Shown one piece after another: positions 1 to 64,000 of a stretch of DNA of 64,000 bases. Made by a program: the position numbers and the translations under genes. Source of the DNA: Patescibacteria group bacterium (GTDB taxonomy: Bacteria; Patescibacteriota; WWE3; JAUXAW01; JAYEID01); contig JBMCWH010000002.1 in assembly GCA_048621635.1 (NCBI GenBank), positions 2,227 through 66,226 of the forward strand. The letters are read 5' to 3'. The first letter of the stretch is position 1. Each line of letters opens with the position of its first letter. The notes beneath the pieces are model-generated. The model was not told the origin of the DNA and did not search any database. It saw only the letters and a list, made by a program, of their open reading frames with translations.

Positions 1-1
1 T

Positions 2-436
2 AACAAATATTTTGATCGCTATAGTAAGGTGCAAGATTGGTTGGAGAAAGTAGCTCGTGATGCAGTTAAAAATGGATATTCAACTACCCCCATTGGAAGG
101 AAACGGGTTCACTCTGCTCCTGATCCAGATGATCCTAATCGGGAGCGTGCTATTGCCTCTATTGAAAGAAAAGGCAAGAATACACCTATTCAAGGAGCAA
201 GTGCTGATATGATAAAATATGCGTTGGTGTATGTTTGGAAAAGTTTAAAGAAAGAGAATTTAGATGCTTTTCCTGTACATACTGTGCACGATGAAATTGT
301 ATTAGAAGCCAATGAAGAACAAGCAGAACGGGTGAAGACAGTTTTAGAAGAGGAGATGAAGAGGGCAGGGGAGTTGATTTTGACGAAGGTACCTGTAAAA
401 GTAGATGCTATTATTTCGGATATCTGGGAGCACTGA
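2..436 (+). CDS. polA: DNA polymerase I, C-terminal end (gene begins upstream of window)
   Basis: Frame is open from the window edge to TGA 434-436. Family-A polymerase signatures NTPIQGASADMIK and motif C VHTVHDEIVLEA. Confidence 0.9.
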   Translation, partial: NKYFDRYSKVQDWLEKVARDAVKNGYSTTPIGRKRVHSAPDPDDPNRERAIASIERKGKNTPIQGASADMIKYALVYVWKSLKKENLDAFPVHTVHDEIVLEANEEQAERVKTVLEEEMKRAGELILTKVPVKVDAIISDIWEH

Positions 437-437
437 C

Positions 438-456
438 CTCCCAACAGAGTTGGGAG
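438..456 (+). terminator. Hairpin directly after polA stop (CTCCCAAC-AGA-GTTGGGAG)
   Basis: Perfect 8-bp stem with a 3-nt loop, 2 nt after the stop codon. No clear T-run follows, so intrinsic termination is uncertain. Confidence 0.35.
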
Positions 457-520
457 AAATAACCAATAACAAATTTTAAATTTTTAATTATCCGTAATTA
501 TTTTCAACTAATGGCTTTAT

Positions 521-925
521 ATGGTTTATCAACCTTGCGTAGTTAATGATTTAGAATATGATCCAGAAGAACGTACTGCGATTTTTGGTGAGGAAGTTAT
601 TAACTTTGCAAAAGAATTGACTAATGTAACAATAAATCGACCATTAATAAGTTAATTTATTAGATCTGGTACTAGTCTAGGTGCTAATTACATGGAGGCT
701 AATGGTTCTGAATCCGGTCAAGATTTTAGACATAAAATTGCTATATGCAGAAAAGAAGCGCGAGAAACGAAACATTGGTTGAGGATGATTGAAAAAGCAA
801 ACGCAGGTTGTACAGATAAATGTCAAAAACTTTTTAACGAAGCAGACGAGTTGGTTAAAATTTTTTCGAAGATTATTATTTCTTATGATGCAAATCAGAA
901 GAAAAGCAAAACAAAGAGATTTTAA
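521..925 (+). pseudogene. Four-helix-bundle protein (23S rRNA intervening-sequence protein family) interrupted by an in-frame TAA
   Basis: ATG 521 and the track ORF 692-925 share one frame. The joined product reads ...INRPLIS*FIRSGTSLGANYMEANGSES...ICRKEARETKHWL. The TAA at 653-655 sits where this family normally has Gln (CAA). Confidence 0.7.
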
Positions 926-959
926 AATTTAAAATTGGAAATTTAAAATTCCATTTCAT

Positions 960-3008
960 ATGGTTACTTGTCAAATTTGCGGGGAACGTCCCGCCACAAT
1001 TCAAACACAAAAGATAATTGATGGACGTCCAGTAATTCTTAACGTTTGTGAACAATGTTTATCGAAGCTCCAGTCAGGGGCTCAGGAGACGTCTGCCTTA
1101 GATAAGTTTGGGCGAGATCTTACGCAACTTGCCAAAGAAGGAAAGCTAGATCCTGTGATTGGGCGGGAAGAGGAAATAGAGAGAGTTATCCATATACTTT
1201 CTCGGAGAACAAAAAATAACCCAGTTTTAATTGGTGATCCAGGAGTGGGGAAAACAGCAATTGTAGAAGGGTTGGCCCAGCGCTTGGTAGATGGGCAGGT
1301 TCCGGAGACTTTGGGCGGGAAGAGGATAGTTGCTTTAGATATTTCTATGATGTTAGCTGGGGCGGGCGTACGGGGTGAATTTGAGAAACGGTTGAAGCAG
1401 GCAATAAATGAGGTAAGGGAGTCAGAAGGACAGATTATTTTGTTTATTGATGAGTTGCATATAATTGTCGGAGCTGGTGCTGCTGAGGGTGCAATTGATG
1501 CTGCCAATATGTTAAAACCTGCCTTAGCTCGGGGGGAATTGCGGGCTATTGGGGCTACTACTTTGGATGAGTACCGTCGTTATATTGAAAAAGACGGAGC
1601 ATTGGAACGCCGCTTTCAGCCGATAATCATTGAGGAATCCACAGTAGAAGAAACGGAGGAAATTCTTTTGGGACTCAAAGATAGTTATGAGGAACATCAT
1701 CAAGTAGTTATCACTGACGAGGCAATTGAAGCCTGCGCCAATTTGTCTGATCGTTATGTTACTGATAGATTTCTTCCCGACAAAGCAGTAGATCTTTTGG
1801 ATGAAGCCTGTGCAAAGGTGCGACTTTCTGCAATTGAGGAACCGGAGAACCTTCGTAGAGTCACGGAGGAGATTTCGGATATCAAATCACAAATTTCAAA
1901 TACTACGGAAAAAGAAAAGAAAGACGTGCTAAAAAGTAAATTAGAGGAACTAGAAAATGTAAAAGAAGAGTTAACTGAGATTTGGCGGCAGACAAAAATG
2001 GAAGAAGAACCGGAGGTAACAGAAAAAGATGTTGCGGAGATTGTTTCTTCGATGACTGGTATTCCCTTGGAGGATTTATCAGAAGAGGAACAAGAAAAGC
2101 TAGCGCATCTGGAAGAAAGGCTGCACCAAAGAATTGTGGGACAGGATAGAGCTGTTAGAGAGGTAAGCGAAGCTATTCGCCGGTCCCGTGCTGGATTAAA
2201 GGAGAAAAACAAACCAATTGGTTCTTTCCTCTTTTTGGGGCCAACCGGTGTGGGAAAGACGGAATTAACCAAAACCTTGGCAGAGGCTCTTTATGGTAAC
2301 GAGGATTTGATGGTTCGTATTGATATGAGTGAGTATCAGGAGCGTCATACGGTGGCAAGATTGATTGGGTCTCCTCCTGGTTATGTTGGTCACGAAGAAG
2401 GTGGACAATTGACAGAAACAGTTCGTCGTCGCCCCTTTTCTGTTATTTTGCTGGATGAAATAGAAAAAGCACATTCTGATGTGTTTAACCTTCTTTTGCA
2501 AATATTAGATGATGGACGATTAACCGACGGGCAAGGGAGAACAGTAGATTTCAAGAGTACAATTATTATTATGACTTCCAATGTGGGGGGTGAGCTGTAT
2601 TATCATACTGAGGGTGATTCTTTGGAGACTGTGGATACTGAACAGATTGAAAACGAAGTTTGGGAACGTCTGCGCCAGCTATTCAGACCAGAGTTTTTAA
2701 ACCGTTTGGATAGTGTTATTTTCTTTGATGCTTTAACTCCTAAAGAGATTAGGAAAATTGTTGACTTGGAATTAGACAAGGTTAGGGAACGACTTGAAGA
2801 ACAGGATCTAAAGTTGGAGGTTTCTGAAGAGGCAAAAGATTATCTTGCCCGGAAAGGGTTTGACCCTGAGTTTGGTGCCCGCCCTTTGAAACGTATTATT
2901 CAAAAAGAAATTGAGAATGTTATTGCAGGGAAAATTATCTCGGGTCGGGAAGGGTTAGGAGATACTGTAGAAGTTGATTGGCAAGACGGTGAATTGGTTA
3001 TAAGCTAA
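960..3008 (+). CDS. Class-I Clp/Hsp100 AAA+ ATPase (ClpC/ClpB-like) with an N-terminal McsA-type zinc ribbon instead of a Clp_N domain
   Basis: Two AAA+ modules (Walker A GDPGVGKT and GPTGVGKT; Walker B FIDELH and LLDEIEKA; sensor-2 GARPLKR). The N-terminus is CQICGERPA...VCEQC, followed directly by the NBD1 lead-in [27 protein letters not shown]. Confidence 0.9.
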
Positions 3009-3178
3009 CACTAAATTGTTGTTCGTCAATCTTCTTTCTATTTTTTATGCGCAAAGACGCCTACAGCGGTGCTCACGCTCAGCGTACCGACCCTCCGTCT
3101 TAGGGTGATGTTATTCGAGTGTTATTTCGATCGAAAAACTTTAATTTGTATCAACTACATGTTATAATCCTCCTCGTT

Positions 3179-3499
3179 ATGGAAAAAGAAAACATTCCTT
3201 CTTTCAATTCTGGCGACACAGTACGTGTGGGTTGGGAGGTTCATGATAATGACGAGACACGTGTTCAGACTTTTGAAGGTGTAGTTATTGCTAAAAAAGG
3301 AAAAGAAGATTACAAAACTTTTACTGTTCGTCGTATTGCTTCGGGTAGAATTGGGGTGGAGCGTATTTTTCCCTTATTTTCTCCTCGCCTAAAATCCTTA
3401 GAAGTGCTTAAGGAAGGCAAAGCACGTCGCTCTAAGTTGTACTATCTTCGTGACCGCGAAGGTAAAAATGCACTTCGTGTTAAGGAAAGAAATAAATGA
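3179..3499 (+). CDS. rplS: 50S ribosomal protein L19
   Basis: GDTVRV...RVQTFEGVVIAKKG...FTVRRI..G.GVERIFPL.SP is typical of L19. ATG 3179 is preferred over the track GTG 3119 because TGtTATAAT lies at 3160-3168. Confidence 0.9.
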   Translation: MEKENIPSFNSGDTVRVGWEVHDNDETRVQTFEGVVIAKKGKEDYKTFTVRRIASGRIGVERIFPLFSPRLKSLEVLKEGKARRSKLYYLRDREGKNALRVKERNK

Positions 3500-3864
3500 A
3501 AACCTCAGCCCAACGAACTGGGCAGTACGGTGAAAATATTGCAGTAAATTATCTTCAAAAACGTAAATACCAAATAATAGAAACAAATTGGCAGTATAAA
3601 GGCAGAAACGAAATAGATATTGTTGCTGTTGACAAAGGTACGTTGGTGTTTGTCGAAGTGCGGGCAAGAAGAGGTAACAATATGCTTTCTCCGCAGGAAA
3701 CAATAACTCCGAAAAAATATAGAAATCTACGGATTGCTGCGCAGCTTTACAAAAAACTGAATCCGGAAACTCCGGATGCGCTAAGAATTGATTTAGTATC
3801 TATAAGTTTTTCGCGAACTTCAGTTTCTCCGAAGATAAAACTCCTAAGAAACATTTCTGTCTAA
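3496..3864 (+). CDS. yraN: YraN-family (UPF0102) endonuclease-like protein
   Basis: GENIAVNYLQKRKYQIIETNW....EIDIVAVDKGTLVFVEVRAR pattern. ATGA overlap with the rplS stop. Confidence 0.8.
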   Translation: MKTSAQRTGQYGENIAVNYLQKRKYQIIETNWQYKGRNEIDIVAVDKGTLVFVEVRARRGNNMLSPQETITPKKYRNLRIAAQLYKKLNPETPDALRIDLVSISFSRTSVSPKIKLLRNISV

Positions 3865-4039
3865 ACGTTAAACGCTACTTTTGACTGTGATCTAATCTTT
3901 GTAAATTTTTTTGATATAAAATAGGAATTTTTGAAGTTCACAATTGAAAATTGCTATTCTAACGAGGTTTCTTAGCTACGGTTAATGTGATACTAATTTT
4001 ATATTATACCTTGGATTGAGATTGGTAGAGGGGGTAGAG

Positions 4040-4606
4040 ATGTTAATTGAGGATGCGGAGACGTTTTTTCGTGAATCTTTTTCCGAAGGGGATCCTGAAT
4101 ACGTGCTCGGTCTTCAACACGTTGAAGAAGTTGTTGCGTGGGCTAAGTGGTTGTTGAACCACTATTCCCAAGCTGACCGAGCTGTGGTTCTTACTGCTGC
4201 TTGGCTGCATGATGTTGGAAGAACTACCAAAGATCATAGCACAGATCATGCTGTTCAGTCCGCACAAATTACTAGACGTTTTCTTAAACGTCGTCTGAAG
4301 CAAGATACCATTGCAAATATTGTTCATTGTGTTCGCGCGCATCGCGTGAAAGAGGTCGTTCCCAAAACACTGGAAGCAAAGATTGTTGCGGTTGCCGATT
4401 CTATTAGTCATATGACGGGTCCTGTTTATATCTTAGTTGGTAAGGAGTTAGGATGGGAATTTGCTTTCAGAAAATTGGATAGAGATTTTCGTGATCTTGA
4501 TCTTTTGCCAAAGATAAAAAAACTATTTGAAGATTTGTACTTCCCGTGGAAACAACTCCTGGGCGCTTCTGATATTGTTTGTGCTGTGCGGGACAAAGAA
4601 ACCTAG
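4040..4606 (+). CDS. HD-domain phosphohydrolase
   Basis: Has the AAWLHDVGR HD motif and downstream His residues. ATG 4040 is preceded by GAGGGGG (4028-4034), while the track start 4016 is TTG. Confidence 0.7.
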   Translation: MLIEDAETFFRESFSEGDPEYVLGLQHVEEVVAWAKWLLNHYSQADRAVVLTAAWLHDVGRTTKDHSTDHAVQSAQITRRFLKRRLKQDTIANIVHCVRAHRVKEVVPKTLEAKIVAVADSISHMTGPVYILVGKELGWEFAFRKLDRDFRDLDLLPKIKKLFEDLYFPWKQLLGASDIVCAVRDKET

Positions 4607-4638
4607 TAAAAGATTTTAATTTCGTCTACCTCTTATAT

Positions 4639-4684
4639 ACGGACGGGTTTCCATATACTTTTGGGCCCGTCCGTCCTTATTATT
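4639..4684 (+). terminator. Hairpin after the HD gene
   Basis: ACGGACGGG (4639-4647) pairs with CCCGTCCGT (4666-4674), followed by a T-rich CCTTATTATTT tail. The loop is large (18 nt). Confidence 0.45.
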
Positions 4685-4783
4685 TACAATAGTAGTTGTA
4701 ATGATAAAATGAATTCAAAAGAGTTTATCAATTACTGTCTACTTCTTTCGTAATTACGATCTGTTCCTTTTTTATTTAGTTCT

Positions 4784-6325
4784 ATGTTACAGAATAAGTC
4801 AAAATCCAAATCAAGATCTCCCGAGAAAAGCCACATTAGACCGCCTGCTGTGGCGGGGTCTTTTTATCCTGCGGATGAAGATATTCTTTCCCAAGAAATA
4901 GAAAATTACCTAGCAGATGTAGAATTAGAAAAGGAGATAGGAAGAGTAAAAGTGTTGATTGTCCCTCATGCCGGACTGCGGTTTTCCGGAAAAGTTGCAG
5001 CGCATGGCTTCAAGGCTCTCCAACGCAAGGGGTTGGAGAGGGTTGTTCTTATCGGGTCTAGTCACCAGTATCCGGTTCGGGGAGCAGTAGTTGATAATCA
5101 TGCTTATTGGCAAACCCCTTTGGGTAAAGTTTCCGTTGATCAAGAGTTTGCTCGGATTTTAGCCGAGTCTGTATCCGGAATTACTTTGGATTCCGAACCA
5201 CATAAACAAGAACATTCTTTGGAAATTGAGCTCCCTTTTCTGCAAACTGTTTTGGGTGATTTCAAAATTGTGCCAATTTTAATTAACAATAGATCTTCCC
5301 AGTTAATTGACCAGATGGCTCAGTATCTTAGTAAAAATGGAGGAAAAGCTACGGTTGTAGTAATTAGTTCTGATCTATCGCATTACCCTTCTCATTCTGA
5401 TGCTAATAGGATAGACAAGGAAACGATAGATGCTATTACATCCGGTTCTGTTGCTCATTTTTTAGATGTAGTTGAAAAAGATATTGGGTCGGTAACAAAT
5501 CTAGCCACCCGAGCTTGTGGAGAAGTTCCAATTGTAGTTGGAATGGAAACAGCTAAAAATTTAGGTGCGAAAGACATTAGATTACTGAAATATGCTAATT
5601 CTGGTGATGTAACTGGTGATAAAAGAAGGGTGGTAGGCTATGCAGCTATTGCTTTTCCAATGGAGAAGCCAACTTCTGAAAAAGATAATGCTAGTCTTTT
5701 TGAAAGAGGTACTAGGGACGGAGGGAGTAGCCAAGGGAATGAGAAAGAGCAATCTTCAGAAACTACACCAGCCAGCTTAGGAGAAAACCAGCAGCAACTT
5801 CTTCTCAATCTTGCTCGGGAAACACTGGAATGCTTTGTGAGAGAAGGCGAAATTCCGGAGTTATCGGTGGATGATCCATCCTTACAAGAACAGCTAGGTG
5901 CGTTTGTAACACTTAAAAAGCCAGAAGATGAGCAAAATTTGCGTGGTTGTATGGGTGTGATTGAGGCAAAGAGGCCTTTGTGGAAAGTTGTTCAAGATCG
6001 TACGGTAGCTGCTGCTTCTAAGGACCCCCGTTTTTTACCAGTTACTCCGGATGAATTAGATAATATCGAAATTGAGATTTCTGTGCTTTCTAAGCCAAGG
6101 CTAGTTGATGATCCCAGTGAAATAGAATTAGGAAAACACGGAGTTATATTGGAGAAAAATGGGCGCGGTGGGGTCTTTCTTCCTCAGGTAGCAGAAGAAA
6201 CTGGATGGGATCTGGAGAATTTTCTTGGGCACCTGTGTACGCACAAAGCAGGGTTAAGACCAGATTGTTGGAAATCTTCCGAGACTTGCCTCTTCATATT
6301 CACAGCGCAAGTTTTTCCAGAATAG
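4784..6325 (+). CDS. Fusion of MEMO1-family protein (AmmeMemoRadiSam system protein B) and AMMECR1 domain (system protein A)
   Basis: The N-terminal half has RPPAVAGSFYPAD...VLIVPHAGLRFSG...SSDLSHY (MEMO). The C-terminal half has LGAFVTLKK...LRGCMG...DPRF.PV...IEISVLS...GVFLPQV..E.GW (AMMECR1). They are joined by a Ser/Glu/Gly-rich linker. Confidence 0.85.
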   Translation: MLQNKSKSKSRSPEKSHIRPPAVAGSFYPADEDILSQEIENYLADVELEKEIGRVKVLIVPHAGLRFSGKVAAHGFKALQRKGLERVVLIGSSHQYPVRGAVVDNHAYWQTPLGKVSVDQEFARILAESVSGITLDSEPHKQEHSLEIELPFLQTVLGDFKIVPILINNRSSQLIDQMAQYLSKNGGKATVVVISSDLSHYPSHSDANRIDKETIDAITSGSVAHFLDVVEKDIGSVTNLATRACGEVPIVVGMETAKNLGAKDIRLLKYANSGDVTGDKRRVVGYAAIAFPMEKPTSEKDNASLFERGTRDGGSSQGNEKEQSSETTPASLGENQQQLLLNLARETLECFVREGEIPELSVDDPSLQEQLGAFVTLKKPEDEQNLRGCMGVIEAKRPLWKVVQDRTVAAASKDPRFLPVTPDELDNIEIEISVLSKPRLVDDPSEIELGKHGVILEKNGRGGVFLPQVAEETGWDLENFLGHLCTHKAGLRPDCWKSSETCLFIFTAQVFPE

Positions 6326-6336
6326 TTGATTAGAAC

Positions 6337-6369
6337 GCCAATTAATAATCTCGGACTTTATTAATTGGC
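6337..6369. repeat. REP-like palindrome copy A (GCCAATTAATAA-TCTCGGACT-TTATTAATTGGC)
   Basis: Perfect 12-bp arms with a 9-nt loop. Positions 6329-6370 are identical to 39370-39411. Confidence 0.9.
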
Positions 6370-6441
6370 TTTTTAATGCACTGTATTTTATCTAAGCAAA
6401 GTATGTTGTTTCCAATAAGTTAAGGTGCTAAACTCAAACAA

Positions 6442-9400
6442 ATGAAGATAAAAAATGTAATTAAAATTCAACTTATTGGCATCTTTTCTTTGCTTCTTTT
6501 CTTTTTCTCTAGGTCTGGGCACGTCTTTGCTTATAATTCTCCGCGGATGTATCTAACTGATCTAAATATAGAGAGAACTGATTATCAGGTCGGGGATAAG
6601 ATAAGAGGAGAATTCAAAACCTGGAATACGGAGAGCTATGGGCTTGTAGGTGTAAATTGTCTTGCTTCGGTAGCTATTCCTTCAGAAAATACAGCGCCCT
6701 TGCAATTAGATTTGAAGAAAGTTGCAACCTTAGATTTTGCAGAGGAATCTAAGCGAACACACCAATTTAGCTACACACTTCCCGAAGCGCTACCCACTGG
6801 GACATTTACTTTTAAAGTCTTTTTAGAACTAGATAACGGAATCCCTCTTGGTTGGGATACTGAGAATATTGAAGTTCAGGGGGGTGGCCCTTTTATTTTT
6901 CTTGCTGATACTGCAGTTTTAAAAGATTCGGAAAGCTATCCACCGGGAGTGGGTGTGAAGTATCCTTCTAATCAATATCCTATTTTTAAATTTACTGCGA
7001 AAAATCAGAGCGCAGAAGAGCTCACTGTTTATCCCAAAATAACTGTTCACAAAAGGACCCAGGCCGGTGAGATTTTCAGAACATTGAAAAGACCTTCCCG
7101 TACATTCAAAGGAAAGGAAAGTAAAGCTATAGAAATAGATGGCCCTCTTCTTGATCTTCCGGGTACTTATATAGCTAAGGTTGCGCTCTATACTCAGGAA
7201 GATGTCTCTGTATCTAATCCTGTGATTTTTCGCTGGAGTGTTAAGGGTGTGAGTAGTACTATTCTTAATGTTACCCCACCGGAAGAAAATTATGACCAGA
7301 ATGAGCAGCCAGAAATCCGCGTAGATTATGCTGGGCCTGCGGACGGTTCTGATCAAGGGGAAGCGACTTTAAGAATTGAACTTTATGATGCAAAAGGTGT
7401 TGCAGGAGAGAAAGTGACAACTGTTGACCTTGGTCCTGAAGGGGGGAGTGTTACTTTGTCTCCCCAGCTAGGAAGGGCCTGTAAAGATTGCCAAGTTAGA
7501 ACTGAGATTTCCAAAGCTGGCACATCCTTGGATTCCAAGGATGTTCGTAATCTAGGAGAGTTATTGGATGAAGATGAAGCATCGCGTAAAGGGGGACGCC
7601 TTTTGTTGCAGGTAGGTATCTGTGTGGTTCTTCTGTTACTGGTGTTAGCAGCTTTAATTTTTGTTTTTATTTCTTCCGAGAAGAGAAAGAAAATTATTCA
7701 CCGCGTTACTAGGCTGTTTAGTTCAAAAGCTATGTTGTTTTTGTTAGCGTTTGGTTTTTTGTTTTCCTTTCCTAAAAACTGTTTTGCTGCCGGGAGTATT
7801 ACTTGGAATAAACCTCTACAAGATAGTGTTTACCTTCCCGGTGACGATATAGAGTTTCAAGGGATAGTCTATATAGATTATTGTGTTGATAAATTGTTTA
7901 ATTGGACTGTGGAATATAGTATTGTCGATGATAAGGATGATTCCACTAAGGAAGTTTTTCTAGGGCGTACTGTTGTTGATGACTCTTTTTACGACGGAAG
8001 TCATCATTACGAGATAAAAGTTTTTGATAGTGAGGGGACTGTTTTAAAGGAGCAAGAAACAACAAAACATCCCAGCCAATGGCCTGGTGCCCCTGGTGCA
8101 GATTCAGCTACCTATCCTACTTTTGATCCTGATAATAATCCTGTCTTTTTTGAATTCCCTTCTGGATTTAACCAGGAGTATGTATGGGCTAAGGTTCATA
8201 TGGAAGGAGAAGGATATTCGGGGGAGGTGGAAGCTACTGCTTATGAGCGGTTGAGAATCCCTCAGCAGAGTCTTACTGGCTATGTTTGGGAAGACGCTAA
8301 TAGCGATGGAGTGAAAGATTCTGGAGAGGATATTTCCGGGGAGGCAAGTGTGTGGTTAGATGATGTTACTAGACAGGAACTTGATCCCGAAGGTTTTTCT
8401 GTCAATGTTTCACCTGGTAATTATCGTGTCTATATTGAACCTGAGGGATGTTTTTGCCTTACGTACTGGAACAGAAGTTCTCCGCCATCTGATAGTGGAG
8501 CAGTTTTCAGTTACCAGGAAGATCTTGCTGGTGTCTGGTATGCTGATGTGGGTGAGATACAAGAAGACGAAAGTAAGCATGCTTATTTAGGAATTAAAAA
8601 AGCTGGTTTTGCCCTTGATCCTGTTTCAGAAGACCTTACTGTAGGCACAACTGGTTCAACTTCTGCAACATTTTTGATTGAACACAATGGTTGTTGGGAA
8701 AATAATGAGGAAATAGATTTATCCTTAAAAGATGTTCCTGCTGTCTCTGGTATTTCTGCTTCATTATCTCATAACAGTTTGGTTCCCACTGATACAGGTG
8801 TTAATTTTCGCTTGGATGTGGAGACAGATAATGCTCCTGAAGGTACTTATAATTTTCAAATTCGCGCCGAGGACGGGTGTGGAAATACTGAGTCTGCAAA
8901 TATTAGTTTGAAGGTAGAGGTACCTTTGATGGATGCTTGGTTTCAATCGGAGGCGGGAGATATATACGCACGAAAAGGAATTTCTAACATAATTCCCTCT
9001 GTTGATGAGGCACTTCCTTTTCGCAATGAATCCCGCTTTGTTGATCTAGCTTCCCAATATAATTACTTGTCAATGAGCAATACAAGTCCGGGTGTTATTC
9101 TCTCTGGCAATTCAATGGATCTTGGAACTTCTGGCGAAATTTCAGAGCAATCTTGGCAGGCCGAGGATTATCTGATAGGGTTTTACGATCCTACACCAGT
9201 GGAAAGGTATACATATGATTATAATTTCTTTGATGCAAACTTAATTGCGGATTGTGTGCTTACAGGTGATGCTGAAATGGGTGGGAGTGAGCAGGAAGGG
9301 GAAATCCTGACGGCAGACGGCAGCTGTACTCCTGCAAACAACCAGGTAATCAAAGTTAACGGAGATTTGGATATTCTTGGCGGAGAGGGTTTTCAAAATG

Positions 9401-10428
9401 CGCGCTCTGCTATTCTTGTGAATGGCACTGCTACCTTTAAAGGGACGTGGGAGTTACTTGTGCAGCGCCCCAAGCCGGATGTAATGTTGGTAATGGATCG
9501 AAGTGGGAGTATGATGGGAGAAGGTAAAATTTCTGATGCTAAAAAGGCATTAAAAGCTTATGTTGATGCTTCTGATTCTGATCACGATCTTATTGGCTTG
9601 GCTACTTATTCAGCTTCGGCAAGTTTGGATTCGGAACTTACGGATGATTTTTTGGAGTTGAAGAATAAGATTGACAGCTTTGAAGCACAAGGTAGTACAT
9701 CTATTGGTGCTGGTTTACAAGTTGCCATTGATGAATTGCTTAGTGATCGGGCGAGGGAGCCGGAGAAAGACCACCCTAAGTTTATTATCTTGGCTACAGA
9801 CGGACAGCATAATACTGATCCTCCAGTTGAGCCGGAAGTAGACAGAGCAGTGGACAATAATATCTGGGTGATAACTGTGGGAATTGGTTCTAGTGCGGAC
9901 GAAAGTTTGCTGGAGGACATTGCACGAGAAACTACGGGAAGTGCAGAGAATTATTATTATGCTCCTTCCTCAGATGATTTGGAGAATCTTTACGAGGAAA
10001 TAGCAGGGACTATTACTAATGTTGAGGCATCTGGCGGCTTCCAACCGACCGGCGGATCGTTTGCCTTTATTGCAAACAAGGATATTGAAATTAGCGCAGG
10101 TGTGCGTGATGTACGCGCGATTCTTCTGGCTGACGGAACAGTGTATGATTATGATGTTGGGGAAAATTCTAAAGATGATTGGGAAAACCAAGATAACGGT
10201 TTGTGGATTCAAGGTAACACTATTGGATTGGGTTACTCTACTGGTGGCGGGAGTTTAACTGCGCGCTCTTTTGATTTGAGACGGACGAGACTTGGGCCTG
10301 ATTTATATACGGAAACCACTGATGACGATGGGGAAGCGGCGGGGTATTTTTCTTTTGATCCCCAACTCCTGTTTCAATTAACACCAATTTTGGGGAAGAG
10401 TAGATACACGTGGCATGAGACCAAGTAA
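6442..10428 (+). CDS. Large secreted/membrane-anchored surface protein with SdrD-B/Cna-B-like repeat and C-terminal von Willebrand factor A domain
   Basis: N-terminal signal peptide. Internal hydrophobic segment at nt 7600-7677 followed by EKRKK. Second signal-like segment from Met431 (nt 7732). GYVWEDANSDGVKDSGED motif. vWA MIDAS VMLVMDRSGSM (DRSGS at 9496-9510) and ILATDG. Confidence 0.8.
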   Translation: MKIKNVIKIQLIGIFSLLLFFFSRSGHVFAYNSPRMYLTDLNIERTDYQVGDKIRGEFKTWNTESYGLVGVNCLASVAIPSENTAPLQLDLKKVATLDFAEESKRTHQFSYTLPEALPTGTFTFKVFLELDNGIPLGWDTENIEVQGGGPFIFLADTAVLKDSESYPPGVGVKYPSNQYPIFKFTAKNQSAEELTVYPKITVHKRTQAGEIFRTLKRPSRTFKGKESKAIEIDGPLLDLPGTYIAKVALYTQEDVSVSNPVIFRWSVKGVSSTILNVTPPEENYDQNEQPEIRVDYAGPADGSDQGEATLRIELYDAKGVAGEKVTTVDLGPEGGSVTLSPQLGRACKDCQVRTEISKAGTSLDSKDVRNLGELLDEDEASRKGGRLLLQVGICVVLLLLVLAALIFVFISSEKRKKIIHRVTRLFSSKAMLFLLAFGFLFSFPKNCFAAGSITWNKPLQDSVYLPGDDIEFQGIVYIDYCVDKLFNWTVEYSIVDDKDDSTKEVFLGRTVVDDSFYDGSHHYEIKVFDSEGTVLKEQETTKHPSQWPGAPGADSATYPTFDPDNNPVFFEFPSGFNQEYVWAKVHMEGEGYSGEVEATAYERLRIPQQSLTGYVWEDANSDGVKDSGEDISGEASVWLDDVTRQELDPEGFSVNVSPGNYRVYIEPEGCFCLTYWNRSSPPSDSGAVFSYQEDLAGVWYADVGEIQEDESKHAYLGIKKAGFALDPVSEDLTVGTTGSTSATFLIEHNGCWENNEEIDLSLKDVPAVSGISASLSHNSLVPTDTGVNFRLDVETDNAPEGTYNFQIRAEDGCGNTESANISLKVEVPLMDAWFQSEAGDIYARKGISNIIPSVDEALPFRNESRFVDLASQYNYLSMSNTSPGVILSGNSMDLGTSGEISEQSWQAEDYLIGFYDPTPVERYTYDYNFFDANLIADCVLTGDAEMGGSEQEGEILTADGSCTPANNQVIKVNGDLDILGGEGFQNARSAILVNGTATFKGTWELLVQRPKPDVMLVMDRSGSMMGEGKISDAKKALKAYVDASDSDHDLIGLATYSASASLDSELTDDFLELKNKIDSFEAQGSTSIGAGLQVAIDELLSDRAREPEKDHPKFIILATDGQHNTDPPVEPEVDRAVDNNIWVITVGIGSSADESLLEDIARETTGSAENYYYAPSSDDLENLYEEIAGTITNVEASGGFQPTGGSFAFIANKDIEISAGVRDVRAILLADGTVYDYDVGENSKDDWENQDNGLWIQGNTIGLGYSTGGGSLTARSFDLRRTRLGPDLYTETTDDDGEAAGYFSFDPQLLFQLTPILGKSRYTWHETK

Positions 10429-10446
10429 AATTCTTCTCGACAAATG

Positions 10447-10476
10447 TTGACACCAAGTTGTTAATTAATATATACT
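10447..10476 (+). promoter_or_regulatory. Sigma70-like promoter candidate (TTGACA-18 nt-TATACT)
   Basis: -35 TTGACA at 10447-10452 and -10 TATACT at 10471-10476, upstream of the mini-ORF and the gene at 10602. Confidence 0.4.
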
Positions 10477-10519
10477 GTATGTCAGTATTATAAGATATTT
10501 TCTGAGAGGAGGGAGGGGT

Positions 10520-10558
10520 ATGGGCACCTTAAAATTACCAGGCTTGGCTGTTCTTTAG
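10520..10558 (+). CDS. Candidate 12-aa leader mini-ORF (MGTLKLPGLAVL)
   Basis: The ATG is preceded by a very strong purine tract GGAGGGAGGGG (10508-10518). No homology argument is possible. Confidence 0.25.
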   Translation: MGTLKLPGLAVL

Positions 10559-10601
10559 TTGGCGTTCAGCTAAGTTAATTAGACCATTTTGAAGGAGAGT
10601 T

Positions 10602-11213
10602 ATGAAGTGGTTTACTGCACAGGTTGCCCCGGAGAAGTCTTTTGAGCTAGTAACCGAATATGGTGATGGGGTGTGTTCCAGTTGTTGGCGTTTGGATGAC
10701 GATAGGTTGCTGCCCGTTTCTCCGGGAGGTGAGGAGATAGTTTTGAACACTGATGGTAATCGTTATGCGATTGTCCAAAGTGAAAATCTGTTCCACTATT
10801 TTGTTTTGGGGAACAAGTTGTGTACCATTCGTGTTCCTGGTGGGTTGAGTGTAGAACCCCAGTTCTGCTTTTCTCGGGATAGACAGTTGGGTACTCCTGT
10901 GCTCGTTGTTTTCGGGGTTCCTCCAATGCTTGATCTTAGGCTTGCCGGTGAACAGCTTGGTTTTAAGTTCTCAAAATCTGGCTGGATTCCCGTGTCACTT
11001 CCTGCTAGCCAGATGAAAGTTATGGTGAAGACAGATTATTTTGGGTTAAGGGTTGTAGTCTCCCCCAAGAAGAAAATTGTAACTTCTTTTTGGAAGGAAG
11101 AAGGTGTTCGGGTCACCAACACCCCAATTGTGAAGGGCAAGGTGGTTCCCGACCATTGTCGGTGTGACTATTACTCTCCACAGATACTTAATGAAGTCTT
11201 TAGTGGGGACTAG
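10602..11213 (+). CDS. Hypothetical protein, 203 aa, no recognisable family
   Basis: ATG preceded by GAAGGAG (10591-10597), followed by a hairpin terminator. GC-richer than the flanks by eye. Confidence 0.6.
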   Translation: MKWFTAQVAPEKSFELVTEYGDGVCSSCWRLDDDRLLPVSPGGEEIVLNTDGNRYAIVQSENLFHYFVLGNKLCTIRVPGGLSVEPQFCFSRDRQLGTPVLVVFGVPPMLDLRLAGEQLGFKFSKSGWIPVSLPASQMKVMVKTDYFGLRVVVSPKKKIVTSFWKEEGVRVTNTPIVKGKVVPDHCRCDYYSPQILNEVFSGD

Positions 11214-11224
11214 GACTCAAGAAT

Positions 11225-11263
11225 GCGAAGGGGTTTTTCCGGCCCCCTTCGCATCTTCTTTTC
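11225..11263 (+). terminator. Rho-independent terminator
   Basis: GCGAAGGGG (11225-11233) pairs with CCCCTTCGC (11244-11252), followed by ATCTTCTTTTCC. Confidence 0.6.
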
Positions 11264-11284
11264 CTTGTTTTTACTTGAAAGGAT

Positions 11285-11533
11285 GTGTATATGGGAAAGT
11301 CCTGCGATTTGTCTACTTGTTATGCTTACAATGTTGTAGCACCTTTTGCACGGGAAAGGGTTTGTGAGGAGTGTCCTTTGGCTACTGAATGTCAGCGACG
11401 GGGATTTCTTCCTTCGTCGTCGGAACTGACTTCTGAGCAAAAGATCCGAACAAACCACAATACCCGGTTTGTGCGTCTATTTGGTGCTGAAGAAATTCAT
11501 ATCACGATTCCCTCAGATATTCCGATCCGTTAA
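11285..11533 (+). CDS. Small Cys-rich hypothetical protein (82 aa; start may be ATG 11291)
   Basis: Open frame containing CDLSTC...CEECPLATEC, followed by a strong terminator. No family recognised. Confidence 0.45.
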   Translation: MYMGKSCDLSTCYAYNVVAPFARERVCEECPLATECQRRGFLPSSSELTSEQKIRTNHNTRFVRLFGAEEIHITIPSDIPIR

Positions 11534-11541
11534 CCGTCTAT

Positions 11542-11577
11542 AGGACGAAGTCTATTCGGGCTTCGTCCTCTTTTTTA
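11542..11577 (+). terminator. Rho-independent terminator
   Basis: AGGACGAAG (11542-11550) pairs with CTTCGTCCT (11561-11569), followed by CTTTTTT. Confidence 0.7.
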
Positions 11578-11588
11578 TGCAAAAAAAG

Positions 11589-11638
11589 GGACGGGTTTTT
11601 CTTCGAAACAAAATGTTTCGAAAAAAGAAAACCCGTCC
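11589..11638 (-). terminator. Long hairpin terminator for the minus-strand amidase gene
   Basis: GGACGGGTTTTTCTTCGAAAC...GTTTCGAAAAAAGAAAACCCGTCC forms a long stem. On the minus strand it is followed by CTTTTTTTGC. Confidence 0.65.
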
Positions 11639-11642
11639 GTAT

Positions 11643-12971
11643 TTACTGTAACTGTTGAATTTGGAGAACAAACGGTATGTACCCGTAAAATTCTATTTTG
11701 CACGTTCCTACGGTGCTTAGGTACATCACCTGTTCGCTTTCGGTTAATCTCCCTACAATGTACGGTGAGCGCGCAAAGTTTTCAGCGCTGGGTAAATTTA
11801 GTTTTTGTAGCGTTTTTTTAAGTGTATTGCTGGGTGGATTGTATTTACCGTACACTTTCCCGTTATATCCATAAACAGCGTTGATCACTTCTGAATCTAA
11901 CGGGTCTAGTTCGAATACTAGCCGCTGACCGCTTCCTTCCTCAGCCTTTTTCTGTAAAGCTTTTGCTGCCATTGAAGCCTGTGTTGTAAACTCCTTCTTT
12001 GTTAACTGCTCCCCTGTGTAGGGAAAGAGATTTACATTGTTGTTTTTCGCCATTACTGTGATGTCATGAAGTTGGAAAACCCCCTCACCGTTTCTAGGGT
12101 TTTTCAAAGAAAAATGAGTTGCTGTTTCTACGTAATGGAGAAAGGCTAAGCTGTAAGGAGGAATATCTTCCTCCTTACAGACTTCTACTATGGTTGGCCA
12201 AGCCCAATTTAGACGTGAAATCAGATCTTCTGAGAGGTAGGGATCAGAGTAACTAGAAGGTGTGATGAATTTACCTTTCTGTTGCTTGCTCGTATTATTA
12301 GCGGTTTTTGCAGGGTATTTGACATGTATAAGGGTGTAGGGTTTTCTGTAGTGGTAATCCTTTCCCCAGCAGCGTCCGCTGTGTCCAGCTACCTTTCCGT
12401 TTCCGATATATATTACAACATGTTGGAGATTTTCGTAAAAAATAATATCTCCGGGTACAAGCTCTTCGATGCTGTCGACCACTGTCCCGTGCTCTGGCAC
12501 AAGCCAATTGTACAACCTCGGAACGCTGATAAAGACTTCTTCATTTCCTTGCCATGCTCTTCCTGCTCCGAGATTATTGTAACCTCCAGAAGCAAGGCAA
12601 TGGGAAACAAAGTGGGCACAGTCTCCTCCGTATTTGTTGTAACTATATCCGCAATGGCAGACGGTGTTCCAGTATTTTTTTGCATAGGCTAGTGCTTTTC
12701 TTCTGTTTTCGTCTAGATTAGCAAAGCTCGAAGTCTCTTGGCTGGACACTCCATTGGCATCGACTGAAGTTATTAGTTTTGCGCTAAGCAACTGTTCTAC
12801 ATTCCCTAAAGAAACCTGGGGTGAGGTTTTGGCATTTGAACTAGTGGATAAGTGACCATTAACTGTTTCAGAGATATTTTGAGTTCTCTGGCTACCTACT
12901 ACTGAGATAGTGACAGATACAATAGCTGAAACAATGATTATGAAGGCTGGGGAGGAAGTTATTTTATTCAT
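11643..12971 (-). CDS. Membrane-anchored putative cell-wall amidase (Amidase_6-like Cys/His domain) with unknown C-terminal domain
   Basis: N-terminal TM segment and the GGDCAHFVSHCLASGG...GDIIFY...HVVIYIGNGKVAGHS motif set. ATG 12971 is preceded by GGAGG and overlaps the upstream stop (ATGAATAA). The track start is 13001. Confidence 0.6.
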   Translation of the reverse strand: MNKITSSPAFIIIVSAIVSVTISVVGSQRTQNISETVNGHLSTSSNAKTSPQVSLGNVEQLLSAKLITSVDANGVSSQETSSFANLDENRRKALAYAKKYWNTVCHCGYSYNKYGGDCAHFVSHCLASGGYNNLGAGRAWQGNEEVFISVPRLYNWLVPEHGTVVDSIEELVPGDIIFYENLQHVVIYIGNGKVAGHSGRCWGKDYHYRKPYTLIHVKYPAKTANNTSKQQKGKFITPSSYSDPYLSEDLISRLNWAWPTIVEVCKEEDIPPYSLAFLHYVETATHFSLKNPRNGEGVFQLHDITVMAKNNNVNLFPYTGEQLTKKEFTTQASMAAKALQKKAEEGSGQRLVFELDPLDSEVINAVYGYNGKVYGKYNPPSNTLKKTLQKLNLPSAENFARSPYIVGRLTESEQVMYLSTVGTCKIEFYGYIPFVLQIQQLQ

Positions 12972-13524
12972 CTTTTCCTCCACCTTCTTTTCTATAATCA
13001 TATTCTGGGTTCTGTTCCAGTGTTTTGGCCAAAGTTATCGACCAGCCATCCCACTGGTTTTTGTCAAGTGCTTTTTCGACAGATTCTGCCCACTCTTTGG
13101 CTTCTGAGCAAGTTTGTGGAACCTTCAATTGGCCAGAGAAATCGTCCGGATGCGTGCCTCTGGGAATTTGGGAGACTGCAGCCCAGAAACAGCCTTCCCG
13201 TTCCGCCTTTGGGTTGTTTGTAAAACAGTAATCCTCACCTGTTACGGTGTGTACTATTTGTTCCCAAGCAAGGTACCAGGATTCTCCTGCGTCTACTTTG
13301 ACAGTGTAGTATTCATCGCCTTTACCAAGAATTCCCTCATCGAGAAGCTTTTGAACCTCTTTTTCAGAGATCTTGTTAGCATTGTCCTTTTCAAGTGTGC
13401 TTGATTCGGCTTTAGTAGTTTCTAATTCATGGGGTTCACCTTCGCTGTTTTTACTACAGCCGCAAAAACTTGCACAAAGGGCAATCACCACCAGCAACAC
13501 AATTATTCCTTTTCCAAGCCTCAT
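12964..13524 (-). CDS. Lipoprotein, unknown function
   Basis: Signal peptide with a lipobox-like ALCASFCGC. AGAAAGGA lies upstream of the ATG. Confidence 0.6.
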   Translation of the reverse strand: MRLGKGIIVLLVVIALCASFCGCSKNSEGEPHELETTKAESSTLEKDNANKISEKEVQKLLDEGILGKGDEYYTVKVDAGESWYLAWEQIVHTVTGEDYCFTNNPKAEREGCFWAAVSQIPRGTHPDDFSGQLKVPQTCSEAKEWAESVEKALDKNQWDGWSITLAKTLEQNPEYDYRKEGGGKDE

Positions 13525-13567
13525 TGTCTCGATCCTTTCTACTATCTAGTGAGTTTTTAATGTGCAA

Positions 13568-13597
13568 GAAAAAAATAAATCTGCCAGAAGGCAGATT
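13568..13597 (-). terminator. Hairpin plus T-run inside the 5' leader of the lipoprotein operon (attenuator-like)
   Basis: AATCTGCC-AGAA-GGCAGATT (13578-13597). On the minus strand it is followed by TATTTTTTTC. It lies between the predicted promoter and the RBS. Confidence 0.45.
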
Positions 13598-13624
13598 AGA
13601 ATAAATTAAATATTATCCACTAGG

Positions 13625-13653
13625 ATTATAACATAAGGGAACACTGCTGTCTA
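13625..13653 (-). promoter_or_regulatory. Sigma70-like promoter (TAGACA-17 nt-TATAAT) on minus strand
   Basis: -35 at 13653..13648 and -10 at 13630..13625, with TGt immediately upstream of the -10. Confidence 0.5.
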
Positions 13654-13711
13654 TTTATTTTGTATCCTTATGTTCTAGGTTATGGGGCTATCAGGCTGTT
13701 CATTTTTCGGT

Positions 13712-13749
13712 AAAAAGAAGTCCGAACTTCTGTATAGAAGTTCGGACTT
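13712..13749 (-). terminator. Rho-independent terminator for gene 13762-14349
   Basis: 14-bp perfect stem AAGTCCGAACTTCT-GTAT-AGAAGTTCGGACTT (13718-13749). A T-run follows on the minus strand. Confidence 0.75.
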
Positions 13750-13761
13750 GTGTTTCTAATG

Positions 13762-14349
13762 TCATGCTGCAACAGCTTTTTTTTGGTCATTTTCCATTAA
13801 TTCAAGAGTTATCCTTACGGATATTGTGAGGAAACTTAAGAAAAAGGCGAAAAAGATGACTAAAAGATCTTCTGAGAAAGTGATAACTGCTGTGTCCACT
13901 GCAGTAGCTAGTAATCGTGCTTGTAAGCTTAATGATGGATTCGATTCCATCCAGCTACCTACTAAATTGGTTCCAATATCGTACCCAACCATAGTTAAGT
14001 TAAGTATGCGTAAAGCTTTAAACTTAAGTACATTCGTAAAGGGGAGTATTTCTTGTGGTGCTCTCTTCTTGACAAGAGAAAGCATCTCCCGATTCACGAA
14101 CCACAGCTGAAGTTCGCTTACTGTGGACAAAAGGCTTAGTGTCCATGCTACGACTGAAGACACGCCGATTGCAATCAGCGGGTTGACACTTAGGATTAGA
14201 TCCCGCCAAAAGCTTTCGGCTAAGTAGTAACAGACGAACGCGGTGATGACCGTCAAGAACCACAAAGTTATAATGCTTATGGTATCTAAGATTTTTTGGG
14301 CTAACGCTTGGCCTGAAACTCTGTTTCTTTCTCTTTCTGCAGTTGCCAT
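13762..14349 (-). CDS. Hypothetical integral membrane protein (about 4 TM segments)
   Basis: Hydrophobic segments. GGAAGGGAG lies upstream of the ATG and a strong terminator lies downstream. Confidence 0.55.
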   Translation of the reverse strand: MATAERERNRVSGQALAQKILDTISIITLWFLTVITAFVCYYLAESFWRDLILSVNPLIAIGVSSVVAWTLSLLSTVSELQLWFVNREMLSLVKKRAPQEILPFTNVLKFKALRILNLTMVGYDIGTNLVGSWMESNPSLSLQARLLATAVDTAVITFSEDLLVIFFAFFLSFLTISVRITLELMENDQKKAVAA

Positions 14350-14573
14350 TTTCTGCTCCCTTCCTAATTAATTTTAAATGTACAAGTTCACTTGTATATA
14401 ATATATGCTATAAGACTTAATTTGTCAACTCTAGTTGCTGGCAAAGAAAGTTAGTTCAATTGTATTGATCATTAATAAACTTTGCTTAAGTGTGTGTCTT
14501 TCGTAAAATCTAAAGCTGTGGTAAAATTATCTCCGTAGAGGTATAGGACATATATAGGAAAAATTGAGAATGC

Positions 14574-14625
14574 GGGTCCGTAGCTCAGCTAGGCAGAGCA
14601 TCCTGACAAGTAGGGAGTGTCCTGA
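14574..14625 (+). pseudogene. tRNA 5' fragment (acceptor 5' strand, D-arm, defective anticodon arm, variable loop; no T-arm or 3' acceptor strand)
   Basis: GGGTCCGTAGCTCAGCTAGGCAGAGCA...GTGTCCTG parallels tRNA-Lys at 14903. The similarity ends inside the T-stem and no CGGACCC 3' strand exists downstream. Confidence 0.6.
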
Positions 14626-14634
14626 TCTCTAATC

Positions 14635-14855
14635 ATGTTTTTCGTTTACATAATAAGAAGCAAGCATGATCGGTCCTTATATGTTGTGGGGATGTTAGGG
14701 AGAGAATTGAACGACATAATCGCGGTGCTAGCAGGTATACTAAATCCAAGCGGCCTTGGAAATTAGAACATACCGAAGAATACAAAACTAAGAAGGAGGC
14801 ATTGAAACGAGAGAAATATTTGAAGGGTTTGAAAAGTAGAGATTGGAGTATTTAA
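14635..14855 (+). pseudogene. Small GIY-YIG nuclease-family gene (YhbQ/UPF0213-like) with a 1-nt frameshift
   Basis: Frame A gives MFFVYIIRSKHDRSLYVVG. The -1 frame gives DVRERIERHNRGASRYTKSKRPWKLEHTEEYKTKKEALKREKYLKGLK. The switch is at the G-run 14688-14691. Confidence 0.65.
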
Positions 14856-14902
14856 TAGAGAACGGAAAATTGCCCTGGGAGTAATGTTCGAGAAAAAGTG
14901 TT

Positions 14903-14980
14903 GGGCCCGTAGCTCAGCTTGGCTAGAGCACTGGCCTTTTAAGCCAGGTGTCCTGGGTTCAAATCCCAGCGGGCTCACCA
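14903..14980 (+). tRNA. tRNA-Lys (anticodon UUU), CCA encoded
   Basis: Manual cloverleaf: GGGCCCG/CGGGCTC acceptor, anticodon loop CTTTTAA, T-arm CTGGG-TTCAAAT-CCCAG. Confidence 0.9.
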
Positions 14981-15012
14981 CTTTTTCTCGAAATTTCTAT
15001 ACTTCTATACGG

Positions 15013-15090
15013 GGCCCCATCGTCTAGCCCGGTCTAGGACGCCAGGTTTTCATCCTGGTAACACCGGTTCAAATCCGGTTGGGGTCACCA
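15013..15090 (+). tRNA. tRNA-Glu (anticodon UUC), CCA encoded
   Basis: GGCCCCA/TGGGGTC acceptor, D-arm GTCTAGCCCGGTCTAGGAC, anticodon loop TTTTCAT, T-arm ACCGG-TTCAAAT-CCGGT. Confidence 0.9.
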
Positions 15091-15206
15091 TACTTTTATC
15101 AACCATTTTACCTCCACCTCTGTGTTTTTGTGTTATAATTACCGTGGTTAGGCGGTTCTTTAATTTTCCATGATGGTAGTTCTTAGGAAATAAGGGAGGT
15201 GGATGG

Positions 15207-16274
15207 ATGTTTGGGTTAATATCGAAACTTTTTCAGGGCCGGCAGGAAAAAAAAGGGGGAAAAGGGAAGGAGGCATGGAAAGAAACGATTGATCGGCATT
15301 TAGAAGAGGAATGGAGAAAGGAAGAAGAAGCGAGGAAAAGAAGAGCCGCTGTGGCAAGAAGAAAAGCCAAACGGCAGAAGGAAAGGCTGCTAGCCGAACA
15401 TCAAGAAAAGTTCAGATGCCCTTGCTGCGGAAAACCTTCACCCTGGCCCCGCAAAAAGGTGAGGGAAGTTGAAGGAGAGCACAGTTCTTGGTATGAAAAG
15501 ACTAGTATGGACGATTGGGATAAACCGCACAAGGATTGGAAGAAATGTAGTATATGCGGACGTTGGATTTGTCCTGACTGTATTTATAAGAGTTACTGCC
15601 GAATCTGTGCTGACGCAATAGCGAAAGGTGAGTCCGCGAAACAAAGAAGAAAGCGGCTGAAAAAAGAAAGAGAGGAACGCCAGCGCAGAAGAGAAGAAGC
15701 GGCGAGAGAAGAAGAAATGCAGCAGCTTCGGGAGTTGTGGCAACGCTTGGAAATAGACAAATTGGTAGAAATGGTTGCTAATTCAATGTGGCCAAATGAA
15801 CCAGACCTGAAGATAAGAGGGCCGAAAGAAGAGTTTAGAACTTTTGTGCATGAATTTCCTTGCCGAATCTCCGAGATAGAAGGTTCTCTTGAGGGCTTGT
15901 TTAACCTTAGGGAGGGGTATTGTAAGCCGAGGCAGGCAAAAAAGAGAGTGATTTACCTGCGTTTTGAGCTTAAACCCGACGAGCTGGTTATTTTTGAACC
16001 AAATAAGAAAACTTTGTACTATCCAAGTGATTCTTTTTTCAATCAGGGATATGGTTGGGAAGGCTGCCTTTGCAGGTTGCAGATTCGGGAAGATATGAAG
16101 CCGGAGGACGTTCTGAGCCAAGCAGAAAGTATGTTGGTGGAACATTGGTCATGGGAATCAGGAGCAGATGATGGGAAAACTCTTGCAGAGAGAACGCAAA
16201 GTATAAAGGAATTTAGAAAGCATTTGGAGAGCTATTCTGAAGCACTCCACGAGTATATAGAGGCGACCAGTTAG
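15207..16274 (+). CDS. Hypothetical Lys/Glu/Arg-rich protein with two CxxC pairs (zinc-ribbon-like) and an unknown C-terminal domain
   Basis: AAGGGAGGTG lies upstream of the ATG. Contains CPCCG...CSICGRWICPDC...CRIC. No family recognised. Confidence 0.6.
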   Translation: MFGLISKLFQGRQEKKGGKGKEAWKETIDRHLEEEWRKEEEARKRRAAVARRKAKRQKERLLAEHQEKFRCPCCGKPSPWPRKKVREVEGEHSSWYEKTSMDDWDKPHKDWKKCSICGRWICPDCIYKSYCRICADAIAKGESAKQRRKRLKKEREERQRRREEAAREEEMQQLRELWQRLEIDKLVEMVANSMWPNEPDLKIRGPKEEFRTFVHEFPCRISEIEGSLEGLFNLREGYCKPRQAKKRVIYLRFELKPDELVIFEPNKKTLYYPSDSFFNQGYGWEGCLCRLQIREDMKPEDVLSQAESMLVEHWSWESGADDGKTLAERTQSIKEFRKHLESYSEALHEYIEATS

Positions 16275-16322
16275 ACACAGGATATAACAAAGGGATATAT
16301 AAAAACCAATAAATTCAAGTAA

Positions 16323-16378
16323 AGGGCACTGTTTCCCCTCTTTCCTTAGCGGGCTAATAGTGTCCTTTTTTTATTTTT
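16323..16378 (+). terminator. Terminator candidate
   Basis: AGGGCACT (16323-16330) pairs with AGTGTCCT (16359-16366) with one G-U pair, followed by TTTTTTTATTTTT. The loop is long. Confidence 0.4.
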
Positions 16379-16394
16379 CGGTTTGCTTTCAGAA

Positions 16395-16985
16395 GCTTAT
16401 ACTTGGTGTTGGATAAATTTTAGAATGCAGTAAGCTCCGAGGACTATTCCTAGAAAGTTAAGAGTTAATTTTTCTGAGACACCAGGCCAGAAAAGGTTTA
16501 GTGTTGCCGAGGCACCAGCAATAGCAGCAACGAAAAAATAAATAAGTGTGTTTTGTCCTAGTTCTGTTACCATTGCCACATTGTTTACTTCAACTCCTAA
16601 GATATACGCTAAACTAAAGCAGAAAAGAACTCCAATTGTAGCTTGAATCAGCAAATTCTTGAAATTGTTCAGGAAAACTTTCTTTTCTTTCCAGACAAGT
16701 GCTGCTGGTAAGACTAGGATAGGGTTGAGCAAGGGGGCAATAACCATTGCTCCAATAACAATCGGTTCAGAATTTATAGAAAGTCCTAAGACACAAGTGG
16801 CTAGACCAGCAAAGGAAAGAAAAGCAAAATCGAAATCAAGGTTTGCTTTTTGTATTAGTCTTTGGTGAGCTTTTTCCAGCTCATTTTTCTCGATTAGGTT
16901 TGAGTTTTTCCAAATTTGCATGTGCTCTCCTTTTTCCATTGTAGTAAACTAGCGCGGTTCATAAAATAGTAAAAAATTTTTCTAG
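16395..16985. repeat. Segmental duplication, copy 1 (carries a 105-bp internal deletion)
   Basis: Near-identical over long stretches to 18691-19385, including about 45 nt upstream of the start codon. Confidence 0.85.
16397..16921 (-). CDS. DUF389-like membrane protein, internally deleted paralog (possibly non-functional)
   Basis: IVIGAMVIAPLLNPI motif. Lacks the 35 codons (VTGVAVSVALVPPIAIMGIALS...) present in the paralog. ATG 16921 is preceded by AAAGGAGAG. Confidence 0.55.
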   Translation of the reverse strand: MQIWKNSNLIEKNELEKAHQRLIQKANLDFDFAFLSFAGLATCVLGLSINSEPIVIGAMVIAPLLNPILVLPAALVWKEKKVFLNNFKNLLIQATIGVLFCFSLAYILGVEVNNVAMVTELGQNTLIYFFVAAIAGASATLNLFWPGVSEKLTLNFLGIVLGAYCILKFIQHQV

Positions 16986-17081
16986 ATTTTTGAGATGTGC
17001 TTTTAACACTAACTCATGAGCAAATACCCATCACATACCCGACCCCCCCTATTTAGTAATTACTCTATCTATTTTAGTATA

Positions 17082-17110
17082 TTGACTTACCCGTAAAAAA
17101 ACTGATAGTG
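17082..17110 (+). promoter_or_regulatory. Promoter candidate (TTGACT-17 nt-ATAGTG)
   Basis: -35 at 17082-17087 and a weak -10 at 17105-17110, about 60 nt upstream of an orphan terminator. Confidence 0.3.
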
Positions 17111-17168
17111 TTAACCCATGGAGCAGACCTACCCACTGCCCATAAAATCAAAAGTTCTTTTATACTAC

Positions 17169-17195
17169 AACCCGCTTTCTAGCGGGTTTTTTATT
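17169..17195 (+). terminator. Orphan rho-independent terminator in an intergenic leader
   Basis: AACCCGCT-TTCT-AGCGGGTT followed by TTTTTATTT. No upstream plus-strand CDS. It lies 30 nt before the RBS of the next gene. Confidence 0.6.
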
Positions 17196-17263
17196 TGTTG
17201 AGACTTTGAAAGGGGGTGAACTAAATTGAAAAAGATATTGTATTCTATTGCGCATTTGCTGTA

Positions 17264-17635
17264 ATGTTTGGATTGGCATCAGTGGCAGGAGATGTCTATG
17301 CTTTTCCTGAAAGTGGAAAAGTAGGGCAGAATGTTGATGAGGATCATCCTGAGGGAACTGTTACCCGAGTTGAGTTTCAAGAAGAAGATGATGGTTGGTA
17401 TCTTATAATGCCTTATCGTGGTGATTTTGATGGTGATCCTTATTTAGATGATGGTTGGATAATAAATGTTTGGACGGATAGAGAAGGGAATGCTTGGGTT
17501 TATATGTTCGTACACGACACAGATCCAAGGTTTACTGGTGAAAACCCAATATGGGGTTCTTGGGATTGGTTTTTAGGAACAGGTGGAGGTAAAGATTGGC
17601 AAGAAGACAGTGGGGTGTTCACATCCAATCGGTAA
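17264..17635 (+). CDS. Small acidic Trp/Asp-rich secreted protein candidate (start probably upstream, non-AUG)
   Basis: The track ORF starts mid signal peptide. The same frame is open back to ATT 17225, giving (M)EKDIVFYCAFAVMFGLASVAGDVYA/FPE. AAAGGGGGTGA lies at 17209-17219. Confidence 0.55.
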   Translation: MFGLASVAGDVYAFPESGKVGQNVDEDHPEGTVTRVEFQEEDDGWYLIMPYRGDFDGDPYLDDGWIINVWTDREGNAWVYMFVHDTDPRFTGENPIWGSWDWFLGTGGGKDWQEDSGVFTSNR

Positions 17636-17737
17636 TGTAGATAATTGATAAGTATAGCAAAGAGAGTCTATTTGTATTGTAATACAACAGATAGGCTCTC
17701 TTTTGCTTTTTTTTATGGTTAATTAAAGCTCTTTGGT

Positions 17738-18547
17738 TTAATATAAAGAAGGAAAGAAGATGAATTTAACTGCCGAGCCGGCTACAATAATGTACAACAA
17801 TATTCTAATGTACTTATAGCCAAACTTCTTTGCCCAGTTGATTCCTACGAAGGAACCAATGGCGCCTCCCAGAATGGTAGGAAAAGCATATTGCCAATTA
17901 ATTAGATCGGGTTGGTTAAAGTAAATGTAGGAAGCAACTACAGACATGAAAATATCAATTACTTTGGTTGTAGCTGCTGTGGCTAAAATGCTCGCTCCGC
18001 CAATGAAGTAAAACCCCAAAAGCATTAGTGTACCTACTGATCCACCGTAAAAACCAGCATAGAAACCGATGAATACGGTGAAAAACATCAGGATAATAGT
18101 CTGTTTCCGGTTTTGGGTTATTATTGGTCTTTTATTCGTAAGTTTATTAAACAACACCCTAACTGTACGGGAGAAAGTAACTTTCTCTTTTTTTACATGG
18201 GGAATGGTTAATAGGATAAGTAGCATTAGACCTCCTACAAGGTAAGAAAATAATTGCTGATCCATTTTGATGGCAGTGTGTGCACCGAAATAGCTCCCAA
18301 TCATTGCTAAGGGGGCAAAAGTACAGGCTTGTTTCCAGTTTACTAATTTTTCATTATTGAAGATCAGAGAGGTTATAATATCTAGCACCACGGTAACGAT
18401 TTGCATTGTTGCGATTGCTACTAGTGTAGGTAAGCCGATCAGTCCAAAAACTGAAACTAAAAACAAATTACCGCCTCCCGCAACCACATCACTGACGCTG
18501 GCTATAAAACCAAGAATTGATAGACCGGAAATTACTAAGATATTCAT
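17738..18547 (-). CDS. TauE/SafE (TSUP) family membrane transporter
   Basis: Polytopic membrane protein with two-fold internal symmetry and Gly-rich helices (AGGGNLF, GGSVGTLM) typical of the family. Confidence 0.7.
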   Translation of the reverse strand: MNILVISGLSILGFIASVSDVVAGGGNLFLVSVFGLIGLPTLVAIATMQIVTVVLDIITSLIFNNEKLVNWKQACTFAPLAMIGSYFGAHTAIKMDQQLFSYLVGGLMLLILLTIPHVKKEKVTFSRTVRVLFNKLTNKRPIITQNRKQTIILMFFTVFIGFYAGFYGGSVGTLMLLGFYFIGGASILATAATTKVIDIFMSVVASYIYFNQPDLINWQYAFPTILGGAIGSFVGINWAKKFGYKYIRILLYIIVAGSAVKFIFFPSLY

Positions 18548-18690
18548 TTCTTATATAATAGATGAACATGAAAAAAAGGGCAATAATTGAGTTGAAATAT
18601 TTCCTAACCAAGAAATGAACCGGAGGTTATGCCGGTAAATTTTACCGTACCATTTCGGGTTCTCTTGTGATTACAAGGGTTTTGGGAAAG

Positions 18691-19385
18691 CCTATACCTG
18701 GTGTTGGATAACTTTTAGAATGCTATAAGCTCCGATTAGTATCCCTAGAAAGTTGAGAGTTAAGTTTTCAGTTGCGCTTATCAGAATTTCTGTATTTTGG
18801 TTACTTAGTGCAATGCCCATGATTGCTATTGGCGGAACTAAAGCTACTGATACAGCAACTCCAGTTACTTTTTCTGGGACACCAGGCCAAAAAAGGCTTA
18901 GGGTGGCGGAGGTGCCGGCGATGGCGGCAACGAAGAAATAAATAAGTGCGTTTTGTCCTAGTTCTGAGATTAATTCCACATTCTGTACTTGAATTCCTAA
19001 TATATAAGCTAGGCTTGAGCAAAAAACGACGCCAATAATAACTTGGATAAGCAAATTCTTGAAGTTATTTAGGAACACTCTCTTTTCCTCCCAGATCAGT
19101 GCTGCTGGCAAAACTAAGATAGAGTAAAGTAAGGGGGAAATAATCATTGCCCCAATTACTATTGGGTCAGAGTTTAGGGACATTCCTAAGACACACGTGG
19201 CCAAACCAGCAAAGGAAAGAAAAGCAAAATCGAAATCAAGTTTTGCTTTTTGTATTAGTCTTTGGTGAGCCTTTTCCAGCTCATTTTTCTCGATTAGGCC
19301 TGAGTTTTTCCAAATTTGCATCTGCCCTCCTTTTTCCATTGTAGCAAACTAGCTCGGTTTGCAAAATAGTAAAAGGCTTTTCTAG
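18691..19385. repeat. Segmental duplication, copy 2 (full length)
   Basis: See 16395-16985. Confidence 0.85.
18692..19321 (-). CDS. DUF389-like membrane protein (full-length paralog)
   Basis: IVIGAMIISPLLYSI and AVSVALVPPIAIMG motifs. ATG 19321 is preceded by AAAGGAGGG. Confidence 0.65.
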   Translation of the reverse strand: MQIWKNSGLIEKNELEKAHQRLIQKAKLDFDFAFLSFAGLATCVLGMSLNSDPIVIGAMIISPLLYSILVLPAALIWEEKRVFLNNFKNLLIQVIIGVVFCSSLAYILGIQVQNVELISELGQNALIYFFVAAIAGTSATLSLFWPGVPEKVTGVAVSVALVPPIAIMGIALSNQNTEILISATENLTLNFLGILIGAYSILKVIQHQV

Positions 19386-19537
19386 TACCGGCTATAAATT
19401 AGCTGTAGAACAAGCATTTTGAGCGGGTTGGGAGTGTATGGTAAAATTAGATCAGGTGTTCATTGAGCCCCGAACCACATGGGGTACGGGGCTAATTCAG
19501 CAGACCAAATTCGATAACGAATTTGGTGCTTCATTGA

Positions 19538-19612
19538 GGGGCTGTAGCTCAGCGGCAGAGCACTTGCATGGCATGCAAGGGGTCAGGGGTTCAAATCCCC
19601 TCAGCTCCACCA
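19538..19612 (+). tRNA. tRNA-Ala (anticodon GGC), CCA encoded
   Basis: GGGGCTG/CAGCTCC acceptor with G3:U70, anticodon loop ATGGCAT, T-arm AGGGG-TTCAAAT-CCCCT. Confidence 0.9.
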
Positions 19613-19779
19613 CATTTACTTAGTTCTTCAAGTCCTACTTAAAAAGGCCATCCGGGCCCACTTTCAATGACAAACGAAAGTTAGTAGCGAAAATTTAGTG
19701 GTTAGATTATTAATAATATTAAGGTCTGACTTTTTTATTCTTTTAAGTAAGCCATTGTTTGCAAAAATAGCAAAAAGAA

Positions 19780-19812
19780 AACCCTCCGAAAGTAAAGTTT
19801 CTTTGGAGGGTT
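19780..19812 (-). terminator. Terminator for the HAD-like gene
   Basis: AACCCTCC...GGAGGGTT stem abutting the stop codon. On the minus strand it is followed by TTCTTTTTGCTATTTTT. Confidence 0.55.
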
Positions 19813-20319
19813 TTATGGTCGTGGAGCTACTTGAGTTTTCTTCTTTTTGTGAGCTAGAAAATCTTCGGGAGAAATAGCATCTACATCGTTTTCTGCTAGT
19901 ACCCCTCTGATACTTGGATTGTCATCAATTACAGTTACTTTTGTGTTGGGAAAATTGGTACAAACTCGCTTTTTGAAAGAGATGGCGTCTTCCTCATCTT
20001 TGGGTAAGTGTAGTTCCCAACAGCTATTTATCCCTGCTTTGGAAAGCCAGCTGCGTACAAGCGTGCGATGACGATGTCGGATAAATGTAATCAGTATTAC
20101 CCGCGTCCCTTGGCGTGAGATATTGCGGAGAATTGATACAATCTCCAGGTCTGGTGTGCTCATCCGGTAAACTAATTTTCCCACCCCGAAGTTTAAGACA
20201 GGGTTTGTCCAATCTCTTACTAAGCGCGGAATGATGTCCAATGCTTTTATTCCTAGGAAATGTCTCAAAACCCCATCTAAATCAACCACCAGCACTTCTC
20301 TAGGTTTTTCTGTGTTCAT
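19813..20319 (-). CDS. HAD-superfamily hydrolase-like protein
   Basis: VVDLDGVL (DxDxV motif I) and VIDDNP (motif IV-like). ATG 20319 is preceded by GGAAGGGGAGG. Confidence 0.5.
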   Translation of the reverse strand: MNTEKPREVLVVDLDGVLRHFLGIKALDIIPRLVRDWTNPVLNFGVGKLVYRMSTPDLEIVSILRNISRQGTRVILITFIRHRHRTLVRSWLSKAGINSCWELHLPKDEEDAISFKKRVCTNFPNTKVTVIDDNPSIRGVLAENDVDAISPEDFLAHKKKKTQVAPRP

Positions 20320-20490
20320 GCCTCCCCTTCCTTTTGATTTCTGCAATTTTTTGACTTCTTACCTGTGCACTGGAATATAGTATAGAAAATCCAAACAGTC
20401 AAGTGTGATTACAATTCTCTAACTTGCCTTTAAAGGTTTTTTATTAGAGATACTGACAGCTTACGGGAAAAATGATAGAATTATTGATTG

Positions 20491-22638
20491 ATGACCAACA
20501 CAGATTTTAATTTAAAATCAGATTTCGCACCTACTGGGGATCAGCCACAAGCGATTGGACAACTTACTCAAGGTATAAATGCGGGACTAGAACACCAGGT
20601 TCTTTTAGGGGTGACGGGAAGTGGAAAAACCTTTTCTGTTGCCAATGTGGTGGAGAAAGTTCAGAAACCAACACTTGTTATTTCCCATAACAAGACCTTG
20701 ACCGCGCAGCTGTATCAGGAATTTAGAGATTTTTTTCCCGAAAACGAAATTCATTATTTTGTTTCTTATTACGATTATTACCAGCCCGAAGCTTACGTAC
20801 CACAGAGAGATTTATACATTGAGAAAGAGGTAGACATAAATAAAGAGATAGAAAAGCTGAGACACTCTGCCACAGCCGCTTTAATTACGCGTAAAGATGT
20901 AATTGTGGTTGCGTCTGTTTCCTGTATCTATGGTTTGGGGCGGCCATCTGATTATGCACAAGAGATTATGGTTTTAGAAGAAGATGAAAAGCTTTCACGG
21001 GGGGATATCTTGCGCGATTTAATTGATCTACTTTACGAGCGGAATGATTGGGATCTAAAGCGGGGTTGTTTCCGTGTCCGCGGAGAAAATGTTGAAGTTT
21101 TCCCTCCTTATGGTGGTGAGGCTCTTCGTATTTCTATTTTGGGTAGAAGAATAAATAAGTTGGAATGGATAGAACCAGAAACTGGGCGAGTAGTTGAGCC
21201 TGTGAAAGAAGTAAAGCTTCTTTCTGCTAAGCATTTCATAACACCAAGAAAACGGCTAAAGCAAAGTATTAGTCGTATTGAGCAAGAACTTCAGGAGCGA
21301 CTTGAAGAGCTAAAAAACCAAGGGAAAGATATAGAAGCTCATCGTCTAAAGGTTCGCACGGAACACGATTTAGAGTTACTGGAGGAATTAGGTTATTGTC
21401 CGGGAGTGGAAAATTATTCCCGGTACCTTTCTGGTCGTTCACCAGGGGAACCCCCCTATACCTTAATCGATTATTTCCGGCACAGTTACGGAGATGATTT
21501 TTTGTGTGTGATTGATGAGTCACATATGACGGTTCCGCAAATCCGGGGGATGTATAATGGGGACCGTGCCCGCAAAGAAAATTTGGTAAATTTTGGATTT
21601 CGTCTTCCGTCTGCGTTAGATAACCGCCCTTTAACTTTTGATGAGTTTCAAGATAAAGTTAGTCAAACAATTTACACTTCGGCAACTCCGAGTGACTGGG
21701 AAATAAAAAGAGCTCGTTCGAGCGCTGAATTACAAATTTCAAATGATAAAATTCAAATGTCCGGCAAGGAAAAAAGTCCTGAGGAATTGGCGGGCAAAAA
21801 ACTGCATAATGGGGTTGTGGAACAATTGATTCGTCCTACAGGGCTTTTAGATCCAAAGATTGAAGTACGACCAGCAGAAGGACAGATTGAAGATTTGATT
21901 AAAGAAATTGTTGCACGAAAGTTGAAAAAAGAGCGTGCTTTGGTAACTACCTTGACAAAACGAATGGCTGAAGATTTAGCTAGTTATTTAAACGATGAGG
22001 ACAAACTGACTGCTGTTATGGAGGAAAAGGGAGATAGTTTTTCAGAGTTGCAAGAGGAGACTGTCACAGACATTAAGGCAGAGTATCTACACAGCGAGAT
22101 AGAAACTTTGGAAAGGAGTGATATTCTTGCTGATCTACGTAGAGGTGAGTTTGATGTAGTAGTTGGTATTAATTTACTTAGGGAAGGGCTAGATCTTCCT
22201 GAAGTTTCTTTGGTAGCAATTCTTGATGCAGATAAAGAAGGTTTTTTGCGTTCAGAGACAGCTTTAATTCAAACTATGGGTAGAGCTGCTAGACACGAAA
22301 ATGGAGCAGCTATTCTCTATGCAGAGGAAGTTACTGAGTCTATGCAAGCAGCTATTGATGAGGTTGCAAGGAGACGTCAAGTCCAGAAAAAATATAACCA
22401 AACGCATAATATAACTCCGCAATCCATTAAAAAGCCAATTAGGCAAAGGTTGGTACGAAAAATTGAGCAGCCCGATGAGAAGGAAAAAGAAGAGAATTGG
22501 TCGGTTTTGCCGCCGGAAGAGCTAGAAAACAAGATTTGGGAATGGGAAAGGGAGATGAGACAAGCAGCAGACCAGTTAAACTTTGAAAAAGCTGCGGAAT
22601 TACGTGACAGGATAAGAGAAGTACAGAAGACAATGTAG
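20491..22638 (+). CDS. uvrB: Excinuclease ABC subunit B
   Basis: PTGDQPQAI, GVTGSGKT, DESH, the helicase C motifs and the C-terminal UVR motif FEKAAELRDRI. About 30 extra residues precede VVEQLIRPTGLLDP. Confidence 0.95.
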   Translation: MTNTDFNLKSDFAPTGDQPQAIGQLTQGINAGLEHQVLLGVTGSGKTFSVANVVEKVQKPTLVISHNKTLTAQLYQEFRDFFPENEIHYFVSYYDYYQPEAYVPQRDLYIEKEVDINKEIEKLRHSATAALITRKDVIVVASVSCIYGLGRPSDYAQEIMVLEEDEKLSRGDILRDLIDLLYERNDWDLKRGCFRVRGENVEVFPPYGGEALRISILGRRINKLEWIEPETGRVVEPVKEVKLLSAKHFITPRKRLKQSISRIEQELQERLEELKNQGKDIEAHRLKVRTEHDLELLEELGYCPGVENYSRYLSGRSPGEPPYTLIDYFRHSYGDDFLCVIDESHMTVPQIRGMYNGDRARKENLVNFGFRLPSALDNRPLTFDEFQDKVSQTIYTSATPSDWEIKRARSSAELQISNDKIQMSGKEKSPEELAGKKLHNGVVEQLIRPTGLLDPKIEVRPAEGQIEDLIKEIVARKLKKERALVTTLTKRMAEDLASYLNDEDKLTAVMEEKGDSFSELQEETVTDIKAEYLHSEIETLERSDILADLRRGEFDVVVGINLLREGLDLPEVSLVAILDADKEGFLRSETALIQTMGRAARHENGAAILYAEEVTESMQAAIDEVARRRQVQKKYNQTHNITPQSIKKPIRQRLVRKIEQPDEKEKEENWSVLPPEELENKIWEWEREMRQAADQLNFEKAAELRDRIREVQKTM

Positions 22639-22670
22639 GCAAAATCCAAAGATCAAAATTTAAATTTCAA

Positions 22671-25607
22671 ATGAATAACAAAATCAAAGTGCGCGGCGCG
22701 CGCGAACACAACCTAAAGAACATTGATGTGGAAATACCAAAAGGGAAGTTTGTAACTTTTACCGGTGTTTCTGGTAGTGGTAAATCTAGTTTAGCTTTGG
22801 ACACTATCTTTGCTGAAGGTCAACGTCGGTATATCCAGTCTTTGTCTTCTTATGCACGCCAGTTTTTAGGTAGTCAGGCAAAACCGGATGTGGATCAGAT
22901 CGAAGGCCTTTCTCCTGCTATTGCAATCAGTCAAAAGAAACCTTTTCACAATCCGCGCTCTACTGTGGGAACTATAACCGAGGTCTATGATTTTTTTCGG
23001 TTATTGTTTGCTCGTATTGGGCACCCTCATTGTCCGCAATGTGGTCGAGAGGTGAAGAGGCAAAGTTTGGACGAGATAACTGCGTCGGTCTTACAGGTAT
23101 TAGAAGAAGAAGCTGATTCTTCTAAGGGGGCAAGAATACTAGTATTGGCTCCGGTGGTTAAGGACAAGAAAGGGGAGTATAGTGCTTTGTTTGAGAATAT
23201 GAAGAAACAGGGATTTTTACGTGCACGGATTGATGGAGAAGTGCGCCAAATTGATGAGGATTTTGTTTTGATTAAGACTAACAGACATACTATTGAGGTA
23301 ATTACTGATCGCCTGGTTATCTCTAAAAAGGATCTAGAGAGCACTACGGAAACGATAGCAAGATTAAAGGAAGCAATTGCGCAGGCTCTAGAGTTAGCAG
23401 AGGGAGAAGTGATTGTTAGCCAAGTGCAGGATGATTCCTTTGACTTTCCCGAGAAACCAAAAAAACTGGAGGACTATCTTTTTTCAGAGCGGTTTGCTTG
23501 TCCAGTGTGTAACTTGAGCTTAGAGGAGCCTGAACCACGGACATTTTCCTTTAACTCTCCGCACGGTGCTTGTCCTAAATGTGATGGCTTGGGAACTATC
23601 TTGCGTGCTGACCCAGAACAAGCCATTAATCCACGTCTTACTGTTAATGAAGGAGGAATTCTTGCTCTTTCTTCCTTAACCACTAATGATACTTGGTACA
23701 GACGAAAGATTGAGGCTGTGGCTGAGGAAAAAGATATTGACTTGGATAAAAACATTGGTGACTTAAGCAAAGAAAAGCAGGACATTTTACTACACGGTTG
23801 CGGAGATGAGGAATTTTTAGTTAAGGGCAGAAATAGACAGGGGAAAAAAACAAGCTTTGAGGAATCCTTCGCTGGTATTTTGGTAAAGATAGAAAGTCGG
23901 TATCAGACTACTGATTCCAACCGGATTAGAAAGCAGCTGGAACGGTATATGTATGAGGAAACTTGTCCTGCTTGCCAAGGTACTCGCCTCAAACCCTCCT
24001 CTATTTCTGTAACCGTACGGGGCAAGAACATAGCTGAAATTGCTGAGCAAAGTATTGAAGATCTAAAAGAATGGACTGAGGATCTTGCACAATCTGATAT
24101 TGATATTTCTGATCGTGAACATTCTATAGCTGAGCCAATACTTAGAGAAATAAATGCCCGGTTAAAATTTCTCAATTCTGTTGGTCTTTCTTATCTTAAT
24201 TTAAATCGATCAGCGGCTACTTTGTCTGGTGGAGAAGCACAGCGCATTCGGCTAGCCTCCCAAATTGGCTCCGGACTTTCTGGTGTTCTGTATGTTTTGG
24301 ACGAGCCGTCTGTAGGATTACACCAAAGAGATATGGCCAAGCTAATAAATACCTTAAAAGATTTACGCGACTTGGATAATACTGTGGTAGTGGTTGAGCA
24401 CGATGCCCAGACTATTCGGGGGAGTGATTGGGTAATTGATTTTGGTCCCGGTGGGGGTAAGTTAGGAGGAGAAGTTATTGCAGGAGGGACGCCGAAGGAT
24501 ATTTCCGTAAATAAAGAATCTTTAACTGGGGATTATTTAGCTGGGAGGAAGAAGGTAAAAATTGTGGATATAGAGGATAGTTTTGAATTATCTAACCCGG
24601 AAGAAAAAATTAAAGAGGGAGAGCTAACCCTTGTTGGTGGGCGTGAACACAACCTAAAAAACATTGATGTTAATTTTCCTTTTAACAAATTCATTTGTGT
24701 GACAGGTGTTTCGGGTTCTGGCAAATCAACTTTAGTAATGGACACTCTTTACCCAAGCTTGCGAGGTGAACTGAATCGTCGTGTTTACTCTGCACCCGGT
24801 GATCATGACGGGCTTCTTGGGGCGGAAAAAATCGACAAAGTGTATGAGATTGATCAGTCTCCTATTGGGCAAAGCCCTCGCTCTAATCCGGCAACCTATA
24901 CAGGAGCGTTTGACTATATTAGGGAAGCTTTTGCCCGTACTAGGGAAGCCCGCTTACGTGGCTTTGATGTAGGACAGTTTTCCTTTAATACTAAGGGAGG
25001 GCGTTGCGAAGCGTGTGAAGGGCAAGGAGTGGAGAAAATCGAAATGCAATTTCTTCCTGATGTTTATGTTACTTGTGAAGTATGTGAAGGGCAACGCTAC
25101 AACGAAAGTACGCTAGAGATAAAGTACCGGGGAAAAAATATTAAGGAAATTTTAGATATGACTGTTTCCGAAGCTCTAAACTTTTTTAGTAGAATTAAGC
25201 TTTTGACCCGTAGATTAGAAACACTATCTAATGTAGGGCTGGGCTATTTAGAATTAGGGCAGCCCGCTCCAACCTTGTCTGGTGGAGAAGCGCAAAGAGT
25301 TAGGTTAGCTAAGGAGCTTTCCAAGAGGCCAAAAGGGCACACGTTTTATATTCTTGACGAACCTACCATTGGTTTGCATCCTGATGATTTAACAAAACTA
25401 CTTAGTGTACTTCATCACTTGGTAGATAGGGGTAATACAGTACTAGTAATAGAGCATAATTTAGATGTAATTAAAAGTGCGGATTGGATAATTGATCTAG
25501 GACCAGAGGGAGGGGAAGACGGTGGAGAAGTTATTTTTTCTGGAACTCCAAAGGAAATAATTGAATGCGAAAAATCCTACACTGGTCAAGCACTTAAGAA
25601 TTATTAG
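22671..25607 (+). CDS. uvrA: Excinuclease ABC subunit A
   Basis: Two ABC modules (GVSGSGKSS and GVSGSGKST; LSGGEAQR twice) and zinc-finger Cys pairs. Confidence 0.95.
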
Positions 25608-25887
25608 TCTCGTGATTATAATAACGACGTATTGCTAACACAACCAGACCATGTTCCTCTAACTCCTCTTTGCTATGAAATTTTTCCATATCTTTAGTAT
25701 TAAATTTGTACAAAATTTCACATTCTAATTCGTTTCCAGTTAATTCATCCGAATCTTGTTTTTGTTCTTGCAAGACAAGAATGTCACCCTCCTTACTTTC
25801 AAAATCGGCTAGGCGAACTTCAAAGCGTTTACGTCCATCAGAAACAGCTTCAAAATACTCATGTTGTACCTTTTTCCTTATTTTCAT
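25594..25887 (-). CDS. ASCH/DUF3850-like small protein
   Basis: HEYFEAVSDGRKRFEVRLADFESKEGDILVLQE pattern. Its 3' end overlaps uvrA by 14 nt in convergent orientation. Confidence 0.55.
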   Translation of the reverse strand: MKIRKKVQHEYFEAVSDGRKRFEVRLADFESKEGDILVLQEQKQDSDELTGNELECEILYKFNTKDMEKFHSKEELEEHGLVVLAIRRYYNHETNNS

Positions 25888-26052
25888 GTTATGACAATTG
25901 TATCACATTACTATAGTAAAGCGGAACAGACCTCAATTCTAGAAGAGCCCGTCCTTTTTACATAAATGGAAAGTTTATGTTGTTCCAGCCTTGCCCTGCC
26001 CTGTGGTGGACTTGATCCGAAATCCTTTTGTCTGTCGTCTAGATTTAAAAAA

Positions 26053-26111
26053 GATTCGGACATTAATTAAGGATAACAAATAATTAATAATCTCGGACTT
26101 TATTAATTGGC
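26053..26111. repeat. REP-like pair: degenerate copy (26053-26072) plus copy B (26082-26111)
   Basis: Copy B is AATTAATAA-TCTCGGACT-TTATTAATTGGC, continuing into GTT. The upstream relic is GATTCGGACATTAATTAAGG. Confidence 0.75.
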
Positions 26112-26150
26112 GTTGGTATGGGTTTTTCTGAAAAATGTTAAAATAGGGCT

Positions 26151-27554
26151 ATGAAAGAAAAATTACAAGAACAATTGGAAACTATCCCAAAAACACCCGG
26201 TGTGTATCTTTACCGTGATGAAGACGGTAATCTCCTGTACGTGGGTAAAGCTGTGGAACTTAGAAACCGTGTTAGATCCTACTTTCAGGACAGCGCTGAT
26301 TTAGGGCCGAAAACTAGTTTGATGGTAAAGCAAATTGGTAACATTGATTATATTGAGACAGAATCTGAATTTACTGCCTTACTTTTGGAAGCGGATTTAA
26401 TTAAAAAATTCAAACCAAAATATAACCAACGGTTTAAAGATGACAAAACCTATCCACTGATTGAGGTAACAAACGAAAAGTTTCCGCGCGTGCATATCAC
26501 TCGCCGCCATTCTTATCCTATTTCAGAGGATTGTAATGGTGAAGATAGTACCTTTTTTGGTCCCTATCCACACGGAAATATCCGTAAGGTTCTGAAACTG
26601 CTAAGAAAAACATTTCCTTTTCGCGATTGTAGTAAAAATAAGTTTTCACGCTACCAAAAGTTAGGTAGAGGATGCCTTTTTGCAGAAATGAACCTTTGTT
26701 CTGCTCCTTGTGTGGGAAATGTTTCTGAGCAGGAATACAAGAAGATGATAAGTAAACTAAAGAAATTCCTGAAAGGACAGGAAACTAAGGTTATTGAAGA
26801 TATTGAACAAGAAATGGCTGTCTATTCCGAACAGGAAAATTTTGAAAAAGCTGCTAAAGTAAGAGATCAGTTGGAGAACATAAAGTATGTTAGAAATGGT
26901 TACCAGGCAGCTAGTACTGAGGAACTAGATATAAATTTGCCAGAAGATCGCAGGTATGAAGAGTTGCGTGAGCTGCGAGATACACTAAGTTTGCCTAACC
27001 TACCTGAGAGAATTGAAGCTTACGATATTTCTAATTTGCAGGGAAAGCAGGCAACTGGGTCGATGGTTGTGTTTGAAGAGGGTAGCGCAAAGAAGTCTCA
27101 CTACCGTAGATTTAAAATAAAACAAGCGGGTGAGCCGGACGATGTAGGGATGATGCAAGAAGTATTGCAGCGTCGCTTTGCGCGGATTGAGGAAAATCCT
27201 GGCGGCGAAGGAAATTCGACAGAAAATGAAACCCCTGATGAATCATTTCAATCTATTCCCGATCTTATTCTTGTCGATGGCGGTAAAGGTCAATTAAATG
27301 GGGCATTGGAGATTCTGAAGAAAAAAAGGCTAACTATTCCGGTACTTGGATTAGCAAAACGTGAGGAAGAAATTTTTAGTGCTGTCGGACTTGGGTTTGA
27401 AGACCGGTGTAAATCTTCTCTGATTGAAGGCCCCATTAAATTAGAGAGGGGAAGTAAGGCTCTTCAACTGCTACAAAGAGTTAGGGATGAATCACACCGC
27501 TTTGCAATTGCCTACCATAAAAAGCTGCGCTCCCAGGAATTGATTGGCGAATAG
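26151..27554 (+). CDS. uvrC: Excinuclease ABC subunit C, short form lacking the C-terminal (HhH)2 domain
   Basis: GIY-YIG module PGVYLYRDEDGNLLYVGKA, UVR motif FEKAAKVRDQL and endonuclease domain YDISNLQG...DGGKGQL...ESHRFAI. The ORF ends right after this. Confidence 0.9.
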   Translation: MKEKLQEQLETIPKTPGVYLYRDEDGNLLYVGKAVELRNRVRSYFQDSADLGPKTSLMVKQIGNIDYIETESEFTALLLEADLIKKFKPKYNQRFKDDKTYPLIEVTNEKFPRVHITRRHSYPISEDCNGEDSTFFGPYPHGNIRKVLKLLRKTFPFRDCSKNKFSRYQKLGRGCLFAEMNLCSAPCVGNVSEQEYKKMISKLKKFLKGQETKVIEDIEQEMAVYSEQENFEKAAKVRDQLENIKYVRNGYQAASTEELDINLPEDRRYEELRELRDTLSLPNLPERIEAYDISNLQGKQATGSMVVFEEGSAKKSHYRRFKIKQAGEPDDVGMMQEVLQRRFARIEENPGGEGNSTENETPDESFQSIPDLILVDGGKGQLNGALEILKKKRLTIPVLGLAKREEEIFSAVGLGFEDRCKSSLIEGPIKLERGSKALQLLQRVRDESHRFAIAYHKKLRSQELIGE

Positions 27555-27588
27555 TTGCTAATGCTTTCGTGTGTTACAATTTACAACC

Positions 27589-29088
27589 ATGTCTCTAGAG
27601 AATTTCGGCGATACTTTGCTTAAAAAGTTGAATAGTCTTGCCCGCGAGAAGAATATATATCTAATTTCCCGTTTGCAAGAAAGTAAGGTTAAGTCTTTAG
27701 AAGTAGTTAACGGAGAAATAAATGAAGTTAATTCTGGACAACATTCCGGATTAGGCTTGCATCTTTTTGATCAGCAGGGACATTCGATTCTTACAAGCAC
27801 AGACAAACTTAATGATAATTATGTTTCAAAGTTATTTGAACGATCCGCTGCGCAATTAAAAAAAATTAACTGTAAAGCAACGAAGACACCTGCGATTTTC
27901 GACTTAGAAAAAAATAAGGATTCAGTGGATTTGGCTAGCGAGTTTGCTTTTAACTTTTTTACTACCCAAGAACTAAAAGAAAAGCTTTTGCAGCATAATC
28001 GGCAAGTGGGAGAACTGGCAGCTAAAGCGGAAATAGACAACAAGATAAGTGTTAGAACGTTGCTACAGGTGAAAAAGCAGGCACGGAGACTTACAAGAAT
28101 AGACGGAACTGATATCTTTTGGAGTATTCCTTCTTGCCGCTTAAGTACAGTTATAAATTTAAATACTAAGGAAAATAAAATAGCCGATTACGTAACAAGA
28201 ATTACACCTGATTGGGAGATTCTTACAGATAAACGCCAACTGGAGGACTTTTACTTGGAAGTTAGGAATGTATTAGACCTTTTGAAATCTTCTGCTGACA
28301 AACCGCAATATCCAGCCGGGAACTATCCTTTACTTATTGATTCAAAATTAGGTGGCTTACTTGCTCACGAAGCTTTCGGTCACGCTGCGGAGTCGGATAG
28401 CATTCTTTCCGGGGAATCTATACTTTCCAAAGATAAAAAATTGGCTAAGGGGAGGGCTGTAGCTAGTGAAAAAGTTTCAATCATTGATCAGGCTAGAAAA
28501 TATAGTTGGGGGTATACTCCGTACAGCAGTTTTGGAGTAGCAAGAGAAAAAGTAGAAATTGTGAAAGATGGTAAATTGAATGCATCTCTGAGTGATATTT
28601 CCAGTGGTAGAAGGATTGGAGATAAAGTATACGGCTGTGCAAGGACAGAAAGCTATGAAGATATACCAATCCCTAGGATGAGTAACACATTTATTTCTGT
28701 CAAGCAGCCTTTTCCGGGTTTTAACTCTTACCCAAAGCCCGCTCAAATAAGAGATAAATTACTTCAGGAAGATTTGTTGAATGATAAAGTTTTGCTTTTG
28801 CACAGATGCTTTGGCGGTGGGCAAGTAGACCCTCACAGTGGAACATTTATGTTTAATTTTAATTATTTATACGAATTGACCCCTTCTTCTGTAAAATTGT
28901 ATCGGGGGAGTTCTTTTAGCGGCAATATTTTGGAAGCTTTGAAGTCGGTAAAAGCGGGCTTTGGAGGAGTAAAAATTCATCAGACAGGTGTTTGTGGCAA
29001 AAGAGGGCAAACAGTACCTACTGCATCTGGATCTAACCAATTTTTGCTTATTGACCAAACGCCAGCAGTTATGTTGGGAGGAAGCTGA
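27589..29088 (+). CDS. tldD: TldD/PmbA-family metalloprotease (TldD-like, HExxxH present)
   Basis: LLAHEAFGHAAESD motif. ATG 27589 lies 8 nt after TGtTACAAT, and the track start is GTG 27571. Confidence 0.75.
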   Translation: MSLENFGDTLLKKLNSLAREKNIYLISRLQESKVKSLEVVNGEINEVNSGQHSGLGLHLFDQQGHSILTSTDKLNDNYVSKLFERSAAQLKKINCKATKTPAIFDLEKNKDSVDLASEFAFNFFTTQELKEKLLQHNRQVGELAAKAEIDNKISVRTLLQVKKQARRLTRIDGTDIFWSIPSCRLSTVINLNTKENKIADYVTRITPDWEILTDKRQLEDFYLEVRNVLDLLKSSADKPQYPAGNYPLLIDSKLGGLLAHEAFGHAAESDSILSGESILSKDKKLAKGRAVASEKVSIIDQARKYSWGYTPYSSFGVAREKVEIVKDGKLNASLSDISSGRRIGDKVYGCARTESYEDIPIPRMSNTFISVKQPFPGFNSYPKPAQIRDKLLQEDLLNDKVLLLHRCFGGGQVDPHSGTFMFNFNYLYELTPSSVKLYRGSSFSGNILEALKSVKAGFGGVKIHQTGVCGKRGQTVPTASGSNQFLLIDQTPAVMLGGS

Positions 29089-29280
29089 CATTGTCTGTAC
29101 CAAAGCAACCCTCCTGCCTCGCGGCAAGGCGGGTTGGGTCCGACAAGGCAGGGCTACGGAACGACAAGTGCTACGTATCTACGATAAAACCGGACTTTAA
29201 GATTGGACTCGCCTCGGCGAAGCGCTCTGGTGAAGCAAGGCTCCAAAGGCCGGCTTTGGGGAATTGTTGAACCGACTACG

Positions 29281-30600
29281 ATGAGAAATTTTTTAGAAAA
29301 ACTAACAAAACAACTTAAAAACGCAGAAAAATCAAGTAAGATAAAACGTTACCGGGTAACAGTTGGGCACGCAAAAAGCATTTCCAGCGGAGCGAGCAAT
29401 ATTGATTTTCGCGGTGGCTACTTTCCTACCAATATTCAAGACAGTGTTGATGGACGTTATTTATTCCAATGGCCAGATAATACTTTAAGTAAAGGGTACC
29501 TTGGCAGAGCAAGTGTTAACAATTTTAGTGATTTTCTAAAAGAAGCTAGAGATGCATCTTTTGAAGATAGCTTTGGTGATAATTTTCCCGGTTCTACAGA
29601 GGATCCAAATGTAAAAACACATTATCAGAGTGTCCTGGATCTTTACCAAGATCCGGAAGAATACTTACAAACTTGGCTAGAGAGGTTATCTTCTTGGCAG
29701 GACCTTCTTAATCCCGAGGGATCTAGGCACATTGGTTTTGAAGTCACTATTTCTGAGGGAGTGGCTTTGTGTTCGGAAGGACTAAATCTTGAATCCGCAA
29801 GTACTTTGACCAACTTTCTTTCTTCTTACGATGATACGCTTTTTTTAAGTGGGAAATCTAGAAAAGCTTTACAACTTCCAGATGTTAAGGAAAAAAAAGC
29901 GAGGGAAGAGAAATTTTTTAAACTGCTGAAACGAAACTTAGACGCAAAGCCTCGGAGCGGTGAGTGGCGAGTTATCTTTCATCCACATGTTTTTCAGAGC
30001 TTGTTTTTTTCTTTGTTTCTTCCGAACTTTAGCGGGTCGCGAGTTTTGAAAGGTGAGTCCTGTTTTTCCATTGATGATTATAAAGATAAGGTACGAGTTT
30101 TTCGGGAAGATATTGAAATAACTACTGATCCAACTAAAGATGGTCGGGTAGATTCTTATAATTTTACTGGGGAGGCACTACCCAGTAAAAAAACAACTTT
30201 TGTTAAAAATGGGAGGTTGATGACCCCAGTCTTAACATCAAAGTATGCTCGTAAAGCAGAGATGGAAACAACAGCAAAGATTAAAGGATATATGGATGGG
30301 ACAAGGATAAAAACTAAAGGTGGGCAGGACTACGATTCTTTTACGCGTAAACAAGACAGTGCCTTGCTTATTTATCTTGCTCTAGGAATGCATGCCCAAG
30401 AGCCGATTACTGGAAATTATTCTCTTCCCTGTCCTTATGCAATTCTGATTGAAGACGGAGAGATGGTGGGAAATGCTCCCTGTGTAGTTAACGGGAACAT
30501 TTTTTCTGATTTTAACGCCGAGCAAATGCAAATTTTGGATTACGCTACCGAAGCACCTCCCGCGTTCGCCACGAAAGCAAAAGTAACTTTTTCCACTTAA
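29281..30600 (+). CDS. pmbA: TldD/PmbA-family protein (PmbA/TldE-like partner)
   Basis: Family-typical C-terminal barrel region. It lacks the HExxxH motif, and pairing with the upstream paralog is typical. ATG 29281 is preferred over TTG 29203. Confidence 0.65.
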   Translation: MRNFLEKLTKQLKNAEKSSKIKRYRVTVGHAKSISSGASNIDFRGGYFPTNIQDSVDGRYLFQWPDNTLSKGYLGRASVNNFSDFLKEARDASFEDSFGDNFPGSTEDPNVKTHYQSVLDLYQDPEEYLQTWLERLSSWQDLLNPEGSRHIGFEVTISEGVALCSEGLNLESASTLTNFLSSYDDTLFLSGKSRKALQLPDVKEKKAREEKFFKLLKRNLDAKPRSGEWRVIFHPHVFQSLFFSLFLPNFSGSRVLKGESCFSIDDYKDKVRVFREDIEITTDPTKDGRVDSYNFTGEALPSKKTTFVKNGRLMTPVLTSKYARKAEMETTAKIKGYMDGTRIKTKGGQDYDSFTRKQDSALLIYLALGMHAQEPITGNYSLPCPYAILIEDGEMVGNAPCVVNGNIFSDFNAEQMQILDYATEAPPAFATKAKVTFST

Positions 30601-30694
30601 GATCCGCCCAGAAAGGGGTACTTTTTTAGGCACTGCGGAGAACCTTGACAAGCGAAAAGGTGCGTGGCATAGTGGAAACGAATAAAACCCGAAA

Positions 30695-32017
30695 ATGAAA
30701 AGCAAAACTCCTTTAGCAGACAAAATACGCCCGCAAAATTTAGGAGAGTTTGTTGGTCAAGAACACCTGGTTGGTGAAGGAAAAGTTATTAGAAAAGCTA
30801 TTGAACAAGACCATATCTTTTCCATGATTTTTTGGGGACCTCCTGGGTGTGGGAAAACTACGCTTGCACGGATTATTGCTAACGAGACAGATTCTCACTT
30901 TATCCCTATCTCTGCTGTGACTTCTAAAGTTTCGGAAATACGCGAAATAGTGGAAGAAGCCAAAGAGAGAAAAATTGCGTATAGTCAACAAACAATCTTG
31001 TTTGTCGATGAGATTCATCGCTTTAACAAGGCACAACAAGACGCTTTTCTTCCTCATGTAGAGGATGGGACAATAACTTTTATTGGCGCCACTACAGAAA
31101 ATCCTTCTTTTGAAGTAATTGGACCACTTCTTTCTCGATCACAAGTGTTTGCACTGAACAGACTTGAACCAAAAGAGCTCAAACAAATTGCTCGGCGTGC
31201 GTTAGAAGATGAAGAAAGAGGCCTGGGAAAATATAATGTTAAATTAGAAAATGGTGCTTTAGACTTTCTAATTGGTTCCGCTAACGGAGACAGCCGTACA
31301 GTTCTTAACACTCTTGAAATTGCCACCAATATTCGTGAGGATTTTTCTCCAGATGACGACGATTTTAGTGAACTACCAAATCAACAAGTAACTATATCAG
31401 AAGATTTACTTGAGAATATTTTGCAAAGAAGCTCTCTTAAATACGACAAGGGTGGGGAAGAACATTACAATACAATTTCTGCTTTTATAAAGTCTTTACG
31501 TGGTTCGGATCCGGATGCTGCACTTTATTATATGGCTAGGATGCTTGAGGGTGGGGAGGACCCATTGTTTATTGCCCGGCGAATGGTTATCTTTGCTTCA
31601 GAAGATGTTGGAAATGCTGAACCTTATGCGCTTCCTCTTGCAGTTGCTTGTTTTGAAGCTTGCGAAAAAGTGGGATTACCTGAATGTAAACTGAATATGG
31701 CGCAAACAGTTACTTATTTAGCTTCTGTTCCAAAATCAAATGCTTCTTACGTAGCTCTTACGCGCGCTGAGAAAGATGTAAAGGATACATTAAATGAGCC
31801 TGTCCCTTTACATTTACGCAACCCGGTAACAGATTTAATGGAAGATCAAGGTTACGGAGACGGGTACAAATATCCCCATAATTTTGAAAATCATCATGTT
31901 GAAGGAGAAGAATATTTGCCTGAGAAATTGCGAGGGAAAAAATATTACCACCCCTCAGAACAGGGAGAGGAGAAAAAGATAAAGGAAAGATTGGAAGATT
32001 TGGACAAAACTTCTTGA
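30695..32017 (+). CDS. rarA: Replication-associated recombination protein A (MgsA/RarA AAA+ ATPase)
   Basis: PLADKIRPQNLGEFVGQEHL, GPPGCGKTT, FVDEIHRFNK and the C-terminal MgsA domain ALYYMARML.GGEDP. Confidence 0.9.
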   Translation: MKSKTPLADKIRPQNLGEFVGQEHLVGEGKVIRKAIEQDHIFSMIFWGPPGCGKTTLARIIANETDSHFIPISAVTSKVSEIREIVEEAKERKIAYSQQTILFVDEIHRFNKAQQDAFLPHVEDGTITFIGATTENPSFEVIGPLLSRSQVFALNRLEPKELKQIARRALEDEERGLGKYNVKLENGALDFLIGSANGDSRTVLNTLEIATNIREDFSPDDDDFSELPNQQVTISEDLLENILQRSSLKYDKGGEEHYNTISAFIKSLRGSDPDAALYYMARMLEGGEDPLFIARRMVIFASEDVGNAEPYALPLAVACFEACEKVGLPECKLNMAQTVTYLASVPKSNASYVALTRAEKDVKDTLNEPVPLHLRNPVTDLMEDQGYGDGYKYPHNFENHHVEGEEYLPEKLRGKKYYHPSEQGEEKKIKERLEDLDKTS

Positions 32018-32049
32018 GTAACGTAGTTTTGTTTTTTTAAGCACTAAAT

Positions 32050-33120
32050 ATGAAAACAGGCATTGCGAATATGCCTCTGCATGGGGGCAAAGCTCCGCGC
32101 TGGCTATTTGAAAAAATGGTCGAGCTGGGGAGGGAAATCACCCTTGCAGTGGTTGATGAATACAGCCCAGAGGAATACATCCAGAGACTTGCTGACCCAT
32201 TTTGGTTTCAAGCTTTAGGTTGCGTTTTGGGTTACGATTGGCACTCTTCCGGGTTGACCACTGTAACAGGCGGGGCACTAAAAGTAGCATTAAAAGGGAT
32301 AGAGAAAGAGACAGGCATATTTGTTTGTGGAGGGAAAGGAGGAACCTCACGAAAAACCCCGGATGAGATTCTTTCGTTTTCTGCGAAATCCCAAATTTCA
32401 AAATCCCAGTCCCAAAATCTTGTTTATGCATCAAAGATGGCGGCAAAAGTGGACAATACTGCACTTCAAGATGGTTACCAGCTTTATCACCACAATTTTT
32501 TCTTCACTGTTGACGGGAAATGGTCTGTGGTTCAGCAAGGGATGAATAAAAATAATAAAATGGCGCGGCGCTATCATTGGTTTAGTGAAAACTTAACCGA
32601 TTTTACCGAAGAACCACAAGCTGCTGTTTGTTGTGATGATAAGAAGCCGTCCCTTAATCTGGTAGCTAAAGAAAGTAGGGAAGCGCGAAATTTTTCAGTT
32701 CAACTTTCTTCAGATACTAAAACTGCTTGGAAAGATCTAGAGTATATCGATAGTCTAGATATGCCAAGACATCACCAAATTTACAGAAAAGAAAAATACG
32801 CAACCACGTACTTAGACAAAATTTTAGGCAAAATTAAAGAGCACAATCCGGAAAATTACGAACAGCTGTTATCTATAAAAGGTGTTGGTCCAAAAACAGT
32901 GAGAGCCTTTAGTCTGGTAGGTGAATTGATTTACGGAAAGAAGCCTTCTTATAAAGACCCCGCGCGCTTTTCTTTTGTCCACGGAGGTAAAGATGGAGTT
33001 CCCTATCCAGTAGATGAAAATCTGTACAACAAATCTATCGAGGTTTTAAGAAAGGGTATTAACAAGGCAAACATTGATAGAAGCGACAAGAAGAAAGCAT
33101 TCCAACGGTTGGAAGAATAA
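32050..33120 (+). CDS. DUF763-family protein
   Basis: The N-terminal MPLHGGKAPRWLFEKMVELG signature and the GVGPKTVRA helix-hairpin-helix-like segment are typical of DUF763. Confidence 0.65.
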   Translation: MKTGIANMPLHGGKAPRWLFEKMVELGREITLAVVDEYSPEEYIQRLADPFWFQALGCVLGYDWHSSGLTTVTGGALKVALKGIEKETGIFVCGGKGGTSRKTPDEILSFSAKSQISKSQSQNLVYASKMAAKVDNTALQDGYQLYHHNFFFTVDGKWSVVQQGMNKNNKMARRYHWFSENLTDFTEEPQAAVCCDDKKPSLNLVAKESREARNFSVQLSSDTKTAWKDLEYIDSLDMPRHHQIYRKEKYATTYLDKILGKIKEHNPENYEQLLSIKGVGPKTVRAFSLVGELIYGKKPSYKDPARFSFVHGGKDGVPYPVDENLYNKSIEVLRKGINKANIDRSDKKKAFQRLEE

Positions 33121-33176
33121 AAAAACCTTCGAAACCTAGCGGCTCCGAAGGCTGTTAATTAACAAATGTATTGGGT

Positions 33177-33458
33177 TCAATCCTCCCAAAAAGCCAATTT
33201 TTTCCAGAAAGCTTCAATAGCCTTAGCCACCCTAACTGCGTTTTCTGCATTAATTGCAACCACTTGCCTTCCCGTGGTTCTGGGGTAAGCATCATCCGAC
33301 AGGGGACAGTCAGGAAAATGTTTAACCATCACCCATTTATCATTCTCCTTATCTTTCTCAACCCAGCCATCCTTGACGAAAAGTTCTAAAGGTACGCCGT
33401 GATCCCGATTAAGATTGTTGCAACCGGCACACGGTAAGGACTTTAACTTGTCTGACAT
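33177..33458 (-). CDS. Hypothetical protein, 93 aa
   Basis: ATG 33458 is preceded by AAGGGAG, and the track start is TTG 33500. Contains a CAGC pair. No family recognised. Confidence 0.45.
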   Translation of the reverse strand: MSDKLKSLPCAGCNNLNRDHGVPLELFVKDGWVEKDKENDKWVMVKHFPDCPLSDDAYPRTTGRQVVAINAENAVRVAKAIEAFWKKLAFWED

Positions 33459-33815
33459 TTTTGATCTCCCTTTTCGTTTTAGAAGATTCCAAACAGCCAA
33501 TGTTGCCGCTTACTGAACTCGTCGATCGTTCTTCTCTTGTCAAGCGCTCTTCGGGTGCTCGTCGCACTTCTTGCAGATGTACTCTAAAAATGCTGCTCTT
33601 CCATTCCTCATACCTCTCTCCTAACGTTAACAATATGATGGCTACTGTAATATACTGAAATTATAGCATATTATCCTATAATATCAAAAGTTAAAGTAAA
33701 GACTTAGGCAAGTCCTATTGTTAAAGGCAGAGACAATATTTAATTACTACTCAACACTACCTGACATGTCAGTTGATATAGTGAGGAAACTCTTATCTGC
33801 TATACTAAATGCACT

Positions 33816-35084
33816 ATGAAAAAAGGATATCTAGTTCATTATGGAGAGATAGCTTTAAAGGGTGAAAATCGCAGCTTCTTCGAAAACAAGTTAATCAGCA
33901 ATATTGAAAATGCTGTGAGTGATTTGAACTTGGAAAAGAACCCTGTCAAAAATCTTTACGGCAGGTTGTTTTTGCAACTACCTTCTAGTGAAATAGCGAG
34001 CTCGGAGCCGTGTACCCAACGTGGTACCGCGGTTATCACGCGACAGAAGGAGGATCGCGGACTAAAGTCCGCTACTTCAATATCGAACAGGCTTGAATTC
34101 CGACTAAAAAAAATTCCTGGAATTGCCAATTTTTCTCCAGCTTATCTTGCCGAACGCGATCTGGATAAACTTAAAGAATTAATTTGGCAGGAAACAAAAC
34201 AAAGAATGCCTTTTGAAACATTTCGTATTCGCGCTTCTCGAGCAGACAAATCTTTCCCACTTACATCTAGAGACATTGAATTTAAAATTGGCGGCTACGT
34301 AAAAGAGAAATCACAAGCAGAAGTGGATTTGGAAAATGCGAAACTCAGCTGTTATATAGAAATACTCAGCGATAAAGCTTTATTTTACTTTGAAAAAATA
34401 CCCGGACCAGGTGGTCTTCCCGTAACTACCGCTGGTAAAGTAGGTGCTTTACTTTCTGGAGGAATAGATTCTCCAGTAGCTGCCTGGAAAATAGCGAAGA
34501 GAGGCGCGAAAAATGTCTTTATCCATTTCCACAGTTATCCACAAACGGATAAAGCTTCCCAAGAAAAGGTAAAGGACTTTGTCCGTACGTTGGTTAAATG
34601 GCAAGGTACTAGTACTCTTTTCCTTGTACCTTTACTGAAAATTCAAGAAGAAATTGTTGCCCAATGTCCTAAAAAGCTACGTGTAATCTTGTACAGAAGA
34701 ATGATGCTTAGAATTGCGGAAAAAATAGCGAAAAAAGAAAATTGTTTAGCTCTAGTCACAGGAGAAAGTCTGGGACAGGTAGCTTCACAAACAATAGAAA
34801 ATATGAGAGTGACTGAGGCAGTGACAACACTACCGGTGTTTAGACCATTAATTGGGATGGATAAACAGCAAATAGTGGGCACTGCAAAAAAAATAGGTAC
34901 GTATGAAACGGCTATTAAACCACACCAAGATTGTTGTTCCTTATTCGTTCCTCAACATCCAGAAACAAGAGCAAAATTAGAAATGGTGGAGAAAACAGAA
35001 AAACTGCTGCAATTGGAAAATCTAATTGACTATGCGTTAGAAAATTCTACCAGAGACAAGTTCTTCTTCCCCTCCTTCGCATAA
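33816..35084 (+). CDS. thiI: tRNA 4-thiouridine synthase ThiI, with a ~29-aa insertion in the N-terminal domain
   Basis: YGEIALKGENR, THUMP region, PP-loop LLSGGIDSPVAAW, TGESLGQVASQT and CCSLF. Confidence 0.9.
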   Translation: MKKGYLVHYGEIALKGENRSFFENKLISNIENAVSDLNLEKNPVKNLYGRLFLQLPSSEIASSEPCTQRGTAVITRQKEDRGLKSATSISNRLEFRLKKIPGIANFSPAYLAERDLDKLKELIWQETKQRMPFETFRIRASRADKSFPLTSRDIEFKIGGYVKEKSQAEVDLENAKLSCYIEILSDKALFYFEKIPGPGGLPVTTAGKVGALLSGGIDSPVAAWKIAKRGAKNVFIHFHSYPQTDKASQEKVKDFVRTLVKWQGTSTLFLVPLLKIQEEIVAQCPKKLRVILYRRMMLRIAEKIAKKENCLALVTGESLGQVASQTIENMRVTEAVTTLPVFRPLIGMDKQQIVGTAKKIGTYETAIKPHQDCCSLFVPQHPETRAKLEMVEKTEKLLQLENLIDYALENSTRDKFFFPSFA

Positions 35085-35105
35085 AATCAACGATATATAG
35101 TTCTC

Positions 35106-35371
35106 AAAAAAAAAAAAGGAATCAGCACCCAAGGTTACCTAGACAGTTAAGTCCAAGTTCCTGGGTACTGACCCCTGAAAGGAGACGACCATGAAAGATG
35201 ATCCTTCAAAAGCCAGCTCCTGTGATTGTTAGCCTCGCTGGCTAGCTTCGTTAAAAGCGATTGTGCTAAGTTTCACCAGCGAGGTTGAGGAGAGACTTGA
35301 TCTAGCAATGTCTTGTTGCCCCGTTGTCTCGGTGTCGAGATTTTTCGGGAGGTAAGAGTTGCTAGACCAAA
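35106..35371 (-). ncRNA. Candidate structured RNA (tRNA-like-gene trailer) ending in a strong intrinsic terminator
   Basis: Stems TCTAGCAA/TTGCTAGA, TCTCG-ACAC-CGAGA and CCTCGCTGG/CCAGCGAGG (9 bp). The terminal hairpin 35123-35170 is followed by T12 (A12 on plus strand at 35106-35117). No convincing ORF. Confidence 0.35.
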
Positions 35372-35484
35372 TACGCGGGGGAGGAGTTGAACCTCCGTTT
35401 ATTCATCTTTCCGCTTCCCCTGGGCAGACGCTTGCCCTAAAGAGTAGAAGATGAATTGTCCTCGGCCTCTAGACTACCCGCGTA
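35372..35484 (-). tRNA. tRNA-like gene with about 39 extra nt in the anticodon loop; no encoded CCA; anticodon not assignable (UCU is one reading)
   Basis: Acceptor ACGCGGG/CCCGCGT, D-arm GTCT-AGAGGCCGA-GGAC, T-arm GGAGG-TTCAACT-CCTCC and a 4-5 nt variable loop. The anticodon stem ATTCA/TGAAT is extended by TCTT/AAGA and encloses hairpin GGGCA-AGCGTC-TGCCC. Confidence 0.5.
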
Positions 35485-35642
35485 AAGTTGGTTCCTGTAT
35501 TTTCAGCACATAAATTTTATATAAATAAAAAGGTGCTGTCCTCTTCTACAGGAACCGGTGGCTTCCCCGAGGAAAGGCTGGATTGGTAGCGAGCCCAATC
35601 CTAGGACCCAAGTTGAATACAGTAAAAGTGGGCCCTCGAAAA

Positions 35643-35662
35643 ACAGGAAAACCTGTTTTTTA
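35643..35662 (+). terminator. Rho-independent terminator 105 nt upstream of iscS
   Basis: ACAGG-AAAA-CCTGT followed by TTTTTT. Confidence 0.55.
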
Positions 35663-35766
35663 CGTTAAAGTACAACTGAACTGTGGAGAAACTATAACAT
35701 GTGCTTACGGTAATGTCAAATCCCCTACGCTTTATTACTACCAGATTAAATGGTATCATTTAAACT

Positions 35767-36984
35767 ATGGAAGTATATTTGGACAACGCAGCAACAACAA
35801 AAGTAGATCCAGATGTAGAAAAAGCGATGCAACCATATTTTTGCGAGAAGTACGGAAATGCAAGTTCTCTGCATGATTGGGGAAGAGAAGCAAAAGAAGC
35901 TGTGGATGAAGCAAGAGAAACAATAGCCAATTTCCTCAATGCAGGAAAACCAACTGAAATTATTTTTACTGGTTGCGCAACAGAAAGTAATAATCTTGCG
36001 CTTAAGGGTACGGTTGAAAACGTTGCCAAGGACTGTTCCCAGTTTAAAGGTGGAAATAAACCGCACTTGATTATTTCTTCTATTGAACATCATTCTGTCT
36101 TAGACACTGCTAAATATTTAAAGGAAGCGGGAAAAGCAGAAATCTCTTGGTTAGACGTTGACCAAGTGGGGAAGGTTGATCCAAAAGAAATTGACAACCT
36201 TATTAAAGAGGAAACAGTTCTGGTCTCTGTTATGTATGTTAACAACGAGATTGGCACTATTGAACCTTTAGAAGAAATTGGTAATGTTATTAGAAAACAC
36301 AAAAAGGAACGAGAAGGGAAAACAAATTCGCCTCCTTTATACTTTCACACTGATGCAGTACAGGGTATTGAGTATTTGGAAACAGACGTGCAGAAGCTTA
36401 ACCTTGATTTGCTTTCTCTTGCCGGACATAAGATTCACGCTCCTAAAGGTGTGGGTGCATTATATGTCAGAGAAGGAACAAAGGTGGCAACACAAATACA
36501 TGGCGGTGGCCAGGAAAACGGATTACGGGCGGGAACAGAAAACATTCCTTACATTGTTGGTTTGGGGAAGGCAATTAAGTTACTAGAAGATTACCAAAAC
36601 TCAGATATAGGAGAAAAAGTTACAAGGTTAAGGGATATGTTAATAGAAAACATCTTAGCTGATGTGCCACAAGCACAATTAACTGGTCCTGAGAAAGACA
36701 GGGTTTCGCACATAGCTAGCTTTGTTTTCCCCAATGCGGAAGGAGAAGCATTGCTGTTGCATTTGAACCGGGCGGGAATTGCCGCTTCCTCTGGTTCTGC
36801 TTGTACCTCTGGGACTTTAGAAACATCTCATGTATTGGAAGCAATTGGTATAGCGCAAGACTTAGCACATACTTCCCTGCGTTTATCACTTAGCCGTAGT
36901 ACTTCCGGTAAAGAAATTGATTATGTAATTGAAAAATTACCGGAGATAACAAAAGAAATTAGGAATATGGCTCCATCTGTTTGA
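35767..36984 (+). CDS. iscS: Cysteine desulfurase (NifS/IscS type)
   Basis: YLDNAATT, the PLP-Lys region SLAGHKIHAPKGVGALY and the active-site loop SSGSACTSG. Confidence 0.9.
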   Translation: MEVYLDNAATTKVDPDVEKAMQPYFCEKYGNASSLHDWGREAKEAVDEARETIANFLNAGKPTEIIFTGCATESNNLALKGTVENVAKDCSQFKGGNKPHLIISSIEHHSVLDTAKYLKEAGKAEISWLDVDQVGKVDPKEIDNLIKEETVLVSVMYVNNEIGTIEPLEEIGNVIRKHKKEREGKTNSPPLYFHTDAVQGIEYLETDVQKLNLDLLSLAGHKIHAPKGVGALYVREGTKVATQIHGGGQENGLRAGTENIPYIVGLGKAIKLLEDYQNSDIGEKVTRLRDMLIENILADVPQAQLTGPEKDRVSHIASFVFPNAEGEALLLHLNRAGIAASSGSACTSGTLETSHVLEAIGIAQDLAHTSLRLSLSRSTSGKEIDYVIEKLPEITKEIRNMAPSV

Positions 36985-37008
36985 ATTTTGACAGAGGGGC
37001 GCTATAAT
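36981..37008 (+). promoter_or_regulatory. Promoter candidate for iscU (TTGAAT-16 nt-TATAAT)
   Basis: -35 at 36981-36986 and -10 at 37003-37008, 10 nt before ATG 37019. Confidence 0.4.
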
Positions 37009-37018
37009 TTAATCCACT

Positions 37019-37417
37019 ATGGTAGAAGAACTGTACTCAGAAAAAGTCCTCGATCATTTTTATAACCCCAAAAACATGGGAGAAATGGAAAATCCGGATG
37101 TAACTGTTCGAGTAGGCAACCCAGTCTGTGGAGATGTGATGGAAATGTACTTAGATATTGATACCCGTGAAGATGGAGAAGAATATATTGAGGATATAAA
37201 GTTTAAGACTTTAGGTTGCGGTGCTGCAATTGCAACGTCTTCAATGGCGACAGAACTGGTAAAGGGGAAGACTCTAGATGAAGCGGTTGAGTTGAGCAAT
37301 GAGGCTTTGTCCGAAGCGTTGGGTGGTTTGCCGCCGACAAAAGAGCATTGTTCAGTTCTGGCAGCGGATGCTGTTAAAAAAGCAATAAAGAAGTATCGTG
37401 AGGAGAAGAGATCTTGA
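37019..37417 (+). CDS. iscU: Fe-S cluster assembly scaffold IscU/NifU-like
   Basis: GNPVCGDVM, LGCGAAIATSS and EHCSVLAADAVKKAI, which are the three conserved Cys contexts. Confidence 0.9.
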   Translation: MVEELYSEKVLDHFYNPKNMGEMENPDVTVRVGNPVCGDVMEMYLDIDTREDGEEYIEDIKFKTLGCGAAIATSSMATELVKGKTLDEAVELSNEALSEALGGLPPTKEHCSVLAADAVKKAIKKYREEKRS

Positions 37418-37923
37418 GAATTTTGGGTGTTGACCCCGGTTTAGCAAAGGTAGGCTGGGGTGTAATTGAACAACCTACTGATAAATCACCTGAACAACGA
37501 AAAAAAGAAGAATGGTTGGTTGTTGAGTATGGCTGTATCAGCACTTCTGCGAAGAAATCAATTGCCGAGCGATTGAGTAAAATTAACCAAGCGATTACGA
37601 AACTTATAAGTCAGTTTGAACCCACAGAAGCTGCGATTGAAAACTTGTTCTTTGGAGTGAATGCGAAAACAGCAATGAAAGTAGGGGAAGGGAAAGGAGT
37701 AGTAATATTAGCCTGTGGACAGTGCAATATACCAGTTAAAGAATTTACCCCTTTAGAAATAAAGACAGCGCTTACTGGCTATGGAAGGGCTGATAAAAAA
37801 CAGGTTCAAGAGATGGTTAAAAGATTTCTAAATTTAGAGCAACTTCCTCAACCAGATCATGCTGCTGATGCACTTGCTTGTGCATATTGCGCAGGAATAA
37901 CAAGAGGACAACCAGAACTATGA
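37414..37923 (+). CDS. ruvC: Holliday junction resolvase RuvC
   Basis: MRILGVDPGLAKVGWGVIE, ENLFFG and HAADALACAYC. Confidence 0.9.
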   Translation: MRILGVDPGLAKVGWGVIEQPTDKSPEQRKKEEWLVVEYGCISTSAKKSIAERLSKINQAITKLISQFEPTEAAIENLFFGVNAKTAMKVGEGKGVVILACGQCNIPVKEFTPLEIKTALTGYGRADKKQVQEMVKRFLNLEQLPQPDHAADALACAYCAGITRGQPEL

Positions 37924-38486
37924 TTGGATATCTATCCGGTAAAGTAATTCATAAGGATACAGAAAAAATAATAGTGTCTAACAACGGTATTGGTTATGAG
38001 GTTAGAGTATCAGCAAGATACTCAAATCAGATTACCTCGGATGAAGATGTTTCCTTGTTTGTTCATACTTATGTTCGCGAAGATGCAATTGCTCTTTATG
38101 GATTTGAAAATATCCCTTCGCGTGATATCTTCCGTTCTTTAATTTCTGTATCCGGAGTGGGACCTAAAACAGCTCTTGGCGTTCTTTCCAAAACTAGCCC
38201 AGAAAAAATAAGGACAGCGGTTTCTAACGCGGAAACTGGTATCTTTACCGCTATCTCAGGTATCGGTAAAAAAACAGCAGGGAGAATTATTTTGGATCTG
38301 CAAACTGTATTGGGAGAAGAAAAAGAGTTAGATTTTTCTGGCCAGCCGGAAAAAGAAGATGCTTTGGAGGCGTTGGAAAATCTGGGTTACAGCAAAAAAG
38401 AAGCAGCAGCAGCATTAGAACCGGTAGATGCGGATCTATCCTCTGAAGAACAAATAAAGAAGGCGCTCCAGAATCTCGCCAGCTAG
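37920..38486 (+). CDS. ruvA: Holliday junction branch migration protein RuvA
   Basis: MIGYLSGKV...GIGYEV...LYGF...LISVSGVGPKTAL...ISGIGKKTA. ATGA overlap with the ruvC stop. Confidence 0.9.
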   Translation: MIGYLSGKVIHKDTEKIIVSNNGIGYEVRVSARYSNQITSDEDVSLFVHTYVREDAIALYGFENIPSRDIFRSLISVSGVGPKTALGVLSKTSPEKIRTAVSNAETGIFTAISGIGKKTAGRIILDLQTVLGEEKELDFSGQPEKEDALEALENLGYSKKEAAAALEPVDADLSSEEQIKKALQNLAS

Positions 38487-38521
38487 CTTTTTTTCATAAC
38501 CTTTCATAATCTCTTTCATAA

Positions 38522-38542
38522 TCTCGGACTTTATTAATCGCC
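38522..38542. repeat. REP-like copy D (degenerate left arm)
   Basis: TCTCGGACT loop plus right arm TTATTAATCGCC, ending 1 nt before the transposase stop codon (38544-38546). Preceded by the 12-nt tandem TTTCATAATCTC x2 (38502-38525). Confidence 0.7.
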
Positions 38543-38543
38543 T

Positions 38544-39311
38544 TCAATATGCCATTTCTTTGTATTGTTCGACCAACTCAGCTTTCTGATTCTTGTCTAG
38601 TTCCTCAAACTTACGAAACCAACCGAAATCATCATCAATTGCTACATCTTTCAAGCGCATAACCCCAAATTGATCGATCTCTGCTTCAGTAAATTTCTTA
38701 TATTCCTCTCTACTTCCAAATTCCCCGAGAACTAAATCAGTATTAAGAAAAGAATAGAAATCTCTTCTTGCTAGATACGTATTGAGACTAGACCAAGGGT
38801 ACTCAATTAACTGATTAACTGAATCTAAACCAAGTTTCTGTGGATTGATGTGCTGGTACCTAGTGACGTGAATTAATTGTTCATCACTTTCAACCTTAAC
38901 CGATTTGAACCGCCCTTGAAACAACCCACCTACCCTATCCTGCCGTTTATTGAAATACTTGGTATAAGAAGTACAAATACGGCGCATAAAATTCGTAATT
39001 CCGTCTTCGTTTAGTTGTTTAAAGACAAAGTGGAAATGATTAGGCATTAGACAGAAAGAAATTATATCTACAGCTGGTTTAATTATTTTCGTTTCTAAAT
39101 CCTCGATTATTGCCTCACGTGCTGCAGGTGATGTTGCTCTTTCTATCCTAGTACTAATTACGCTATAAGGAACTGAATATTTAAGAGAATGAGCTATAAC
39201 TTCTAGAAAATGAGAATAAAAACTATTGTTGGGGAAAATAATCCGCTTTTCTATACCTCTATTGTAAATGTGATAGGTACTGTCAGTTATTAACGGGTTG
39301 TCTCTTCTCAT
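38544..39311 (-). CDS. IS200-like HUH/Y1 transposase, REP-associated tyrosine transposase (RAYT)-like
   Basis: YHIYNRG, HUH motif MPNHFHFV, GGLFQGRFKS and the catalytic Tyr context VTRYQHINP. ATG 39311 lies 6 nt after TATATT. The longer ORF reaches 39371. Confidence 0.8.
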   Translation of the reverse strand: MRRDNPLITDSTYHIYNRGIEKRIIFPNNSFYSHFLEVIAHSLKYSVPYSVISTRIERATSPAAREAIIEDLETKIIKPAVDIISFCLMPNHFHFVFKQLNEDGITNFMRRICTSYTKYFNKRQDRVGGLFQGRFKSVKVESDEQLIHVTRYQHINPQKLGLDSVNQLIEYPWSSLNTYLARRDFYSFLNTDLVLGEFGSREEYKKFTEAEIDQFGVMRLKDVAIDDDFGWFRKFEELDKNQKAELVEQYKEMAY

Positions 39312-39377
39312 AAGTGGAATATAGCTGTGTTGATTGTTAATGTCAATAGGTAGTAAACAATAAAAGCGCATTAGAAC

Positions 39378-39410
39378 GCCAATTAATAATCTCGGACTTT
39401 ATTAATTGGC
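39378..39410. repeat. REP-like palindrome copy C (perfect)
   Basis: GCCAATTAATAA-TCTCGGACT-TTATTAATTGGC. Confidence 0.9.
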
Positions 39411-39501
39411 TGTAACATAGGGAATCACATCGAGCCACATGGGGCATAGCAGATATTGAGGGGGCTGAAATTTTTACGCTTTTTTGTTAGAATTATTGGT
39501 G

Positions 39502-40536
39502 ATGAACGAAAAGCCCGCCCAAGAAAAACAAAATAAAAAGGAAGAAGAAATTCTGGATAAAACATTAAGACCACAAAGGTTTGCAGATTTTCCAGGTCAA
39601 CCGGAGTTAAAGAAAAAGCTTAAGATATTCTTGCAGGCGGCACAGAAGCGTGGTGAGGCAATGGAACATATTCTTTTTTACGGTCCCCCCGGATTAGGAA
39701 AAACCACCCTGGCACAAATCTTGGCCAATGAGATAGAGGTAAACGTAAGAATAACCTCAGGTCCTGCTATTGAAAAAGCTGGAGAACTGGCAGCCGTAAT
39801 TACAAACCTATCTCCTAACGATATTCTTTTTATTGATGAAATTCACCGCTTAAACAAAGCTATTGAAGAAGTCTTGTACCCTGCTATGGAAGATTTTGCT
39901 CTAGATATCGTAGTAGGGAAGGGGCCCTCAGCACGGAGTGTTCGTCTGGAACTTCCTCAGTTTACTTTAATAGGGGCTACAACCAGAATAGGTTTAATGT
40001 CTTCGCCGCTTAGGGATCGTTTCGGGGCATTACATCGCCTTCGCTTTTACAAAGAAAGAGAACTTGCTAAAATTGTCAAAAGGTCTAGTAATATCTTAGA
40101 TGTTAATATTGAAAAAGAGGCTGCGTTGGAGATAGCTCAGAGGTCCCGGGGTACGCCGCGTATTGCGAACAGGCTACTTAAACGAGTTCGCGACTTTGCT
40201 CAAGTGAATAAAAAAGATATAATTGATTTAGAATTAGTAAGAGCAGCTTTGGACCTGCAAGGTATTGATAAAAGTGGTCTTACGCAGGAAGATTGCGCTT
40301 TTTTGGAAATAATCTGTTCTAAATTTTCTGGTGGGCCGGTAGGGATAAAGACTCTTTCTGCTGCTCTTTCCGAAGACGAAGGAACTATAGAAGATGTTGT
40401 TGAGCCTTATCTAATTCAAAGCGGTCTTATTAAGAAAACAGCACGTGGACGTGTTGCTACTGAGAAGGCATTCAGGCATCTGGACATAGCCAATCCGAAA
40501 GAAGATCCAGACCAGCAGGGAAAGTTAAATGTCTGA
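39502..40536 (+). CDS. ruvB: Holliday junction DNA helicase RuvB
   Basis: [31 protein letters not shown] and [11 protein letters not shown]. Confidence 0.95.
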
Positions 40537-40652
40537 TAACAACATCAGGCTGTTGTGGTAACATGTTAACAAACTAATAAACCATTGGAGTAGAAGATTA
40601 AAAGAGTTATTTTTGGAGCAGTACGGTTACTATTGATACATTATAAAATACA

Positions 40653-42050
40653 ATGATTAAACCTACTATTTTTCGTGATTATGATATCAGAGGCATTGTG
40701 GGTAAAGAATTTGATTCTTCGGATGCTAAAAAATTTGGCCAAGCATTTGGTACTCTCATTCAAGAATTTTCCGGTCCCAATATTATTGTTGGGCGTGACA
40801 ACAGATTTACCTCCGATTCTATCGCTTCTTATTTTATAAGCGGGGTACTTTCAACCGGCTGTAATGTGGTGGATGTAGGACTTGCATTGCGTCCTATGAT
40901 CCAAGCAGGAATCTACCACGAAAGTTTTGATGGGGGTGCCATGATTACCGGAAGCCACAGTGAGCCAGAGTATAACGGTATTAAATTCTTTACTAGGAAA
41001 GGCAAACCTTTTTTTGGAGAAAGAATTAAAAACATTAAAAAATTGTGTTACTCAGGAGAATTCAAGCAGGGAAATGGAGAAGTAGGTTATTCTAACCTTG
41101 CTGGTTTATATTACCGGGACATAACTCAGAAAATTGAACTTAAAAGCTATAAGAAAGTTGTAATTGATTGTGGCAATGGTACAGCGGGAAAGTACCTACC
41201 TCACCTTTTCCACCGATTAGGATGCGATGTAGTGCCTCTTTACACTAATTTAGATGGTAGTTTTCCCAATCACACCCCTAATCCTGAAAACAGGGTAAAT
41301 ATGCTAGATCTTTCCCAAAAAGTTCTGGAAGAGGAAGCAGATTTAGGTATTGCTTTTGACACTGATGGCGATAGATTTGGGATCATTGATGAAAAGGGGA
41401 ATCACCACGCCAGCGATCGAACACTTGTTCTTTTGGCTCGCAAAGTCCTAGAAAATCACCCCCAAGGGAAAATAATTTTTGACGTTAAATGCTCTTATGT
41501 TTTAGAGAGAGAAATTAAGAAGGCGGGAGGAACCCCCATCATGATTAGGACTGGACATCCTTATTTTTATCAGCGCATGGAAGAAGATAAGGAAATAGTA
41601 CTAGGTGGTGAGTTGTCGGGGCATTTTCTCTACCAAGAAAACAATTTGTTTGACGATGCTGCTTTTGCTGCGGCAAAAATTTTGAAAATTGCCTCTGAGC
41701 AAGAACAACCTCTTTCTGAAAGCTATGACTCTATTCCTAAAACAGCGCACACGCCAGAGATTAAAGCTTCTTGTCCCGATGAAGATAAGTTCGAAATAGT
41801 GGAAGAAGTTCGCCAGGAATATGAAAAAGAGTTAGGAGTGTTGGAATATGATGGTGCAAGGGTGATCTTTTCCAAAACTGCTTGGGCACTTATCCGTGCT
41901 TCCAATACTACTCCTTGCTTGTCTCTTCGCTTTGAAGCAAAAAATAAGAAAACACTAAGAAAAATCATGCTTGATATAAAAGAGAAACTAAAAAAATATC
42001 CTCAAGTAGATCTCAAGCAACTAAACCTCTTTCTGGAAGCAGGTAAGTAA
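40653..42050 (+). CDS. Phosphoglucomutase/phosphomannomutase family protein
   Basis: FRDYDIRG, active-site loop ITGSHSEPEYNGIKF (variant of SHNP) and metal site AFDTDGDR. Confidence 0.85.
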   Translation: MIKPTIFRDYDIRGIVGKEFDSSDAKKFGQAFGTLIQEFSGPNIIVGRDNRFTSDSIASYFISGVLSTGCNVVDVGLALRPMIQAGIYHESFDGGAMITGSHSEPEYNGIKFFTRKGKPFFGERIKNIKKLCYSGEFKQGNGEVGYSNLAGLYYRDITQKIELKSYKKVVIDCGNGTAGKYLPHLFHRLGCDVVPLYTNLDGSFPNHTPNPENRVNMLDLSQKVLEEEADLGIAFDTDGDRFGIIDEKGNHHASDRTLVLLARKVLENHPQGKIIFDVKCSYVLEREIKKAGGTPIMIRTGHPYFYQRMEEDKEIVLGGELSGHFLYQENNLFDDAAFAAAKILKIASEQEQPLSESYDSIPKTAHTPEIKASCPDEDKFEIVEEVRQEYEKELGVLEYDGARVIFSKTAWALIRASNTTPCLSLRFEAKNKKTLRKIMLDIKEKLKKYPQVDLKQLNLFLEAGK

Positions 42051-42616
42051 TGAACTTTTCAACTCGTAAATTAAGAGAAATTAGCGATGTTCTTCTAGAT
42101 TCGGAAGCTACCGGTCCCAAACATATTTATTACATGTTTCGCAATCTTCCTTTTTTCTCTTCTAGGGAGACGCGTTTTGACCTGACAATATTACCTTCTT
42201 TTTTCCTTGGTAAAGAGTTCAACAAAACTTATGGGCATGTTCACAAGAACAAGGCGAAAGAAATTTACAAGCTGTACGTCGGTACGGCTCTTTTTCTTTT
42301 GCAAAAGAGTAATAAAAAAATGGAGGTTTCCGAGATTAAACTAATTAAAGCAAAAAGAGGAGATAAAGTTGAAATACCAGGAGATTATCATCATTGCACA
42401 ATTAATATTGGAAGGTTTCCCCTTGTTCTAGGAAATTGGCTGCCGAAAGATACAGAAAACGATTATAAGCATATTGCAGAAGCGGCTGGCTTCGGCTACT
42501 ATGTTATTCGAAGTAATGAAGGAAAACTTTTCAAGCTAATAGAGAATAAAAATTACGAGAAAGTACCTGAACCAAGGGTTATTAATATGGAAAAGACTGC
42601 CTATGAACAGAACTGA
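42050..42616 (+). CDS. Cupin-type glucose-6-phosphate isomerase (archaeal cPGI type)
   Basis: GKEFNKTYGHVH and IPGDYHHCTINIG...DYKHIAEAAGF parallel the Pyrococcus-type cupin PGI motifs (TKGHFH, YWAHRTVN, HDYGTIAEKGF). Confidence 0.7.
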   Translation: MNFSTRKLREISDVLLDSEATGPKHIYYMFRNLPFFSSRETRFDLTILPSFFLGKEFNKTYGHVHKNKAKEIYKLYVGTALFLLQKSNKKMEVSEIKLIKAKRGDKVEIPGDYHHCTINIGRFPLVLGNWLPKDTENDYKHIAEAAGFGYYVIRSNEGKLFKLIENKNYEKVPEPRVINMEKTAYEQN

Positions 42617-44906
42617 AAAAGGACAACTTATTCTTTGGATTTCGGAAGGTGATAAAAATGATAGCAATCTAGTGGGTAAAAAAGCTGCAAATTTAGGTGA
42701 ACTTGCCAATATTGATGCACCTGTACCCAATGGATTCACCATTACCACCCAAGCGTACTTAAACCTCCTTGCCCATGGTAGCTTAAGAAAAAAGATTCAA
42801 GATAAATTGGCTGAGTTGGATGTTGAAGATAGTGATAGTTTGATTTCCACCGCGGAAAAGATTCGTACACATATTTTAGCCTCGCCTTTTCCTAAAAAAG
42901 TTAAATTAGCAATAACGAGTGCCTACCGAAAACTCTCAGGTGCTTTAGATTTACAAGTGGCTGTGCGTCCGTCAATAACTTCCTTAGATAGTAAGCAACT
43001 ACCTGAAAATGCATCTTTTGCAGGCCAACAGGAAACTTTTCTAAATATAAAGGGGGAGGAAGACCTTTTGGACGCAGTTAAGCATTGTTGGGCGTCTTTG
43101 TTTTCCGCCCGTTCTCTTTTTTATTTCAAAAGCCACGGGTTAAACTATCAAGATGTTGTTTTAGCAATTACTATACAGAAAATGATTGCTGCTGAAAATT
43201 CCGGAGTTATGTTTACGGCGCTTCCTTTTAGTGGAGAGGAGGGAAAAATTCTCATTGAAGCTGTTTACGGCTTAGGAAAAGGTATTGTGCATGGTCACTT
43301 TACGCCAGACAGTTATACTGTAGAAAAAGAAAATCTAGAAATTTTGGAAAAATCAATCTCAGAACAACATGAGCAAATTACGGAGGAAGGTAGGATTCCT
43401 ATATCTAAAGAGTATGTAAGAAAACAGAAAATAAGTGACAAGACAATTAAAGAACTTGCTAAATGGGGAAAGCGAATCGAAAATCATTATAAACGTTCTC
43501 AGGATATTGAATGGGCATACGCAAACAGTTCTATCTACATAGTTGAATCTCGTCCACTCACAACTGTAAAAAAAGTGCTAGATCAAGAAAAAAGCCCGCC
43601 AAAAAAATCATCGGAAAGGCCAATTCTCTTAACCGGGGTTGGAGCCTCTCCGGGAATTGCAACGGGAAAGGTATCAATTGTAAACTCTGCTAAGGAATTA
43701 GAAAAAGTTCAGGAGGGGGATATCTTGGTAGCACCAATGACCGATCCTGACTATGTTCCAGCAATGAAAAAAGCAGGCGCAATTGTTACTGATCACGGAG
43801 GTATTACTTCTCATACTGCTGTTATTTCCCGGGAATTAGGGTTACCTTCGGTAATGGGAACGAAAAAAGCAACTGCTATGCTTTCAGACCAGGAAACTGT
43901 TACTGTGGATGGGGAAACAGGAAATATTTATGAGGGTGAATTTATCTTGAAAGAAGGGCCACAAGAAAAACCGACTGAAAAAGAAAAAAAGAAGTTGAAA
44001 ACAACACAGACAAGAAAATCTACTGCCACCAAGCTTTATGTGAATTTGTCTGAGCCGGATCTAGCTGAGGAAATAGCTGCTCAGGATGTAGACGGAGTTG
44101 GCTTACTCCGTGCCGAGTTTGTGTTTGCTTCTATTGGCGCACATCCTCGCTACATGCTTGAGAAAGGCAAAAGAACAAAGATGGTAAATAAAATTTACCA
44201 AGGTTTATACCAAATAGCCAAAGCCTTTGATCCCCATCCTGTAATCTACCGGGCTAGTGATTTAAAAACTAATGAATATCGAAATTTAGAAGGCGGCGAA
44301 AAATATGAAAAAGAAGAACCTAATCCCACACTGGGGTTTCGAGGCGCAGCTCGCTATATTAAGGATCCGGAAATATTTAAACTTGAGCTGGAAGCAATAA
44401 AAAAAGTTAGGCGAGATTATCAAAATGTTTCCCTAATGGTTCCATTCGTTCGAACCCCCGAAGAGTTAGTGGAAGTAAAAAAAATAATGGGTCAAGAAGG
44501 GTTATACCGTAGTTCAACATTTAAACTGTGGATGATGGTAGAAGTACCTGCTAACATAATAATGATGGAGAAATTCCTTGGCGTAGGTATTGATGGTATT
44601 TCTATTGGAACCAATGACCTTACTCAACTAACACTTGGTGTTGATCGAGATAATGCCAAGATGAGTGAGAAATACGATCAGCTCAACGAAGCAGTTTTAT
44701 GGTTAGTAAAGGAAGCAATTGAGGAAGCGCATGAACACGGTATCACTTCCTCTATTTGCGGTCAGGCCCCCAGCTTGTATCCTCCCTTAATCGAAAAACT
44801 TATTCAGTGGGGAATCACAAGTGTTAGTGTTAGTCCGGATAAGATAGAGCAAATAAGGGAGCGTATTTCTCAGGCTGAAAGATCGCGAATCTTAGGAACA
44901 GTATAA
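42603..44906 (+). CDS. ppsA: Phosphoenolpyruvate synthase (pyruvate, water dikinase)
   Basis: VGKKAANLGEL, phospho-His loop TDHGGITSHTAVISRELGLP and the C-terminal PEP-utilising domain GISIGTNDLTQL. Confidence 0.85.
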   Translation: MNRTEKGQLILWISEGDKNDSNLVGKKAANLGELANIDAPVPNGFTITTQAYLNLLAHGSLRKKIQDKLAELDVEDSDSLISTAEKIRTHILASPFPKKVKLAITSAYRKLSGALDLQVAVRPSITSLDSKQLPENASFAGQQETFLNIKGEEDLLDAVKHCWASLFSARSLFYFKSHGLNYQDVVLAITIQKMIAAENSGVMFTALPFSGEEGKILIEAVYGLGKGIVHGHFTPDSYTVEKENLEILEKSISEQHEQITEEGRIPISKEYVRKQKISDKTIKELAKWGKRIENHYKRSQDIEWAYANSSIYIVESRPLTTVKKVLDQEKSPPKKSSERPILLTGVGASPGIATGKVSIVNSAKELEKVQEGDILVAPMTDPDYVPAMKKAGAIVTDHGGITSHTAVISRELGLPSVMGTKKATAMLSDQETVTVDGETGNIYEGEFILKEGPQEKPTEKEKKKLKTTQTRKSTATKLYVNLSEPDLAEEIAAQDVDGVGLLRAEFVFASIGAHPRYMLEKGKRTKMVNKIYQGLYQIAKAFDPHPVIYRASDLKTNEYRNLEGGEKYEKEEPNPTLGFRGAARYIKDPEIFKLELEAIKKVRRDYQNVSLMVPFVRTPEELVEVKKIMGQEGLYRSSTFKLWMMVEVPANIIMMEKFLGVGIDGISIGTNDLTQLTLGVDRDNAKMSEKYDQLNEAVLWLVKEAIEEAHEHGITSSICGQAPSLYPPLIEKLIQWGITSVSVSPDKIEQIRERISQAERSRILGTV

Positions 44907-44982
44907 GTTCCTTTTCCCATCGTACTTTCAAGTAGCCTATAAACAGTTGAACATAGTTTTCAAAGAGATTAATATATAAAAC

Positions 44983-46194
44983 ATGTCAAAAATAAAAGAA
45001 ATTAAGGCAGAAAAAATAATAAACTCTCTCGGTGATTGGACAATCCGCACTACAGCAATATTGTCTTCTGGAGCTACGGGCTCGGGGGAGGTTCCGGCAG
45101 GTATATCTACAGGCAAATTTGAGGCTACTTTGGTTCCTCCTGGACAAGCAATAGAAAATATAACCAGCAAAATAAGTCCCGAGTTACACGGGGAAAATGC
45201 TCTAAATCAAAAAAATATTGATCAGCTCCTCTTAGAATTAGATGGAACAGAGCGAAAAGGCAATCTTGGCGGAAACGCAATATTGGCAACTTCCCTAGCT
45301 GTTTGCAATGCAGCTGCAAGAGAACAGGACATACCTCTCTACCAACACATTCGCAACTATTTTGGATTTGAGGAGACGGCTTCTTTACCTAATCCAATGC
45401 TGTTGATAATTGAAGGAGGTAAGCATGGTGCAGAAAATTTAGATATTCAAGAGTTTATGGTTATTCCACCTAAAAAGCCTTCTTTCGAAAAAACTATAGA
45501 GGCAGGAATAAATATTTATAAAGAAACAAAAAAATTGTTAGGAGAAGAAGGCTACGCAACAACAGTCGGGACAGAAGGAGGTTTTTCACCGCAAAAGATG
45601 AATCTAAACCAAGCTTTAGATATAATTGAGCAGGCTTGTAAAAATGCACACTATGAAAAGGTAAAAATAACCTTGGATGTAGCAGCTAATTCTTTTGCTA
45701 GCAAAACCAAGTACAAATTAAAGGGGCTTAGCAAGACTTTGTCAGGAACCCAATTGCTTGACTTTTATAATGATCTAAAGGCAAAACATCCACGCTTATA
45801 TTCAATTGAAGATCCTTTTGACGAGAACCATCTAAATTTATGGAAAAAAGCTCAAAAAGAATGGGGGGATGATCTTATTGTTGTTGGTGACGACCTATTA
45901 GTTACGAATCCGAAGAAAATAAAGCACGCAGTTGAAAATAAATTAGTGGGCGGTGCTATTATTAAACCAAACCAAATTGGAACTATTTCCGAAGCTGTGG
46001 AATTTTCCAAAATTGCCCAAAAAGGGAACCTGAAAACTGTTGTTTCCCATCGTTCTGGGGAGACTAACTCCAGTTTTATCGCTGATCTTGCCTTTGCTAT
46101 TAACGCTGATTTCATAAAAACAGGTGCACCTACGAGAGGGGAACGGGTAGCAAAATATAACCGCTTGCTTGAAATTGAACGATCTTTGGGATGA
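44983..46194 (+). CDS. eno: Enolase (divergent, short)
   Basis: PAGISTGKFEA, IEDPF, DDLLVTNP, IKPNQIGT and SHRSGETNSSFIADLA. Confidence 0.85.
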   Translation: MSKIKEIKAEKIINSLGDWTIRTTAILSSGATGSGEVPAGISTGKFEATLVPPGQAIENITSKISPELHGENALNQKNIDQLLLELDGTERKGNLGGNAILATSLAVCNAAAREQDIPLYQHIRNYFGFEETASLPNPMLLIIEGGKHGAENLDIQEFMVIPPKKPSFEKTIEAGINIYKETKKLLGEEGYATTVGTEGGFSPQKMNLNQALDIIEQACKNAHYEKVKITLDVAANSFASKTKYKLKGLSKTLSGTQLLDFYNDLKAKHPRLYSIEDPFDENHLNLWKKAQKEWGDDLIVVGDDLLVTNPKKIKHAVENKLVGGAIIKPNQIGTISEAVEFSKIAQKGNLKTVVSHRSGETNSSFIADLAFAINADFIKTGAPTRGERVAKYNRLLEIERSLG

Positions 46195-46285
46195 ATTTTC
46201 TGTAAATGAAAAAATCGCGTGGAATTAGGTTTAAAGTTTGAGATAGATCTTAATAATAAATAAAGTTTTTAAGGACAAAAAAGCA

Positions 46286-47848
46286 ATGGCTAAAAATTAC
46301 AAACCAGTCACACTTATAGTTTTAGATGGTTGGGGGATTGCCCCACCTGGTCCAGGCAACGCAATTCGTTTAGCAAAAACACCTTTTTTTGACCAATTAA
46401 GAGTTAGATTCCCTCGAACACGTTTGAAAGCGTCAGGAAAAGAAGTTGGCTTACCCAAAGGAGAGAGAGGAACTTCCGAAGTCGGGCATTTAAACATTGG
46501 CGCCGGAAGAATTGTCTGGCAAGATGTTTCCAAAATAAACGACGCAATTGTTGACGGTTCTTTTTTTAAGAATTCCGCCCTAGTAAATGCCTGCGAACAT
46601 GTAAAAGAAAACCAAGCGCAATTGCATTTGATGGGGTTAGTGGGTGGAGGATCTGTTCACTCTTCGCTAGATCACCTTTATGCCTTACTGGAGCTTGCCA
46701 AAAAACAAAATGTGCCCGGGGATAAAGTAAAAATACATGTATTTACAGATGGAAGAGACAGTCCTCCCCAATCTGCAAAGAAGTATATTCAAGAATTACA
46801 ACAGAAAATGGAAGAATTGAAGATCGGCAAAATTGTTTCGGTGACGGGACGTTACTATGCTATGGACCGTGATAGAAATTGGCAACGCACCAAAGCGACT
46901 TATTCTACTTTGGTTGCTGGAAATCATCGAAGCTCCGAAACTCCTGAACAAGCGATTGAAAATGCTTATTCTCAAGGTGACACTGATGAATTTATTAAGC
47001 CTACCATAATTGAAAATAAATCCGATAAAGAAAGCTATAACGGAAAAATAAATGAGGACGATGCTGTTATATTCTTTAATTTTCGCGCAGATAGGGCTCG
47101 CCAAATAACCAAAGCTTTTGTTTTACCTGAATTTAAGTATTTTGATCGGGATATTTATTTAGAAAATTTACACTTTGTAAGCCTTGTAGAGTACGAGAAA
47201 GAAATTCCTGTGAAAGATTCCGCATTTATTCCTCACCTTATCAGGCCAAATCTATCTCAGGTAATTTCTCAACAAGGAGGAAATCAATTTCATATTGCTG
47301 AAAGTGAAAAATATGCTTATGTTACCTATTATTTTAACGGAGGAATTGAAAAAGCGTTTCCAGGGGAGGAAAGAAAGATAGTTCCTTCGCCGGATGTTCC
47401 TACTTATGAGCAAGCTCCGGAAATGTCGATTAAAGAAGTTTCTCAAATAGCGGAGAAAAAAATCAGATCTCAGCAGTATGACTTTGTCTTAATTAATTTT
47501 GCCAATCCCGATATGCTGGGACACACAGGTATTATTCCCGCTGCCATTGAGGGAATAGAAGCTACCGATAAGGCCCTTAAACGAGTGGTTGAGGCAACTT
47601 TTTCCGCAGGTGGCGCTTGCGTGGTAACTTCTGACCACGGGAATGTAGAGGAGATGATTAATCCCGCTACCGGGGAAGTGTCCACTTCGCATTCCAACAA
47701 TCGAGTTCCGCTAATAATAGCTGCGAAACAGAACCATTTACAGTCACGGGAATTGCAAAGTGGAATACTGGCAGACATAGCCCCCACAGTTCTGAAGTTA
47801 ATGGGTGTTCCCAAACCTAACGCAATGGCAGGACACAGCTTAATATAA
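46286..47848 (+). CDS. gpmI: 2,3-bisphosphoglycerate-independent phosphoglycerate mutase
   Basis: LIVLDGWG, SEVGHLNIGAGR, FTDGRDSPP, NFANPDMLGHTG and SDHGN. Confidence 0.9.
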   Translation: MAKNYKPVTLIVLDGWGIAPPGPGNAIRLAKTPFFDQLRVRFPRTRLKASGKEVGLPKGERGTSEVGHLNIGAGRIVWQDVSKINDAIVDGSFFKNSALVNACEHVKENQAQLHLMGLVGGGSVHSSLDHLYALLELAKKQNVPGDKVKIHVFTDGRDSPPQSAKKYIQELQQKMEELKIGKIVSVTGRYYAMDRDRNWQRTKATYSTLVAGNHRSSETPEQAIENAYSQGDTDEFIKPTIIENKSDKESYNGKINEDDAVIFFNFRADRARQITKAFVLPEFKYFDRDIYLENLHFVSLVEYEKEIPVKDSAFIPHLIRPNLSQVISQQGGNQFHIAESEKYAYVTYYFNGGIEKAFPGEERKIVPSPDVPTYEQAPEMSIKEVSQIAEKKIRSQQYDFVLINFANPDMLGHTGIIPAAIEGIEATDKALKRVVEATFSAGGACVVTSDHGNVEEMINPATGEVSTSHSNNRVPLIIAAKQNHLQSRELQSGILADIAPTVLKLMGVPKPNAMAGHSLI

Positions 47849-47918
47849 ATTTATGTGGCGGGTGGTAGACCTATTAAGGTAGGAAAATTTCTTTTGTAAA
47901 GAAGATTAAAATGCTATT

Positions 47919-48515
47919 ATGGAAAGTAATAAAATGACAGTACCTATTGAAATTTCTGCTCGTCATATTCATTTAACTGAGGAAGATTTCCATCAGTTGT
48001 TTGGTGAAAAAGCTGAATTGGCTAGATTGAAAAAGCTTTCCCAGCCAAAAAATTTTGCTGCAAAACAAACTGTGGCTATTAAGACCTCAGCGGGTAAGTT
48101 TGCTGCGGTACGAATTGTAGGTTCGTTTAGGAAATATACCCAGATAGAAATTTCCAAAACAGATGCTTATAACCTAGATATTGATCCCCCTGTGAGGGAT
48201 AGTCATGAATTGGAGCATGCGGGAACGCCGGGTGTAACTGTAGTCGGTCCGGAAGGGAAAGTGGAACTAGAGAAGGGCGTAATTATTCCTTGGCGACACA
48301 TTCATATGCATCCTAGTGATGCAGCAGAGGCAGGAGTGGAGGACGGAGATTTGGTAATGGTGGACATAGACAACGACCCCCGTAGTGTTATTTTTGAAAA
48401 TGTTTTAATTAGAATTTCCCCTGCCTATAGATTAGCAATGCAAATAGATACGGATGAAGCAAATGCTGCAGGGATCAGCGGTGGTGAAGTAGGAACCTTA
48501 CTTAAGCAGGAGTAA
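47919..48515 (+). CDS. pduL: PduL-type phosphate acyltransferase
   Basis: IEISARHIHLTEEDFHQLFG and RHIHMHPSDA repeats are typical of PduL. TAAAAT lies 6 nt upstream of ATG 47919. Confidence 0.8.
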   Translation: MESNKMTVPIEISARHIHLTEEDFHQLFGEKAELARLKKLSQPKNFAAKQTVAIKTSAGKFAAVRIVGSFRKYTQIEISKTDAYNLDIDPPVRDSHELEHAGTPGVTVVGPEGKVELEKGVIIPWRHIHMHPSDAAEAGVEDGDLVMVDIDNDPRSVIFENVLIRISPAYRLAMQIDTDEANAAGISGGEVGTLLKQE

Positions 48516-48551
48516 AGAAGCCTTTTTCTATTTATCCGCTGTCTAGTAACT

Positions 48552-49589
48552 ATGTTTTTAATCTTTAATGTAGGCAGTGCTTCTATAAAGTGGGCATTGT
48601 TTAACAACAACTTGGAAAAGCAACAAGAAGAGTCAATCGAATTTCCAAATTTTGACGAACTGTCAAAAATAATTAATAAGATCCTGGAAAAAAATAAAAC
48701 CAAAGATATTGCCAAAATTGGTCACCGTGTTGTTCATGGAGGCCATGTTTTCAAACAGCCGACAAGGATAACTGAGAACACCTTTGAGAAGCTAGAGGAA
48801 ATTAATAAACTTGCTCCTTTACACAACCCATTGGCTCTACAAGTCATAAGAAATTGCCAACGGAAATTACCTAAAATTGACAATTTTGCTTGCTTTGACA
48901 CCAGCTTTTATAAGGATCTTCCTCAGTACGCAGCTAACTATGCTTTGCCCACAGAACTTGCGGAAGAACACAAAATCTTTCGCTACGGTTTTCACGGCAT
49001 TTCTCACCAGTACGTAGCTAACCAGGTAGCGCAGCAACTAAAACAACCATTAGAAAATCTCAAACTAATTACAGCTCATCTTGGTTCTGGCGCATCCCTC
49101 ACTGCAATTGAAGATGCCCAGCCCATTGATACTACTATGGGGTTTACACCTTTAGAAGGCATAATCATGAGTACTCGGTCAGGAAACATTGATCCTTCAA
49201 TACCTATTTTCCTTGCCCAAAACTCAGAATATTCACTAGAAAAGATCCACTCAATACTAAATAAAGAGTCCGGACTGTTAGGAATTTCCGGAATTAGTGA
49301 AGATGTGCGTGACATAATTACAGCTGCTGAAGATCCGGACCATCCGCGGAAAAAACAAGCAGGCTTAGCTCTCCAAATGTTTGCGTACCAGATTAAAAAG
49401 CAGATTGGTGCCTATACAGTAGCCCTAGGAGGACTAGACGTACTTGTTTTGACTGGAGCTGTTTCTCAATCCGACTTTATTTGTGACATGATTACTCATA
49501 GTCTACACAAAGTTTTGGGGAAGTTTGCAGTACTAAAAATTGATACTGACGAAGAACTTGCAATAGCAAAGAAAATAAAAAATCTTTAG
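48552..49589 (+). CDS. ackA: Acetate kinase (short form)
   Basis: NVGSASIKWALF, HRVVHGG, PLHNP, FDTSF and GFHGISHQY. Confidence 0.85.
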   Translation: MFLIFNVGSASIKWALFNNNLEKQQEESIEFPNFDELSKIINKILEKNKTKDIAKIGHRVVHGGHVFKQPTRITENTFEKLEEINKLAPLHNPLALQVIRNCQRKLPKIDNFACFDTSFYKDLPQYAANYALPTELAEEHKIFRYGFHGISHQYVANQVAQQLKQPLENLKLITAHLGSGASLTAIEDAQPIDTTMGFTPLEGIIMSTRSGNIDPSIPIFLAQNSEYSLEKIHSILNKESGLLGISGISEDVRDIITAAEDPDHPRKKQAGLALQMFAYQIKKQIGAYTVALGGLDVLVLTGAVSQSDFICDMITHSLHKVLGKFAVLKIDTDEELAIAKKIKNL

Positions 49590-49664
49590 CCTGTCGTTTA
49601 TTTAATTTATACTTAGCAAAGACACTATATAGTTCTAAAGATTACATATTGGTAGGAGAAACGC

Positions 49665-50399
49665 TCAACCAAGAGGACGGATAACCAAGGTAACTTCCCC
49701 TTTAGGTTGATTATTTAAAAAATGTTCCTGCGCTTCTGTAACCCGTCCGCGATAAATTTCCTCGTGCATCTTGGTCATTTCTCTGCAGACAGTTACCCAA
49801 CAATTGCCAAACACTTTTTCTACATCCCCCAATGAATCGCTTAGTCTGTAAGGAGACTCATAAGCTATAATACTAAATTTGAGCTTCTCGAAAAAACTTT
49901 TTACCATTTCCAGAAGTTCAAGGCGCCCTTTTTCCTTTTTGGGGAGAAACCCTAAAAAGAAAAATTTGTCTGGAGGTAAACCGGAAAGTTGTAAAGCAGG
50001 TAATAAAGAATTTGCCCCAGGGATAGAAGTTACTTTAACATCAAAATTTTCCGATATTTCAATTACTTCTTGTACTAATTTAAATCCGGGATCAGAGAGT
50101 AGGGGAGTACCAGCATTGGAAACTAAGGCAACTTCTTGGCCCTTAGCGAGACGGGCGAGAATCTCATCCATATGCTGATTCCTACTTTGATCTGTGTAGG
50201 AAAGCAGATCCGGACGCGTTTGTTCCGACAGGTTGGGAAAATTTCTTGAGCTTTGGATCCACTCTAAAAGTCTTCCTGTACGACGCGTATCTTCACAAAG
50301 AATAAGCTTTACAGAAAATAGTGTTTTGGCTGCTCTGAGACTGATGTCCTCTAAATTCCCAATAGGGGTAGAAATAAGGTATAAAATTCCCATGCTCAT
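49665..50399 (-). CDS. rsmI: 16S rRNA (cytidine1402-2'-O)-methyltransferase
   Basis: LYLISTPIGNLEDISLRA, CEDTR and SDPG motifs. Confidence 0.85.
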   Translation of the reverse strand: MSMGILYLISTPIGNLEDISLRAAKTLFSVKLILCEDTRRTGRLLEWIQSSRNFPNLSEQTRPDLLSYTDQSRNQHMDEILARLAKGQEVALVSNAGTPLLSDPGFKLVQEVIEISENFDVKVTSIPGANSLLPALQLSGLPPDKFFFLGFLPKKEKGRLELLEMVKSFFEKLKFSIIAYESPYRLSDSLGDVEKVFGNCWVTVCREMTKMHEEIYRGRVTEAQEHFLNNQPKGEVTLVIRPLG

Positions 50400-50416
50400 A
50401 TGTTATCATAGATGTA

Positions 50417-50974
50417 ATGCCTAGCAACAAACTCCTGGAGGTAAAATTTTCTGCTCGGGCTGGGCAAGGTGCAAAAACTGCTGCCCAAATTGTGGCCGAG
50501 GCGGGCCTTAAAAACAACTTTTTCGTCCAGGCTTTTCCTCAATACGGGCCAGAAAGGCGAGGAGCTCCAGTGTCCACCTTCGTAAGATTGTCTACGTCAC
50601 CTATTCTCACTCATGCGCAAATAAAAAAACCAGATATTGTTGCTGTAATTGAACCTGGTTTGGAAGAGTACCCTGAAGCAAGTGTTAAAGTTATTAATAC
50701 CAAAGAGGCTTCTGTAGACAGTTCTAAAACCTGGTTACTGGATGCTACCCAGATTGCCGAATTTTTTCTAGGAAGGAATCTACCTAACATTGTCATGGTT
50801 GGGGCGCTTTTAAAGGTTATTGAAAGTATTTACCCCGTTTATGAAATTCCAATTGAATCTGCTTCGGAGACCATTCGTGAAAGCCTGGGAGAAAAATGGG
50901 GTGAGGAATTAGTTAGTAAAAATATTAGTGCTTTAGAAGCTGGTTACAAGGAGGTAAAACAAGATGAAAATTAA
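50417..50974 (+). CDS. porC: Pyruvate/2-oxoacid:ferredoxin oxidoreductase, gamma subunit
   Basis: GRGGQG-like ARAGQGAKTAAQI and PQYGPERRGAP. Confidence 0.85.
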   Translation: MPSNKLLEVKFSARAGQGAKTAAQIVAEAGLKNNFFVQAFPQYGPERRGAPVSTFVRLSTSPILTHAQIKKPDIVAVIEPGLEEYPEASVKVINTKEASVDSSKTWLLDATQIAEFFLGRNLPNIVMVGALLKVIESIYPVYEIPIESASETIRESLGEKWGEELVSKNISALEAGYKEVKQDEN

Positions 50975-51224
50975 TCCGGGAGGTAAAATTACTGAGCCGG
51001 GGAACAGTAAACAGAAAAATACTGGAAAATGGCGGGAAGGTAAGCGTCCTGAATTTGACAGCGATAAATGTGCCCAATGTTTGCGTTGCGCAGCCTTCTG
51101 CCCCGAAGAAGCCATTGTGGTAAAAAACGGGAAAGTTGATCATATCGATTACACAAAGTGCAAAGGGTGTGGAATTTGTGTCGAAGAGTGCCCGGTAAAA
51201 GCAATTACCATGGTAGAGGAATAA
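50964..51224 (+). CDS. porD: Pyruvate:ferredoxin oxidoreductase delta subunit (2x[4Fe-4S] ferredoxin)
   Basis: CAQCLRCAAFCP and CKGCGICVEECP. Confidence 0.85.
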   Translation: MKINPGGKITEPGNSKQKNTGKWREGKRPEFDSDKCAQCLRCAAFCPEEAIVVKNGKVDHIDYTKCKGCGICVEECPVKAITMVEE

Positions 51225-51237
51225 TACAAACTAAACA

Positions 51238-52380
51238 ATGATTAATTCATCCCAAAGTCAACAAAAGACCAAAGCCTTAACCGGAGCGCAAGCTGCTGTG
51301 GAAGCAATGCGCCAGATAGACCCTGGCGTAGTAGCTGCTTATCCAATTACTCCTCAGACCCCAATTATGGAAGATTTTTCCAAACTGGTCGCTAACGGAA
51401 AAGTAAATACAGAATTGATACGTGTTGAATCAGAACATTCTGCTATGTCGTCTGTCATTGGTGCCCAAGCAGCGGGAGTTCGCGCCATGACAGCTAGTTC
51501 TTCTGCGGGGCTAGCTTTGATGTTTGAAATGCTGGGTGTAGCTTCCGGCTTGCGTCTTCCTATTGTGATGCACGTAGCTAACAGAGCTTTATCTAGCCCA
51601 ATAAACATCCACTGTGATCATTCTGATACCATGGGGGTAAGGGAACAAGGGTGGATTCAGCTCTATGCAGAAAATCCGCAAGAAGTATACGATCTAACAT
51701 TTCTTGCCTTAAATTTGGCTGAAGATCTCAAAGTCCAACTTCCAGCTCTTATTGCCCAAGATGGTTTTATTATTAGCCATGCAGTAGAGAAGGTTAATAT
51801 ACTAAATAATAATGTTGCAGAAAAATTAATTGGTAAGTACCATGCTGAAACAAACCTCCTAAATCACAAGAAATCAGAAACTGTAGGCTCACTAGCCTTG
51901 CCCAACTTTCAAATGGAGATAAAGCAGTTGCAAATGGAAGCAACAGAAAATGTTTTAGATATTTATCCTCAAATGGAAGCAAAAGTAGAAAAAGCAACGG
52001 GGAAAAGTTACCCAATGGTGGAAAAATACTCATTAAAGAACGCGAATATTGCATTGGTAGCATTGGGATCTTCTACCGGAACAATTAGGCACACCCTTAA
52101 AGAAAACCCGGAAACTGCCCAATCAGTGGGTTTATTAAAAATTAGACTTTTTCGTCCTTTTCCTTATCAAAAAGTAGGAGAGCTTTTAGAACAAGTGGAA
52201 AAGGTAATTGTTTTAGACCGTACACCCACCTACGGTAGCGGGGCACCCCTATATTTGGATGTTAAAAATTCTTTGTACACTTTTGAAAATAAACCTGAAG
52301 TCGAAAGCGTAATTTACGGAATCGGGGGCAGAGATTTTAGTAGCGAAGATGTGTTAAATATAATAAACGAGATAAAATGA
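51238..52380 (+). CDS. porA: Pyruvate:ferredoxin oxidoreductase alpha subunit
   Basis: YPITPQT, ESEHSAMS and operon context. Confidence 0.85.
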   Translation: MINSSQSQQKTKALTGAQAAVEAMRQIDPGVVAAYPITPQTPIMEDFSKLVANGKVNTELIRVESEHSAMSSVIGAQAAGVRAMTASSSAGLALMFEMLGVASGLRLPIVMHVANRALSSPINIHCDHSDTMGVREQGWIQLYAENPQEVYDLTFLALNLAEDLKVQLPALIAQDGFIISHAVEKVNILNNNVAEKLIGKYHAETNLLNHKKSETVGSLALPNFQMEIKQLQMEATENVLDIYPQMEAKVEKATGKSYPMVEKYSLKNANIALVALGSSTGTIRHTLKENPETAQSVGLLKIRLFRPFPYQKVGELLEQVEKVIVLDRTPTYGSGAPLYLDVKNSLYTFENKPEVESVIYGIGGRDFSSEDVLNIINEIK

Positions 52381-53309
52381 AAATAAAGGAACTAGCTCAA
52401 AAAGAAAGTAAATTAGCTTCGGGGCACTTAACTTGTACCGGTTGCGGAATCCCGCTAATTGTTCGCACCGTGCTGAAAAGTATAGATACACCTGTAATTA
52501 CTGTAGTAGCTACTGGTTGTTTAGAAGTAACCACAACTATTTTCCCGCAAACCGCATGGAAAGTTCCGTTTATCCACTCTGCTTTTGAAAACGCAGCTGC
52601 AACAGCCGCCGGTATTGATGCAGCAATTAATAATCTAGAAAAAACTGATCAATTAGAAGGTGAAAAACCAACAATTGTTGCTTTTGCCGGAGACGGGGGC
52701 ACCTACGATATTGGCTTGCAAAGTCTTTCCGGAGCTTTAGAAAGAGGGCATAATTTTCTCTACATCTGTTATGATAACGAAGCTTATATGAACACCGGTG
52801 TTCAACGTTCGTCAGCCACACCTTTGGGTGCTTGGACTACCACTTCGGAAACTGGTACTAAACAATTAGGTAAGAATATACACAAAAAAAACATTACCCG
52901 TATTGTTGCTGCTCACCAAATCCCCTATGTCGCTCAAGCAACTATTTCTCATTTAGAAGATTTATCGGCTAAAGTTGAAAAAGCACTTAACTACAAAGGT
53001 CCTAAGTTCATAAATGTTTTACAACCCTGTGTACCTGGCTGGAAGATCCAGCCTTCACAAACAATTAATGTTGCTCGCCTAGCTGTGGAAACACGTTTTT
53101 GGCCGCTTTATGAGATTGAGAAAGGTAAGCTAAACCTTAACGTAGAAGTAGATGACCCGAAACCAATTGAAGAATTTTTACAAGTGCAAGGAAGGTTTAA
53201 GCATCTGTTTAAACCCGAAAAACAAGAAAAAGTTATAAGCAAGCTTCAGGAAAACGTTGATAAAGAATGGGAAAGACTGAAGAAAAAGGAAAAGATCGAC
53301 AGTGATTAA
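52377..53309 (+). CDS. porB: Pyruvate:ferredoxin oxidoreductase beta subunit (TPP-binding)
   Basis: CTGCG and GDGG.YDIG...NEAYMNTG, the TPP motif. Confidence 0.85.
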   Translation: MKIKELAQKESKLASGHLTCTGCGIPLIVRTVLKSIDTPVITVVATGCLEVTTTIFPQTAWKVPFIHSAFENAAATAAGIDAAINNLEKTDQLEGEKPTIVAFAGDGGTYDIGLQSLSGALERGHNFLYICYDNEAYMNTGVQRSSATPLGAWTTTSETGTKQLGKNIHKKNITRIVAAHQIPYVAQATISHLEDLSAKVEKALNYKGPKFINVLQPCVPGWKIQPSQTINVARLAVETRFWPLYEIEKGKLNLNVEVDDPKPIEEFLQVQGRFKHLFKPEKQEKVISKLQENVDKEWERLKKKEKIDSD

Positions 53310-53333
53310 GGATTTTTAAAACACAGTTTCTTC

Positions 53334-54998
53334 TTAATCTGATAACAACCGTCTGAGCTGATTGTCAGAAAACTGCTCAACATTTCTGAAAATAATGACT
53401 TTGGGATGATCATAAACTTGAAAAGTTTCCTCAACTGTGGAGGTTTTGATTGTTACACCAAAAATCTGTGGGTAAGAAGCGAATTCAGCCACTTTTTCAT
53501 ATCCTAACTCACCAGAAAACAGTAAATAATAATATCTAGAAGTAAGTGGGTATTTTTCTGGTAATTGCGTTAATGTACCGTAAAGTCTTCGACTACTTAA
53601 AACAAGATAATCGGCTGTGGACAATTTTTCAGCAAGGTAAGATAATTTATCTACGCTATCTTGGGCATACATCTCTAAATCTTCCACCCTATAAACTCTC
53701 GCATTCCGGCCTTTTAAATTTACAGGTAAGCTATCATCCCAATGTTCAGTAAGTATTTTTGCCTGGGGAAATATGTTCTCGTACATCCACCTAGAAGCTA
53801 TTATTCTTGTATTTTCTTGACTGTAAATTGAGACAAACGCGGAAGCATAAAGAAAAGTCGTTGCGACGATAATACATATTAGCGTTCTCCCCCAAAATTT
53901 AAATCTTTTTACCACCCACCAAGACACCCAAGCAGCAAAGATGCAAAAGAAGGGCAGCAGCGGAACTGTGTACCGGACAAATTTGGCAAACCAAGATCCA
54001 ATAATTAAGAAATAAGCAACTGGCCAAGATATTAAAAGTAGACGCTTTCTCTTAATAGTTTTGCAGGAAAATATGCTAACAGCTGATTGGAGACTCAACA
54101 CAAAAAATCCCAGTAAAGAAGAAAAAGCTAAAAATGGACCCATGGTCCAGAAAAGATTCTTAATTTGGTATATATATGGATACGTGTTGTAAAACTGGTA
54201 TACATAACAAACTTTTCTCTGACCAGAAACAACGCTTCCTTCGTACCCTATTGATTTTCTAAAAGAACTAAAATCAAGAAAAGTGTAAGGCGAAGAAAGA
54301 AAGAAGAAAAACACAAGCACGCCAAAAAAAGAGAACAAATACTTAGCTTGTTTCCATAAATTTTCTTCACTTGCAAAAAGATGGGCTACGACTGGAAAAA
54401 TCAAAAAACTCAAAGCAGAAAACTTGGTACCTGCTGCTAAACCTAGTACTGCTCCGGCAGCTAAATAATTAGCTAAAGTGGGCTTCTGCAGAATTTTCAA
54501 ACTGAACAAAGCTATTATTAGTCCCCAAAAGCATAACATGCTTTCAGTTACTCCAAAGTGACCAGTCTGAATTAGTAAGGGGACAAAAGCTGTAAAGCAG
54601 GCAGCAAGTACACCAACTTTATTATTGAAAACCCATTTAGCGACCATAAAGACGAGGAGAATTGCTAGTGAAGAGAAGGTGGCGGAAAAGGTTCTCCCAA
54701 TTAGATTAATTTTTCCCCAAGAGGATACCCAAGACGAGTTAGCTGTTATTGTTTTAACAACTTCTCCAGCAATACGGTATAAATAAATAGGAAAGCCCCC
54801 ATAGGCAAAAAAATGAGGATTAAGTTGTCCAAAGAAGTTAATTTCGGAAACAGCTTTGGAAATATTTCGCTCGTCAGGATGAAAAAAATTTCCTTGATCC
54901 CAATTCAGGTTATAGAAACGGAAAAATAGACCAATGACAAAAACAAACAAAAGAAGAACTTTGCGAATAACTTTTCCCTGCTCCGGATTTAACTTCAT
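53334..54998 (-). CDS. GT-C fold membrane glycosyltransferase (ArnT/PMT-like)
   Basis: Polytopic protein with FHPDERN in its first loop. ATG 54998 forms an ATGA overlap with the upstream stop. The track start is 55064. Confidence 0.6.
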   Translation of the reverse strand: MKLNPEQGKVIRKVLLLFVFVIGLFFRFYNLNWDQGNFFHPDERNISKAVSEINFFGQLNPHFFAYGGFPIYLYRIAGEVVKTITANSSWVSSWGKINLIGRTFSATFSSLAILLVFMVAKWVFNNKVGVLAACFTAFVPLLIQTGHFGVTESMLCFWGLIIALFSLKILQKPTLANYLAAGAVLGLAAGTKFSALSFLIFPVVAHLFASEENLWKQAKYLFSFFGVLVFFFFLSSPYTFLDFSSFRKSIGYEGSVVSGQRKVCYVYQFYNTYPYIYQIKNLFWTMGPFLAFSSLLGFFVLSLQSAVSIFSCKTIKRKRLLLISWPVAYFLIIGSWFAKFVRYTVPLLPFFCIFAAWVSWWVVKRFKFWGRTLICIIVATTFLYASAFVSIYSQENTRIIASRWMYENIFPQAKILTEHWDDSLPVNLKGRNARVYRVEDLEMYAQDSVDKLSYLAEKLSTADYLVLSSRRLYGTLTQLPEKYPLTSRYYYLLFSGELGYEKVAEFASYPQIFGVTIKTSTVEETFQVYDHPKVIIFRNVEQFSDNQLRRLLSD

Positions 54999-56338
54999 TT
55001 CTGCAAAATTTGTTCTGCAAGAGTTGATCCCCATTGAACGGCGTAGTTCATCCCCCGATCCCAAGGATAGACGGTCTGCATATTAACTAAATACACATTT
55101 GGCAATGGTGTTTTTACTTGTGGGATTTTATTCAGAAATTTGGTAGTTACGATGGGTTGAGCTCGCAAAGAAGTTGTAAGGTGATAATCTTCCGTTGATT
55201 GAGGAGACTTAAAGTTAGGATTAATTTTTCTTAAATACGGGCTGAAATGCGCAAGTACTTGTTTTTTCTCCATTCTAAAGTATTTGTGTTCCGGAGGATA
55301 GTACCCACCAACATAAAGTAGATTTTTTTGGCCATACTTTTCCGAACTAACAAAATTTGTGTGTTCCACTAAAGCGACAAAAGGAAAGTCACTTTCATTA
55401 ATATTCAACCAGTAGGTCCCGTCAGTAAGAAAGGATTTATTCAATTCAAGAATTAAACACAAAGCACCCATCATCTTGGGTTTTTTCAATTTATTTTTGT
55501 ATTTTCTTGGCAAATTATGCGCAATCTCAGCCAATTGATCCGCTGAACCAGTAAAAACAACGGCATCAAAACGATCACGCAAATATTCCCAATCTTTTAT
55601 TTTCTTACCTAATTTAACAGTGCCACCTTGTTTCTCTATCTTGCTAGCAAGTGCATCAATTAACACCTGAAACCCGCCTTTTAAATAACCTAAGGAGGAA
55701 CTTCTCTTCTTAATCCGTGCCCAAATCCAGCTAGCAGAGACTTGTTTGTAATATTGTCCAAACTTTCCCCTAAGCAAAGGCTTCCATAAAAGTTCATAGA
55801 CTTTTCTACCGTACAAAGCGCGCAAAAAATTCTCAGCAGTCTTGTTTGTAAGCTTAGCAATTCTTTCTCTGTCTGTTTGCAAAGGCAAAGTTTTTTTATT
55901 GAATTGTCTCAAAAGATAATAGTCATCTTTTTTTTGATTAAATAACGGCGATTTTAAGTAAGCTGTTGCTAAGCCCACTCTAATTCGTTCTAAAATCGAA
56001 AGTGGTGTAAACTGTAAAACAGAAGAAGGAGAATCAAAGCGAAAAATTTTTTTCTTACTTTCATCTGTTTCCAAGTACAAAGCTGTTTTGGGCTGGGTAA
56101 AAAAAAGTTTGTCACCAAGACCTAACTCAGTAATAAGATCAATGATCGCTTTATCGGAGGTGAAGATATGGTGAAAAAATACTTCTAATCCCCACTCCCA
56201 ATTTTGTTTCTTTAATCCTCGAGCTAAACCTCCCAGATAATTTTCTTTTTCAAAGATAACAACCTTACACCCTTCTTTACTAAGTCGGTAAGCAGTTGTA
56301 AGTCCAGTCATTCCTGCTCCAACAATAGCAATTTTCAT
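54995..56338 (-). CDS. FAD/NAD(P)-binding oxidoreductase (amine oxidase/phytoene desaturase-like fold)
   Basis: N-terminal MKIAIVGAGMTGLTTAY...VVIFEK...GG dinucleotide-binding motif. Confidence 0.7.
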   Translation of the reverse strand: MKIAIVGAGMTGLTTAYRLSKEGCKVVIFEKENYLGGLARGLKKQNWEWGLEVFFHHIFTSDKAIIDLITELGLGDKLFFTQPKTALYLETDESKKKIFRFDSPSSVLQFTPLSILERIRVGLATAYLKSPLFNQKKDDYYLLRQFNKKTLPLQTDRERIAKLTNKTAENFLRALYGRKVYELLWKPLLRGKFGQYYKQVSASWIWARIKKRSSSLGYLKGGFQVLIDALASKIEKQGGTVKLGKKIKDWEYLRDRFDAVVFTGSADQLAEIAHNLPRKYKNKLKKPKMMGALCLILELNKSFLTDGTYWLNINESDFPFVALVEHTNFVSSEKYGQKNLLYVGGYYPPEHKYFRMEKKQVLAHFSPYLRKINPNFKSPQSTEDYHLTTSLRAQPIVTTKFLNKIPQVKTPLPNVYLVNMQTVYPWDRGMNYAVQWGSTLAEQILQK

Positions 56339-56434
56339 AAGTAAATTTTAACATGCCACGAAATTATAAGCTTAGCGGACTATTTAAATTCCTAAACACT
56401 AGATTATTCAGTGTTATAATGAACTAACTACTGT

Positions 56435-58465
56435 ATGACCTTTCTAATTCAAACATTAACATGGTGGGGGAGCTTATTTTTATTGGGATTAATCTTCCTC
56501 CCGACTACGTTTTATTTTTTTAGAGACAACTTCGACTCCGGTTATGCTTTTTCCAAGATAATTGGAATAGCCTCTTTATCCTTTCTTACCTGGTTAGCGG
56601 GCAGTTTGTATCTTCTCCCTTTCGGAAGAGGCACAATTTTCTTATTACTTAGCTTTTTTGCGGCGCTAAACATAGTCCTTCTCCAAAAGATAAACATTTC
56701 CCAGGTAAGAAAAAAGATCCATTTGCTTATCATTGAAGAAATAATTTTCCTCCTTGCATTTATCAGTTGGGCATTAATTAGAAGCTACCAACCCAAAATT
56801 TATGGCCTAGAAAAATTTATGGATTTTGGCTTTCTAAATGCTATTTTGCGCACTAAGTTCTTCCCCTCTAAAGATATGTGGCTTGCTGGAGAAACAATAA
56901 ATTACTACTATTTCGGACATTTAATTTGTGCAGTACTTAGTAAGTTAACAAATTTTAAATCTGCAATAAGCTATAATTTAATGATTGCCACTATCTTTGC
57001 TCTCTCTTTTTTGGAATCTTTTTCCTTTACCGGTAATTTAATCCACTTCTTTTGTTCCGCACAAAACAGGAAAAAACTAAGCATTTACTTTGCCGGATTA
57101 TTAAGTGCGTTATGCTTGACTTTGGGAGGAAATTTACAAATTTTTTGGTACGGGCTTAAAAATAAAACACTAAAAAACTATTGGTACCCAACTGCTACCA
57201 GGTTTATAGTGCAGAAATTCGGAGCAGCGGATAATACTATTCATGAATTTCCTAACTACTCCTTTGTGGTTGCGGATTTACACGGGCATCTATCTAACAT
57301 CCCTCTTGTTTTACTTTTTCTAATGATTAGCCTTAAGAGTTTTCAAACTTTCTCTCAAAGCGGAACCGAAAAAGTAACTCAAAAAATATTTGCCTCCTTA
57401 ATTTTAGGAATCATGTTGATAACTAACCCTTGGGATTTTCCAATCTATGGTTTGTTTTTAGGCTTAATGCTACTGATGAAAAAAAGCGAAAGAATAAAGT
57501 TACACAATCTAGCAAAAACAGTTCTCGAGGGCTTACCTTATCTTTTTGGAGCATTTCTATTTACCCTTCCTTTTTATTTACATTTTGATCAAATTGCAAA
57601 AGGAATAAAGCTTGTGGACAAACGCTCTCCTTTATGGCAGTTACTTTTTCTTTGGGGTTTTCCATTATTAAATTTTACTATCTTCTGTGTGTCAATAGTA
57701 GTAACAAAAATTAGAAAACGCTTAAAATTAAATAGAGGAGATCTGTTTGTTCTTCTAATGAATTCCTTAGCAATTTTTCTCATAATTATTCCGGAAGTGG
57801 TTTATATAAAAGATATTTACGTCGAATCTCACCAGCGAGCTAACACCATGTTTAAATTTACCTACCAAGCATTTATTCTTTTTTCCCTTACAACTGGCTA
57901 CATCGTCACTACAAAAATTTTTAATAAATTAAACAAAATAGCGGTAAAAGCTGTTCTCCCATTCTGGCTCTTTTTCTTTTTTTTCATTGCAATTTACCCA
58001 TACAAGGCGGTAAATTCCTACTACAATTTTCAGGATGATATTTCCTTAGACGGCACCGAATGGATGAGAACAAAGCATTTCGGGGACTATCAAGTAATTC
58101 AGTGGTTAAACACAAATCAAAAACAGAAGGCAACAATTTTAGAAGCTGTTGGCGATTCTTATTCCTATTACGGGAGAATATCTGCCTATACAGGATTACC
58201 TACTGTTTTAGGGTGGCCCGTACACGAGTGGCTTTGGCGTGGCAGTTACGAAGCACCGGGAGAAAGATCTGCCGAAGTCGCAACCATCTACCAAACACAA
58301 AGCCCAGCCACAGCTAAACGTCTATTGGGAAATTATGGTGTTGACTATGTAATTGTTGGACAACTGGAAAGAGAAAAATACAAAAATGTACAGGAAGGAA
58401 AATTTGCTATTTTAGGGAGGAAAATATTTAGTGCAGACGGAACAACTATTTACAAGCTCGAATAA
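56435..58465 (+). CDS. DUF2298 (YYY-domain) membrane protein, putative glycosyltransferase
   Basis: Has more than 12 TM segments and the hallmark INYYYFGH motif. Confidence 0.7.
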   Translation: MTFLIQTLTWWGSLFLLGLIFLPTTFYFFRDNFDSGYAFSKIIGIASLSFLTWLAGSLYLLPFGRGTIFLLLSFFAALNIVLLQKINISQVRKKIHLLIIEEIIFLLAFISWALIRSYQPKIYGLEKFMDFGFLNAILRTKFFPSKDMWLAGETINYYYFGHLICAVLSKLTNFKSAISYNLMIATIFALSFLESFSFTGNLIHFFCSAQNRKKLSIYFAGLLSALCLTLGGNLQIFWYGLKNKTLKNYWYPTATRFIVQKFGAADNTIHEFPNYSFVVADLHGHLSNIPLVLLFLMISLKSFQTFSQSGTEKVTQKIFASLILGIMLITNPWDFPIYGLFLGLMLLMKKSERIKLHNLAKTVLEGLPYLFGAFLFTLPFYLHFDQIAKGIKLVDKRSPLWQLLFLWGFPLLNFTIFCVSIVVTKIRKRLKLNRGDLFVLLMNSLAIFLIIIPEVVYIKDIYVESHQRANTMFKFTYQAFILFSLTTGYIVTTKIFNKLNKIAVKAVLPFWLFFFFFIAIYPYKAVNSYYNFQDDISLDGTEWMRTKHFGDYQVIQWLNTNQKQKATILEAVGDSYSYYGRISAYTGLPTVLGWPVHEWLWRGSYEAPGERSAEVATIYQTQSPATAKRLLGNYGVDYVIVGQLEREKYKNVQEGKFAILGRKIFSADGTTIYKLE

Positions 58466-58473
58466 GTTGCAAA

Positions 58474-59088
58474 TTAAAAACGGCGAATTACTCCCACTAC
58501 CTTACCTTGTATCTGCACATTCGTTGCGTAGATGGGATCCATGGAAGAGTTTGCGGGTTCCAAACGAATACGGTCTTCTTCTTTAAAAAATTGCTTCAAA
58601 GTTGCAAAACCATTTTCCAGTAAAGCAACCACAATGTCTCCGTTTTCTGCCGTATCCTGCTGCTCAACTACCACGTAATCGCGGTCTAAAATACCTTCTT
58701 CAATCATTGAATCTCCTTTTACTTGTAGAACAAAAGATCGCTTCTTACCTGTGACCAGGCTAGGGGATATGGTTATAGTTTCTGTAGGATCTTCAATTGC
58801 CTCAATAGGTTCACCAGCAGCAATCATTCCTACAAGAGGAACTTCAATTCCTTCTAATGATTCTTCTATCCCACCTCCAATAACCTCAATTCCCCGCACT
58901 GCTCCTTTATACCGTTTTATTACGCTTTTATCTTCTAAAGTTTCAAGGTGTTCATGCACAGTGGCTAGTGAGGATAGATCCATAGCATCCGCAATTTCCT
59001 GCAAAGTAGGTGAGGTTCCGTGTTTTTGGATATATTGGGAAATGAAGTCCAAGATTTCCTTTTGTCTTTTGTAAAGGGTAACGGGCAT
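58474..59088 (-). CDS. lexA: LexA repressor
   Basis: N-terminal wHTH LTKRQKEILDFI-like segment (LYKRQKEILDFISQYIQKHGTSPTLQEIA), a hinge GMIAAGEPI matching the usual LexA cleavage-site context, and S24 peptidase KGDSM with a downstream Lys. Confidence 0.9.
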   Translation of the reverse strand: MPVTLYKRQKEILDFISQYIQKHGTSPTLQEIADAMDLSSLATVHEHLETLEDKSVIKRYKGAVRGIEVIGGGIEESLEGIEVPLVGMIAAGEPIEAIEDPTETITISPSLVTGKKRSFVLQVKGDSMIEEGILDRDYVVVEQQDTAENGDIVVALLENGFATLKQFFKEEDRIRLEPANSSMDPIYATNVQIQGKVVGVIRRF

Positions 59089-59094
59089 AATTCA

Positions 59095-59123
59095 ACCCTA
59101 CCCAAACTTTACCCGAATGTCAA
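59095..59123 (-). promoter_or_regulatory. lexA promoter candidate (TTGACA-17 nt-TAGGGT), -10 box 6 nt from the ATG
   Basis: -35 at 59123..59118 and -10 at 59100..59095. Confidence 0.4.
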
Positions 59124-59180
59124 GGATCGGTTTACGGTTAACGCACAGAAGTTTATTTTTTCTAATTAAGACACTAAAAA

Positions 59181-61088
59181 TTATGAAGAGCGCAAATCTT
59201 TGACACCAAGGAAAAACCAGCGCACTCCCGCAAGTAGCAAACCTAAACCAAGCGGGAAGAGAAAATAAGGAGTTGTCAAAAAGTACCAAAAGGGTTGCAA
59301 CGTAATATCCTTCTTTAGTACTTTACCTGTTACTTCTTTCGAGTAATTTTCGAAACCAATTCCTACCTCAACTTGACCTGCCGATTCTTTATACCAAGGA
59401 GCAACAATCTTAAAATCTATTTTTTTCTCCGACCAGGGCGGTATAGTGCCTAATGTAAATTCCCTATTATCTGTTACCTTAATATCCTTTCCAACTAAAC
59501 GTACTGTAGTCGAAAAACTACTCTGCGGACCAGGGTTTCTAATAATTACCTCTCCAGATAAAGGCCAACCTGCCAAATGTTTACTCGGTAAGTCAATAGA
59601 AACATCCAGATTAGGAAATTCTTCTACCTGGGTGTTTTCCTCTGAAAGGAAATTCACGTTGATAGTGTCATTTTGATCGGGAGAAAATTTGTACGTTCCT
59701 GCAGGATTAGGTGTTTCCGAGCTAAGACCTTTGTAGGCAAAAACTATATGAGAAAAATCAAAGGCAGAGAAGTACTCCGCACCTCCTGTGGTTGAGCCCC
59801 AAGTAGGGTCGACTGCCCACCAGCCAACATCGGGGATATAAACCTCAACCCATGAATGTAAAACATCACTTTGCTCTGTTCCTAGACGTCTATCCTCGAA
59901 ATAAGCATACCCCTCTACTAACCTTGCCGGAATTCCAGCTGCTCTACAAAGTGTCACTAACAAATCTGCGTATTCAGAACACAAAGCAGTATTTTCTTGT
60001 TCCAAAGCAGCCGTAGCTCCCAAGCGTTCGTAGGGTTGGCCAACTTTTTCCTCAGCATAACTTAAATGAGAAACAACAAAGTTGTATAAGGCGTAGGCAT
60101 TCTCTGTAACTGAGTTTTGTCTACTAGTCACTCGGCGAACAATTTCTTGAATTCTACTATTTTCCGTTTCCCAAAACTCCTTTGCTTGTGTATATTGTCT
60201 TGTAATTTCTTGGGGTATAGAATTGAGATCAGCCCCATTAAAAATTTCTTTTTTCTTATAAGTAACAAATGCTTTGCCCTTAAAATTAACCTTTAACTGT
60301 TCTTCTTCAGCTAGAAAATATTTAGCTAAATAGTTACCATCTTGATCAACGCGTACCTCTTCAGGATGAGGATCAATCGATTCGTAAAAAATTTTTTGTC
60401 TTTCCGGAACATCGGGAACCAAAGCAATTTCTGTATATGCCCGTTGAGTAGTGTCATTCTTTAAATAATAAGTTAAATCTAAAGAATACTCTTGATGATC
60501 ACCAAAACCTGCTCTAACACCTTGATCTTGGATATCTTTATAAAGGAAAATCAAAGTTTGGTAATCGGATCCTTTTTCTTTCTTGGAAGGAGAAGGGGAA
60601 ACATAAGCAACTTTTCCATAGCTTTCTGAGACGCGTAAATTTATTTGGTAATCTTTTATACCTGTTTGTTGACGGACACCAGGCAGCAACACTTCTAAAA
60701 CACTTCCGTGGAGAGTCGCTACATCAGTCTCAAAACCAAGCTCCCAGTTTAAGGTATTACCTTTACCAGCAACAGGTCGGTCAAAAGATGTCTCAATCAC
60801 CTTGGATTCTTTCTTTTCCACCAAATTTACACTTAAAGAGCCACGGGAATCCCTTGCCCACAAATTTTCTACTGCAATATTACCAACATTTAAGGAATGT
60901 TCCGAAGCATAGTACTCATCTGTTAAGTTGGTTAAAGAAATCTTCTGAACAACTTCGCAAGAACCGTCTTTCTTTATTGTATAAGTAACATTGTAAGAAG
61001 TTTCAAAATCACCTTTAGCATTAGAAAGGCGGGGAAAAAGAATCCAGGGCAAGAAAGACACCAGCAGTGCAATTTTTAATTTACCCAT
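59181..61088 (-). CDS. Secreted transglutaminase-like (Cys-His-Asp) protein with C-terminal TM anchor
   Basis: Signal peptide, CSEYADLLVTLCRAAGIPARLVEGY, HSWVEVY..VGWWAVDPT and a C-terminal hydrophobic segment. Confidence 0.8.
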   Translation of the reverse strand: MGKLKIALLVSFLPWILFPRLSNAKGDFETSYNVTYTIKKDGSCEVVQKISLTNLTDEYYASEHSLNVGNIAVENLWARDSRGSLSVNLVEKKESKVIETSFDRPVAGKGNTLNWELGFETDVATLHGSVLEVLLPGVRQQTGIKDYQINLRVSESYGKVAYVSPSPSKKEKGSDYQTLIFLYKDIQDQGVRAGFGDHQEYSLDLTYYLKNDTTQRAYTEIALVPDVPERQKIFYESIDPHPEEVRVDQDGNYLAKYFLAEEEQLKVNFKGKAFVTYKKKEIFNGADLNSIPQEITRQYTQAKEFWETENSRIQEIVRRVTSRQNSVTENAYALYNFVVSHLSYAEEKVGQPYERLGATAALEQENTALCSEYADLLVTLCRAAGIPARLVEGYAYFEDRRLGTEQSDVLHSWVEVYIPDVGWWAVDPTWGSTTGGAEYFSAFDFSHIVFAYKGLSSETPNPAGTYKFSPDQNDTINVNFLSEENTQVEEFPNLDVSIDLPSKHLAGWPLSGEVIIRNPGPQSSFSTTVRLVGKDIKVTDNREFTLGTIPPWSEKKIDFKIVAPWYKESAGQVEVGIGFENYSKEVTGKVLKKDITLQPFWYFLTTPYFLFPLGLGLLLAGVRWFFLGVKDLRSS

Positions 61089-61177
61089 CGTAGATTAATA
61101 TTAGCAAGTTTCCGTAAATTGAAAAACAGCTAAAAAGAAATTTACTTTCTGCTTAATTTGCACCAATACCCCTTTTC

Positions 61178-61594
61178 ATGGTAAATTTTAGAAGGATGAA
61201 AATACTATTTCGACACCTTCTGATCACAGGAGCGGTATTTTGGGCACTTAGTACCTATACGCCCTTAGTCACCGCTGAAGATACACAAAGTCTACTTATT
61301 TTCGTGGTCGTCCTAACTTTATTGAACGTAATTGTTAAGCCGGTATTGAAACTGGTTACTTTACCATTAACAATTGTAACCCTAGGTTTGTTCAGAGGTC
61401 TATTAAATTTGGCAATATTATACTTTACAATCTGGGCTATTCCTGGTGTTTATCTTAACGAGTTTTATTTCCCGGGTTGGCAGCAAGGAGGTTTTTCACT
61501 CCCTGCTTGTCACGTTCCGCGCATAGGAACTTTTTTGCTTGTTTCCTTTTCTCTATCTCTTGCTTTTGATTTATTAGGAAAATTACTTGACTAA
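61178..61594 (+). CDS. Phage_holin_4_2/DUF360-like small membrane protein
   Basis: VKPVLKLVTLPLTIVTLGLFRGLLNLAIL pattern. The start may be ATG 61196. Confidence 0.5.
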   Translation: MVNFRRMKILFRHLLITGAVFWALSTYTPLVTAEDTQSLLIFVVVLTLLNVIVKPVLKLVTLPLTIVTLGLFRGLLNLAILYFTIWAIPGVYLNEFYFPGWQQGGFSLPACHVPRIGTFLLVSFSLSLAFDLLGKLLD

Positions 61595-61806
61595 TGAACA
61601 CTGTATTACAGACCTTACACATAATTACTACTTTACTATTAATTGGTTTAATCTTAATCCAATCAAAAAGTCTTGGGCTCTCTCCTGCTTTTGGTGGAGA
61701 TAGGGAATACCACACCAAAAGAGGGGTTGAAAAATCTGTTTTTATTATGACCATAGTGTTTAGTGTTATTTTTCTTCTTCTCTCACTCGTAGCAATAATA
61801 ATCTAA
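61594..61806 (+). CDS. secG: Preprotein translocase subunit SecG
   Basis: 70 aa with two TM segments and LILIQSKSLGLSPAFGG. Confidence 0.7.
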   Translation: MNTVLQTLHIITTLLLIGLILIQSKSLGLSPAFGGDREYHTKRGVEKSVFIMTIVFSVIFLLLSLVAIII

Positions 61807-61815
61807 CTAGTAACA

Positions 61816-63216
61816 ATGAATATAGGTAGAATTATCTTGACCGCAATAACAACCCTGTTAGCGTCTTTTTCTAACCAAACTTCTCATGTAGAAGGTGTTG
61901 TTGGCCAACCACAAAACCTGCATCCATTAACCATCCAGAAAAACACCTTCGACAGAGATTTGGGAACCTTAGTCTTTTCCGGTCTTACCAAAATTGCCCC
62001 CGACGGCACAGTTAATCCAGATTTGGCACATACTTGGGAAATTTCCGAAGACGAGAAAGAATACACATTTTATCTAGATCCAGAAAGAAAATGGCATGAC
62101 GGAAAGCCCGTAACTGCAGATGATGTTATCTTTACTGTAGAAAACCATACTACTTTCCGAGAGCTGGAAGTGGAGAAAATCGACAATCGGACAGTGAAAT
62201 TCAAGCTAGAAGAACCATTTTCTCCCTTTCTTCACCTTCTTAACATTGGAGTTGCTCCAAAACATATCGACTATGAGCAGGAAGGATACAAATTTATAGG
62301 GAGCGGACCTTATAAAATAATCAATGTCAAAAAAGGAATTCGCAAAATAGATGAACTAAAACTTAAGAAATTTAACGCTTCCAGTAAGGGACCGGCAAAG
62401 ATTATTTTCAGATTTTACGAAACGAAGGACGAACTTTTAGAAGCAGCAAAGTTAGGGGAACTGGATGGCTTTGCGCATGGTCAGATTGATTGTAAAACTT
62501 ACCATTCTGTGGAAACGCCACTCTTGGGAAGATATTTCGCTCTATTCTTTAATCTTAGAGATAAAGACTTACTGAAAGAAAAAGAAACGCGACGCATTTT
62601 AGCAGAAGCAACACCAAAGGAAATGATAATTGATAAATTAGAGCAGGTAGCAGAGATAAAACAAGGTTCTTACCCTCTTCCAGAGGAAATTGAACTACCA
62701 CAGACAAGCAGTACAGAAACAACCTTAACAGGTAACATAAGTCTGACTTATCCAAAAAAAGAAAAATATGAACAAATTGTGGAACTGCTTAAAAGATCTT
62801 GGGAGGAGCTGGGAATTGAGGTAACACTAGAAGCTAAAGACGCAAGTATCTTAAAAGAGACAGTTGTTCCAGAGCGAGATTTCGATGTTTTGCTAATGGG
62901 ACAGGAAGTTTCTAAAGACCCGGACCGTTATACCCTTTGGCATTCAACTCAAGCATCTTACCCTGGTTTGAATCTGACGGGTTTGGAAAATGTACGAGCA
63001 GATAGAGCCTTGGAAGAAGCAAGAAGAACAAGCGACGGTGAGGAAAGAAAAGAGCATTATCAAAACTTAAAAAATGTTACAGAAGAAGAAATTCCCGCAA
63101 TATTTCTTTACCGTCCTACCTATATCTATCATATTAGAAAACGCCTTGGGAAACCAGACTTGGAAGGTATATATACACCAGAAGATCGCTGGGAACGTAT
63201 TTTCGAACTGTATTAA
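61816..63216 (+). CDS. ABC transporter substrate-binding protein, family 5 (peptide/nickel type), orphan
   Basis: GLTKIAPDGTVNPDLAHTWEISEDEKEYTFYL....KWHDGKPVTADDVIFT. No permease or ATPase genes are adjacent. Confidence 0.7.
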   Translation: MNIGRIILTAITTLLASFSNQTSHVEGVVGQPQNLHPLTIQKNTFDRDLGTLVFSGLTKIAPDGTVNPDLAHTWEISEDEKEYTFYLDPERKWHDGKPVTADDVIFTVENHTTFRELEVEKIDNRTVKFKLEEPFSPFLHLLNIGVAPKHIDYEQEGYKFIGSGPYKIINVKKGIRKIDELKLKKFNASSKGPAKIIFRFYETKDELLEAAKLGELDGFAHGQIDCKTYHSVETPLLGRYFALFFNLRDKDLLKEKETRRILAEATPKEMIIDKLEQVAEIKQGSYPLPEEIELPQTSSTETTLTGNISLTYPKKEKYEQIVELLKRSWEELGIEVTLEAKDASILKETVVPERDFDVLLMGQEVSKDPDRYTLWHSTQASYPGLNLTGLENVRADRALEEARRTSDGEERKEHYQNLKNVTEEEIPAIFLYRPTYIYHIRKRLGKPDLEGIYTPEDRWERIFELY

Positions 63217-63857
63217 AATCCTTTTAGGAGCTCTTCTAGAGCCTCACCCGGCTCGTTTGAGGTAACTATTGCTGAAGACACTAACACTCCACCTGCATCT
63301 AGCTCTAGGGCGGTGGATACATCTTCCTCTGAACAAACCCCCGCTCCTGCTAGCAAAGGAACGTTTCCTGCCGCGGAGGCCACTTCTTTAATGATTTCCG
63401 GTTCCGAAGAGGTTACAGAAACATCGCCGCCGATTAGTTCTGGTGGTTCATAGGCAATAACGTCTGCAAAAGTTACTAGTTGCATAACCATTAATGGAGA
63501 GTCGGTACAGACAACTGTCTTGAGATCTTGATCTTTACAACGCTCTGCAGCAGCTTCGACCATATCTGCACTTAATGGGTGTTCAGAATGGTTAATTAAC
63601 GATCCCTCTGCACCGGCAGCTTTAACAGCCTCACAAGTAACAAAGCCAGTTGTTTGCTCAGCTTCAAAAGGATCAACGTGCTGAGAGTAGACAGGAAGAT
63701 CAACTGCAGAAGAGATTCGGAAAATTTCAACAGGAGAGACGGTAAGCACAACTTCAACATCGGAAAAATCAGCAGCAGTTTCCTCTAATTCCTTAGCCAA
63801 CTCAACACCCGCTTCTCCAAGAGACTGTTTATAATTTTTGAAATTAACAATTATCAT
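63213..63857 (-). CDS. tpiA: Triosephosphate isomerase, short archaeal type
   Basis: IIVNFKNYK, LINHSEH, AYEPPELIG, AGAGV and GVLVSSAIV align with the ~220-aa archaeal TIM pattern. ATG 63857 lies 6 nt after GATAAT, and the track start is GTG 63875. Confidence 0.8.
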   Translation of the reverse strand: MIIVNFKNYKQSLGEAGVELAKELEETAADFSDVEVVLTVSPVEIFRISSAVDLPVYSQHVDPFEAEQTTGFVTCEAVKAAGAEGSLINHSEHPLSADMVEAAAERCKDQDLKTVVCTDSPLMVMQLVTFADVIAYEPPELIGGDVSVTSSEPEIIKEVASAAGNVPLLAGAGVCSEEDVSTALELDAGGVLVSSAIVTSNEPGEALEELLKGF

Positions 63858-63936
63858 AAATTTATTATCTGTCACCCTTCGCTAAACTCACTACTAGGTC
63901 CCGACCAGTCGGGACCTAAGCTCGGAGAGCGTAAGG

Positions 63937-64000
63937 TGGTGCCTCCGAGAGGATTCGAACCTCTAACCTTGGGCTTAGAACACCCTTGCTCTAATCCATT
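63937..64000 (-). tRNA. tRNA-Arg (anticodon UCU), 3' part; 5' end lies beyond the window
   Basis: The reverse complement reads ...GAGCAAGGGTGTTCTAAGCCCAAGGTTAGAGGTTCGAATCCTCTCGGAGGCACCA. T-arm, acceptor 3' strand and CCA are clear. The anticodon stem has an A-A mismatch. Confidence 0.7.

Follow-up and report, generated by a model that had tools for sequence, protein, structure and literature searches.

The stretch of DNA analysed here, referred to as the window (64 kb, about 40% GC, from a Patescibacteria (CPR) MAG), raises the question of how its genes signal their start. An earlier note had proposed that core genes carry a -10 box abutting the ATG and no Shine-Dalgarno (SD) sequence, while accessory genes carry strong SD sites. 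Our reading, to which we assign a probability of roughly 75%, is that there are two gene-start regimes: a leaderless type at unit heads, and an SD type at operon-internal genes and at mostly inserted or orphan unit heads. No description of a leaderless-start design was found for Patescibacteria in the literature. The genome scope is the window itself, in which 53 genes were counted; the family comparison set comprises six loci whose RuvB is 67-79% identical to that of the window. ORFs and Pfam domains read normally with TGA as stop, which places the window in genetic code 11.

The -10 box and its distance from the ATG

Each of the 12 -10-like hexamers listed in the earlier note was found at its stated coordinates and ends 5-10 nt ahead of an ATG (Table 1). 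This box-to-ATG pattern is real and well beyond chance. TANNNT ends 5-10 nt 5' of the start of 22 of the 53 genes, against a mean of 9.6 in dinucleotide shuffles (z = 4.6), and the extended form, TGnTANNNT, precedes 14 of 53 where 0.57 are expected (maximum 5 in 2000 shuffles). At distance 6-10, and only there, the extended motif exceeds expectation about 25-fold; it occurs in 0-2 genes at other offsets and at 1% of internal ATGs. That the boxes reflect chance in an AT-rich genome, or start codons picked to fit the motif, is hardly credible. TANNNT alone is frequent at 40% GC (9-14 of 53 genes in other 6-nt offset windows) and sites returned by a generic -35/-10 scan were no commoner than in shuffles, but the excess of the extended motif at distance 6-10 alone argues against this explanation, as does a blind "first ATG in ORF" rule. 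With this rule the motif was found in 13 of 50 genes (0.5 at control offsets) and, across the six independent family loci, in 17 of 90 genes at distance 6-10 (control 0.5). The ATG is also the earliest possible start of its ORF in 16 of the 22 boxed genes, Pfam domains start at residues 1-9, and the NCBI annotation gives the same start in 8 of 10 genes tested. The shuffles, the offsets and the blind rule thus lend chance or start-picking no support. In diverse bacteria (368 genes, 80 uvrB loci) the motif is not enriched: its frequency, 2%, equals that of the control and its profile is flat.

The box precedes 22 of 43 first-in-unit genes (units of leaderless type make up 51%) versus none of the 10 operon-internal genes (Fisher p = 0.003). 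The 22 boxed genes use ATG without exception and all lack an SD. TG occupies -15/-14 in 14 of the 22 boxes and a TTG-like -35 lies about 17 bp upstream; in lexA and the transposase gene this is a perfect TTGACA at a spacing of 17. The TAGGGT proposed for lexA is a poor -10, yet it is placed 17 bp 3' of that perfect TTGACA.

The box is kept 6-11 nt before the start in orthologues of IscS, ThiI, RuvB, UvrC, UvrB and L19 whose proteins are 47-77% identical and whose surrounding sequence has diverged. It is TGnTAnAAT, 9 nt before the start, for L19 in related loci L082 and L083, and lies 8-9 nt before the ATG for UvrB in L082 and L043. ThiI has TGgTATACT-9-ATG in L166 and TATTAT-9-ATG in L167, IscS has TGnTAAAAT 9-11 nt before the ATG in L165, L166 and L167, and RuvB has TGnTAnnAT 7-8 nt before the ATG in four orthologues.

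Table 1. Features of the window. Lengths following a -10 box are box-to-ATG distances.
Feature	Positions	Strand	Signals
clpC-like	944..962	+	TAAAAT, 10 nt, ATG 960; weakest of set, no TG
rplS (L19)	3160..3181	+	TGtTATAAT, 10 nt, ATG 3179
HD-domain gene	4020..4042	+	SD GAGGGGG, dG -12.2, ATG 4040
VWA surface protein	6426..6444	+	TGcTAAACT, 7 nt, ATG 6442
orphan 10602	10447..10604	+	TTGACA-18-TATACT (10447-10476), ~120-nt leader, SD GAAGGAG, ATG 10602
NlpC/P60 amidase, operon-internal	12969..12991	-	SD GGAGG, ATG 12971
lipoprotein-like 13524	13522..13653	-	TAGACA-17-TGnTATAAT (13625-13653), ~95-nt leader, weak SD AAAGGA
membrane orphan 14349	14347..14428	-	TTGACA-17-TATATT (14400-14428), ~45-nt leader, SD GGAAGGGAG
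tRNA-Lys(ttt) + tRNA-Glu(ttc)	14903..15090	+	
inserted 4.4-kb segment	15091..19537		between tRNA-Glu and tRNA-Ala
TauE, within inserted segment	18545..18583	-	TTGCCC-17-TATTAT, 7 nt, ATG 18547
tRNA-Ala(ggc)	19538..19612	+	cut off from ancestral neighbours
gene 20319	20317..20402	-	TTGACT-17-TATATT (20374-20402), ~47-nt leader, SD GGAAGGGGAGG
uvrB	20453..20493	+	CTGACA-17-TGaTAGAAT, 9 nt, ATG 20491
ASCH/DUF3850	25885..25905	-	TGaTACAAT, 9 nt, ATG 25887
uvrC	26136..26153	+	TGtTAAAAT, 6 nt, ATG 26151
tldD	27572..27591	+	TGtTACAAT, 8 nt, ATG 27589; own box 34 nt past uvrC stop
self-contained cassette	33124..33687	-	TTGATA-16-TGnTATAAT (33660-33687), ~200-nt leader, SD AAGGGAG
thiI	33798..33818	+	TGcTATACT, 9 nt, ATG 33816
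iscS	35751..35769	+	TGgTATCAT, 7 nt, ATG 35767
iscU	36981..37021	+	TTGAAT-16-TATAAT, 10 nt, ATG 37019
ruvC, operon-internal	37394..37416	+	SD GAGGAG, TTG start overlaps iscU stop
IS200-like transposase	39309..39346	-	TTGACA-17-TATATT, 6 nt, ATG 39311
ruvB	39465..39504	+	CTGAAA-17-TGtTAGAAT, 8 nt, ATG 39502
phosphoglucomutase	40634..40655	+	TGaTACATT, 10 nt, ATG 40653
enolase	44970..44985	+	TAATAT, 7 nt, ATG 44983
pduL	47907..47921	+	TAAAAT, 6 nt, ATG 47919
divergent pair, methylase half	50397..50419	-	TATGAT 50405-50410, ATG 50399
divergent pair, porG half	50397..50419	+	TGtTATCAT 50401-50409, ATG 50417
porD, operon-internal	50944..50966	+	SD AAGGAGGT, ATG 50964
amine oxidoreductase	56336..56353	-	TGtTAAAAT, 6 nt, ATG 56338
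lexA	59086..59123	-	TTGACA-17-TAGGGT, 6 nt, ATG 59088
transglutaminase-like	61086..61106	-	TGcTAATAT, 9 nt, ATG 61088
holin-like membrane protein	61179..61198	+	TGgTAAATT, 8 nt, ATG 61196
tpiA	63855..63869	-	GATAAT (near-consensus), 6 nt, ATG 63857

The best-supported reading is the one drawn in the earlier note, that the unit heads give rise to leaderless or near-leaderless mRNAs; the type of motif, its spacing, the ATG-only starts, its absence before internal genes and its conservation in orthologues all point to it. In roughly half of the transcription units a sigma-70-type promoter would be set directly against the coding sequence, usually an extended TGnTAnnnT with a weak -35, ending 5-10 nt (mostly 6-9) before the ATG. 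With the box at this distance, RNA polymerase would be expected to initiate on the A of the ATG or 1-4 nt upstream. The mRNAs would then offer no SD pairing and we infer from the sequence that translation would be SD-independent, the ribosome and initiator tRNA binding the 5'-terminal AUG directly. The modal spacing is 7-9 nt in the window's family versus 6-7 in other Patescibacteria loci and exceeds the classical 6-7 nt by 1-3 nt, so that many transcripts may have leaders of 1-4 nt.

Alternatively, the boxes might be A/T-rich non-SD ribosome-binding sites or unstructured "enhancers" on leadered mRNAs transcribed from further upstream, as in Bacteroidota (group B). A/T-rich, SD-poor upstream regions do occur in many other Patescibacteria loci, and the anti-SD motif is reportedly missing from part of the Parcubacteria (PMC9297842), which counts in favour of this view. 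About 13 first-in-unit genes, including uvrA, mgsA, DUF763, ackA, Memo and pmbA, have neither box nor SD; the two regimes therefore leave part of the genes uncovered, and leadered RNA probably supports a degree of SD-independent initiation. As an account of the boxes, however, we consider this improbable. The motif is an extended -10 with TTG(ACA) about 17 bp upstream, not a generic A-rich tract, and absence before internal genes, seen in all ten here, is the criterion separating group C from group B (PMC6028130). The methylase and porG starts, moreover, are 17 nt apart with overlapping boxes, which leaves no space for leaders inside the spacer and would place the start of any longer leader within the neighbouring gene.

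Shine-Dalgarno sites and operon position

A strong SD was defined as a duplex dG <= -7.5 kcal/mol within -20..-1, scored with an assumed anti-SD sequence because the 16S 3' tail lies outside the window. By this measure, 11 of 53 genes have a strong site, and the sites are real: upstream control windows gave 0 and 2 genes, and internal ATGs 4%. Some individual proposals were revised. The SD at 13524 is present but weak (dG -5.7), and for the starts proposed at 16921 and 19321 NCBI instead uses an in-frame ATG lying six codons further upstream. The gene at 17225 does carry an SD (AAAGGGGGTGA), but its codon is ATT, a start supported by a 136-aa orthologue.

SD pairing would operate wherever the start codon is inside an RNA, in two classes. 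The first would consist of operon-internal genes, whose stop and start codons often overlap; it includes the core genes ruvC, porD, ruvA, UPF0102 and GPI, and to this extent the proposed core/accessory split fails, as it does for two accessory genes of leaderless type, the IS200-like transposase and TauE. The second, a minority of unit heads, would have a leader of 45-200 nt between a -35/-10 promoter and a strong GGAGG-type site, in many cases with a hairpin terminator as well. Genes 10602, 13524, 14349, 20319 and 33458 are each preceded, at 45-200 nt, by a strong full promoter (10-11 of 12 matches), and gene 14349 has a hairpin terminator downstream (13718-13749). For ruvC the regime follows operon position: SD when internal, as in the window, and a -10 box 6-9 nt before the ATG where it is a unit head (L165, L167 and L168).

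SD-led unit heads and the inserted segment

It is for the SD-led unit heads that the core/accessory split holds. They are short and most have no Pfam match (5 of 11 SD genes versus 0 of 22 leaderless-type genes, p = 0.002). The two that were searched for homologues, 15207 and 10602, are both orphans, 10602 having no homologue among 1.84 billion representatives. GC3 is higher in SD-led genes (0.386 vs 0.322, p = 0.003; unit heads only, p = 0.0009) and synonymous codon usage is atypical in SD-led unit heads (p = 0.002), most of which lie in one 10-kb block, so that few independent units enter these within-window tests. SD genes track GC-richer regions in part only, 16-19 kb being below the window's mean GC.

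These genes occupy slots that vary among relatives (L082, L083, L166 and L167). The HD-domain gene at 4040 is missing from the corresponding position in L082 and L083. The self-contained cassette encodes a 93-aa orphan (33458-33177) and ends in a 13-bp hairpin terminator (33124-33153); nothing occupies its slot in L166, and in L167 an unrelated ORF is found there. The 4.4-kb segment splits a tRNA Lys-Glu-Ala cluster that is contiguous in L082 and L083, and contains orphan 15207 (SD GGGAGGTG), two DUF389 paralogues (SD AAAGGAGa/gG), the secreted protein at 17225 and leaderless-type TauE. Short length, scarcity of Pfam matches, higher GC3, atypical codons and variable positions together suggest recent insertion: most likely these genes arrived recently, their canonical signals having come along with them or been part of their construction, and we infer a foreign origin for the cassettes. 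The proposal of horizontal acquisition is supported in part, for SD-led unit heads; a search for a donor or a mobility gene gave none.

It is possible, if rather doubtful, that operon position alone sets the regime (plain group C) and that the link with accessory genes is a sampling artefact of a single 10-kb block. The switch of ruvC and the use of SD by internal core genes fit this view, as does the location of 7 of the 8 SD-led unit heads between 10.6 and 20.3 kb. TauE deviates in composition as much as the SD-led genes around it, so that composition tracks the island and not the regime. Yet the cassette and the gene at 4040 lie outside the block, and L082 and L083 repeat the association, with GGAGG sites on the hypothetical genes of their variable block and abutting -10 boxes on an aminoacyl-tRNA synthetase, L19 and UvrB. 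Across 83 related loci (874 genes), furthermore, SD genes are less conserved than extended-box genes (singletons 52% versus 30%, p = 0.007) and have higher GC3 (p = 0.005), whereas diverse bacteria show no such SD-linked difference (p = 0.57).

Comparison with known systems

The inserted block resembles a genomic island at a tRNA locus: its flanks are conserved, it is in or next to a tRNA cluster, and it has atypical GC3 and codons and orphan genes. It differs in that no integrase, flanking direct repeats, duplicated tRNA end or phage signature was found, nor was a donor lineage.

With Bacteroidota (group B) the window shares a majority of genes without SD and A/T-rich upstream regions. In group B, however, mRNAs are leadered and a single motif precedes first genes and internal ones alike, whereas in the window the motif resembles a promoter and is confined to first genes, with strong SD elsewhere. 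The code-4, low-GC members of group C (Mycoplasma and relatives), for which 30-60% leaderless transcripts are predicted (MetaGeneMark-2 preprint), resemble the source of the window in their small, reduced, low-GC genomes but differ in phylum and genetic code, the window reading code 11.

The closest match in design is GeneMarkS-2 group C, in which a TANNNT Pribnow box lies about 6-10 nt before the first genes of operons and 25-50% of units are reported to be of leaderless type (PMC6028130); the 51% in the window is just over this range. Examples with frequent leaderless transcription are Mycobacterium tuberculosis, M. smegmatis, Corynebacterium, Streptomyces and Deinococcus deserti. Such genomes are almost all high-GC Actinobacteria or Deinococcus-Thermus, and high GC is reported for nearly every code-11 member of the group (MetaGeneMark-2 preprint). 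The Patescibacteria genome of the window differs in its ~40% GC, in boxes mostly extended by TGn, and in that orphan or inserted genes make up most of its leadered, SD-led unit heads. As in group C, internal and leadered first genes use SD, and leaderless starts strongly prefer AUG.

Promoter-type boxes at start codons

The window (~40% GC, about 54 genes) includes genes for DNA repair and recombination (uvrA, uvrB, uvrC, ruvA, ruvB, ruvC, lexA), iron-sulfur metabolism and tRNA modification (iscS, iscU, thiI), one ribosomal protein (rplS) and central metabolism (a glycolysis, PPDK, pduL-ackA and pyruvate:ferredoxin oxidoreductase set, plus tpiA). These were identified with Pfam, which agrees with the gene names of the earlier note. 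The nearest relatives of its RuvB form a small clade with 67-79% identity, beyond which identity is ~60%, to other phyla.

Promoter-type motifs abut the ATGs of genes heading their own transcription unit (first-in-unit genes), and Shine-Dalgarno (SD) sites are found where the start lies inside the RNA. In comparisons between genomes both start features prove to be conserved, or shifted as expected, in relatives. The twelve hexamers which the earlier note had read as -10 boxes are all where it had placed them, each ending 5-10 nt ahead of an ATG. A systematic count was made on a table of 53 window genes: TANNNT ends 5-10 nt ahead of the start in 22, compared with 9.6 in dinucleotide shuffles (z=4.6) and 9-14 genes in the remaining offset windows. 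Fourteen of the 53 have the extended form, TGnTANNNT, with a sharp peak at distance 6-10; shuffles give 0.57 (highest 5 in 2000), other offsets 0-2 genes and internal ATGs 1%. Under a blind rule that takes the first ATG of each long ORF, 13 of 50 window genes have the extended box against 0.5 in the control, and no enrichment was found among 368 genes of 80 diverse bacterial loci. A generic -35/-10 promoter scan of the window gave a number of sites not above that of shuffles, and only its top-scoring sites were taken up.

The 22 genes, here called leaderless-type, all start with ATG and all have an SD duplex dG above -7.5 kcal/mol, the value of -6.9 for lexA being due to its own G-rich -10 box. 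For 16 of them the ATG is the earliest possible start of the ORF; Pfam domains start at residues 1-9, in line with the called starts, and the independent NCBI annotation (GeneMarkS-2+-based) has the identical start in eight of the ten genes tested. Alignment of the 22 promoters on the -10 box reveals TG at -15/-14 in 14 and a weak TTG-type -35 element ~17 bp upstream, which is a perfect TTGACA-17 in lexA and the IS200-like transposase.

Two start calls in the window are likely errors. The NCBI start of the Memo-AMMECR1 fusion, GTG 4850 (491 aa), drops IRPPA, part of an IRxPAVAG motif conserved in 30 homologues, and the likely start is 22 codons earlier, at ATG 4784 (513 aa, the Logan assembly call), where both an abutting -10 box and an SD are lacking. 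For a small secreted protein the most likely start, judged from its upstream region and an orthologue, is ATT 17225, 5 nt behind a strong SD (AAAGGGGGTGA). The NCBI start, ATG 17264 (123 aa), is 13 codons short and loses the signal-peptide N-region; a 136-aa orthologue, of the same length as the ATT-start form, begins MKKLLYSIAVFAVIFGLAS. The region 17082-17195 upstream has no Rfam match and may encode a small RNA or act as an attenuator-type leader.

Coordinates of features in the window and, where stated, in related loci
Feature	Position	Strand	Remarks
Short ORF	692-925	+	23S rRNA intervening-sequence protein domain PF05635, truncated (77 aa, profile positions 48-104)
rplS spacer	3169-3178	+	10 nt, -10 box to ATG: CCTCCTCGTT; resembles anti-SD sequence, not SD
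Promoter of Memo-AMMECR1	4683-4710		TTTACA-16-TGnTAAAAT, ~70 nt upstream of ATG 4784
Memo-AMMECR1 fusion	4784-6325	+	
Terminator stem	11542-11569		Among the longest; beside SD-led accessory gene
Terminator stem	13718-13749		Among the longest; beside SD-led accessory gene
Inserted segment	15091-19537		4.4 kb; four SD-led genes and TauE
DUF389 copy	16397-16948	-	Shortened
Promoter-like sequence	17082-17109	+	TTGACT-16-GATAGT
Terminator stem	17169-17188		Among the longest; clean hairpin and T run, ~60 nt after the promoter-like sequence and shortly before the SD of gene 17225
Small secreted protein	17210-17635	+	
DUF389 copy	18692-19348	-	
mgsA leader	30674-30694		Short, SD-less; contains CGAATAAAACCC
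Terminator stem	33124-33153		A further long stem
Cassette in DUF763/ThiI slot	33124-33687		Slot empty in L166; unrelated ORF in L167
tRNA gene	35372-35483	-	112 nt; Rfam 47 bits, full cloverleaf
Promoter (11 of 12)	35691-35719	-	~200 nt upstream of the tRNA gene
Divergent genes	50399 / 50417	- / +	17 nt between them; -10 boxes overlapping
CGAATAAAACCC in L166	~3250-3275		Just upstream of MgsA start
PF05635 copy in L168	9111-9479		Full length, beside ruvB

Operon position and conservation in relatives

The box is present in 22 of 43 first-in-unit genes and in none of the 10 operon-internal genes (Fisher p=0.003). An SD duplex of at most -7.5 kcal/mol within the last 20 nt defines a class of 11 genes (SD class); control windows placed upstream give 0 and 2 genes. 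Three of the internal genes have a strong SD, three a moderate and four only a weak one, those of core character with strong or moderate SD being ruvC (TTG start), porD, ruvA, UPF0102 and GPI. A strong SD also precedes eight first-in-unit genes. Among the SD-led unit heads, 10602, 13524, 14349, 20319 and 33458 (named by their start-codon coordinates) have a high-scoring full promoter 45-200 nt upstream, and several are followed by a long hairpin terminator, giving them the look of classical leadered cassettes. Neither box nor SD is found at 13 first-in-unit genes. Several of these (uvrA, DUF763, ackA) lie only 32-36 nt behind the preceding gene, and may be co-transcribed with it and translated without an SD.

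Hairpin-plus-T terminators number 29 in positions 1-20000, where 18.7 +/- 4.1 are expected, and 14 and 13 per 20 kb in 20001-60000, where ~18 are expected; canonical terminators are mostly absent from core leaderless units.

Six loci of the window's family (L082, L083 and L165-L168) are syntenic with it, and under the blind rule 17 of their 90 genes have TGnTANNNT at distance 6-10, against 0.5 at control offsets. The box is kept 6-11 nt ahead of the start in orthologues of IscS, ThiI, RuvB, UvrC, UvrB and L19 while the flanks have diverged, and a few of the relatives' starts are GTG (L19 in L083, an aminoacyl-tRNA synthetase in L082). The SD-led ruvC of the window is internal, whereas in L165, L167 and L168 ruvC is first in its unit with TGnTAAnAT 6-9 nt ahead of an ATG. 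Taken as a natural experiment, ruvC argues that the regime is fixed by operon position, not by gene identity.

Outside the family, in loci that are mostly from Patescibacteria, ~800 genes show a maximum of the extended box at distance 6-7 (25 genes, ~4 expected), so that the design is more widespread in the phylum, at lower frequency. Family-level claims were built on the six syntenic loci, because many of the Memo-carrying metagenome loci (L085-L164) belong to other lineages, some above 60% GC, which dilute the signal. Box-to-ATG distances peak at 7 and 9 nt in the family, window included, and at 6-7 nt in the other loci (L084-L164); the family values suggest either leaders of 1-3 nt or a longer distance from -10 box to transcription start.

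The sequence CGAATAAAACCC in the mgsA leader is kept in L166 despite differing promoters, and may act in regulation or translation. The tRNA gene of the window gave no ARAGORN call. A 45-nt stretch stands in place of six consensus anticodon-loop positions, its insert folding as an extended anticodon-arm hairpin; the anticodon loop may be CUUCUAC, with the anticodon Arg(UCU). Short inserts at this site are unusual among bacterial tRNAs. The ThiI-IscS gap of L167 likewise holds odd tRNAs, of 89 nt and 78 nt.

SD-led cassettes and the inserted block

The earlier note had opposed core genes with boxes to accessory genes with SD sites. This division holds for the SD-led unit heads, in GC3, codons, Pfam matches and synteny, but breaks down for core operon-internal genes, which are SD-led as well. 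SD presence in the window is correlated with GC3 and codon usage: GC3 is 0.386 in the SD class versus 0.322 in leaderless-type genes (p=0.003; p=0.0009 for first-in-unit genes only), and synonymous codon usage of the SD class is atypical (p=0.002), nine of the ten most atypical genes lying in a block at 10.6-20.3 kb or being gene 33458. SD-class genes are also shorter, and five of 11 have no Pfam match, against none of the 22 leaderless-type genes. A search of 5.8 billion clustered proteins gave a single, distant homologue of protein 15207, and none of 10602 turned up among 1.84 billion representatives.

Most SD-led unit heads of the window sit in one block. Its flanks, PolA-ClpC-L19-UPF0102 ... 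Memo and UvrB-UvrA, are conserved, while the window, L082 and L083 each enclose a different, unrelated set of genes, with GGAGG sites on hypothetical genes in all three. The tRNA-Lys/Glu/Ala genes, contiguous in L082 and L083, are interrupted in the window by the 4.4-kb segment. The association extends to 874 genes of related loci, where 52% of SD genes and 30% of extended-box genes are without homologues (p=0.007) and SD genes are GC3-richer (p=0.005); diverse bacteria do not show this contrast. Within the block, the leaderless-type TauE gene is equally atypical in composition. The window's transposases are leaderless-type.

From these patterns we infer that the SD-led cassettes are recent acquisitions. 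With respect to the usual marks of a genomic island, absence at the same site in relatives and atypical composition are both observed. Signs of mobility, att sites and a donor are not: Pfam and PHROGs gave no integrase or recombinase in the SD block, the inserted segment has no flanking repeats beyond tRNA similarity, and homologue searches with 10602 and 15207 found no donor lineage. A prophage origin of the block was not taken up, since PHROGs gave no phage signal except two resemblances, to tail lysins in an NlpC/P60 domain and to polynucleotide kinase in one match. A bias towards membrane or secreted proteins was rejected as the explanation of the SD class: six of its 11 members are envelope proteins, yet envelope proteins are also leaderless-type.

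Inside the inserted segment lie two DUF389 paralogues, 80-87% identical in DNA and 2.3-2.4 kb apart. Both have a dual-start layout, C-TAGTTT-a/gCTACA-ATG-GAAAAAGGAGa/gGCAc/g-ATG, with an SD separating two in-frame ATGs and a TACAAT box overlapping the upstream one; the NCBI annotation starts at the upstream ATG and the earlier note at the downstream one.

Probable leaderless initiation and known systems

Judging from the distance of the -10 box, transcription of leaderless-type genes would begin at the ATG itself or 1-4 nt ahead of it, and the resulting mRNAs would be translated by the SD-independent leaderless pathway. E. coli ribosomes without bS1 and bS21 favour leaderless mRNAs. In CPR ribosomes bS1 is reported to be short and bS21 often missing (PMC9297842). 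Should the core genome of a CPR lineage be largely leaderless, these reductions would by analogy acquire a possible functional context. A more far-reaching reading, to which we give roughly one chance in four, is that leaderless initiation, tied to the reduced CPR ribosome, is the native default in the window's family and less so across the phylum, and that an SD-led, terminator-bounded leadered cassette is a newly arrived or newly born gene. In that case, start type could serve as a marker of the flexible genome, with a shift from SD-led to leaderless during domestication.

Patescibacteria account for much of bacterial diversity and have been studied almost exclusively through metagenome assemblies, so that statements on their gene expression derive from sequence only. 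With a largely leaderless core genome in a CPR lineage, start callers favouring SD would misplace starts, and a -10 box with its ATG could serve as an expression cassette in new Patescibacteria genetic systems. The literature searched contained no substantive description of leaderless genes in CPR/Patescibacteria, and a preprint on the TM7x transcriptome does not deal with transcription starts.

The closest known design is group C of GeneMarkS-2 (Lomsadze et al. 2018), with a Pribnow box ~6-10 nt ahead of the gene that opens an operon and SD sites at other starts; it was reported mainly for Actinobacteria and Deinococcus-Thermus (PMC6028130), and those of its genomes that use code 11 are described as high-GC with few exceptions (MetaGeneMark-2 preprint). 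The window has TANNNT near first genes and not before internal genes, unlike group B, where one motif precedes internal and first genes alike, and it has SD sites before internal genes and leadered first genes. Judged on 64 kb, its design matches the GeneMarkS-2 definition of group C. If the genes are leaderless, group C would extend beyond Actinobacteria and Deinococcus to a lineage of low GC that uses code 11. The tie between SD-led cassettes and orphan genes in insertions goes beyond the standard group C model and is the less expected part of the finding.

Follow-up and report, generated by a model that had tools for sequence, protein, structure and literature searches.

By sequence, the closest described relatives of the gene analysed here are the UPF0213/COG2827 proteins, among them B. 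subtilis YazA, BH0048 (PDB 1ZG2) and EF2693 (PDB 1YWL), which have the same minimal size. Standalone minimal GIY-YIG proteins of this group are very common in bacteria and their structures are about 20 years old, and to our knowledge no role has been assigned to them. In fungal mitochondria, free-standing endonuclease ORFs insert together with a partial duplicate of the host gene, and GC-rich mobile hairpins lie nearby. The 2006 survey of the superfamily assigned UPF0213/COG2827 no function and mentions neither tRNA-gene linkage nor pseudo-tRNAs (PMC1564403). A full-text literature search returned no account of tRNA-linked mini GIY-YIG genes or of hairpin pseudo-tRNAs; this absence is no proof of novelty, and the tRNA-nested mini GIY-YIG cassettes considered here are a family that has apparently gone undescribed so far. 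The feature under study is probably the dead remnant of one such cassette, and its value is as an entry point to this widespread family.

The window, the whole stretch of 64,000 nucleotides that was analysed, is a chromosome segment of a Patescibacteria (CPR) bacterium, of 40% G+C and with ClpC-like, UvrABC and Memo-AMMECR1 genes; the ORFs neighbouring the feature comprise a membrane protein, an amidase, DUF389 and TauE proteins and unknowns. At positions 14635 to 14884 of the forward strand it carries a GIY-YIG pseudogene of the minimal UPF0213/Slx1-like type, delimited from its reading frames, from PF01541 and by alignment to the intact homologue P0002 (locus L004) and to a sister strain. 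The initial annotation had described two gene halves in different frames, switching at a GGGG run where one added G restores the frame. The two frames stand, and the protein repaired in this way belongs to the GIY-YIG superfamily by its match to PF01541 (E=4.3e-13, 49.8 bits, cut-off 22.6; residues 1-69 of 73), as had been proposed; the 3' half alone matches with E=8.7e-10. No NCBIfam model matched the window protein. P0002, with 86 aa and 70% identity, falls in the UPF0213/COG2827 minimal Slx1-like clade (E=3e-7 against 1ZG2 and E=9e-7 against 1YWL). Measured against this homologue, 7 nt and not a single G are missing at the GGGG run (~14691/14692), in the region of the YIGSTGD motif, and a second deletion of 4 nt, specific to the window strain, lies at 14841/14842. 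The smaller deletion hides the original stop. The gene had been taken to end at 14855; the ancestral ORF ran about ten codons further, to a TAA at 14882-14884 that follows the C-terminal residues GVLEYLIENGKLPWE and lies 18 nt before tRNA-Lys. GenBank annotates only a 58-aa 3' piece of the locus (P0001). No single frame holds the catalytic set, Y16 being split from R26, H30 and E62 by the 7-nt deletion; judged from its sequence, the window gene is a pseudogene of the GIY-YIG family and not an active member.

Directly upstream of the pseudogene lies a fragment of a tRNA gene. Its 5' block on the forward strand (14574-14600; acceptor 5' strand and D-arm) copies positions 1-28 of tRNA-Lys(UUU) (14903-14930) with 25 of 28 columns identical. 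Its second block on the same strand (14617-14634; variable loop, T-stem 5' strand and T-loop remnant) is identical in 14 of 18 columns to positions 46-63 (14948-14965), and a 16-nt divergent stretch separates the two. Outside the anticodon arm, 39 of 46 columns of the fragment therefore agree with tRNA-Lys, the Lys-specific GTGTCCTG among them, in line with the identity of about 80 per cent reported earlier. The fragment had been thought to break off at 14625 and to leave a gap of ten nucleotides before the gene. It is tRNA-like and incomplete as described, lacking the T-stem 3' strand as well as the acceptor 3' strand already found missing, but it continues through the T-loop to 14634 and touches the ATG at 14635. 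The initial annotation had named a complete tRNA at this place as one finding that would speak against it. ARAGORN called no tRNA at 14574, and an Rfam scan of 13500-16000 gave no tRNA hit on the fragment at E<=10; positions 14574-14634 hold no complete cloverleaf, and we rejected a complete or unusual tRNA. The locus likewise matched no intron family in Rfam at E<=10, and a group I intron in the tRNA gene was rejected because a complete tRNA, not a 3' half, lies 3' of the ORF.

The 16 divergent nucleotides stand in the place of the anticodon arm (14601-14616, forward strand). They form a degenerate hairpin, TCCTGA-CAAG-TAGGGA (TCCTGACAAGTAGGGA; its counterpart in the sister strain is TCCCGACAAGTAGGGA), that is homologous to the hairpin at L004. 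The arm is as odd as had been noted, but its comparison with relatives indicates that it is the remnant of a conserved family hairpin and not the product of random decay.

Downstream of the pseudogene, an intact tRNA-Lys(UUU) gene at 14903-14980 on the forward strand (ARAGORN; Rfam 68.4 bits) provides the functional copy of the cassette's tRNA gene. It is followed by tRNA-Glu(UUC) at 15013-15090 (ARAGORN, confirmed by Rfam) and, further away, by tRNA-Ala(GGC) at 19538-19612 (ARAGORN). A 14-bp inverted repeat between leader and trailer brackets tRNA-Lys, with its 5' arm, TTCGAGAAAAAGTG, at 14887-14900 and its 3' arm, CACTTTTTCTCGAA, at 14979-14992, both given on the forward strand; the 3' arm begins inside the encoded CCA. 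At the same place L004 has a pair that differs in sequence and is again complementary (GAGAGGAAAT/ATTTCCTCTT), and it is uncertain whether the inverted repeat is part of the cassette. There was no integrase or recombinase among the neighbouring ORFs. An integrase-mediated tRNA-targeting island was rejected, given an insert of ~0.3 kb with no tyrosine or serine recombinase gene.

The intact relative L004 (GCA_964476415.1) has the same order of parts as the window: a pseudo-tRNA-Lys with a perfect hairpin, the ATG, an 86-aa ORF, a 17-nt gap and tRNA-Lys(UUU). Its 5' copy of tRNA-Lys reads GGGTCCGTAGCTCAGTTAGG...TCCCGATTTATCGGGA...GGGTCCTTTGATA, and the first 20 nt of the pseudo-tRNA block are identical to its own tRNA-Lys. 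In the place of the anticodon arm stands a perfect 6-bp hairpin with a tetraloop, TCCCGA-TTTA-TCGGGA. Because the same layout of fragment, ORF and tRNA-Lys recurs there, the window fragment is a partial copy of the intact tRNA-Lys(UUU) gene next to it and not the trace of a lost isoacceptor.

To place the locus in its family we surveyed homologues, using as seed an alignment of three proteins and two peptide patterns, which samples one clade and not all of UPF0213. The set comprised 160 loci, 80 from GTDB genomes and 80 from JGI metagenomes, from Bacteroidota, many Patescibacteria lineages, Ignavibacteria, Planctomycetota, Verrucomicrobia, Acidobacteria and others. Among 173 hits, 151 were intact ORFs and 22 were broken; the ORFs are 80-93 aa long and consist of the GIY-YIG catalytic core only. 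The association of such genes with tRNA genes, which the initial annotation had suggested surveying, was pronounced. Where at least 150 nt were available on both flanks, 100 of 143 ORFs (70%) had a tRNA gene within 100 nt and 72 had one within 30 nt, against 1.8% of the remaining bases in the same loci lying within 100 nt of a tRNA. All 116 ORFs lying within 300 nt of a tRNA were co-oriented with it, and at least 36 combinations of isoacceptor and side were used. For 93 of 110 tRNA-adjacent ORFs, the opposite flank contained a significant partial copy of the neighbouring tRNA (score >=28; shuffled maximum 24). About 30% of the homologues are not tRNA-adjacent, including one mostly Patescibacteria cluster, and an Rfam scan at gathering thresholds found no other RNA genes beside the ORF in 20 of the loci without a tRNA.

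Two layouts occur, and in both the pseudo-tRNA lacks one acceptor strand. In the order pseudo-tRNA, ORF, intact tRNA, to which the window belongs, the copy begins at or near tRNA position 1 and the ORF usually runs 10-24 nt into the intact tRNA; in the tRNA-Asp cluster it ends at the TAG of the D-loop. In the order tRNA, ORF, pseudo-tRNA, the ATG mostly follows the 3' end of the tRNA by 0-13 nt. The alignments of the Val, Ala and Arg clusters place the ORF stop in the D-loop of the pseudo-copy, which continues to the tRNA 3' end. Both orders are present within a single cluster (Arg-ACG). The Asp cluster of the Flavobacteriaceae has a T-loop-like remnant, GTTCTTA, before the ATG, in the same place as in the window, and the tandem units of L112 likewise break off in the T-loop. 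Tandem ORFs were found at L004, L027, L028/L112, L055, L059, L106, L116, L141 and L160. A promoter scan returned 3 sites against 2.1 expected.

The hairpin is a second constant of the family. In the place of the anticodon arm, pseudo-copies carry a perfect hairpin that starts with TCC and ends with GGA, most commonly TCCCGA-N3-5-TCGGGA, and the same motif replaces the anticodon arm across many isoacceptors and phyla. In 59 of 70 cases the hairpin begins at linear tRNA position 22-28, and to its right the tRNA sequence resumes at position 29, 36 or 43-45; in occasional cases (L014, L016, L026 and L041) it takes the place of the D- or T-arm. Hairpins of the form TCCCG...CGGGA have a density of 0.86 per kb up to 150 nt from the ORFs and of 0.077 per kb elsewhere, and most of those elsewhere belong to tandem pseudo-tRNA arrays (L014, L026 and L112). 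The hairpin has been preserved even where the ORF is saturated at synonymous sites, and the stem of the Val cluster shows a compensatory change (TCACAT/ATGTGA versus TCACGT/ACGTGA). In a comparison aimed at telling RNA-level from DNA-level pairing, hairpins with a single mismatch had G.T or T.G in 4 cases and A.C or C.A in 9, so wobble pairs were not enriched in what is a small and noisy sample. At seven loci with well-formed pseudo-copies, Rfam at E<=0.05 reported intact tRNAs only, and a known RNA family for the hairpin pseudo-tRNA was rejected on this ground.

Direct comparison of one site with and without the cassette was possible at a tRNA-Asp gene of the Flavobacteriaceae. Through orthologues of the DUF58 gene that precedes the Eudoraea copy, we reached the same dnaE-thioredoxin-DUF58-tRNA-Asp locus in three isolates. 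The site is filled in Eudoraea adriatica (L008) and at L007 and L022, where the inserted sequence separates tRNA positions 22 and 23 and positions 1-22 are repeated at its end. It is empty in Maribacter luteus and Muriicola sp. Z0-33 (L169 and L171), which have a single intact tRNA-Asp with neither ORF nor hairpin and a promoter-like flank, GTATATTTGCAC(A/T)CGCTAAACGCCAC, directly against the tRNA. The same or a very similar flank stands against the pseudo-tRNA in the filled loci L022, L007 and L005; in Eudoraea adriatica a hairpin-like remnant followed by TAAAATCATT takes its place 5' of the pseudo-tRNA. Ulvibacterium marinum (L170) is scarred, with a hairpin, a half hairpin (TACTCGGGA) and the ORF-tail remnant TAAAATCATT preceding the tRNA and no ORF. 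These alignments point to insertion and deletion at one site, with the empty state alike possible as the ancestral one or as a precise excision. The presence/absence polymorphism expected of a homing endonuclease gene is found in relatives at tRNA-Asp and not at the window locus, for which we found no empty site; the sole distant homologue of the downstream 355-aa gene (P0006, L165) has no upstream tRNAs. The architecture, its recurrence, its link to tRNA genes, the purifying selection on intact copies and the filled, empty and scarred states of one orthologous locus are direct observations, and their best reading is a cassette family that is gained and lost over time. The earlier proposal that a tiny nuclease-encoding unit had landed in a tRNA gene and decayed is upheld by the survey and by this locus. 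Cultured isolates exist for both states (Eudoraea adriatica DSM 19308, filled; Maribacter luteus and Muriicola sp. Z0-33, empty).

Within clusters dN/dS was 0.08-0.45, with dS often saturated, which indicates purifying selection on the intact copies. Residues Y5, Y16, G18, R26, H30 and E62 are conserved at >=95% in the 151 intact ORFs, and because of this conservation most copies are predicted to be active enzymes. Among protein pairs at least 60% identical, 161 sit at the same tRNA species and 22 at different ones, the latter often isoacceptors of one amino acid, and the survey contained no near-identical copies at different tRNAs. The preponderance of same-tRNA pairs implies that movement is slow or mostly site-specific. 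The acceptor strand of the pseudo-tRNA covaries with the local tRNA, which implies either gene conversion or a local duplication. Synteny of the flanks is mixed overall, or partial, and flanks are syntenic within families. Searches for vectors gave 14 weak hits in phages (one annotated hit that was examined, in a Rhizobium phage, has no annotated adjoining tRNA), 2 in plasmids, including B. subtilis yazA, and 1 in IMG/VR; a phage or plasmid origin was rejected for a family so nearly absent from all three.

We propose that entry of the cassette into a tRNA gene is duplicative and depends on homology. The mobile unit would consist of the hairpin-bearing pseudo-tRNA plus the ORF and would recombine with the chromosomal tRNA, either by nuclease-stimulated homing or by a Campbell-type crossover of an excised circle, in the 5' D-arm block or the 3' T-arm block. 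A crossover 5' of the hairpin would give the order pseudo-tRNA, ORF, tRNA and one 3' of it the order tRNA, ORF, pseudo-tRNA; an intact tRNA would be regenerated both ways, and only products that leave an intact tRNA would be viable. The ORF would be co-transcribed from the tRNA promoter. The hairpin may prevent the spare copy from serving as tRNA or target; alternatively, it may be a disrupted target site, a barrier against loss by recombination or the nuclease's own recognition structure. Repeated events at a regenerated target would fit the tandem ORFs and the arrays of solo pseudo-tRNAs. In the window lineage, the 7-nt deletion common to both sampled strains killed the ORF, after which each strain gained lesions of its own; tRNA-Lys stays intact, so nothing was lost for translation. 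The proposal faces a logical difficulty. The filled allele keeps an intact tRNA, and a simple homing enzyme cutting inside the tRNA would cut its own host allele. For the filled allele to be immune, the recognised site would have to include both the upstream flank and sequence past position 22. We also count against the cassette reading that the family ORFs carry no DNA-binding domain of the kind by which homing endonucleases recognise their sites, that near-identical copies at different tRNAs were absent from the survey, that about 30% of the homologues are not beside a tRNA and that the search for an empty site at the window's own locus found none; and long persistence under purifying selection together with partial synteny also fits a host function.

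Several simpler accounts of the window can be weighed against a decayed cassette. The initial annotation had allowed that the frameshift might be a homopolymer sequencing error, and the switch does fall on a GGGG run where one added G regains the frame. A flanking 195-aa gene led us to three further assemblies, of which L001 is identical to the window and L002 (GCA_048622755.1) and L003 (SRR29060558) represent a sister strain with 99.7% identity over 8.6 kb. The 7-nt deletion in the YIG motif region is common to the window and all three. The sister strain retains the 4 nt that the window has lost at 14841/2 and carries lesions of its own, a 1-nt deletion at 14672/3 and a GAG>TAG change that creates an in-frame stop; of 19 substitutions between the strains, 11 fall within 276 nt at the pseudogene locus. 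Because independent assemblies share the deletion and add further lesions, the frameshift is genuine and a homopolymer sequencing error is excluded, and an intact, functional gene obscured by such an error or read by programmed frameshifting is hardly credible. The initial annotation had also asked which isoacceptor was lost. An origin of the fragment from some other tRNA gene, destroyed when a nuclease gene landed in it, could be argued from an anticodon arm wholly unlike that of tRNA-Lys(UUU). Against this, the fragment agrees with tRNA-Lys outside the arm down to the Lys-specific motif, the pairing of fragment and tRNA-Lys is repeated in L004, the divergent arm is the family hairpin and not an anticodon arm, and across the family such fragments copy the adjacent intact tRNA; we consider the loss of another isoacceptor very improbable. 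Mere coincidence, in which an old tandem tRNA duplicate decayed beside an unrelated small gene, might be suggested by a blastn-short comparison within the window, where fragment and tRNA-Lys share only a 13-nt exact match (E=0.087). The identical layout at L004 and the recurrence, strand bias and conserved hairpin over 160 loci argue against chance so strongly that we give this explanation next to no weight.

Two further readings concern what the family does. The module may be a domesticated, cellular one that serves host tRNA biology (processing, quality control, regulation of tRNA operons or defence), with a dispensable copy having decayed in the window. The low dN/dS at saturated dS with a conserved hairpin, the syntenic flanks within families and the near-absence from phages, plasmids and IMG/VR suit this reading, as do the strict co-orientation and overlap with the tRNA, which imply co-transcription. 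Prokaryotic Slx1-like domains are, moreover, fused to a COG4123 methyltransferase and to an orthologue of the TrmH tRNA methyltransferase (Dunin-Horkawicz et al. 2006; PMC1564403). The distribution is patchy, however, with empty and scarred orthologous sites, at least 36 isoacceptor and side combinations, tandem ORFs and solo pseudo-tRNA arrays, and 22 of 173 copies broken; and in neither layout does the pseudo-tRNA have both acceptor strands, which rules it out as a normal tRNA-like RNA. We regard a host module as unlikely, if the most serious competitor. More doubtful still is the idea that the hairpin pseudo-tRNA acts as a specificity partner, its transcript or DNA hairpin being bound by the 85-aa GIY-YIG core. 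Equally speculative is the extension that the arms derived from the tRNA guide the nuclease to the matching tRNA gene, in a nucleic-acid-guided form of homing that would resemble OMEGA/HEARO in its logic and be built on a GIY-YIG fold and a tRNA scaffold. If true, this would account for the link of a protein that has no DNA-binding domain to more than 20 different tRNA species, for the constant agreement of the pseudo-copy with the tRNA beside it and for a hairpin that is conserved despite saturated synonymous sites. The reading that we favour, a decayed tRNA-nested cassette, leaves the window feature without a current function beyond sitting in the leader of the tRNA-Lys/Glu unit.

A large clade of UPF0213/COG2827 nested in partly duplicated tRNA genes would give this family a concrete biology, and it would amount to a very small (~0.3 kb) tRNA-targeting genetic element that needs no integrase. 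For annotation, it explains partial tRNA hits and truncated calls of 'GIY-YIG nuclease family protein' in MAGs, including the 58-aa call here, and it cautions against taking tRNA fragments of this kind as a sign of lost isoacceptors.

Among described systems, the free-standing ORFs of fungal mitochondria are alike in combining a nuclease ORF, a duplicated target piece that keeps the gene functional and GC-rich hairpins, and serve here as a lead only; they differ in being organellar, in targeting protein-coding genes and in encoding larger enzymes. OMEGA/HEARO elements (IscB, TnpB) likewise place a small nuclease gene invariably beside a conserved structured non-coding element derived from their own end, but their nuclease fold is unrelated, no Rfam family matches the pseudo-tRNA and a guide role is only hypothetical here. 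The Seg family of free-standing homing endonuclease genes in phage T4, with SegB in a tRNA cluster, shares the GIY-YIG domain, a position among tRNA genes and the absence of an intron or intein (PMC2330249), and in both families inheritance is presumably linked to a nearby conserved target. Seg proteins have ~200 aa or more with DNA-binding domains, whereas the family ORFs encode the core only, in 80-93 aa, and Seg genes lie between tRNA genes with neither target duplication nor hairpin pseudo-tRNA (PMC2330249). Unlike Seg, the cassette family is chromosomal and nearly absent from phages. Phages and ICEs that integrate at tRNA att sites restore the tRNA from a segment that they carry and likewise leave an intact tRNA and a partial direct repeat at the far end of the insert, but they need a recombinase. 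The cassette differs from them in having no integrase or recombinase and an insert of only ~0.3 kb, in a duplicated block that can come from the 5' or from the 3' portion of the tRNA, and in a spare copy that carries a conserved hairpin.

When the window was compared with the sister strain L002 (GCA_048622755.1), divergence was concentrated at the decayed tRNA-Lys cassette. Over the stretch compared (7762-16346), 11 of 19 substitutions and both indels fell within a divergence-rich segment of 276 nt that starts at the hairpin and stops just short of tRNA-Lys (14604-14879), and the two strains differed by approximately 4% within this segment and by approximately 0.1% in the rest of the stretch. 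Relaxed constraint alone predicts less than the excess of divergence seen here, which may reflect either transcription-associated mutation or an exchange of alleles with the tRNA repeats as its boundaries.

The leader and trailer of tRNA-Lys (14887-14900 and 14979-14992) form a perfect 14-bp inverted repeat in the window, the 3' arm of which starts within the encoded CCA. The relative L004 (GCA_964476415.1), which has an intact ORF, carries a 10-bp pair, GAGAGGAAAT/ATTTCCTCTT, at the matching place around its tRNA-Lys. This pair differs in sequence yet occupies the same position, and it is therefore the leader-trailer structure that is conserved. A processing stem and a part of the cassette are both candidate readings of this repeat. 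A 3' CCA is encoded in all three complete tRNA genes of the window (14903-14980, 15013-15090 and 19538-19612). The sequences of these genes look rather archaeal-like (GGGCCCGTAGCTCAGC...). Downstream of tRNA-Lys lies a 355-aa ORF (15207-16274) with a very high content of K, E and R and several CxxC pairs; it had no Pfam match and just one distant homologue, with 37% identity, among 5.8 billion proteins. Elsewhere in the window, a single 513-aa ORF (4784-6325) encodes a fusion of Memo-like (PF01875) and AMMECR1 (PF01871) domains.

A second family hairpin, TCCCGACCAGTCGGGA, lies near the window end (63899-63914) and is the only perfect match to the family hairpin in the window, with 0.00 expected from 100 shuffles. 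It neighbours a tRNA-Arg(UCU)-like gene on the minus strand that is cut by the window end (63937-64000; Rfam tRNA, 35 bits), such that, read on that strand, the 3' end of this gene is followed by approximately 22 nt and then by the hairpin. As no GIY-YIG ORF is present there, the site is probably a solo pseudo-tRNA scar left by a second cassette. The intervening sequence, CTCCGAGCTTAGG (63915-63936), resembles a copy of the tRNA-Arg(UCU) 5' end.

Related loci hold further arrangements. At L128, one tRNA-Pro(GGG) is placed between two GIY-YIG ORFs, one upstream and one downstream (381-653 and 751-999), and a single tRNA gene can therefore host both cassette orders simultaneously; in L004, remnants were likewise present both upstream and downstream of tRNA-Lys. 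Tandem pseudo-tRNA units without an ORF, from two to five or more each, were seen at five loci (L014, 2370-2771; L026, 2084-2774; L112, 1153-1501; L052; and L075). The periods of these arrays are about 82, 120 and 168 nt, and every unit has its anticodon arm swapped for the family hairpin; those of L014 have two hairpins apiece, one standing in for the D-arm. The hairpin consensus was also found where the surroundings do not appear tRNA-like, at L079 (161-178 and 5254-5271), L070 (2753-2768 and 5150-5165) and L165, the locus with the distant homologue of the 355-aa gene (1637-1652, at a contig end). These occurrences hint that, in some genomes, the hairpin may also be a dispersed REP-like repeat.

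Follow-up and report, generated by a model that had tools for sequence, protein, structure and literature searches.

An in-frame insertion in the thiI gene (tRNA 4-thiouridine synthase) of a member of the Patescibacteria is probably a translated and tolerated intragenic REP-like palindromic element, analogous to the palindromic elements of Rickettsia (RPEs), and we put the probability of this reading at roughly 0.78. The gene lies in a window of 64 kb, by which we mean the whole stretch of DNA analysed in this study. An RPE-like element inserted in frame had been proposed in the first-pass annotation of the window, and the proposal is borne out by the match of the insert to covariance model R1 (45.9 bits, E = 3e-10) and by the presence of similar units in housekeeping genes, the element being an analogue and probably not a member of a Rickettsia family. 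The features concerned are:

33816..35084, plus strand: thiI, 422 aa, with the frame intact through the insert.
33993..34079, plus strand: in-frame insert of about 87 nt or 29 codons, placed by alignments, the split match to PDB structures, composition and AlphaFold.
33990..34001, plus strand: what may be the decayed head of a partner unit in inverted orientation, GAAATAGCGAGC as against GGAGTAGCNNNC in the family, by direct comparison.
34006..34034, plus strand: central imperfect hairpin of 11 bp with two G-U pairs and one bulge, from the MFE fold.
34049..34080, minus strand: full-length unit of a hairpin family, from covariance model R1 and an exact 20-mer match.
34057..34072, unstranded: hairpin core, in which a 4-nt loop is closed by the 6-bp stem GCGGAC/GTCCGC, from direct reading and the MFE fold.
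34072..34075, minus strand: GTAG tag (CTAC on the plus strand) abutting the stem, from direct reading and the family consensus GGAGTAGC.
35372..35483, minus strand: tRNA-like gene with about 38 extra nt in the anticodon arm, 1.3 kb downstream.
38544..39371, minus strand: homologue of Y1 (HUH) transposases, RAYT-like and located 4.4 kb downstream, from Pfam and NCBIfam.

The thiI reading frame carries the Pfam domains ThiI_fer, THUMP and ThiI, and its product is 99% identical to an NCBI MAG protein named ThiI (Patescibacteria group bacterium). Around the insert the protein reads ...LQLPSSE[IASSEPCTQRGTAVITRQKEDRGLKSATS]ISNRLEF..., and the additional residues fall in the loop between the strand at residues 51-54 and the helix at 89-97 of the N-terminal ferredoxin-like domain. 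The segment from R50 to G102, both of which are invariant, has 22 residues in 95 of 118 ThiI proteins and 19-27 in 113 of them, versus 51 in the window protein; these 113, among them the nearest insert-less relatives, do not have the extra codons. When the protein was compared with the ThiI structures of the PDB by phmmer, the match was split at the insert, with query residues 56 to 94 corresponding to 65 to 73 of 2c5s. A quick NJ tree clusters the window ThiI with P0002 and P0005 (393 aa; 63 and 62% identical by BLASTP), neither of which has the insert. The in-frame insertion claimed earlier from the sequence is thus confirmed as genuine and as absent from most ThiI. The first-pass annotation had also named what would speak against it, a homologous segment of ordinary composition in most ThiI; most have no homologous segment, and the contrast in composition is strong.

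The flanks have diverged too far for DNA-level alignment, for which reason the boundaries of the insert are accurate to only about ±3 codons, and comparison of the flanks at thiI defined neither a target-site duplication nor a clean boundary. The length is a multiple of three, stop codons are absent, all five or six insert-bearing relatives are likewise in frame, and no thiI broken in frame at the insert site was found among the relatives examined. Two candidates for such a broken gene were rejected, P0007 since it ends at a contig end and P0013 since its break lies elsewhere and stems from a 7-nt tandem duplication. A scan of GTDB genomes for close thiI relatives returned only distant ones (37-46% identity), while a near-identical strain (L017) has zero substitutions within the insert and therefore gives neither dN/dS nor covariation information.

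The composition of the insert sets it apart from its gene. Its GC content is 0.575 versus 0.38 in the remainder of thiI, as the claim of a much GC-richer insert had it, and just 0.08% of the 2663 29-codon windows drawn from thiI and 28 other genes are equally GC-rich. GC3 is 0.55 versus 0.30, CpG occurs 11 times versus 2.6 expected, and the synonymous-codon score is the lowest among all 2663 windows. A GC-rich island at 4961-5056 in a Memo-AMMECR1 gene was considered as a further insert and rejected, being ordinary Memo sequence that falls within the match to the Pfam Memo domain (residues 21-289, covering profile positions 2-268 of 269); GC islands and small palindromes therefore commonly arise by chance.

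The AlphaFold model of the window ThiI has a mean pLDDT of 90.2 and a pTM of 0.88. Residues 61-88 are modelled as coil, pLDDT falling under 50 over residues 65-86, and the insert is thus predicted to be a disordered loop of an otherwise confident ThiI fold. Whether it forms a surface loop of the N-terminal ferredoxin-like domain had been put forward as a check, and the model would agree with such a loop.

The insert had been described as built of palindromes. All four palindromes listed do exist; the folding of the whole 87 nt, on the other hand, is within chance (z = -1.57 against shuffles, not significant). The longest perfect stem measures 6 bp (7 bp if the loop is taken as 2 nt; P = 0.15). 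The description is therefore not in itself beyond chance. The last hairpin listed, GCGGAC-TAAA-GTCCGC at 34057-34072, is nevertheless a true member of a family. The unit at 34049-34080 reads TTGAAGTA-GCGGAC-TTTA-GTCCGC-GATC-CTCC on the minus strand and translates as (E)DRGLKSATS on the coding strand, and the G of its GTAG tag doubles as the outermost stem base. The central hairpin contains GTACC-CAACGT-GGTAC and ACCGCGGT. No relatives of the central ~45 nt were found in the window, the fetched loci or IMG/VR. Scans of IMG/VR with two 20-21-mers from the insert gave no matches, and Rfam gave only noise matches to either strand.

Units of the family are 26-32 nt long and follow the pattern GGAGTA-GCNNNC-TTTA-GNNNGC-GATC, in which a GTAG-type tag is followed by a GC-rich stem of 6 bp around a TTTA loop and then by a GATC tail. 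The middle three pairs of the stem vary with complementarity kept, and TAGC is invariant in 29 units, preceded usually by G and by A in GAAATA/GGAATA head variants. Model R1 was built from these 29 units of other contigs with the window excluded; full-length members score 42-49 bits, a range that includes the window unit. The units were chosen by a rule requiring a perfect stem and matching flanks, and the 100% pairing and the covariation score are partly circular because of this selection. On other loci R1 gave 43 matches in 111 kb. The exact 20-mer GATCGCGGACTAAAGTCCGC (34053-34072) was found in 20 JGI metagenome stretches, where by rough estimate about one is expected by chance, seven of them coming from one sample and from six different contigs. 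Around these occurrences the flanks are conserved (GGAGTAGC...GCGATC), and there are partner units in inverted orientation whose stems differ in sequence and are perfectly complementary; the contigs range in GC from 0.34 to 0.65, those of high GC matching the bare hairpin only, with the head absent. At the level of sequence, then, the 3' 32 nt of the insert are shown to belong, at full length, to a hairpin family that is dispersed. In the 64-kb window itself, where further copies of the insert had been sought by blastn as a check on the proposal, neither blastn nor R1 detected a second one, 34049-34080 being the sole significant match of the model.

The family-assignable part amounts to about 32 of 87 nt, and a further 12 nt at the 5' end (33990-34001) are suggestive. 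The head variant GAAATAGC is present in L028 (position 3251) and L032 (2030), and the two ends of the insert, UGAAAUAGCG and CGCUACUUCA, are complementary at 9 of 10 positions by direct reading; R1 did not detect the partner head at 33990-34001. Together with the 3' unit this segment would make a dimer of the head-outside (HH) type whose spacer is long. Unambiguous dimers of this type are present in L024, L028, L032, L033 and L035, and in low-GC contigs the units are single or inverted with GTAG outside, at a density of 5-7 units within 4-9 kb in L028 and L033.

An in-frame habit is seen in other genes as well. Of the 24 units on low-GC contigs, 22 fall in frame within ORFs that span 200 aa or more, and they are read in two stop-free frames only, as DRxLKxATP or, in the opposite orientation, as GVAxFxxRS; the window peptide DRGLKSATS compares with the former. 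Host genes encode the LeuRS editing domain, TopA (two sites), a TP_methylase/RsmI-like protein, a NUDIX protein and Memo-AMMECR1. Both unit-encoded segments are absent from the nearest TopA homologue (75% identical). The TopA homologues of contig L033 are named Nealsonbacteria, Parcubacteria or Patescibacteria, and by these the contig is assigned to the Patescibacteria. At the protein level, a phmmer search of the 31-aa insert peptide against 1.84 billion representatives, a library in which relatives are collapsed at 50% identity and short inserts can be hidden, returned only a spurious low-complexity match to a repeat protein, and a six-frame peptide search of an index of 5.8 billion proteins found no match and also missed the control P0001 (local phmmer E = 2e-6). 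The stop-free, hydrophilic peptide read in both orientations, the mostly intragenic location, the invariant flanks and loop around stems that vary with pairing kept, and a 20-mer identical across contigs of very different GC might even suggest a palindromic module adapted to intragenic life, beyond tolerated junk, which we consider rather unlikely.

Alternatively, the insert could be an ordinary lineage-specific loop expansion by slippage, duplication or template switching, with hairpins as by-products of quasi-palindrome correction and no mobile element involved. Unrelated inserts of 7-36 aa do occupy the same loop in a sister clade (P0003, P0004, P0009, P0012, P0013), some of them with perfect 10-15-bp palindromes, TopA loops of Patescibacteria are similarly variable, and neither the insignificant folding of the insert nor its relative-less centre would be out of place. 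Against this, the 3' 32 nt fit an independently built family model and share their 20-mer with 20 unrelated contigs, and the hairpin of the P0003 insert itself recurs in unrelated contigs. Local duplication within thiI would not yield codon usage, GC and CpG that are extreme among the 2663 windows, and blastn of the window found no internal or nearby source sequence. Loop expansion is largely refuted for the 3' unit, and for the insert we hold it to be quite improbable.

The REP-like reading is strengthened by comparison with known systems. GTAG-tagged REPs are palindromic units of 20-40 bp with a stem of 6-13 bp, a short loop and a terminal GTAG or degenerate variant (PMC3733652), and the unit at 34049-34080 has a GC-rich stem of 6 bp, a 4-nt loop and a terminal GTAG. 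As in those families, there are sub-families with alternative complementary stem residues, as well as singletons and, on other contigs, HH dimers with spacers of 1-5 bp or longer. Intragenic GTAG and CGTC REPs encode 20-30 aa, and Rickettsia RPEs were treated in the same study (Di Nocera et al. 2013, PMC3733652); the present copies resemble them in size and in often lying in genes for DNA replication and repair or other housekeeping functions. The hairpin family is, on the other hand, not among the 24 GTAG families of PMC3733652 as far as its text supplements list them, classical REPs are mainly extragenic whereas 22 of 24 units on low-GC contigs are intragenic, and here the G of GTAG lies in the stem, with a conserved GATC tail on the other side.

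The likeness to RPEs is that of short palindromic repeats scattered in genomes that are reduced and AT-rich, many of them lying in frame in ORFs of conserved proteins, where a peptide is added in tolerant loops with the fold kept, as the intact thiI and its AlphaFold pLDDT of 90 indicate. One gene may even be hit twice (TopA in L033 here, uvrB in R. conorii). The differences are that the host phylum is Patescibacteria and the likeness one of description and not of RPE consensus sequence, that the shorter RPE-4 and RPE-6 belong to the CGTC-tagged superfamily (PMC3733652) whereas the thiI unit is GTAG-tagged, that RPE-1 measures 100-150 bp as against a recognisable unit of 26-32 nt, and that the present 64-kb window holds a single copy.

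A functional hairpin that acts in cis and is under selection as RNA or DNA, for instance as mRNA stabiliser, RNase III site or protein-binding site, with translation incidental, would account for the conservation of flanks, loop and stem geometry alongside stems that vary with complementarity kept, and for an identical 20-mer across contigs of such different GC. REPs have indeed been reported in mRNA stability, termination and protein binding (PMC3733652). This explanation is highly improbable in our view, given that there is no tie to thiI regulation and the nearest relatives lack the unit, that host genes and sites are mutually unrelated, that the covariation statistic is partly circular, and that high-GC contigs match the bare hairpin without its head.

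An intron-like intervening sequence, removed by an archaeal-type bulge-helix-bulge (BHB) endonuclease or by RNase III and ligation, is barely credible. The ends of the insert can pair (UGAAAUAGCG with CGCUACUUCA), its GC-rich composition and the G-U pairs of the central hairpin are RNA-like, and the extra anticodon-arm nucleotides of the neighbouring tRNA-like gene would need removal for function; nevertheless, the host is a bacterium, no Rfam family matches, and a scan allowing G-U pairs found no BHB motif, defined as two 3-nt bulges on either side of a 4-bp helix, at the insert junctions, where 69 of 300 shuffles (23%) gave at least one match. Inserts in the window and its relatives are all multiples of three without stops, with no frame-broken thiI at the site, and units in other genes always lie in stop-free frames, as expected if translated.

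GC-rich palindromic clusters and 'byp' elements in genes of yeast mitochondria are likewise GC-rich hairpin elements within coding sequence of an AT-rich genome. Byps are skipped by ribosomal bypassing, for which the take-off codon and the landing codon must match and a stop codon is usually needed. The thiI insert differs in being open and in frame with no evident take-off/landing codon pair, and translational bypass was rejected on reading the sequence, since no take-off codon is followed by a stop and a landing codon to match it is absent.

Returning to a tolerated REP-like element, we propose that it entered the thiI lineage after the split from the insert-less lineage of P0002 and P0005, perhaps as a head-outside dimer whose left unit has since decayed, or as a unit with a co-inserted spacer. 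It would owe its survival to having landed in frame and at a permissive site, a surface loop of the N-terminal ferredoxin-like domain. Judging from the open frame, the insert is presumably transcribed and translated into a disordered loop of 29 residues, and would be selectively near-neutral. The family would most plausibly have spread by a REP-associated tyrosine (Y1/HUH) transposase acting on single-stranded DNA, of which a distant homologue is encoded 4.4 kb away. RAYT-type mobilisation is the least supported step of this proposal.

REPIN-RAYT systems were reportedly described by Bertels and Rainey in 2011, and RAYTs are said to have been defined by Nunvar et al. in 2010. The inverted doublets making a longer hairpin, together with a single-copy Y1 transposase homologue in the window, recall these systems. 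The ORF at 38544-39371 scores 32.8 bits with Pfam Y1_Tnp, and its best NCBIfam match is the REP-associated tyrosine transposase NF047646, at 52.7 bits (E = 4e-14), below the family cut-off of 80 bits. A cognate RAYT flanked by the same REPs was not found at this locus, the gene being bordered by another hairpin repeat, AT-rich, which has in common with the thiI unit only the 9-mer CGGACTTTA flagged by blastn. Y1_Tnp genes are present on contigs of relatives, and by analogy the RAYT-like gene is a candidate mobilising enzyme. As for the neighbouring tRNA-like gene, to which the insert had been likened, the gene is real and does carry a GC-rich hairpin insert, which resembles the thiI insert in kind only: blastn and R1 found no similarity to the hairpin family and no second copy of it in the window.

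Patescibacteria (CPR) have small gene-dense genomes, and their proteins often contain unexplained lineage-specific insertions. The reading put forward here would explain, with no need for a new function or an intron, why a conserved tRNA-modification enzyme has an insertion of 29 residues with so odd a composition, and would mean that the in-frame spread of palindromic repeats, best known from Rickettsia, also operates in this phylum. If the less likely view of a module adapted to intragenic life were true, it would point to a conserved recognition factor and possibly to horizontal spread. Together with other hairpin families, such a module would then be a general route to loop insertions in CPR housekeeping proteins, and perhaps in tRNA-like genes, with hot spots that are hit repeatedly, among them the beta2-alpha2 loop of ThiI. 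The units would inflate apparent protein divergence and mark permissive loops, and peptides such as DRGLKSATP or GVADFSPRS, where unrelated proteins share them, can give a false appearance of homology. Covariance model R1 is a ready tool for cataloguing them.

The open reading frame of thiI reads ...LQLPSSE-IASSEPCTQRGTAVITRQKEDRGLKSATS-ISNRLEF..., as the first-pass annotation had read it, and includes an extra segment of 87 nt (29 codons) at 33993-34079.

33816-35084, + strand: thiI, 422 aa, with Pfam ThiI_fer, THUMP and ThiI domains

The product shares 99% identity with an NCBI MAG protein, [quoted passage not shown], which marks the host as a CPR bacterium. The alignment showed that the invariant R50 and G102 lie 22 residues apart in 95 of 118 ThiI proteins and 19-27 apart in 113 of 118, against 51 in the window protein, and the phmmer match to solved ThiI structures splits exactly at the insert (query 56 to 94 corresponds to 2c5s 65 to 73). 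Among the closest relatives, P0002, P0005, P0006, P0008, P0010 and P0011 align without the segment. In a quick NJ tree with the insert region left out, the window protein adjoins the insert-less P0002/P0005 pair, and the insert-bearing P0003, P0004, P0009 and P0012 form a separate clade. Alignment, split structural match, insert-less relatives and tree together confirm an insertion in thiI and, since its neighbours lack the segment and the other carriers lie elsewhere, the window insert would most simply be an independent gain at a loop also filled in the sister clade. Alignment against the orthologues delimited the insert, leaving an uncertainty of about +/-3 codons at its edges, since the flanking DNA has diverged too far for a sharper fit.

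The insert had been described as much GC-richer than the gene, and the contrast is indeed strong: GC is 0.575 vs 0.38 in the remainder of thiI (genome GC about 40%), a level reached by only 0.08% of 2663 29-codon windows drawn from thiI and 28 further genes, GC3 is 0.55 vs 0.30 in the comparison, 11 CpG are observed vs 2.6 expected, and the synonymous-codon score is the lowest among the 2663 windows. The description "built of palindromes" holds only in part, as all four listed palindromes exist, but the 87 nt fold no better, at a significant level, than their shuffled versions (z = -1.57), with P = 0.15 for the longest perfect stem. Elsewhere in the window, GC-rich islands with palindromes belong to ordinary coding sequence, for example 4961-5056 within the Pfam Memo-domain match.

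No second copy of the insert was found within the 64-kb window. Across JGI metagenomes, the exact 20-mer GATCGCGGACTAAAGTCCGC (34053-34072) is present in 20 stretches, of which one sample accounts for seven, on six different contigs; by rough estimate about one match is expected by chance for a random 20-mer. These metagenome contexts share the unit GGAGTA-GCNNNC-TTTA-GNNNGC-GATC, often doubled as an inverted pair with GTAG ends outside and a 1-5 nt spacer, and the stems of partner units differ yet are perfectly complementary (GCGCAC, GCGACC, GCGCGC, GCAGCC and others). A covariance model of 29 units from other contigs, window excluded, gave a single match in the window, at 34049-34080 on the - strand (45.9 bits, E = 3e-10), within the range of full-length members, as well as 43 matches in 111 kb of metagenome loci and weaker members in intergenic DNA on the contigs of two thiI relatives. 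Since a unit had to show a fully paired stem and matching flanks to be picked, both the pairing of 100% and the covariation score are partly circular; the 20-mer recurrence, the adjacent partner units and the held-out window score are independent of it. Three high-GC contigs (L018, L027 and L034, GC 0.60-0.65) contain the exact 20-mer, but there the model matches the bare hairpin only, without the GGAGTA head; they may be true relatives, members of another family or chance matches.

The unit has the same architecture as the GTAG-tagged REPs (Di Nocera et al. 2013, PMC3733652), which have a terminal GTAG, a 6-13-bp stem and a short loop, and include sub-families with complementary stem changes, head-outside dimers, and intragenic copies encoding 20-30 aa; the same paper classed Rickettsia RPE-4/6 as intragenic CGTC-tagged REPs. 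The family is absent from the supplements of that REP survey, and neither these nor keyword literature searches yielded a description of it. The element is a member of a GTAG-REP-like family with no earlier description found in that scope, and the proposal of an in-frame palindromic element like those of Rickettsia is supported.

While the 3' 32 nt of the insert is a bona fide unit, the remainder is less readily assigned. Its first 12 nt (33990-34001, GAAATAGCGAGC) resemble the unit head in opposite orientation, the head variant GAAATAGC is present in L028 and L032, and the two ends are 9/10 complementary; the opposite head and complementary ends indicate that the insert could be a head-outside dimer. 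A whole-insert dimer whose left unit has decayed and whose spacer is long is only suggested, as the covariance model did not detect the left part. The central ~45 nt contain an 11-bp imperfect hairpin with two G-U pairs, and no relatives of this part were found in the window, the fetched loci or IMG/VR.

REP-associated tyrosine transposases (RAYTs) are the presumed mobilising enzymes of GTAG REPs, and the following features lie in the window:

38544-39371, - strand: RAYT-like Y1 transposase homologue, between ruvA and ruvB
6337-6369, 26079-26111, 38510-38545 and 39378-39410: AT-rich hairpin repeat GCCAATTAATAA-TCTCGGACT-TTATTAATTGGC, three exact 27-nt cores and one degenerate copy

In NCBIfam, the open reading frame best matches REP-associated tyrosine transposase, scoring 52.7 bits where the cut-off is 80, and Y1_Tnp genes also occur on contigs of relatives. 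Two copies of the repeat flank the window's gene in a REP/RAYT-like layout that is separate from the thiI unit; the repeat has only the 9-mer CGGACTTTA in common with that unit. The window's RAYT-like enzyme would be a plausible candidate for mobilising the unit. CGGACTTTA also lies in a 205-nt spacer (29072-29276, GC 0.68) between two TldD/PmbA genes, which has a very stable predicted structure (-74 kcal/mol for 225 nt) and no Rfam match at E<=1.

The insert is a multiple of three with an open frame, as are those of five or six insert-bearing ThiI relatives, and no thiI broken at the insert site was found among the ThiI matches. Two candidates were rejected: P0007 is cut off by a contig end, and the break in P0013 lies elsewhere, at a 7-nt tandem duplication (ATTAGCT|ATTAGC, L016 about 4925-4945) whose frameshift reflects pseudogene formation or an error of assembly; on L016, moreover, thiI and the cysteine desulfurase gene are not separated by a tRNA block. 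AlphaFold with 118 sequences (pLDDT 90.2, pTM 0.88) placed the insert in a loop of the N-terminal ferredoxin-like domain, residues 61-88 forming a coil that links strand 51-54 to helix 89-97, with pLDDT <50 for residues 65-86. Neither a bulge-helix-bulge motif nor an Rfam match was found at the insert. Open frames, the predicted coil and these two null results favour translation of the insert into a putatively disordered surface loop.

Sister-clade ThiI inserts are unrelated in sequence, yet hairpin-rich: that of L004 has a perfect 15-bp palindrome, that of L006 a 10-bp stem, and that of L001 two 7-bp hairpins with CGTC/GACG tags, of which a 20-mer is found again on three unrelated IMG/VR contigs. 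These hairpins and this recurrence argue that the one permissive ThiI loop has taken up different short palindromic elements in different lineages. On L006, the contig of P0004, a free-standing LAGLIDADG homing-endonuclease-like ORF (3893-4906) lies just upstream of DUF763 and thiI.

A parallel had been drawn with a hairpin insert in a tRNA-like gene downstream.

35372-35483, - strand: tRNA-like gene (Rfam tRNA, 47 bits), missed by ARAGORN, by eye probably Arg-UCU

The gene is real, with ~38 extra nt in the anticodon arm that form a continuous long rod extending the anticodon stem (z = -3.2) and no convincing bulge-helix-bulge motif, but it has no similarity to the thiI unit family, so the parallel is one of kind only. 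Its flanks (35105-35370 and 35530-35660, - strand) are GC-rich and apparently structured, end in a terminator-like hairpin and T-run at about 35105, and gave only the tRNA and a noise match in Rfam at E<=1; at this locus, the relative L003 has another, dissimilar GC-rich block, placed between tRNA-Cys and tRNA-Gln. On L001, the contig of P0003, a tRNA-Gly(GCC)-like gene (about 6870-6980, - strand), missed by ARAGORN and by Rfam at gathering threshold, has a ~30-nt double-hairpin insert in the D-loop (fold z = -3.6), making it this clade's second tRNA gene with a hairpin insert.

On low-GC contigs, 22 of 24 units lie within open frames of at least 200 aa.

Proteins hosting units
leucyl-tRNA synthetase (LeuRS), editing domain
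DNA topoisomerase I (TopA), two separate sites
RsmI-like TP_methylase
NUDIX hydrolase
linker of a Memo-AMMECR1 fusion that has 44% identity to its counterpart in the window
giant surface protein

Both unit-encoded segments are missing from the nearest TopA homologue (75% identity), and TopA homologues carry the names Nealsonbacteria, Parcubacteria or Patescibacteria. In Patescibacteria TopA (L033 2090-4303, - strand; relatives P0126-P0163), two loops hold lineage-specific inserts that differ between genomes, for example NPKSEIRNPKQIQNSKSQIPK in P0163, as in the ThiI loop, suggesting shared use of these permissive TopA loops by several element families. The window's Memo-AMMECR1 linker has a weak, non-significant model match at 5722-5758 (GGGAGTAGC...GCAATCTTC, 10 bits, E = 1.8), and the L036 homologue has a clear unit in this linker; the window sequence may be a decayed copy. 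On translation the unit would give DRxLKxATP in one orientation and GVAxFxxRS in the other, and the window unit reads EDRGLKSATS, the frame used in TopA, LeuRS and Memo-AMMECR1. A single unit leaves three of its six frames open, and an inverted dimer has only one open frame per orientation. The intragenic bias in low-GC contigs, together with frames open in both orientations, is the aspect of this family most worth following.
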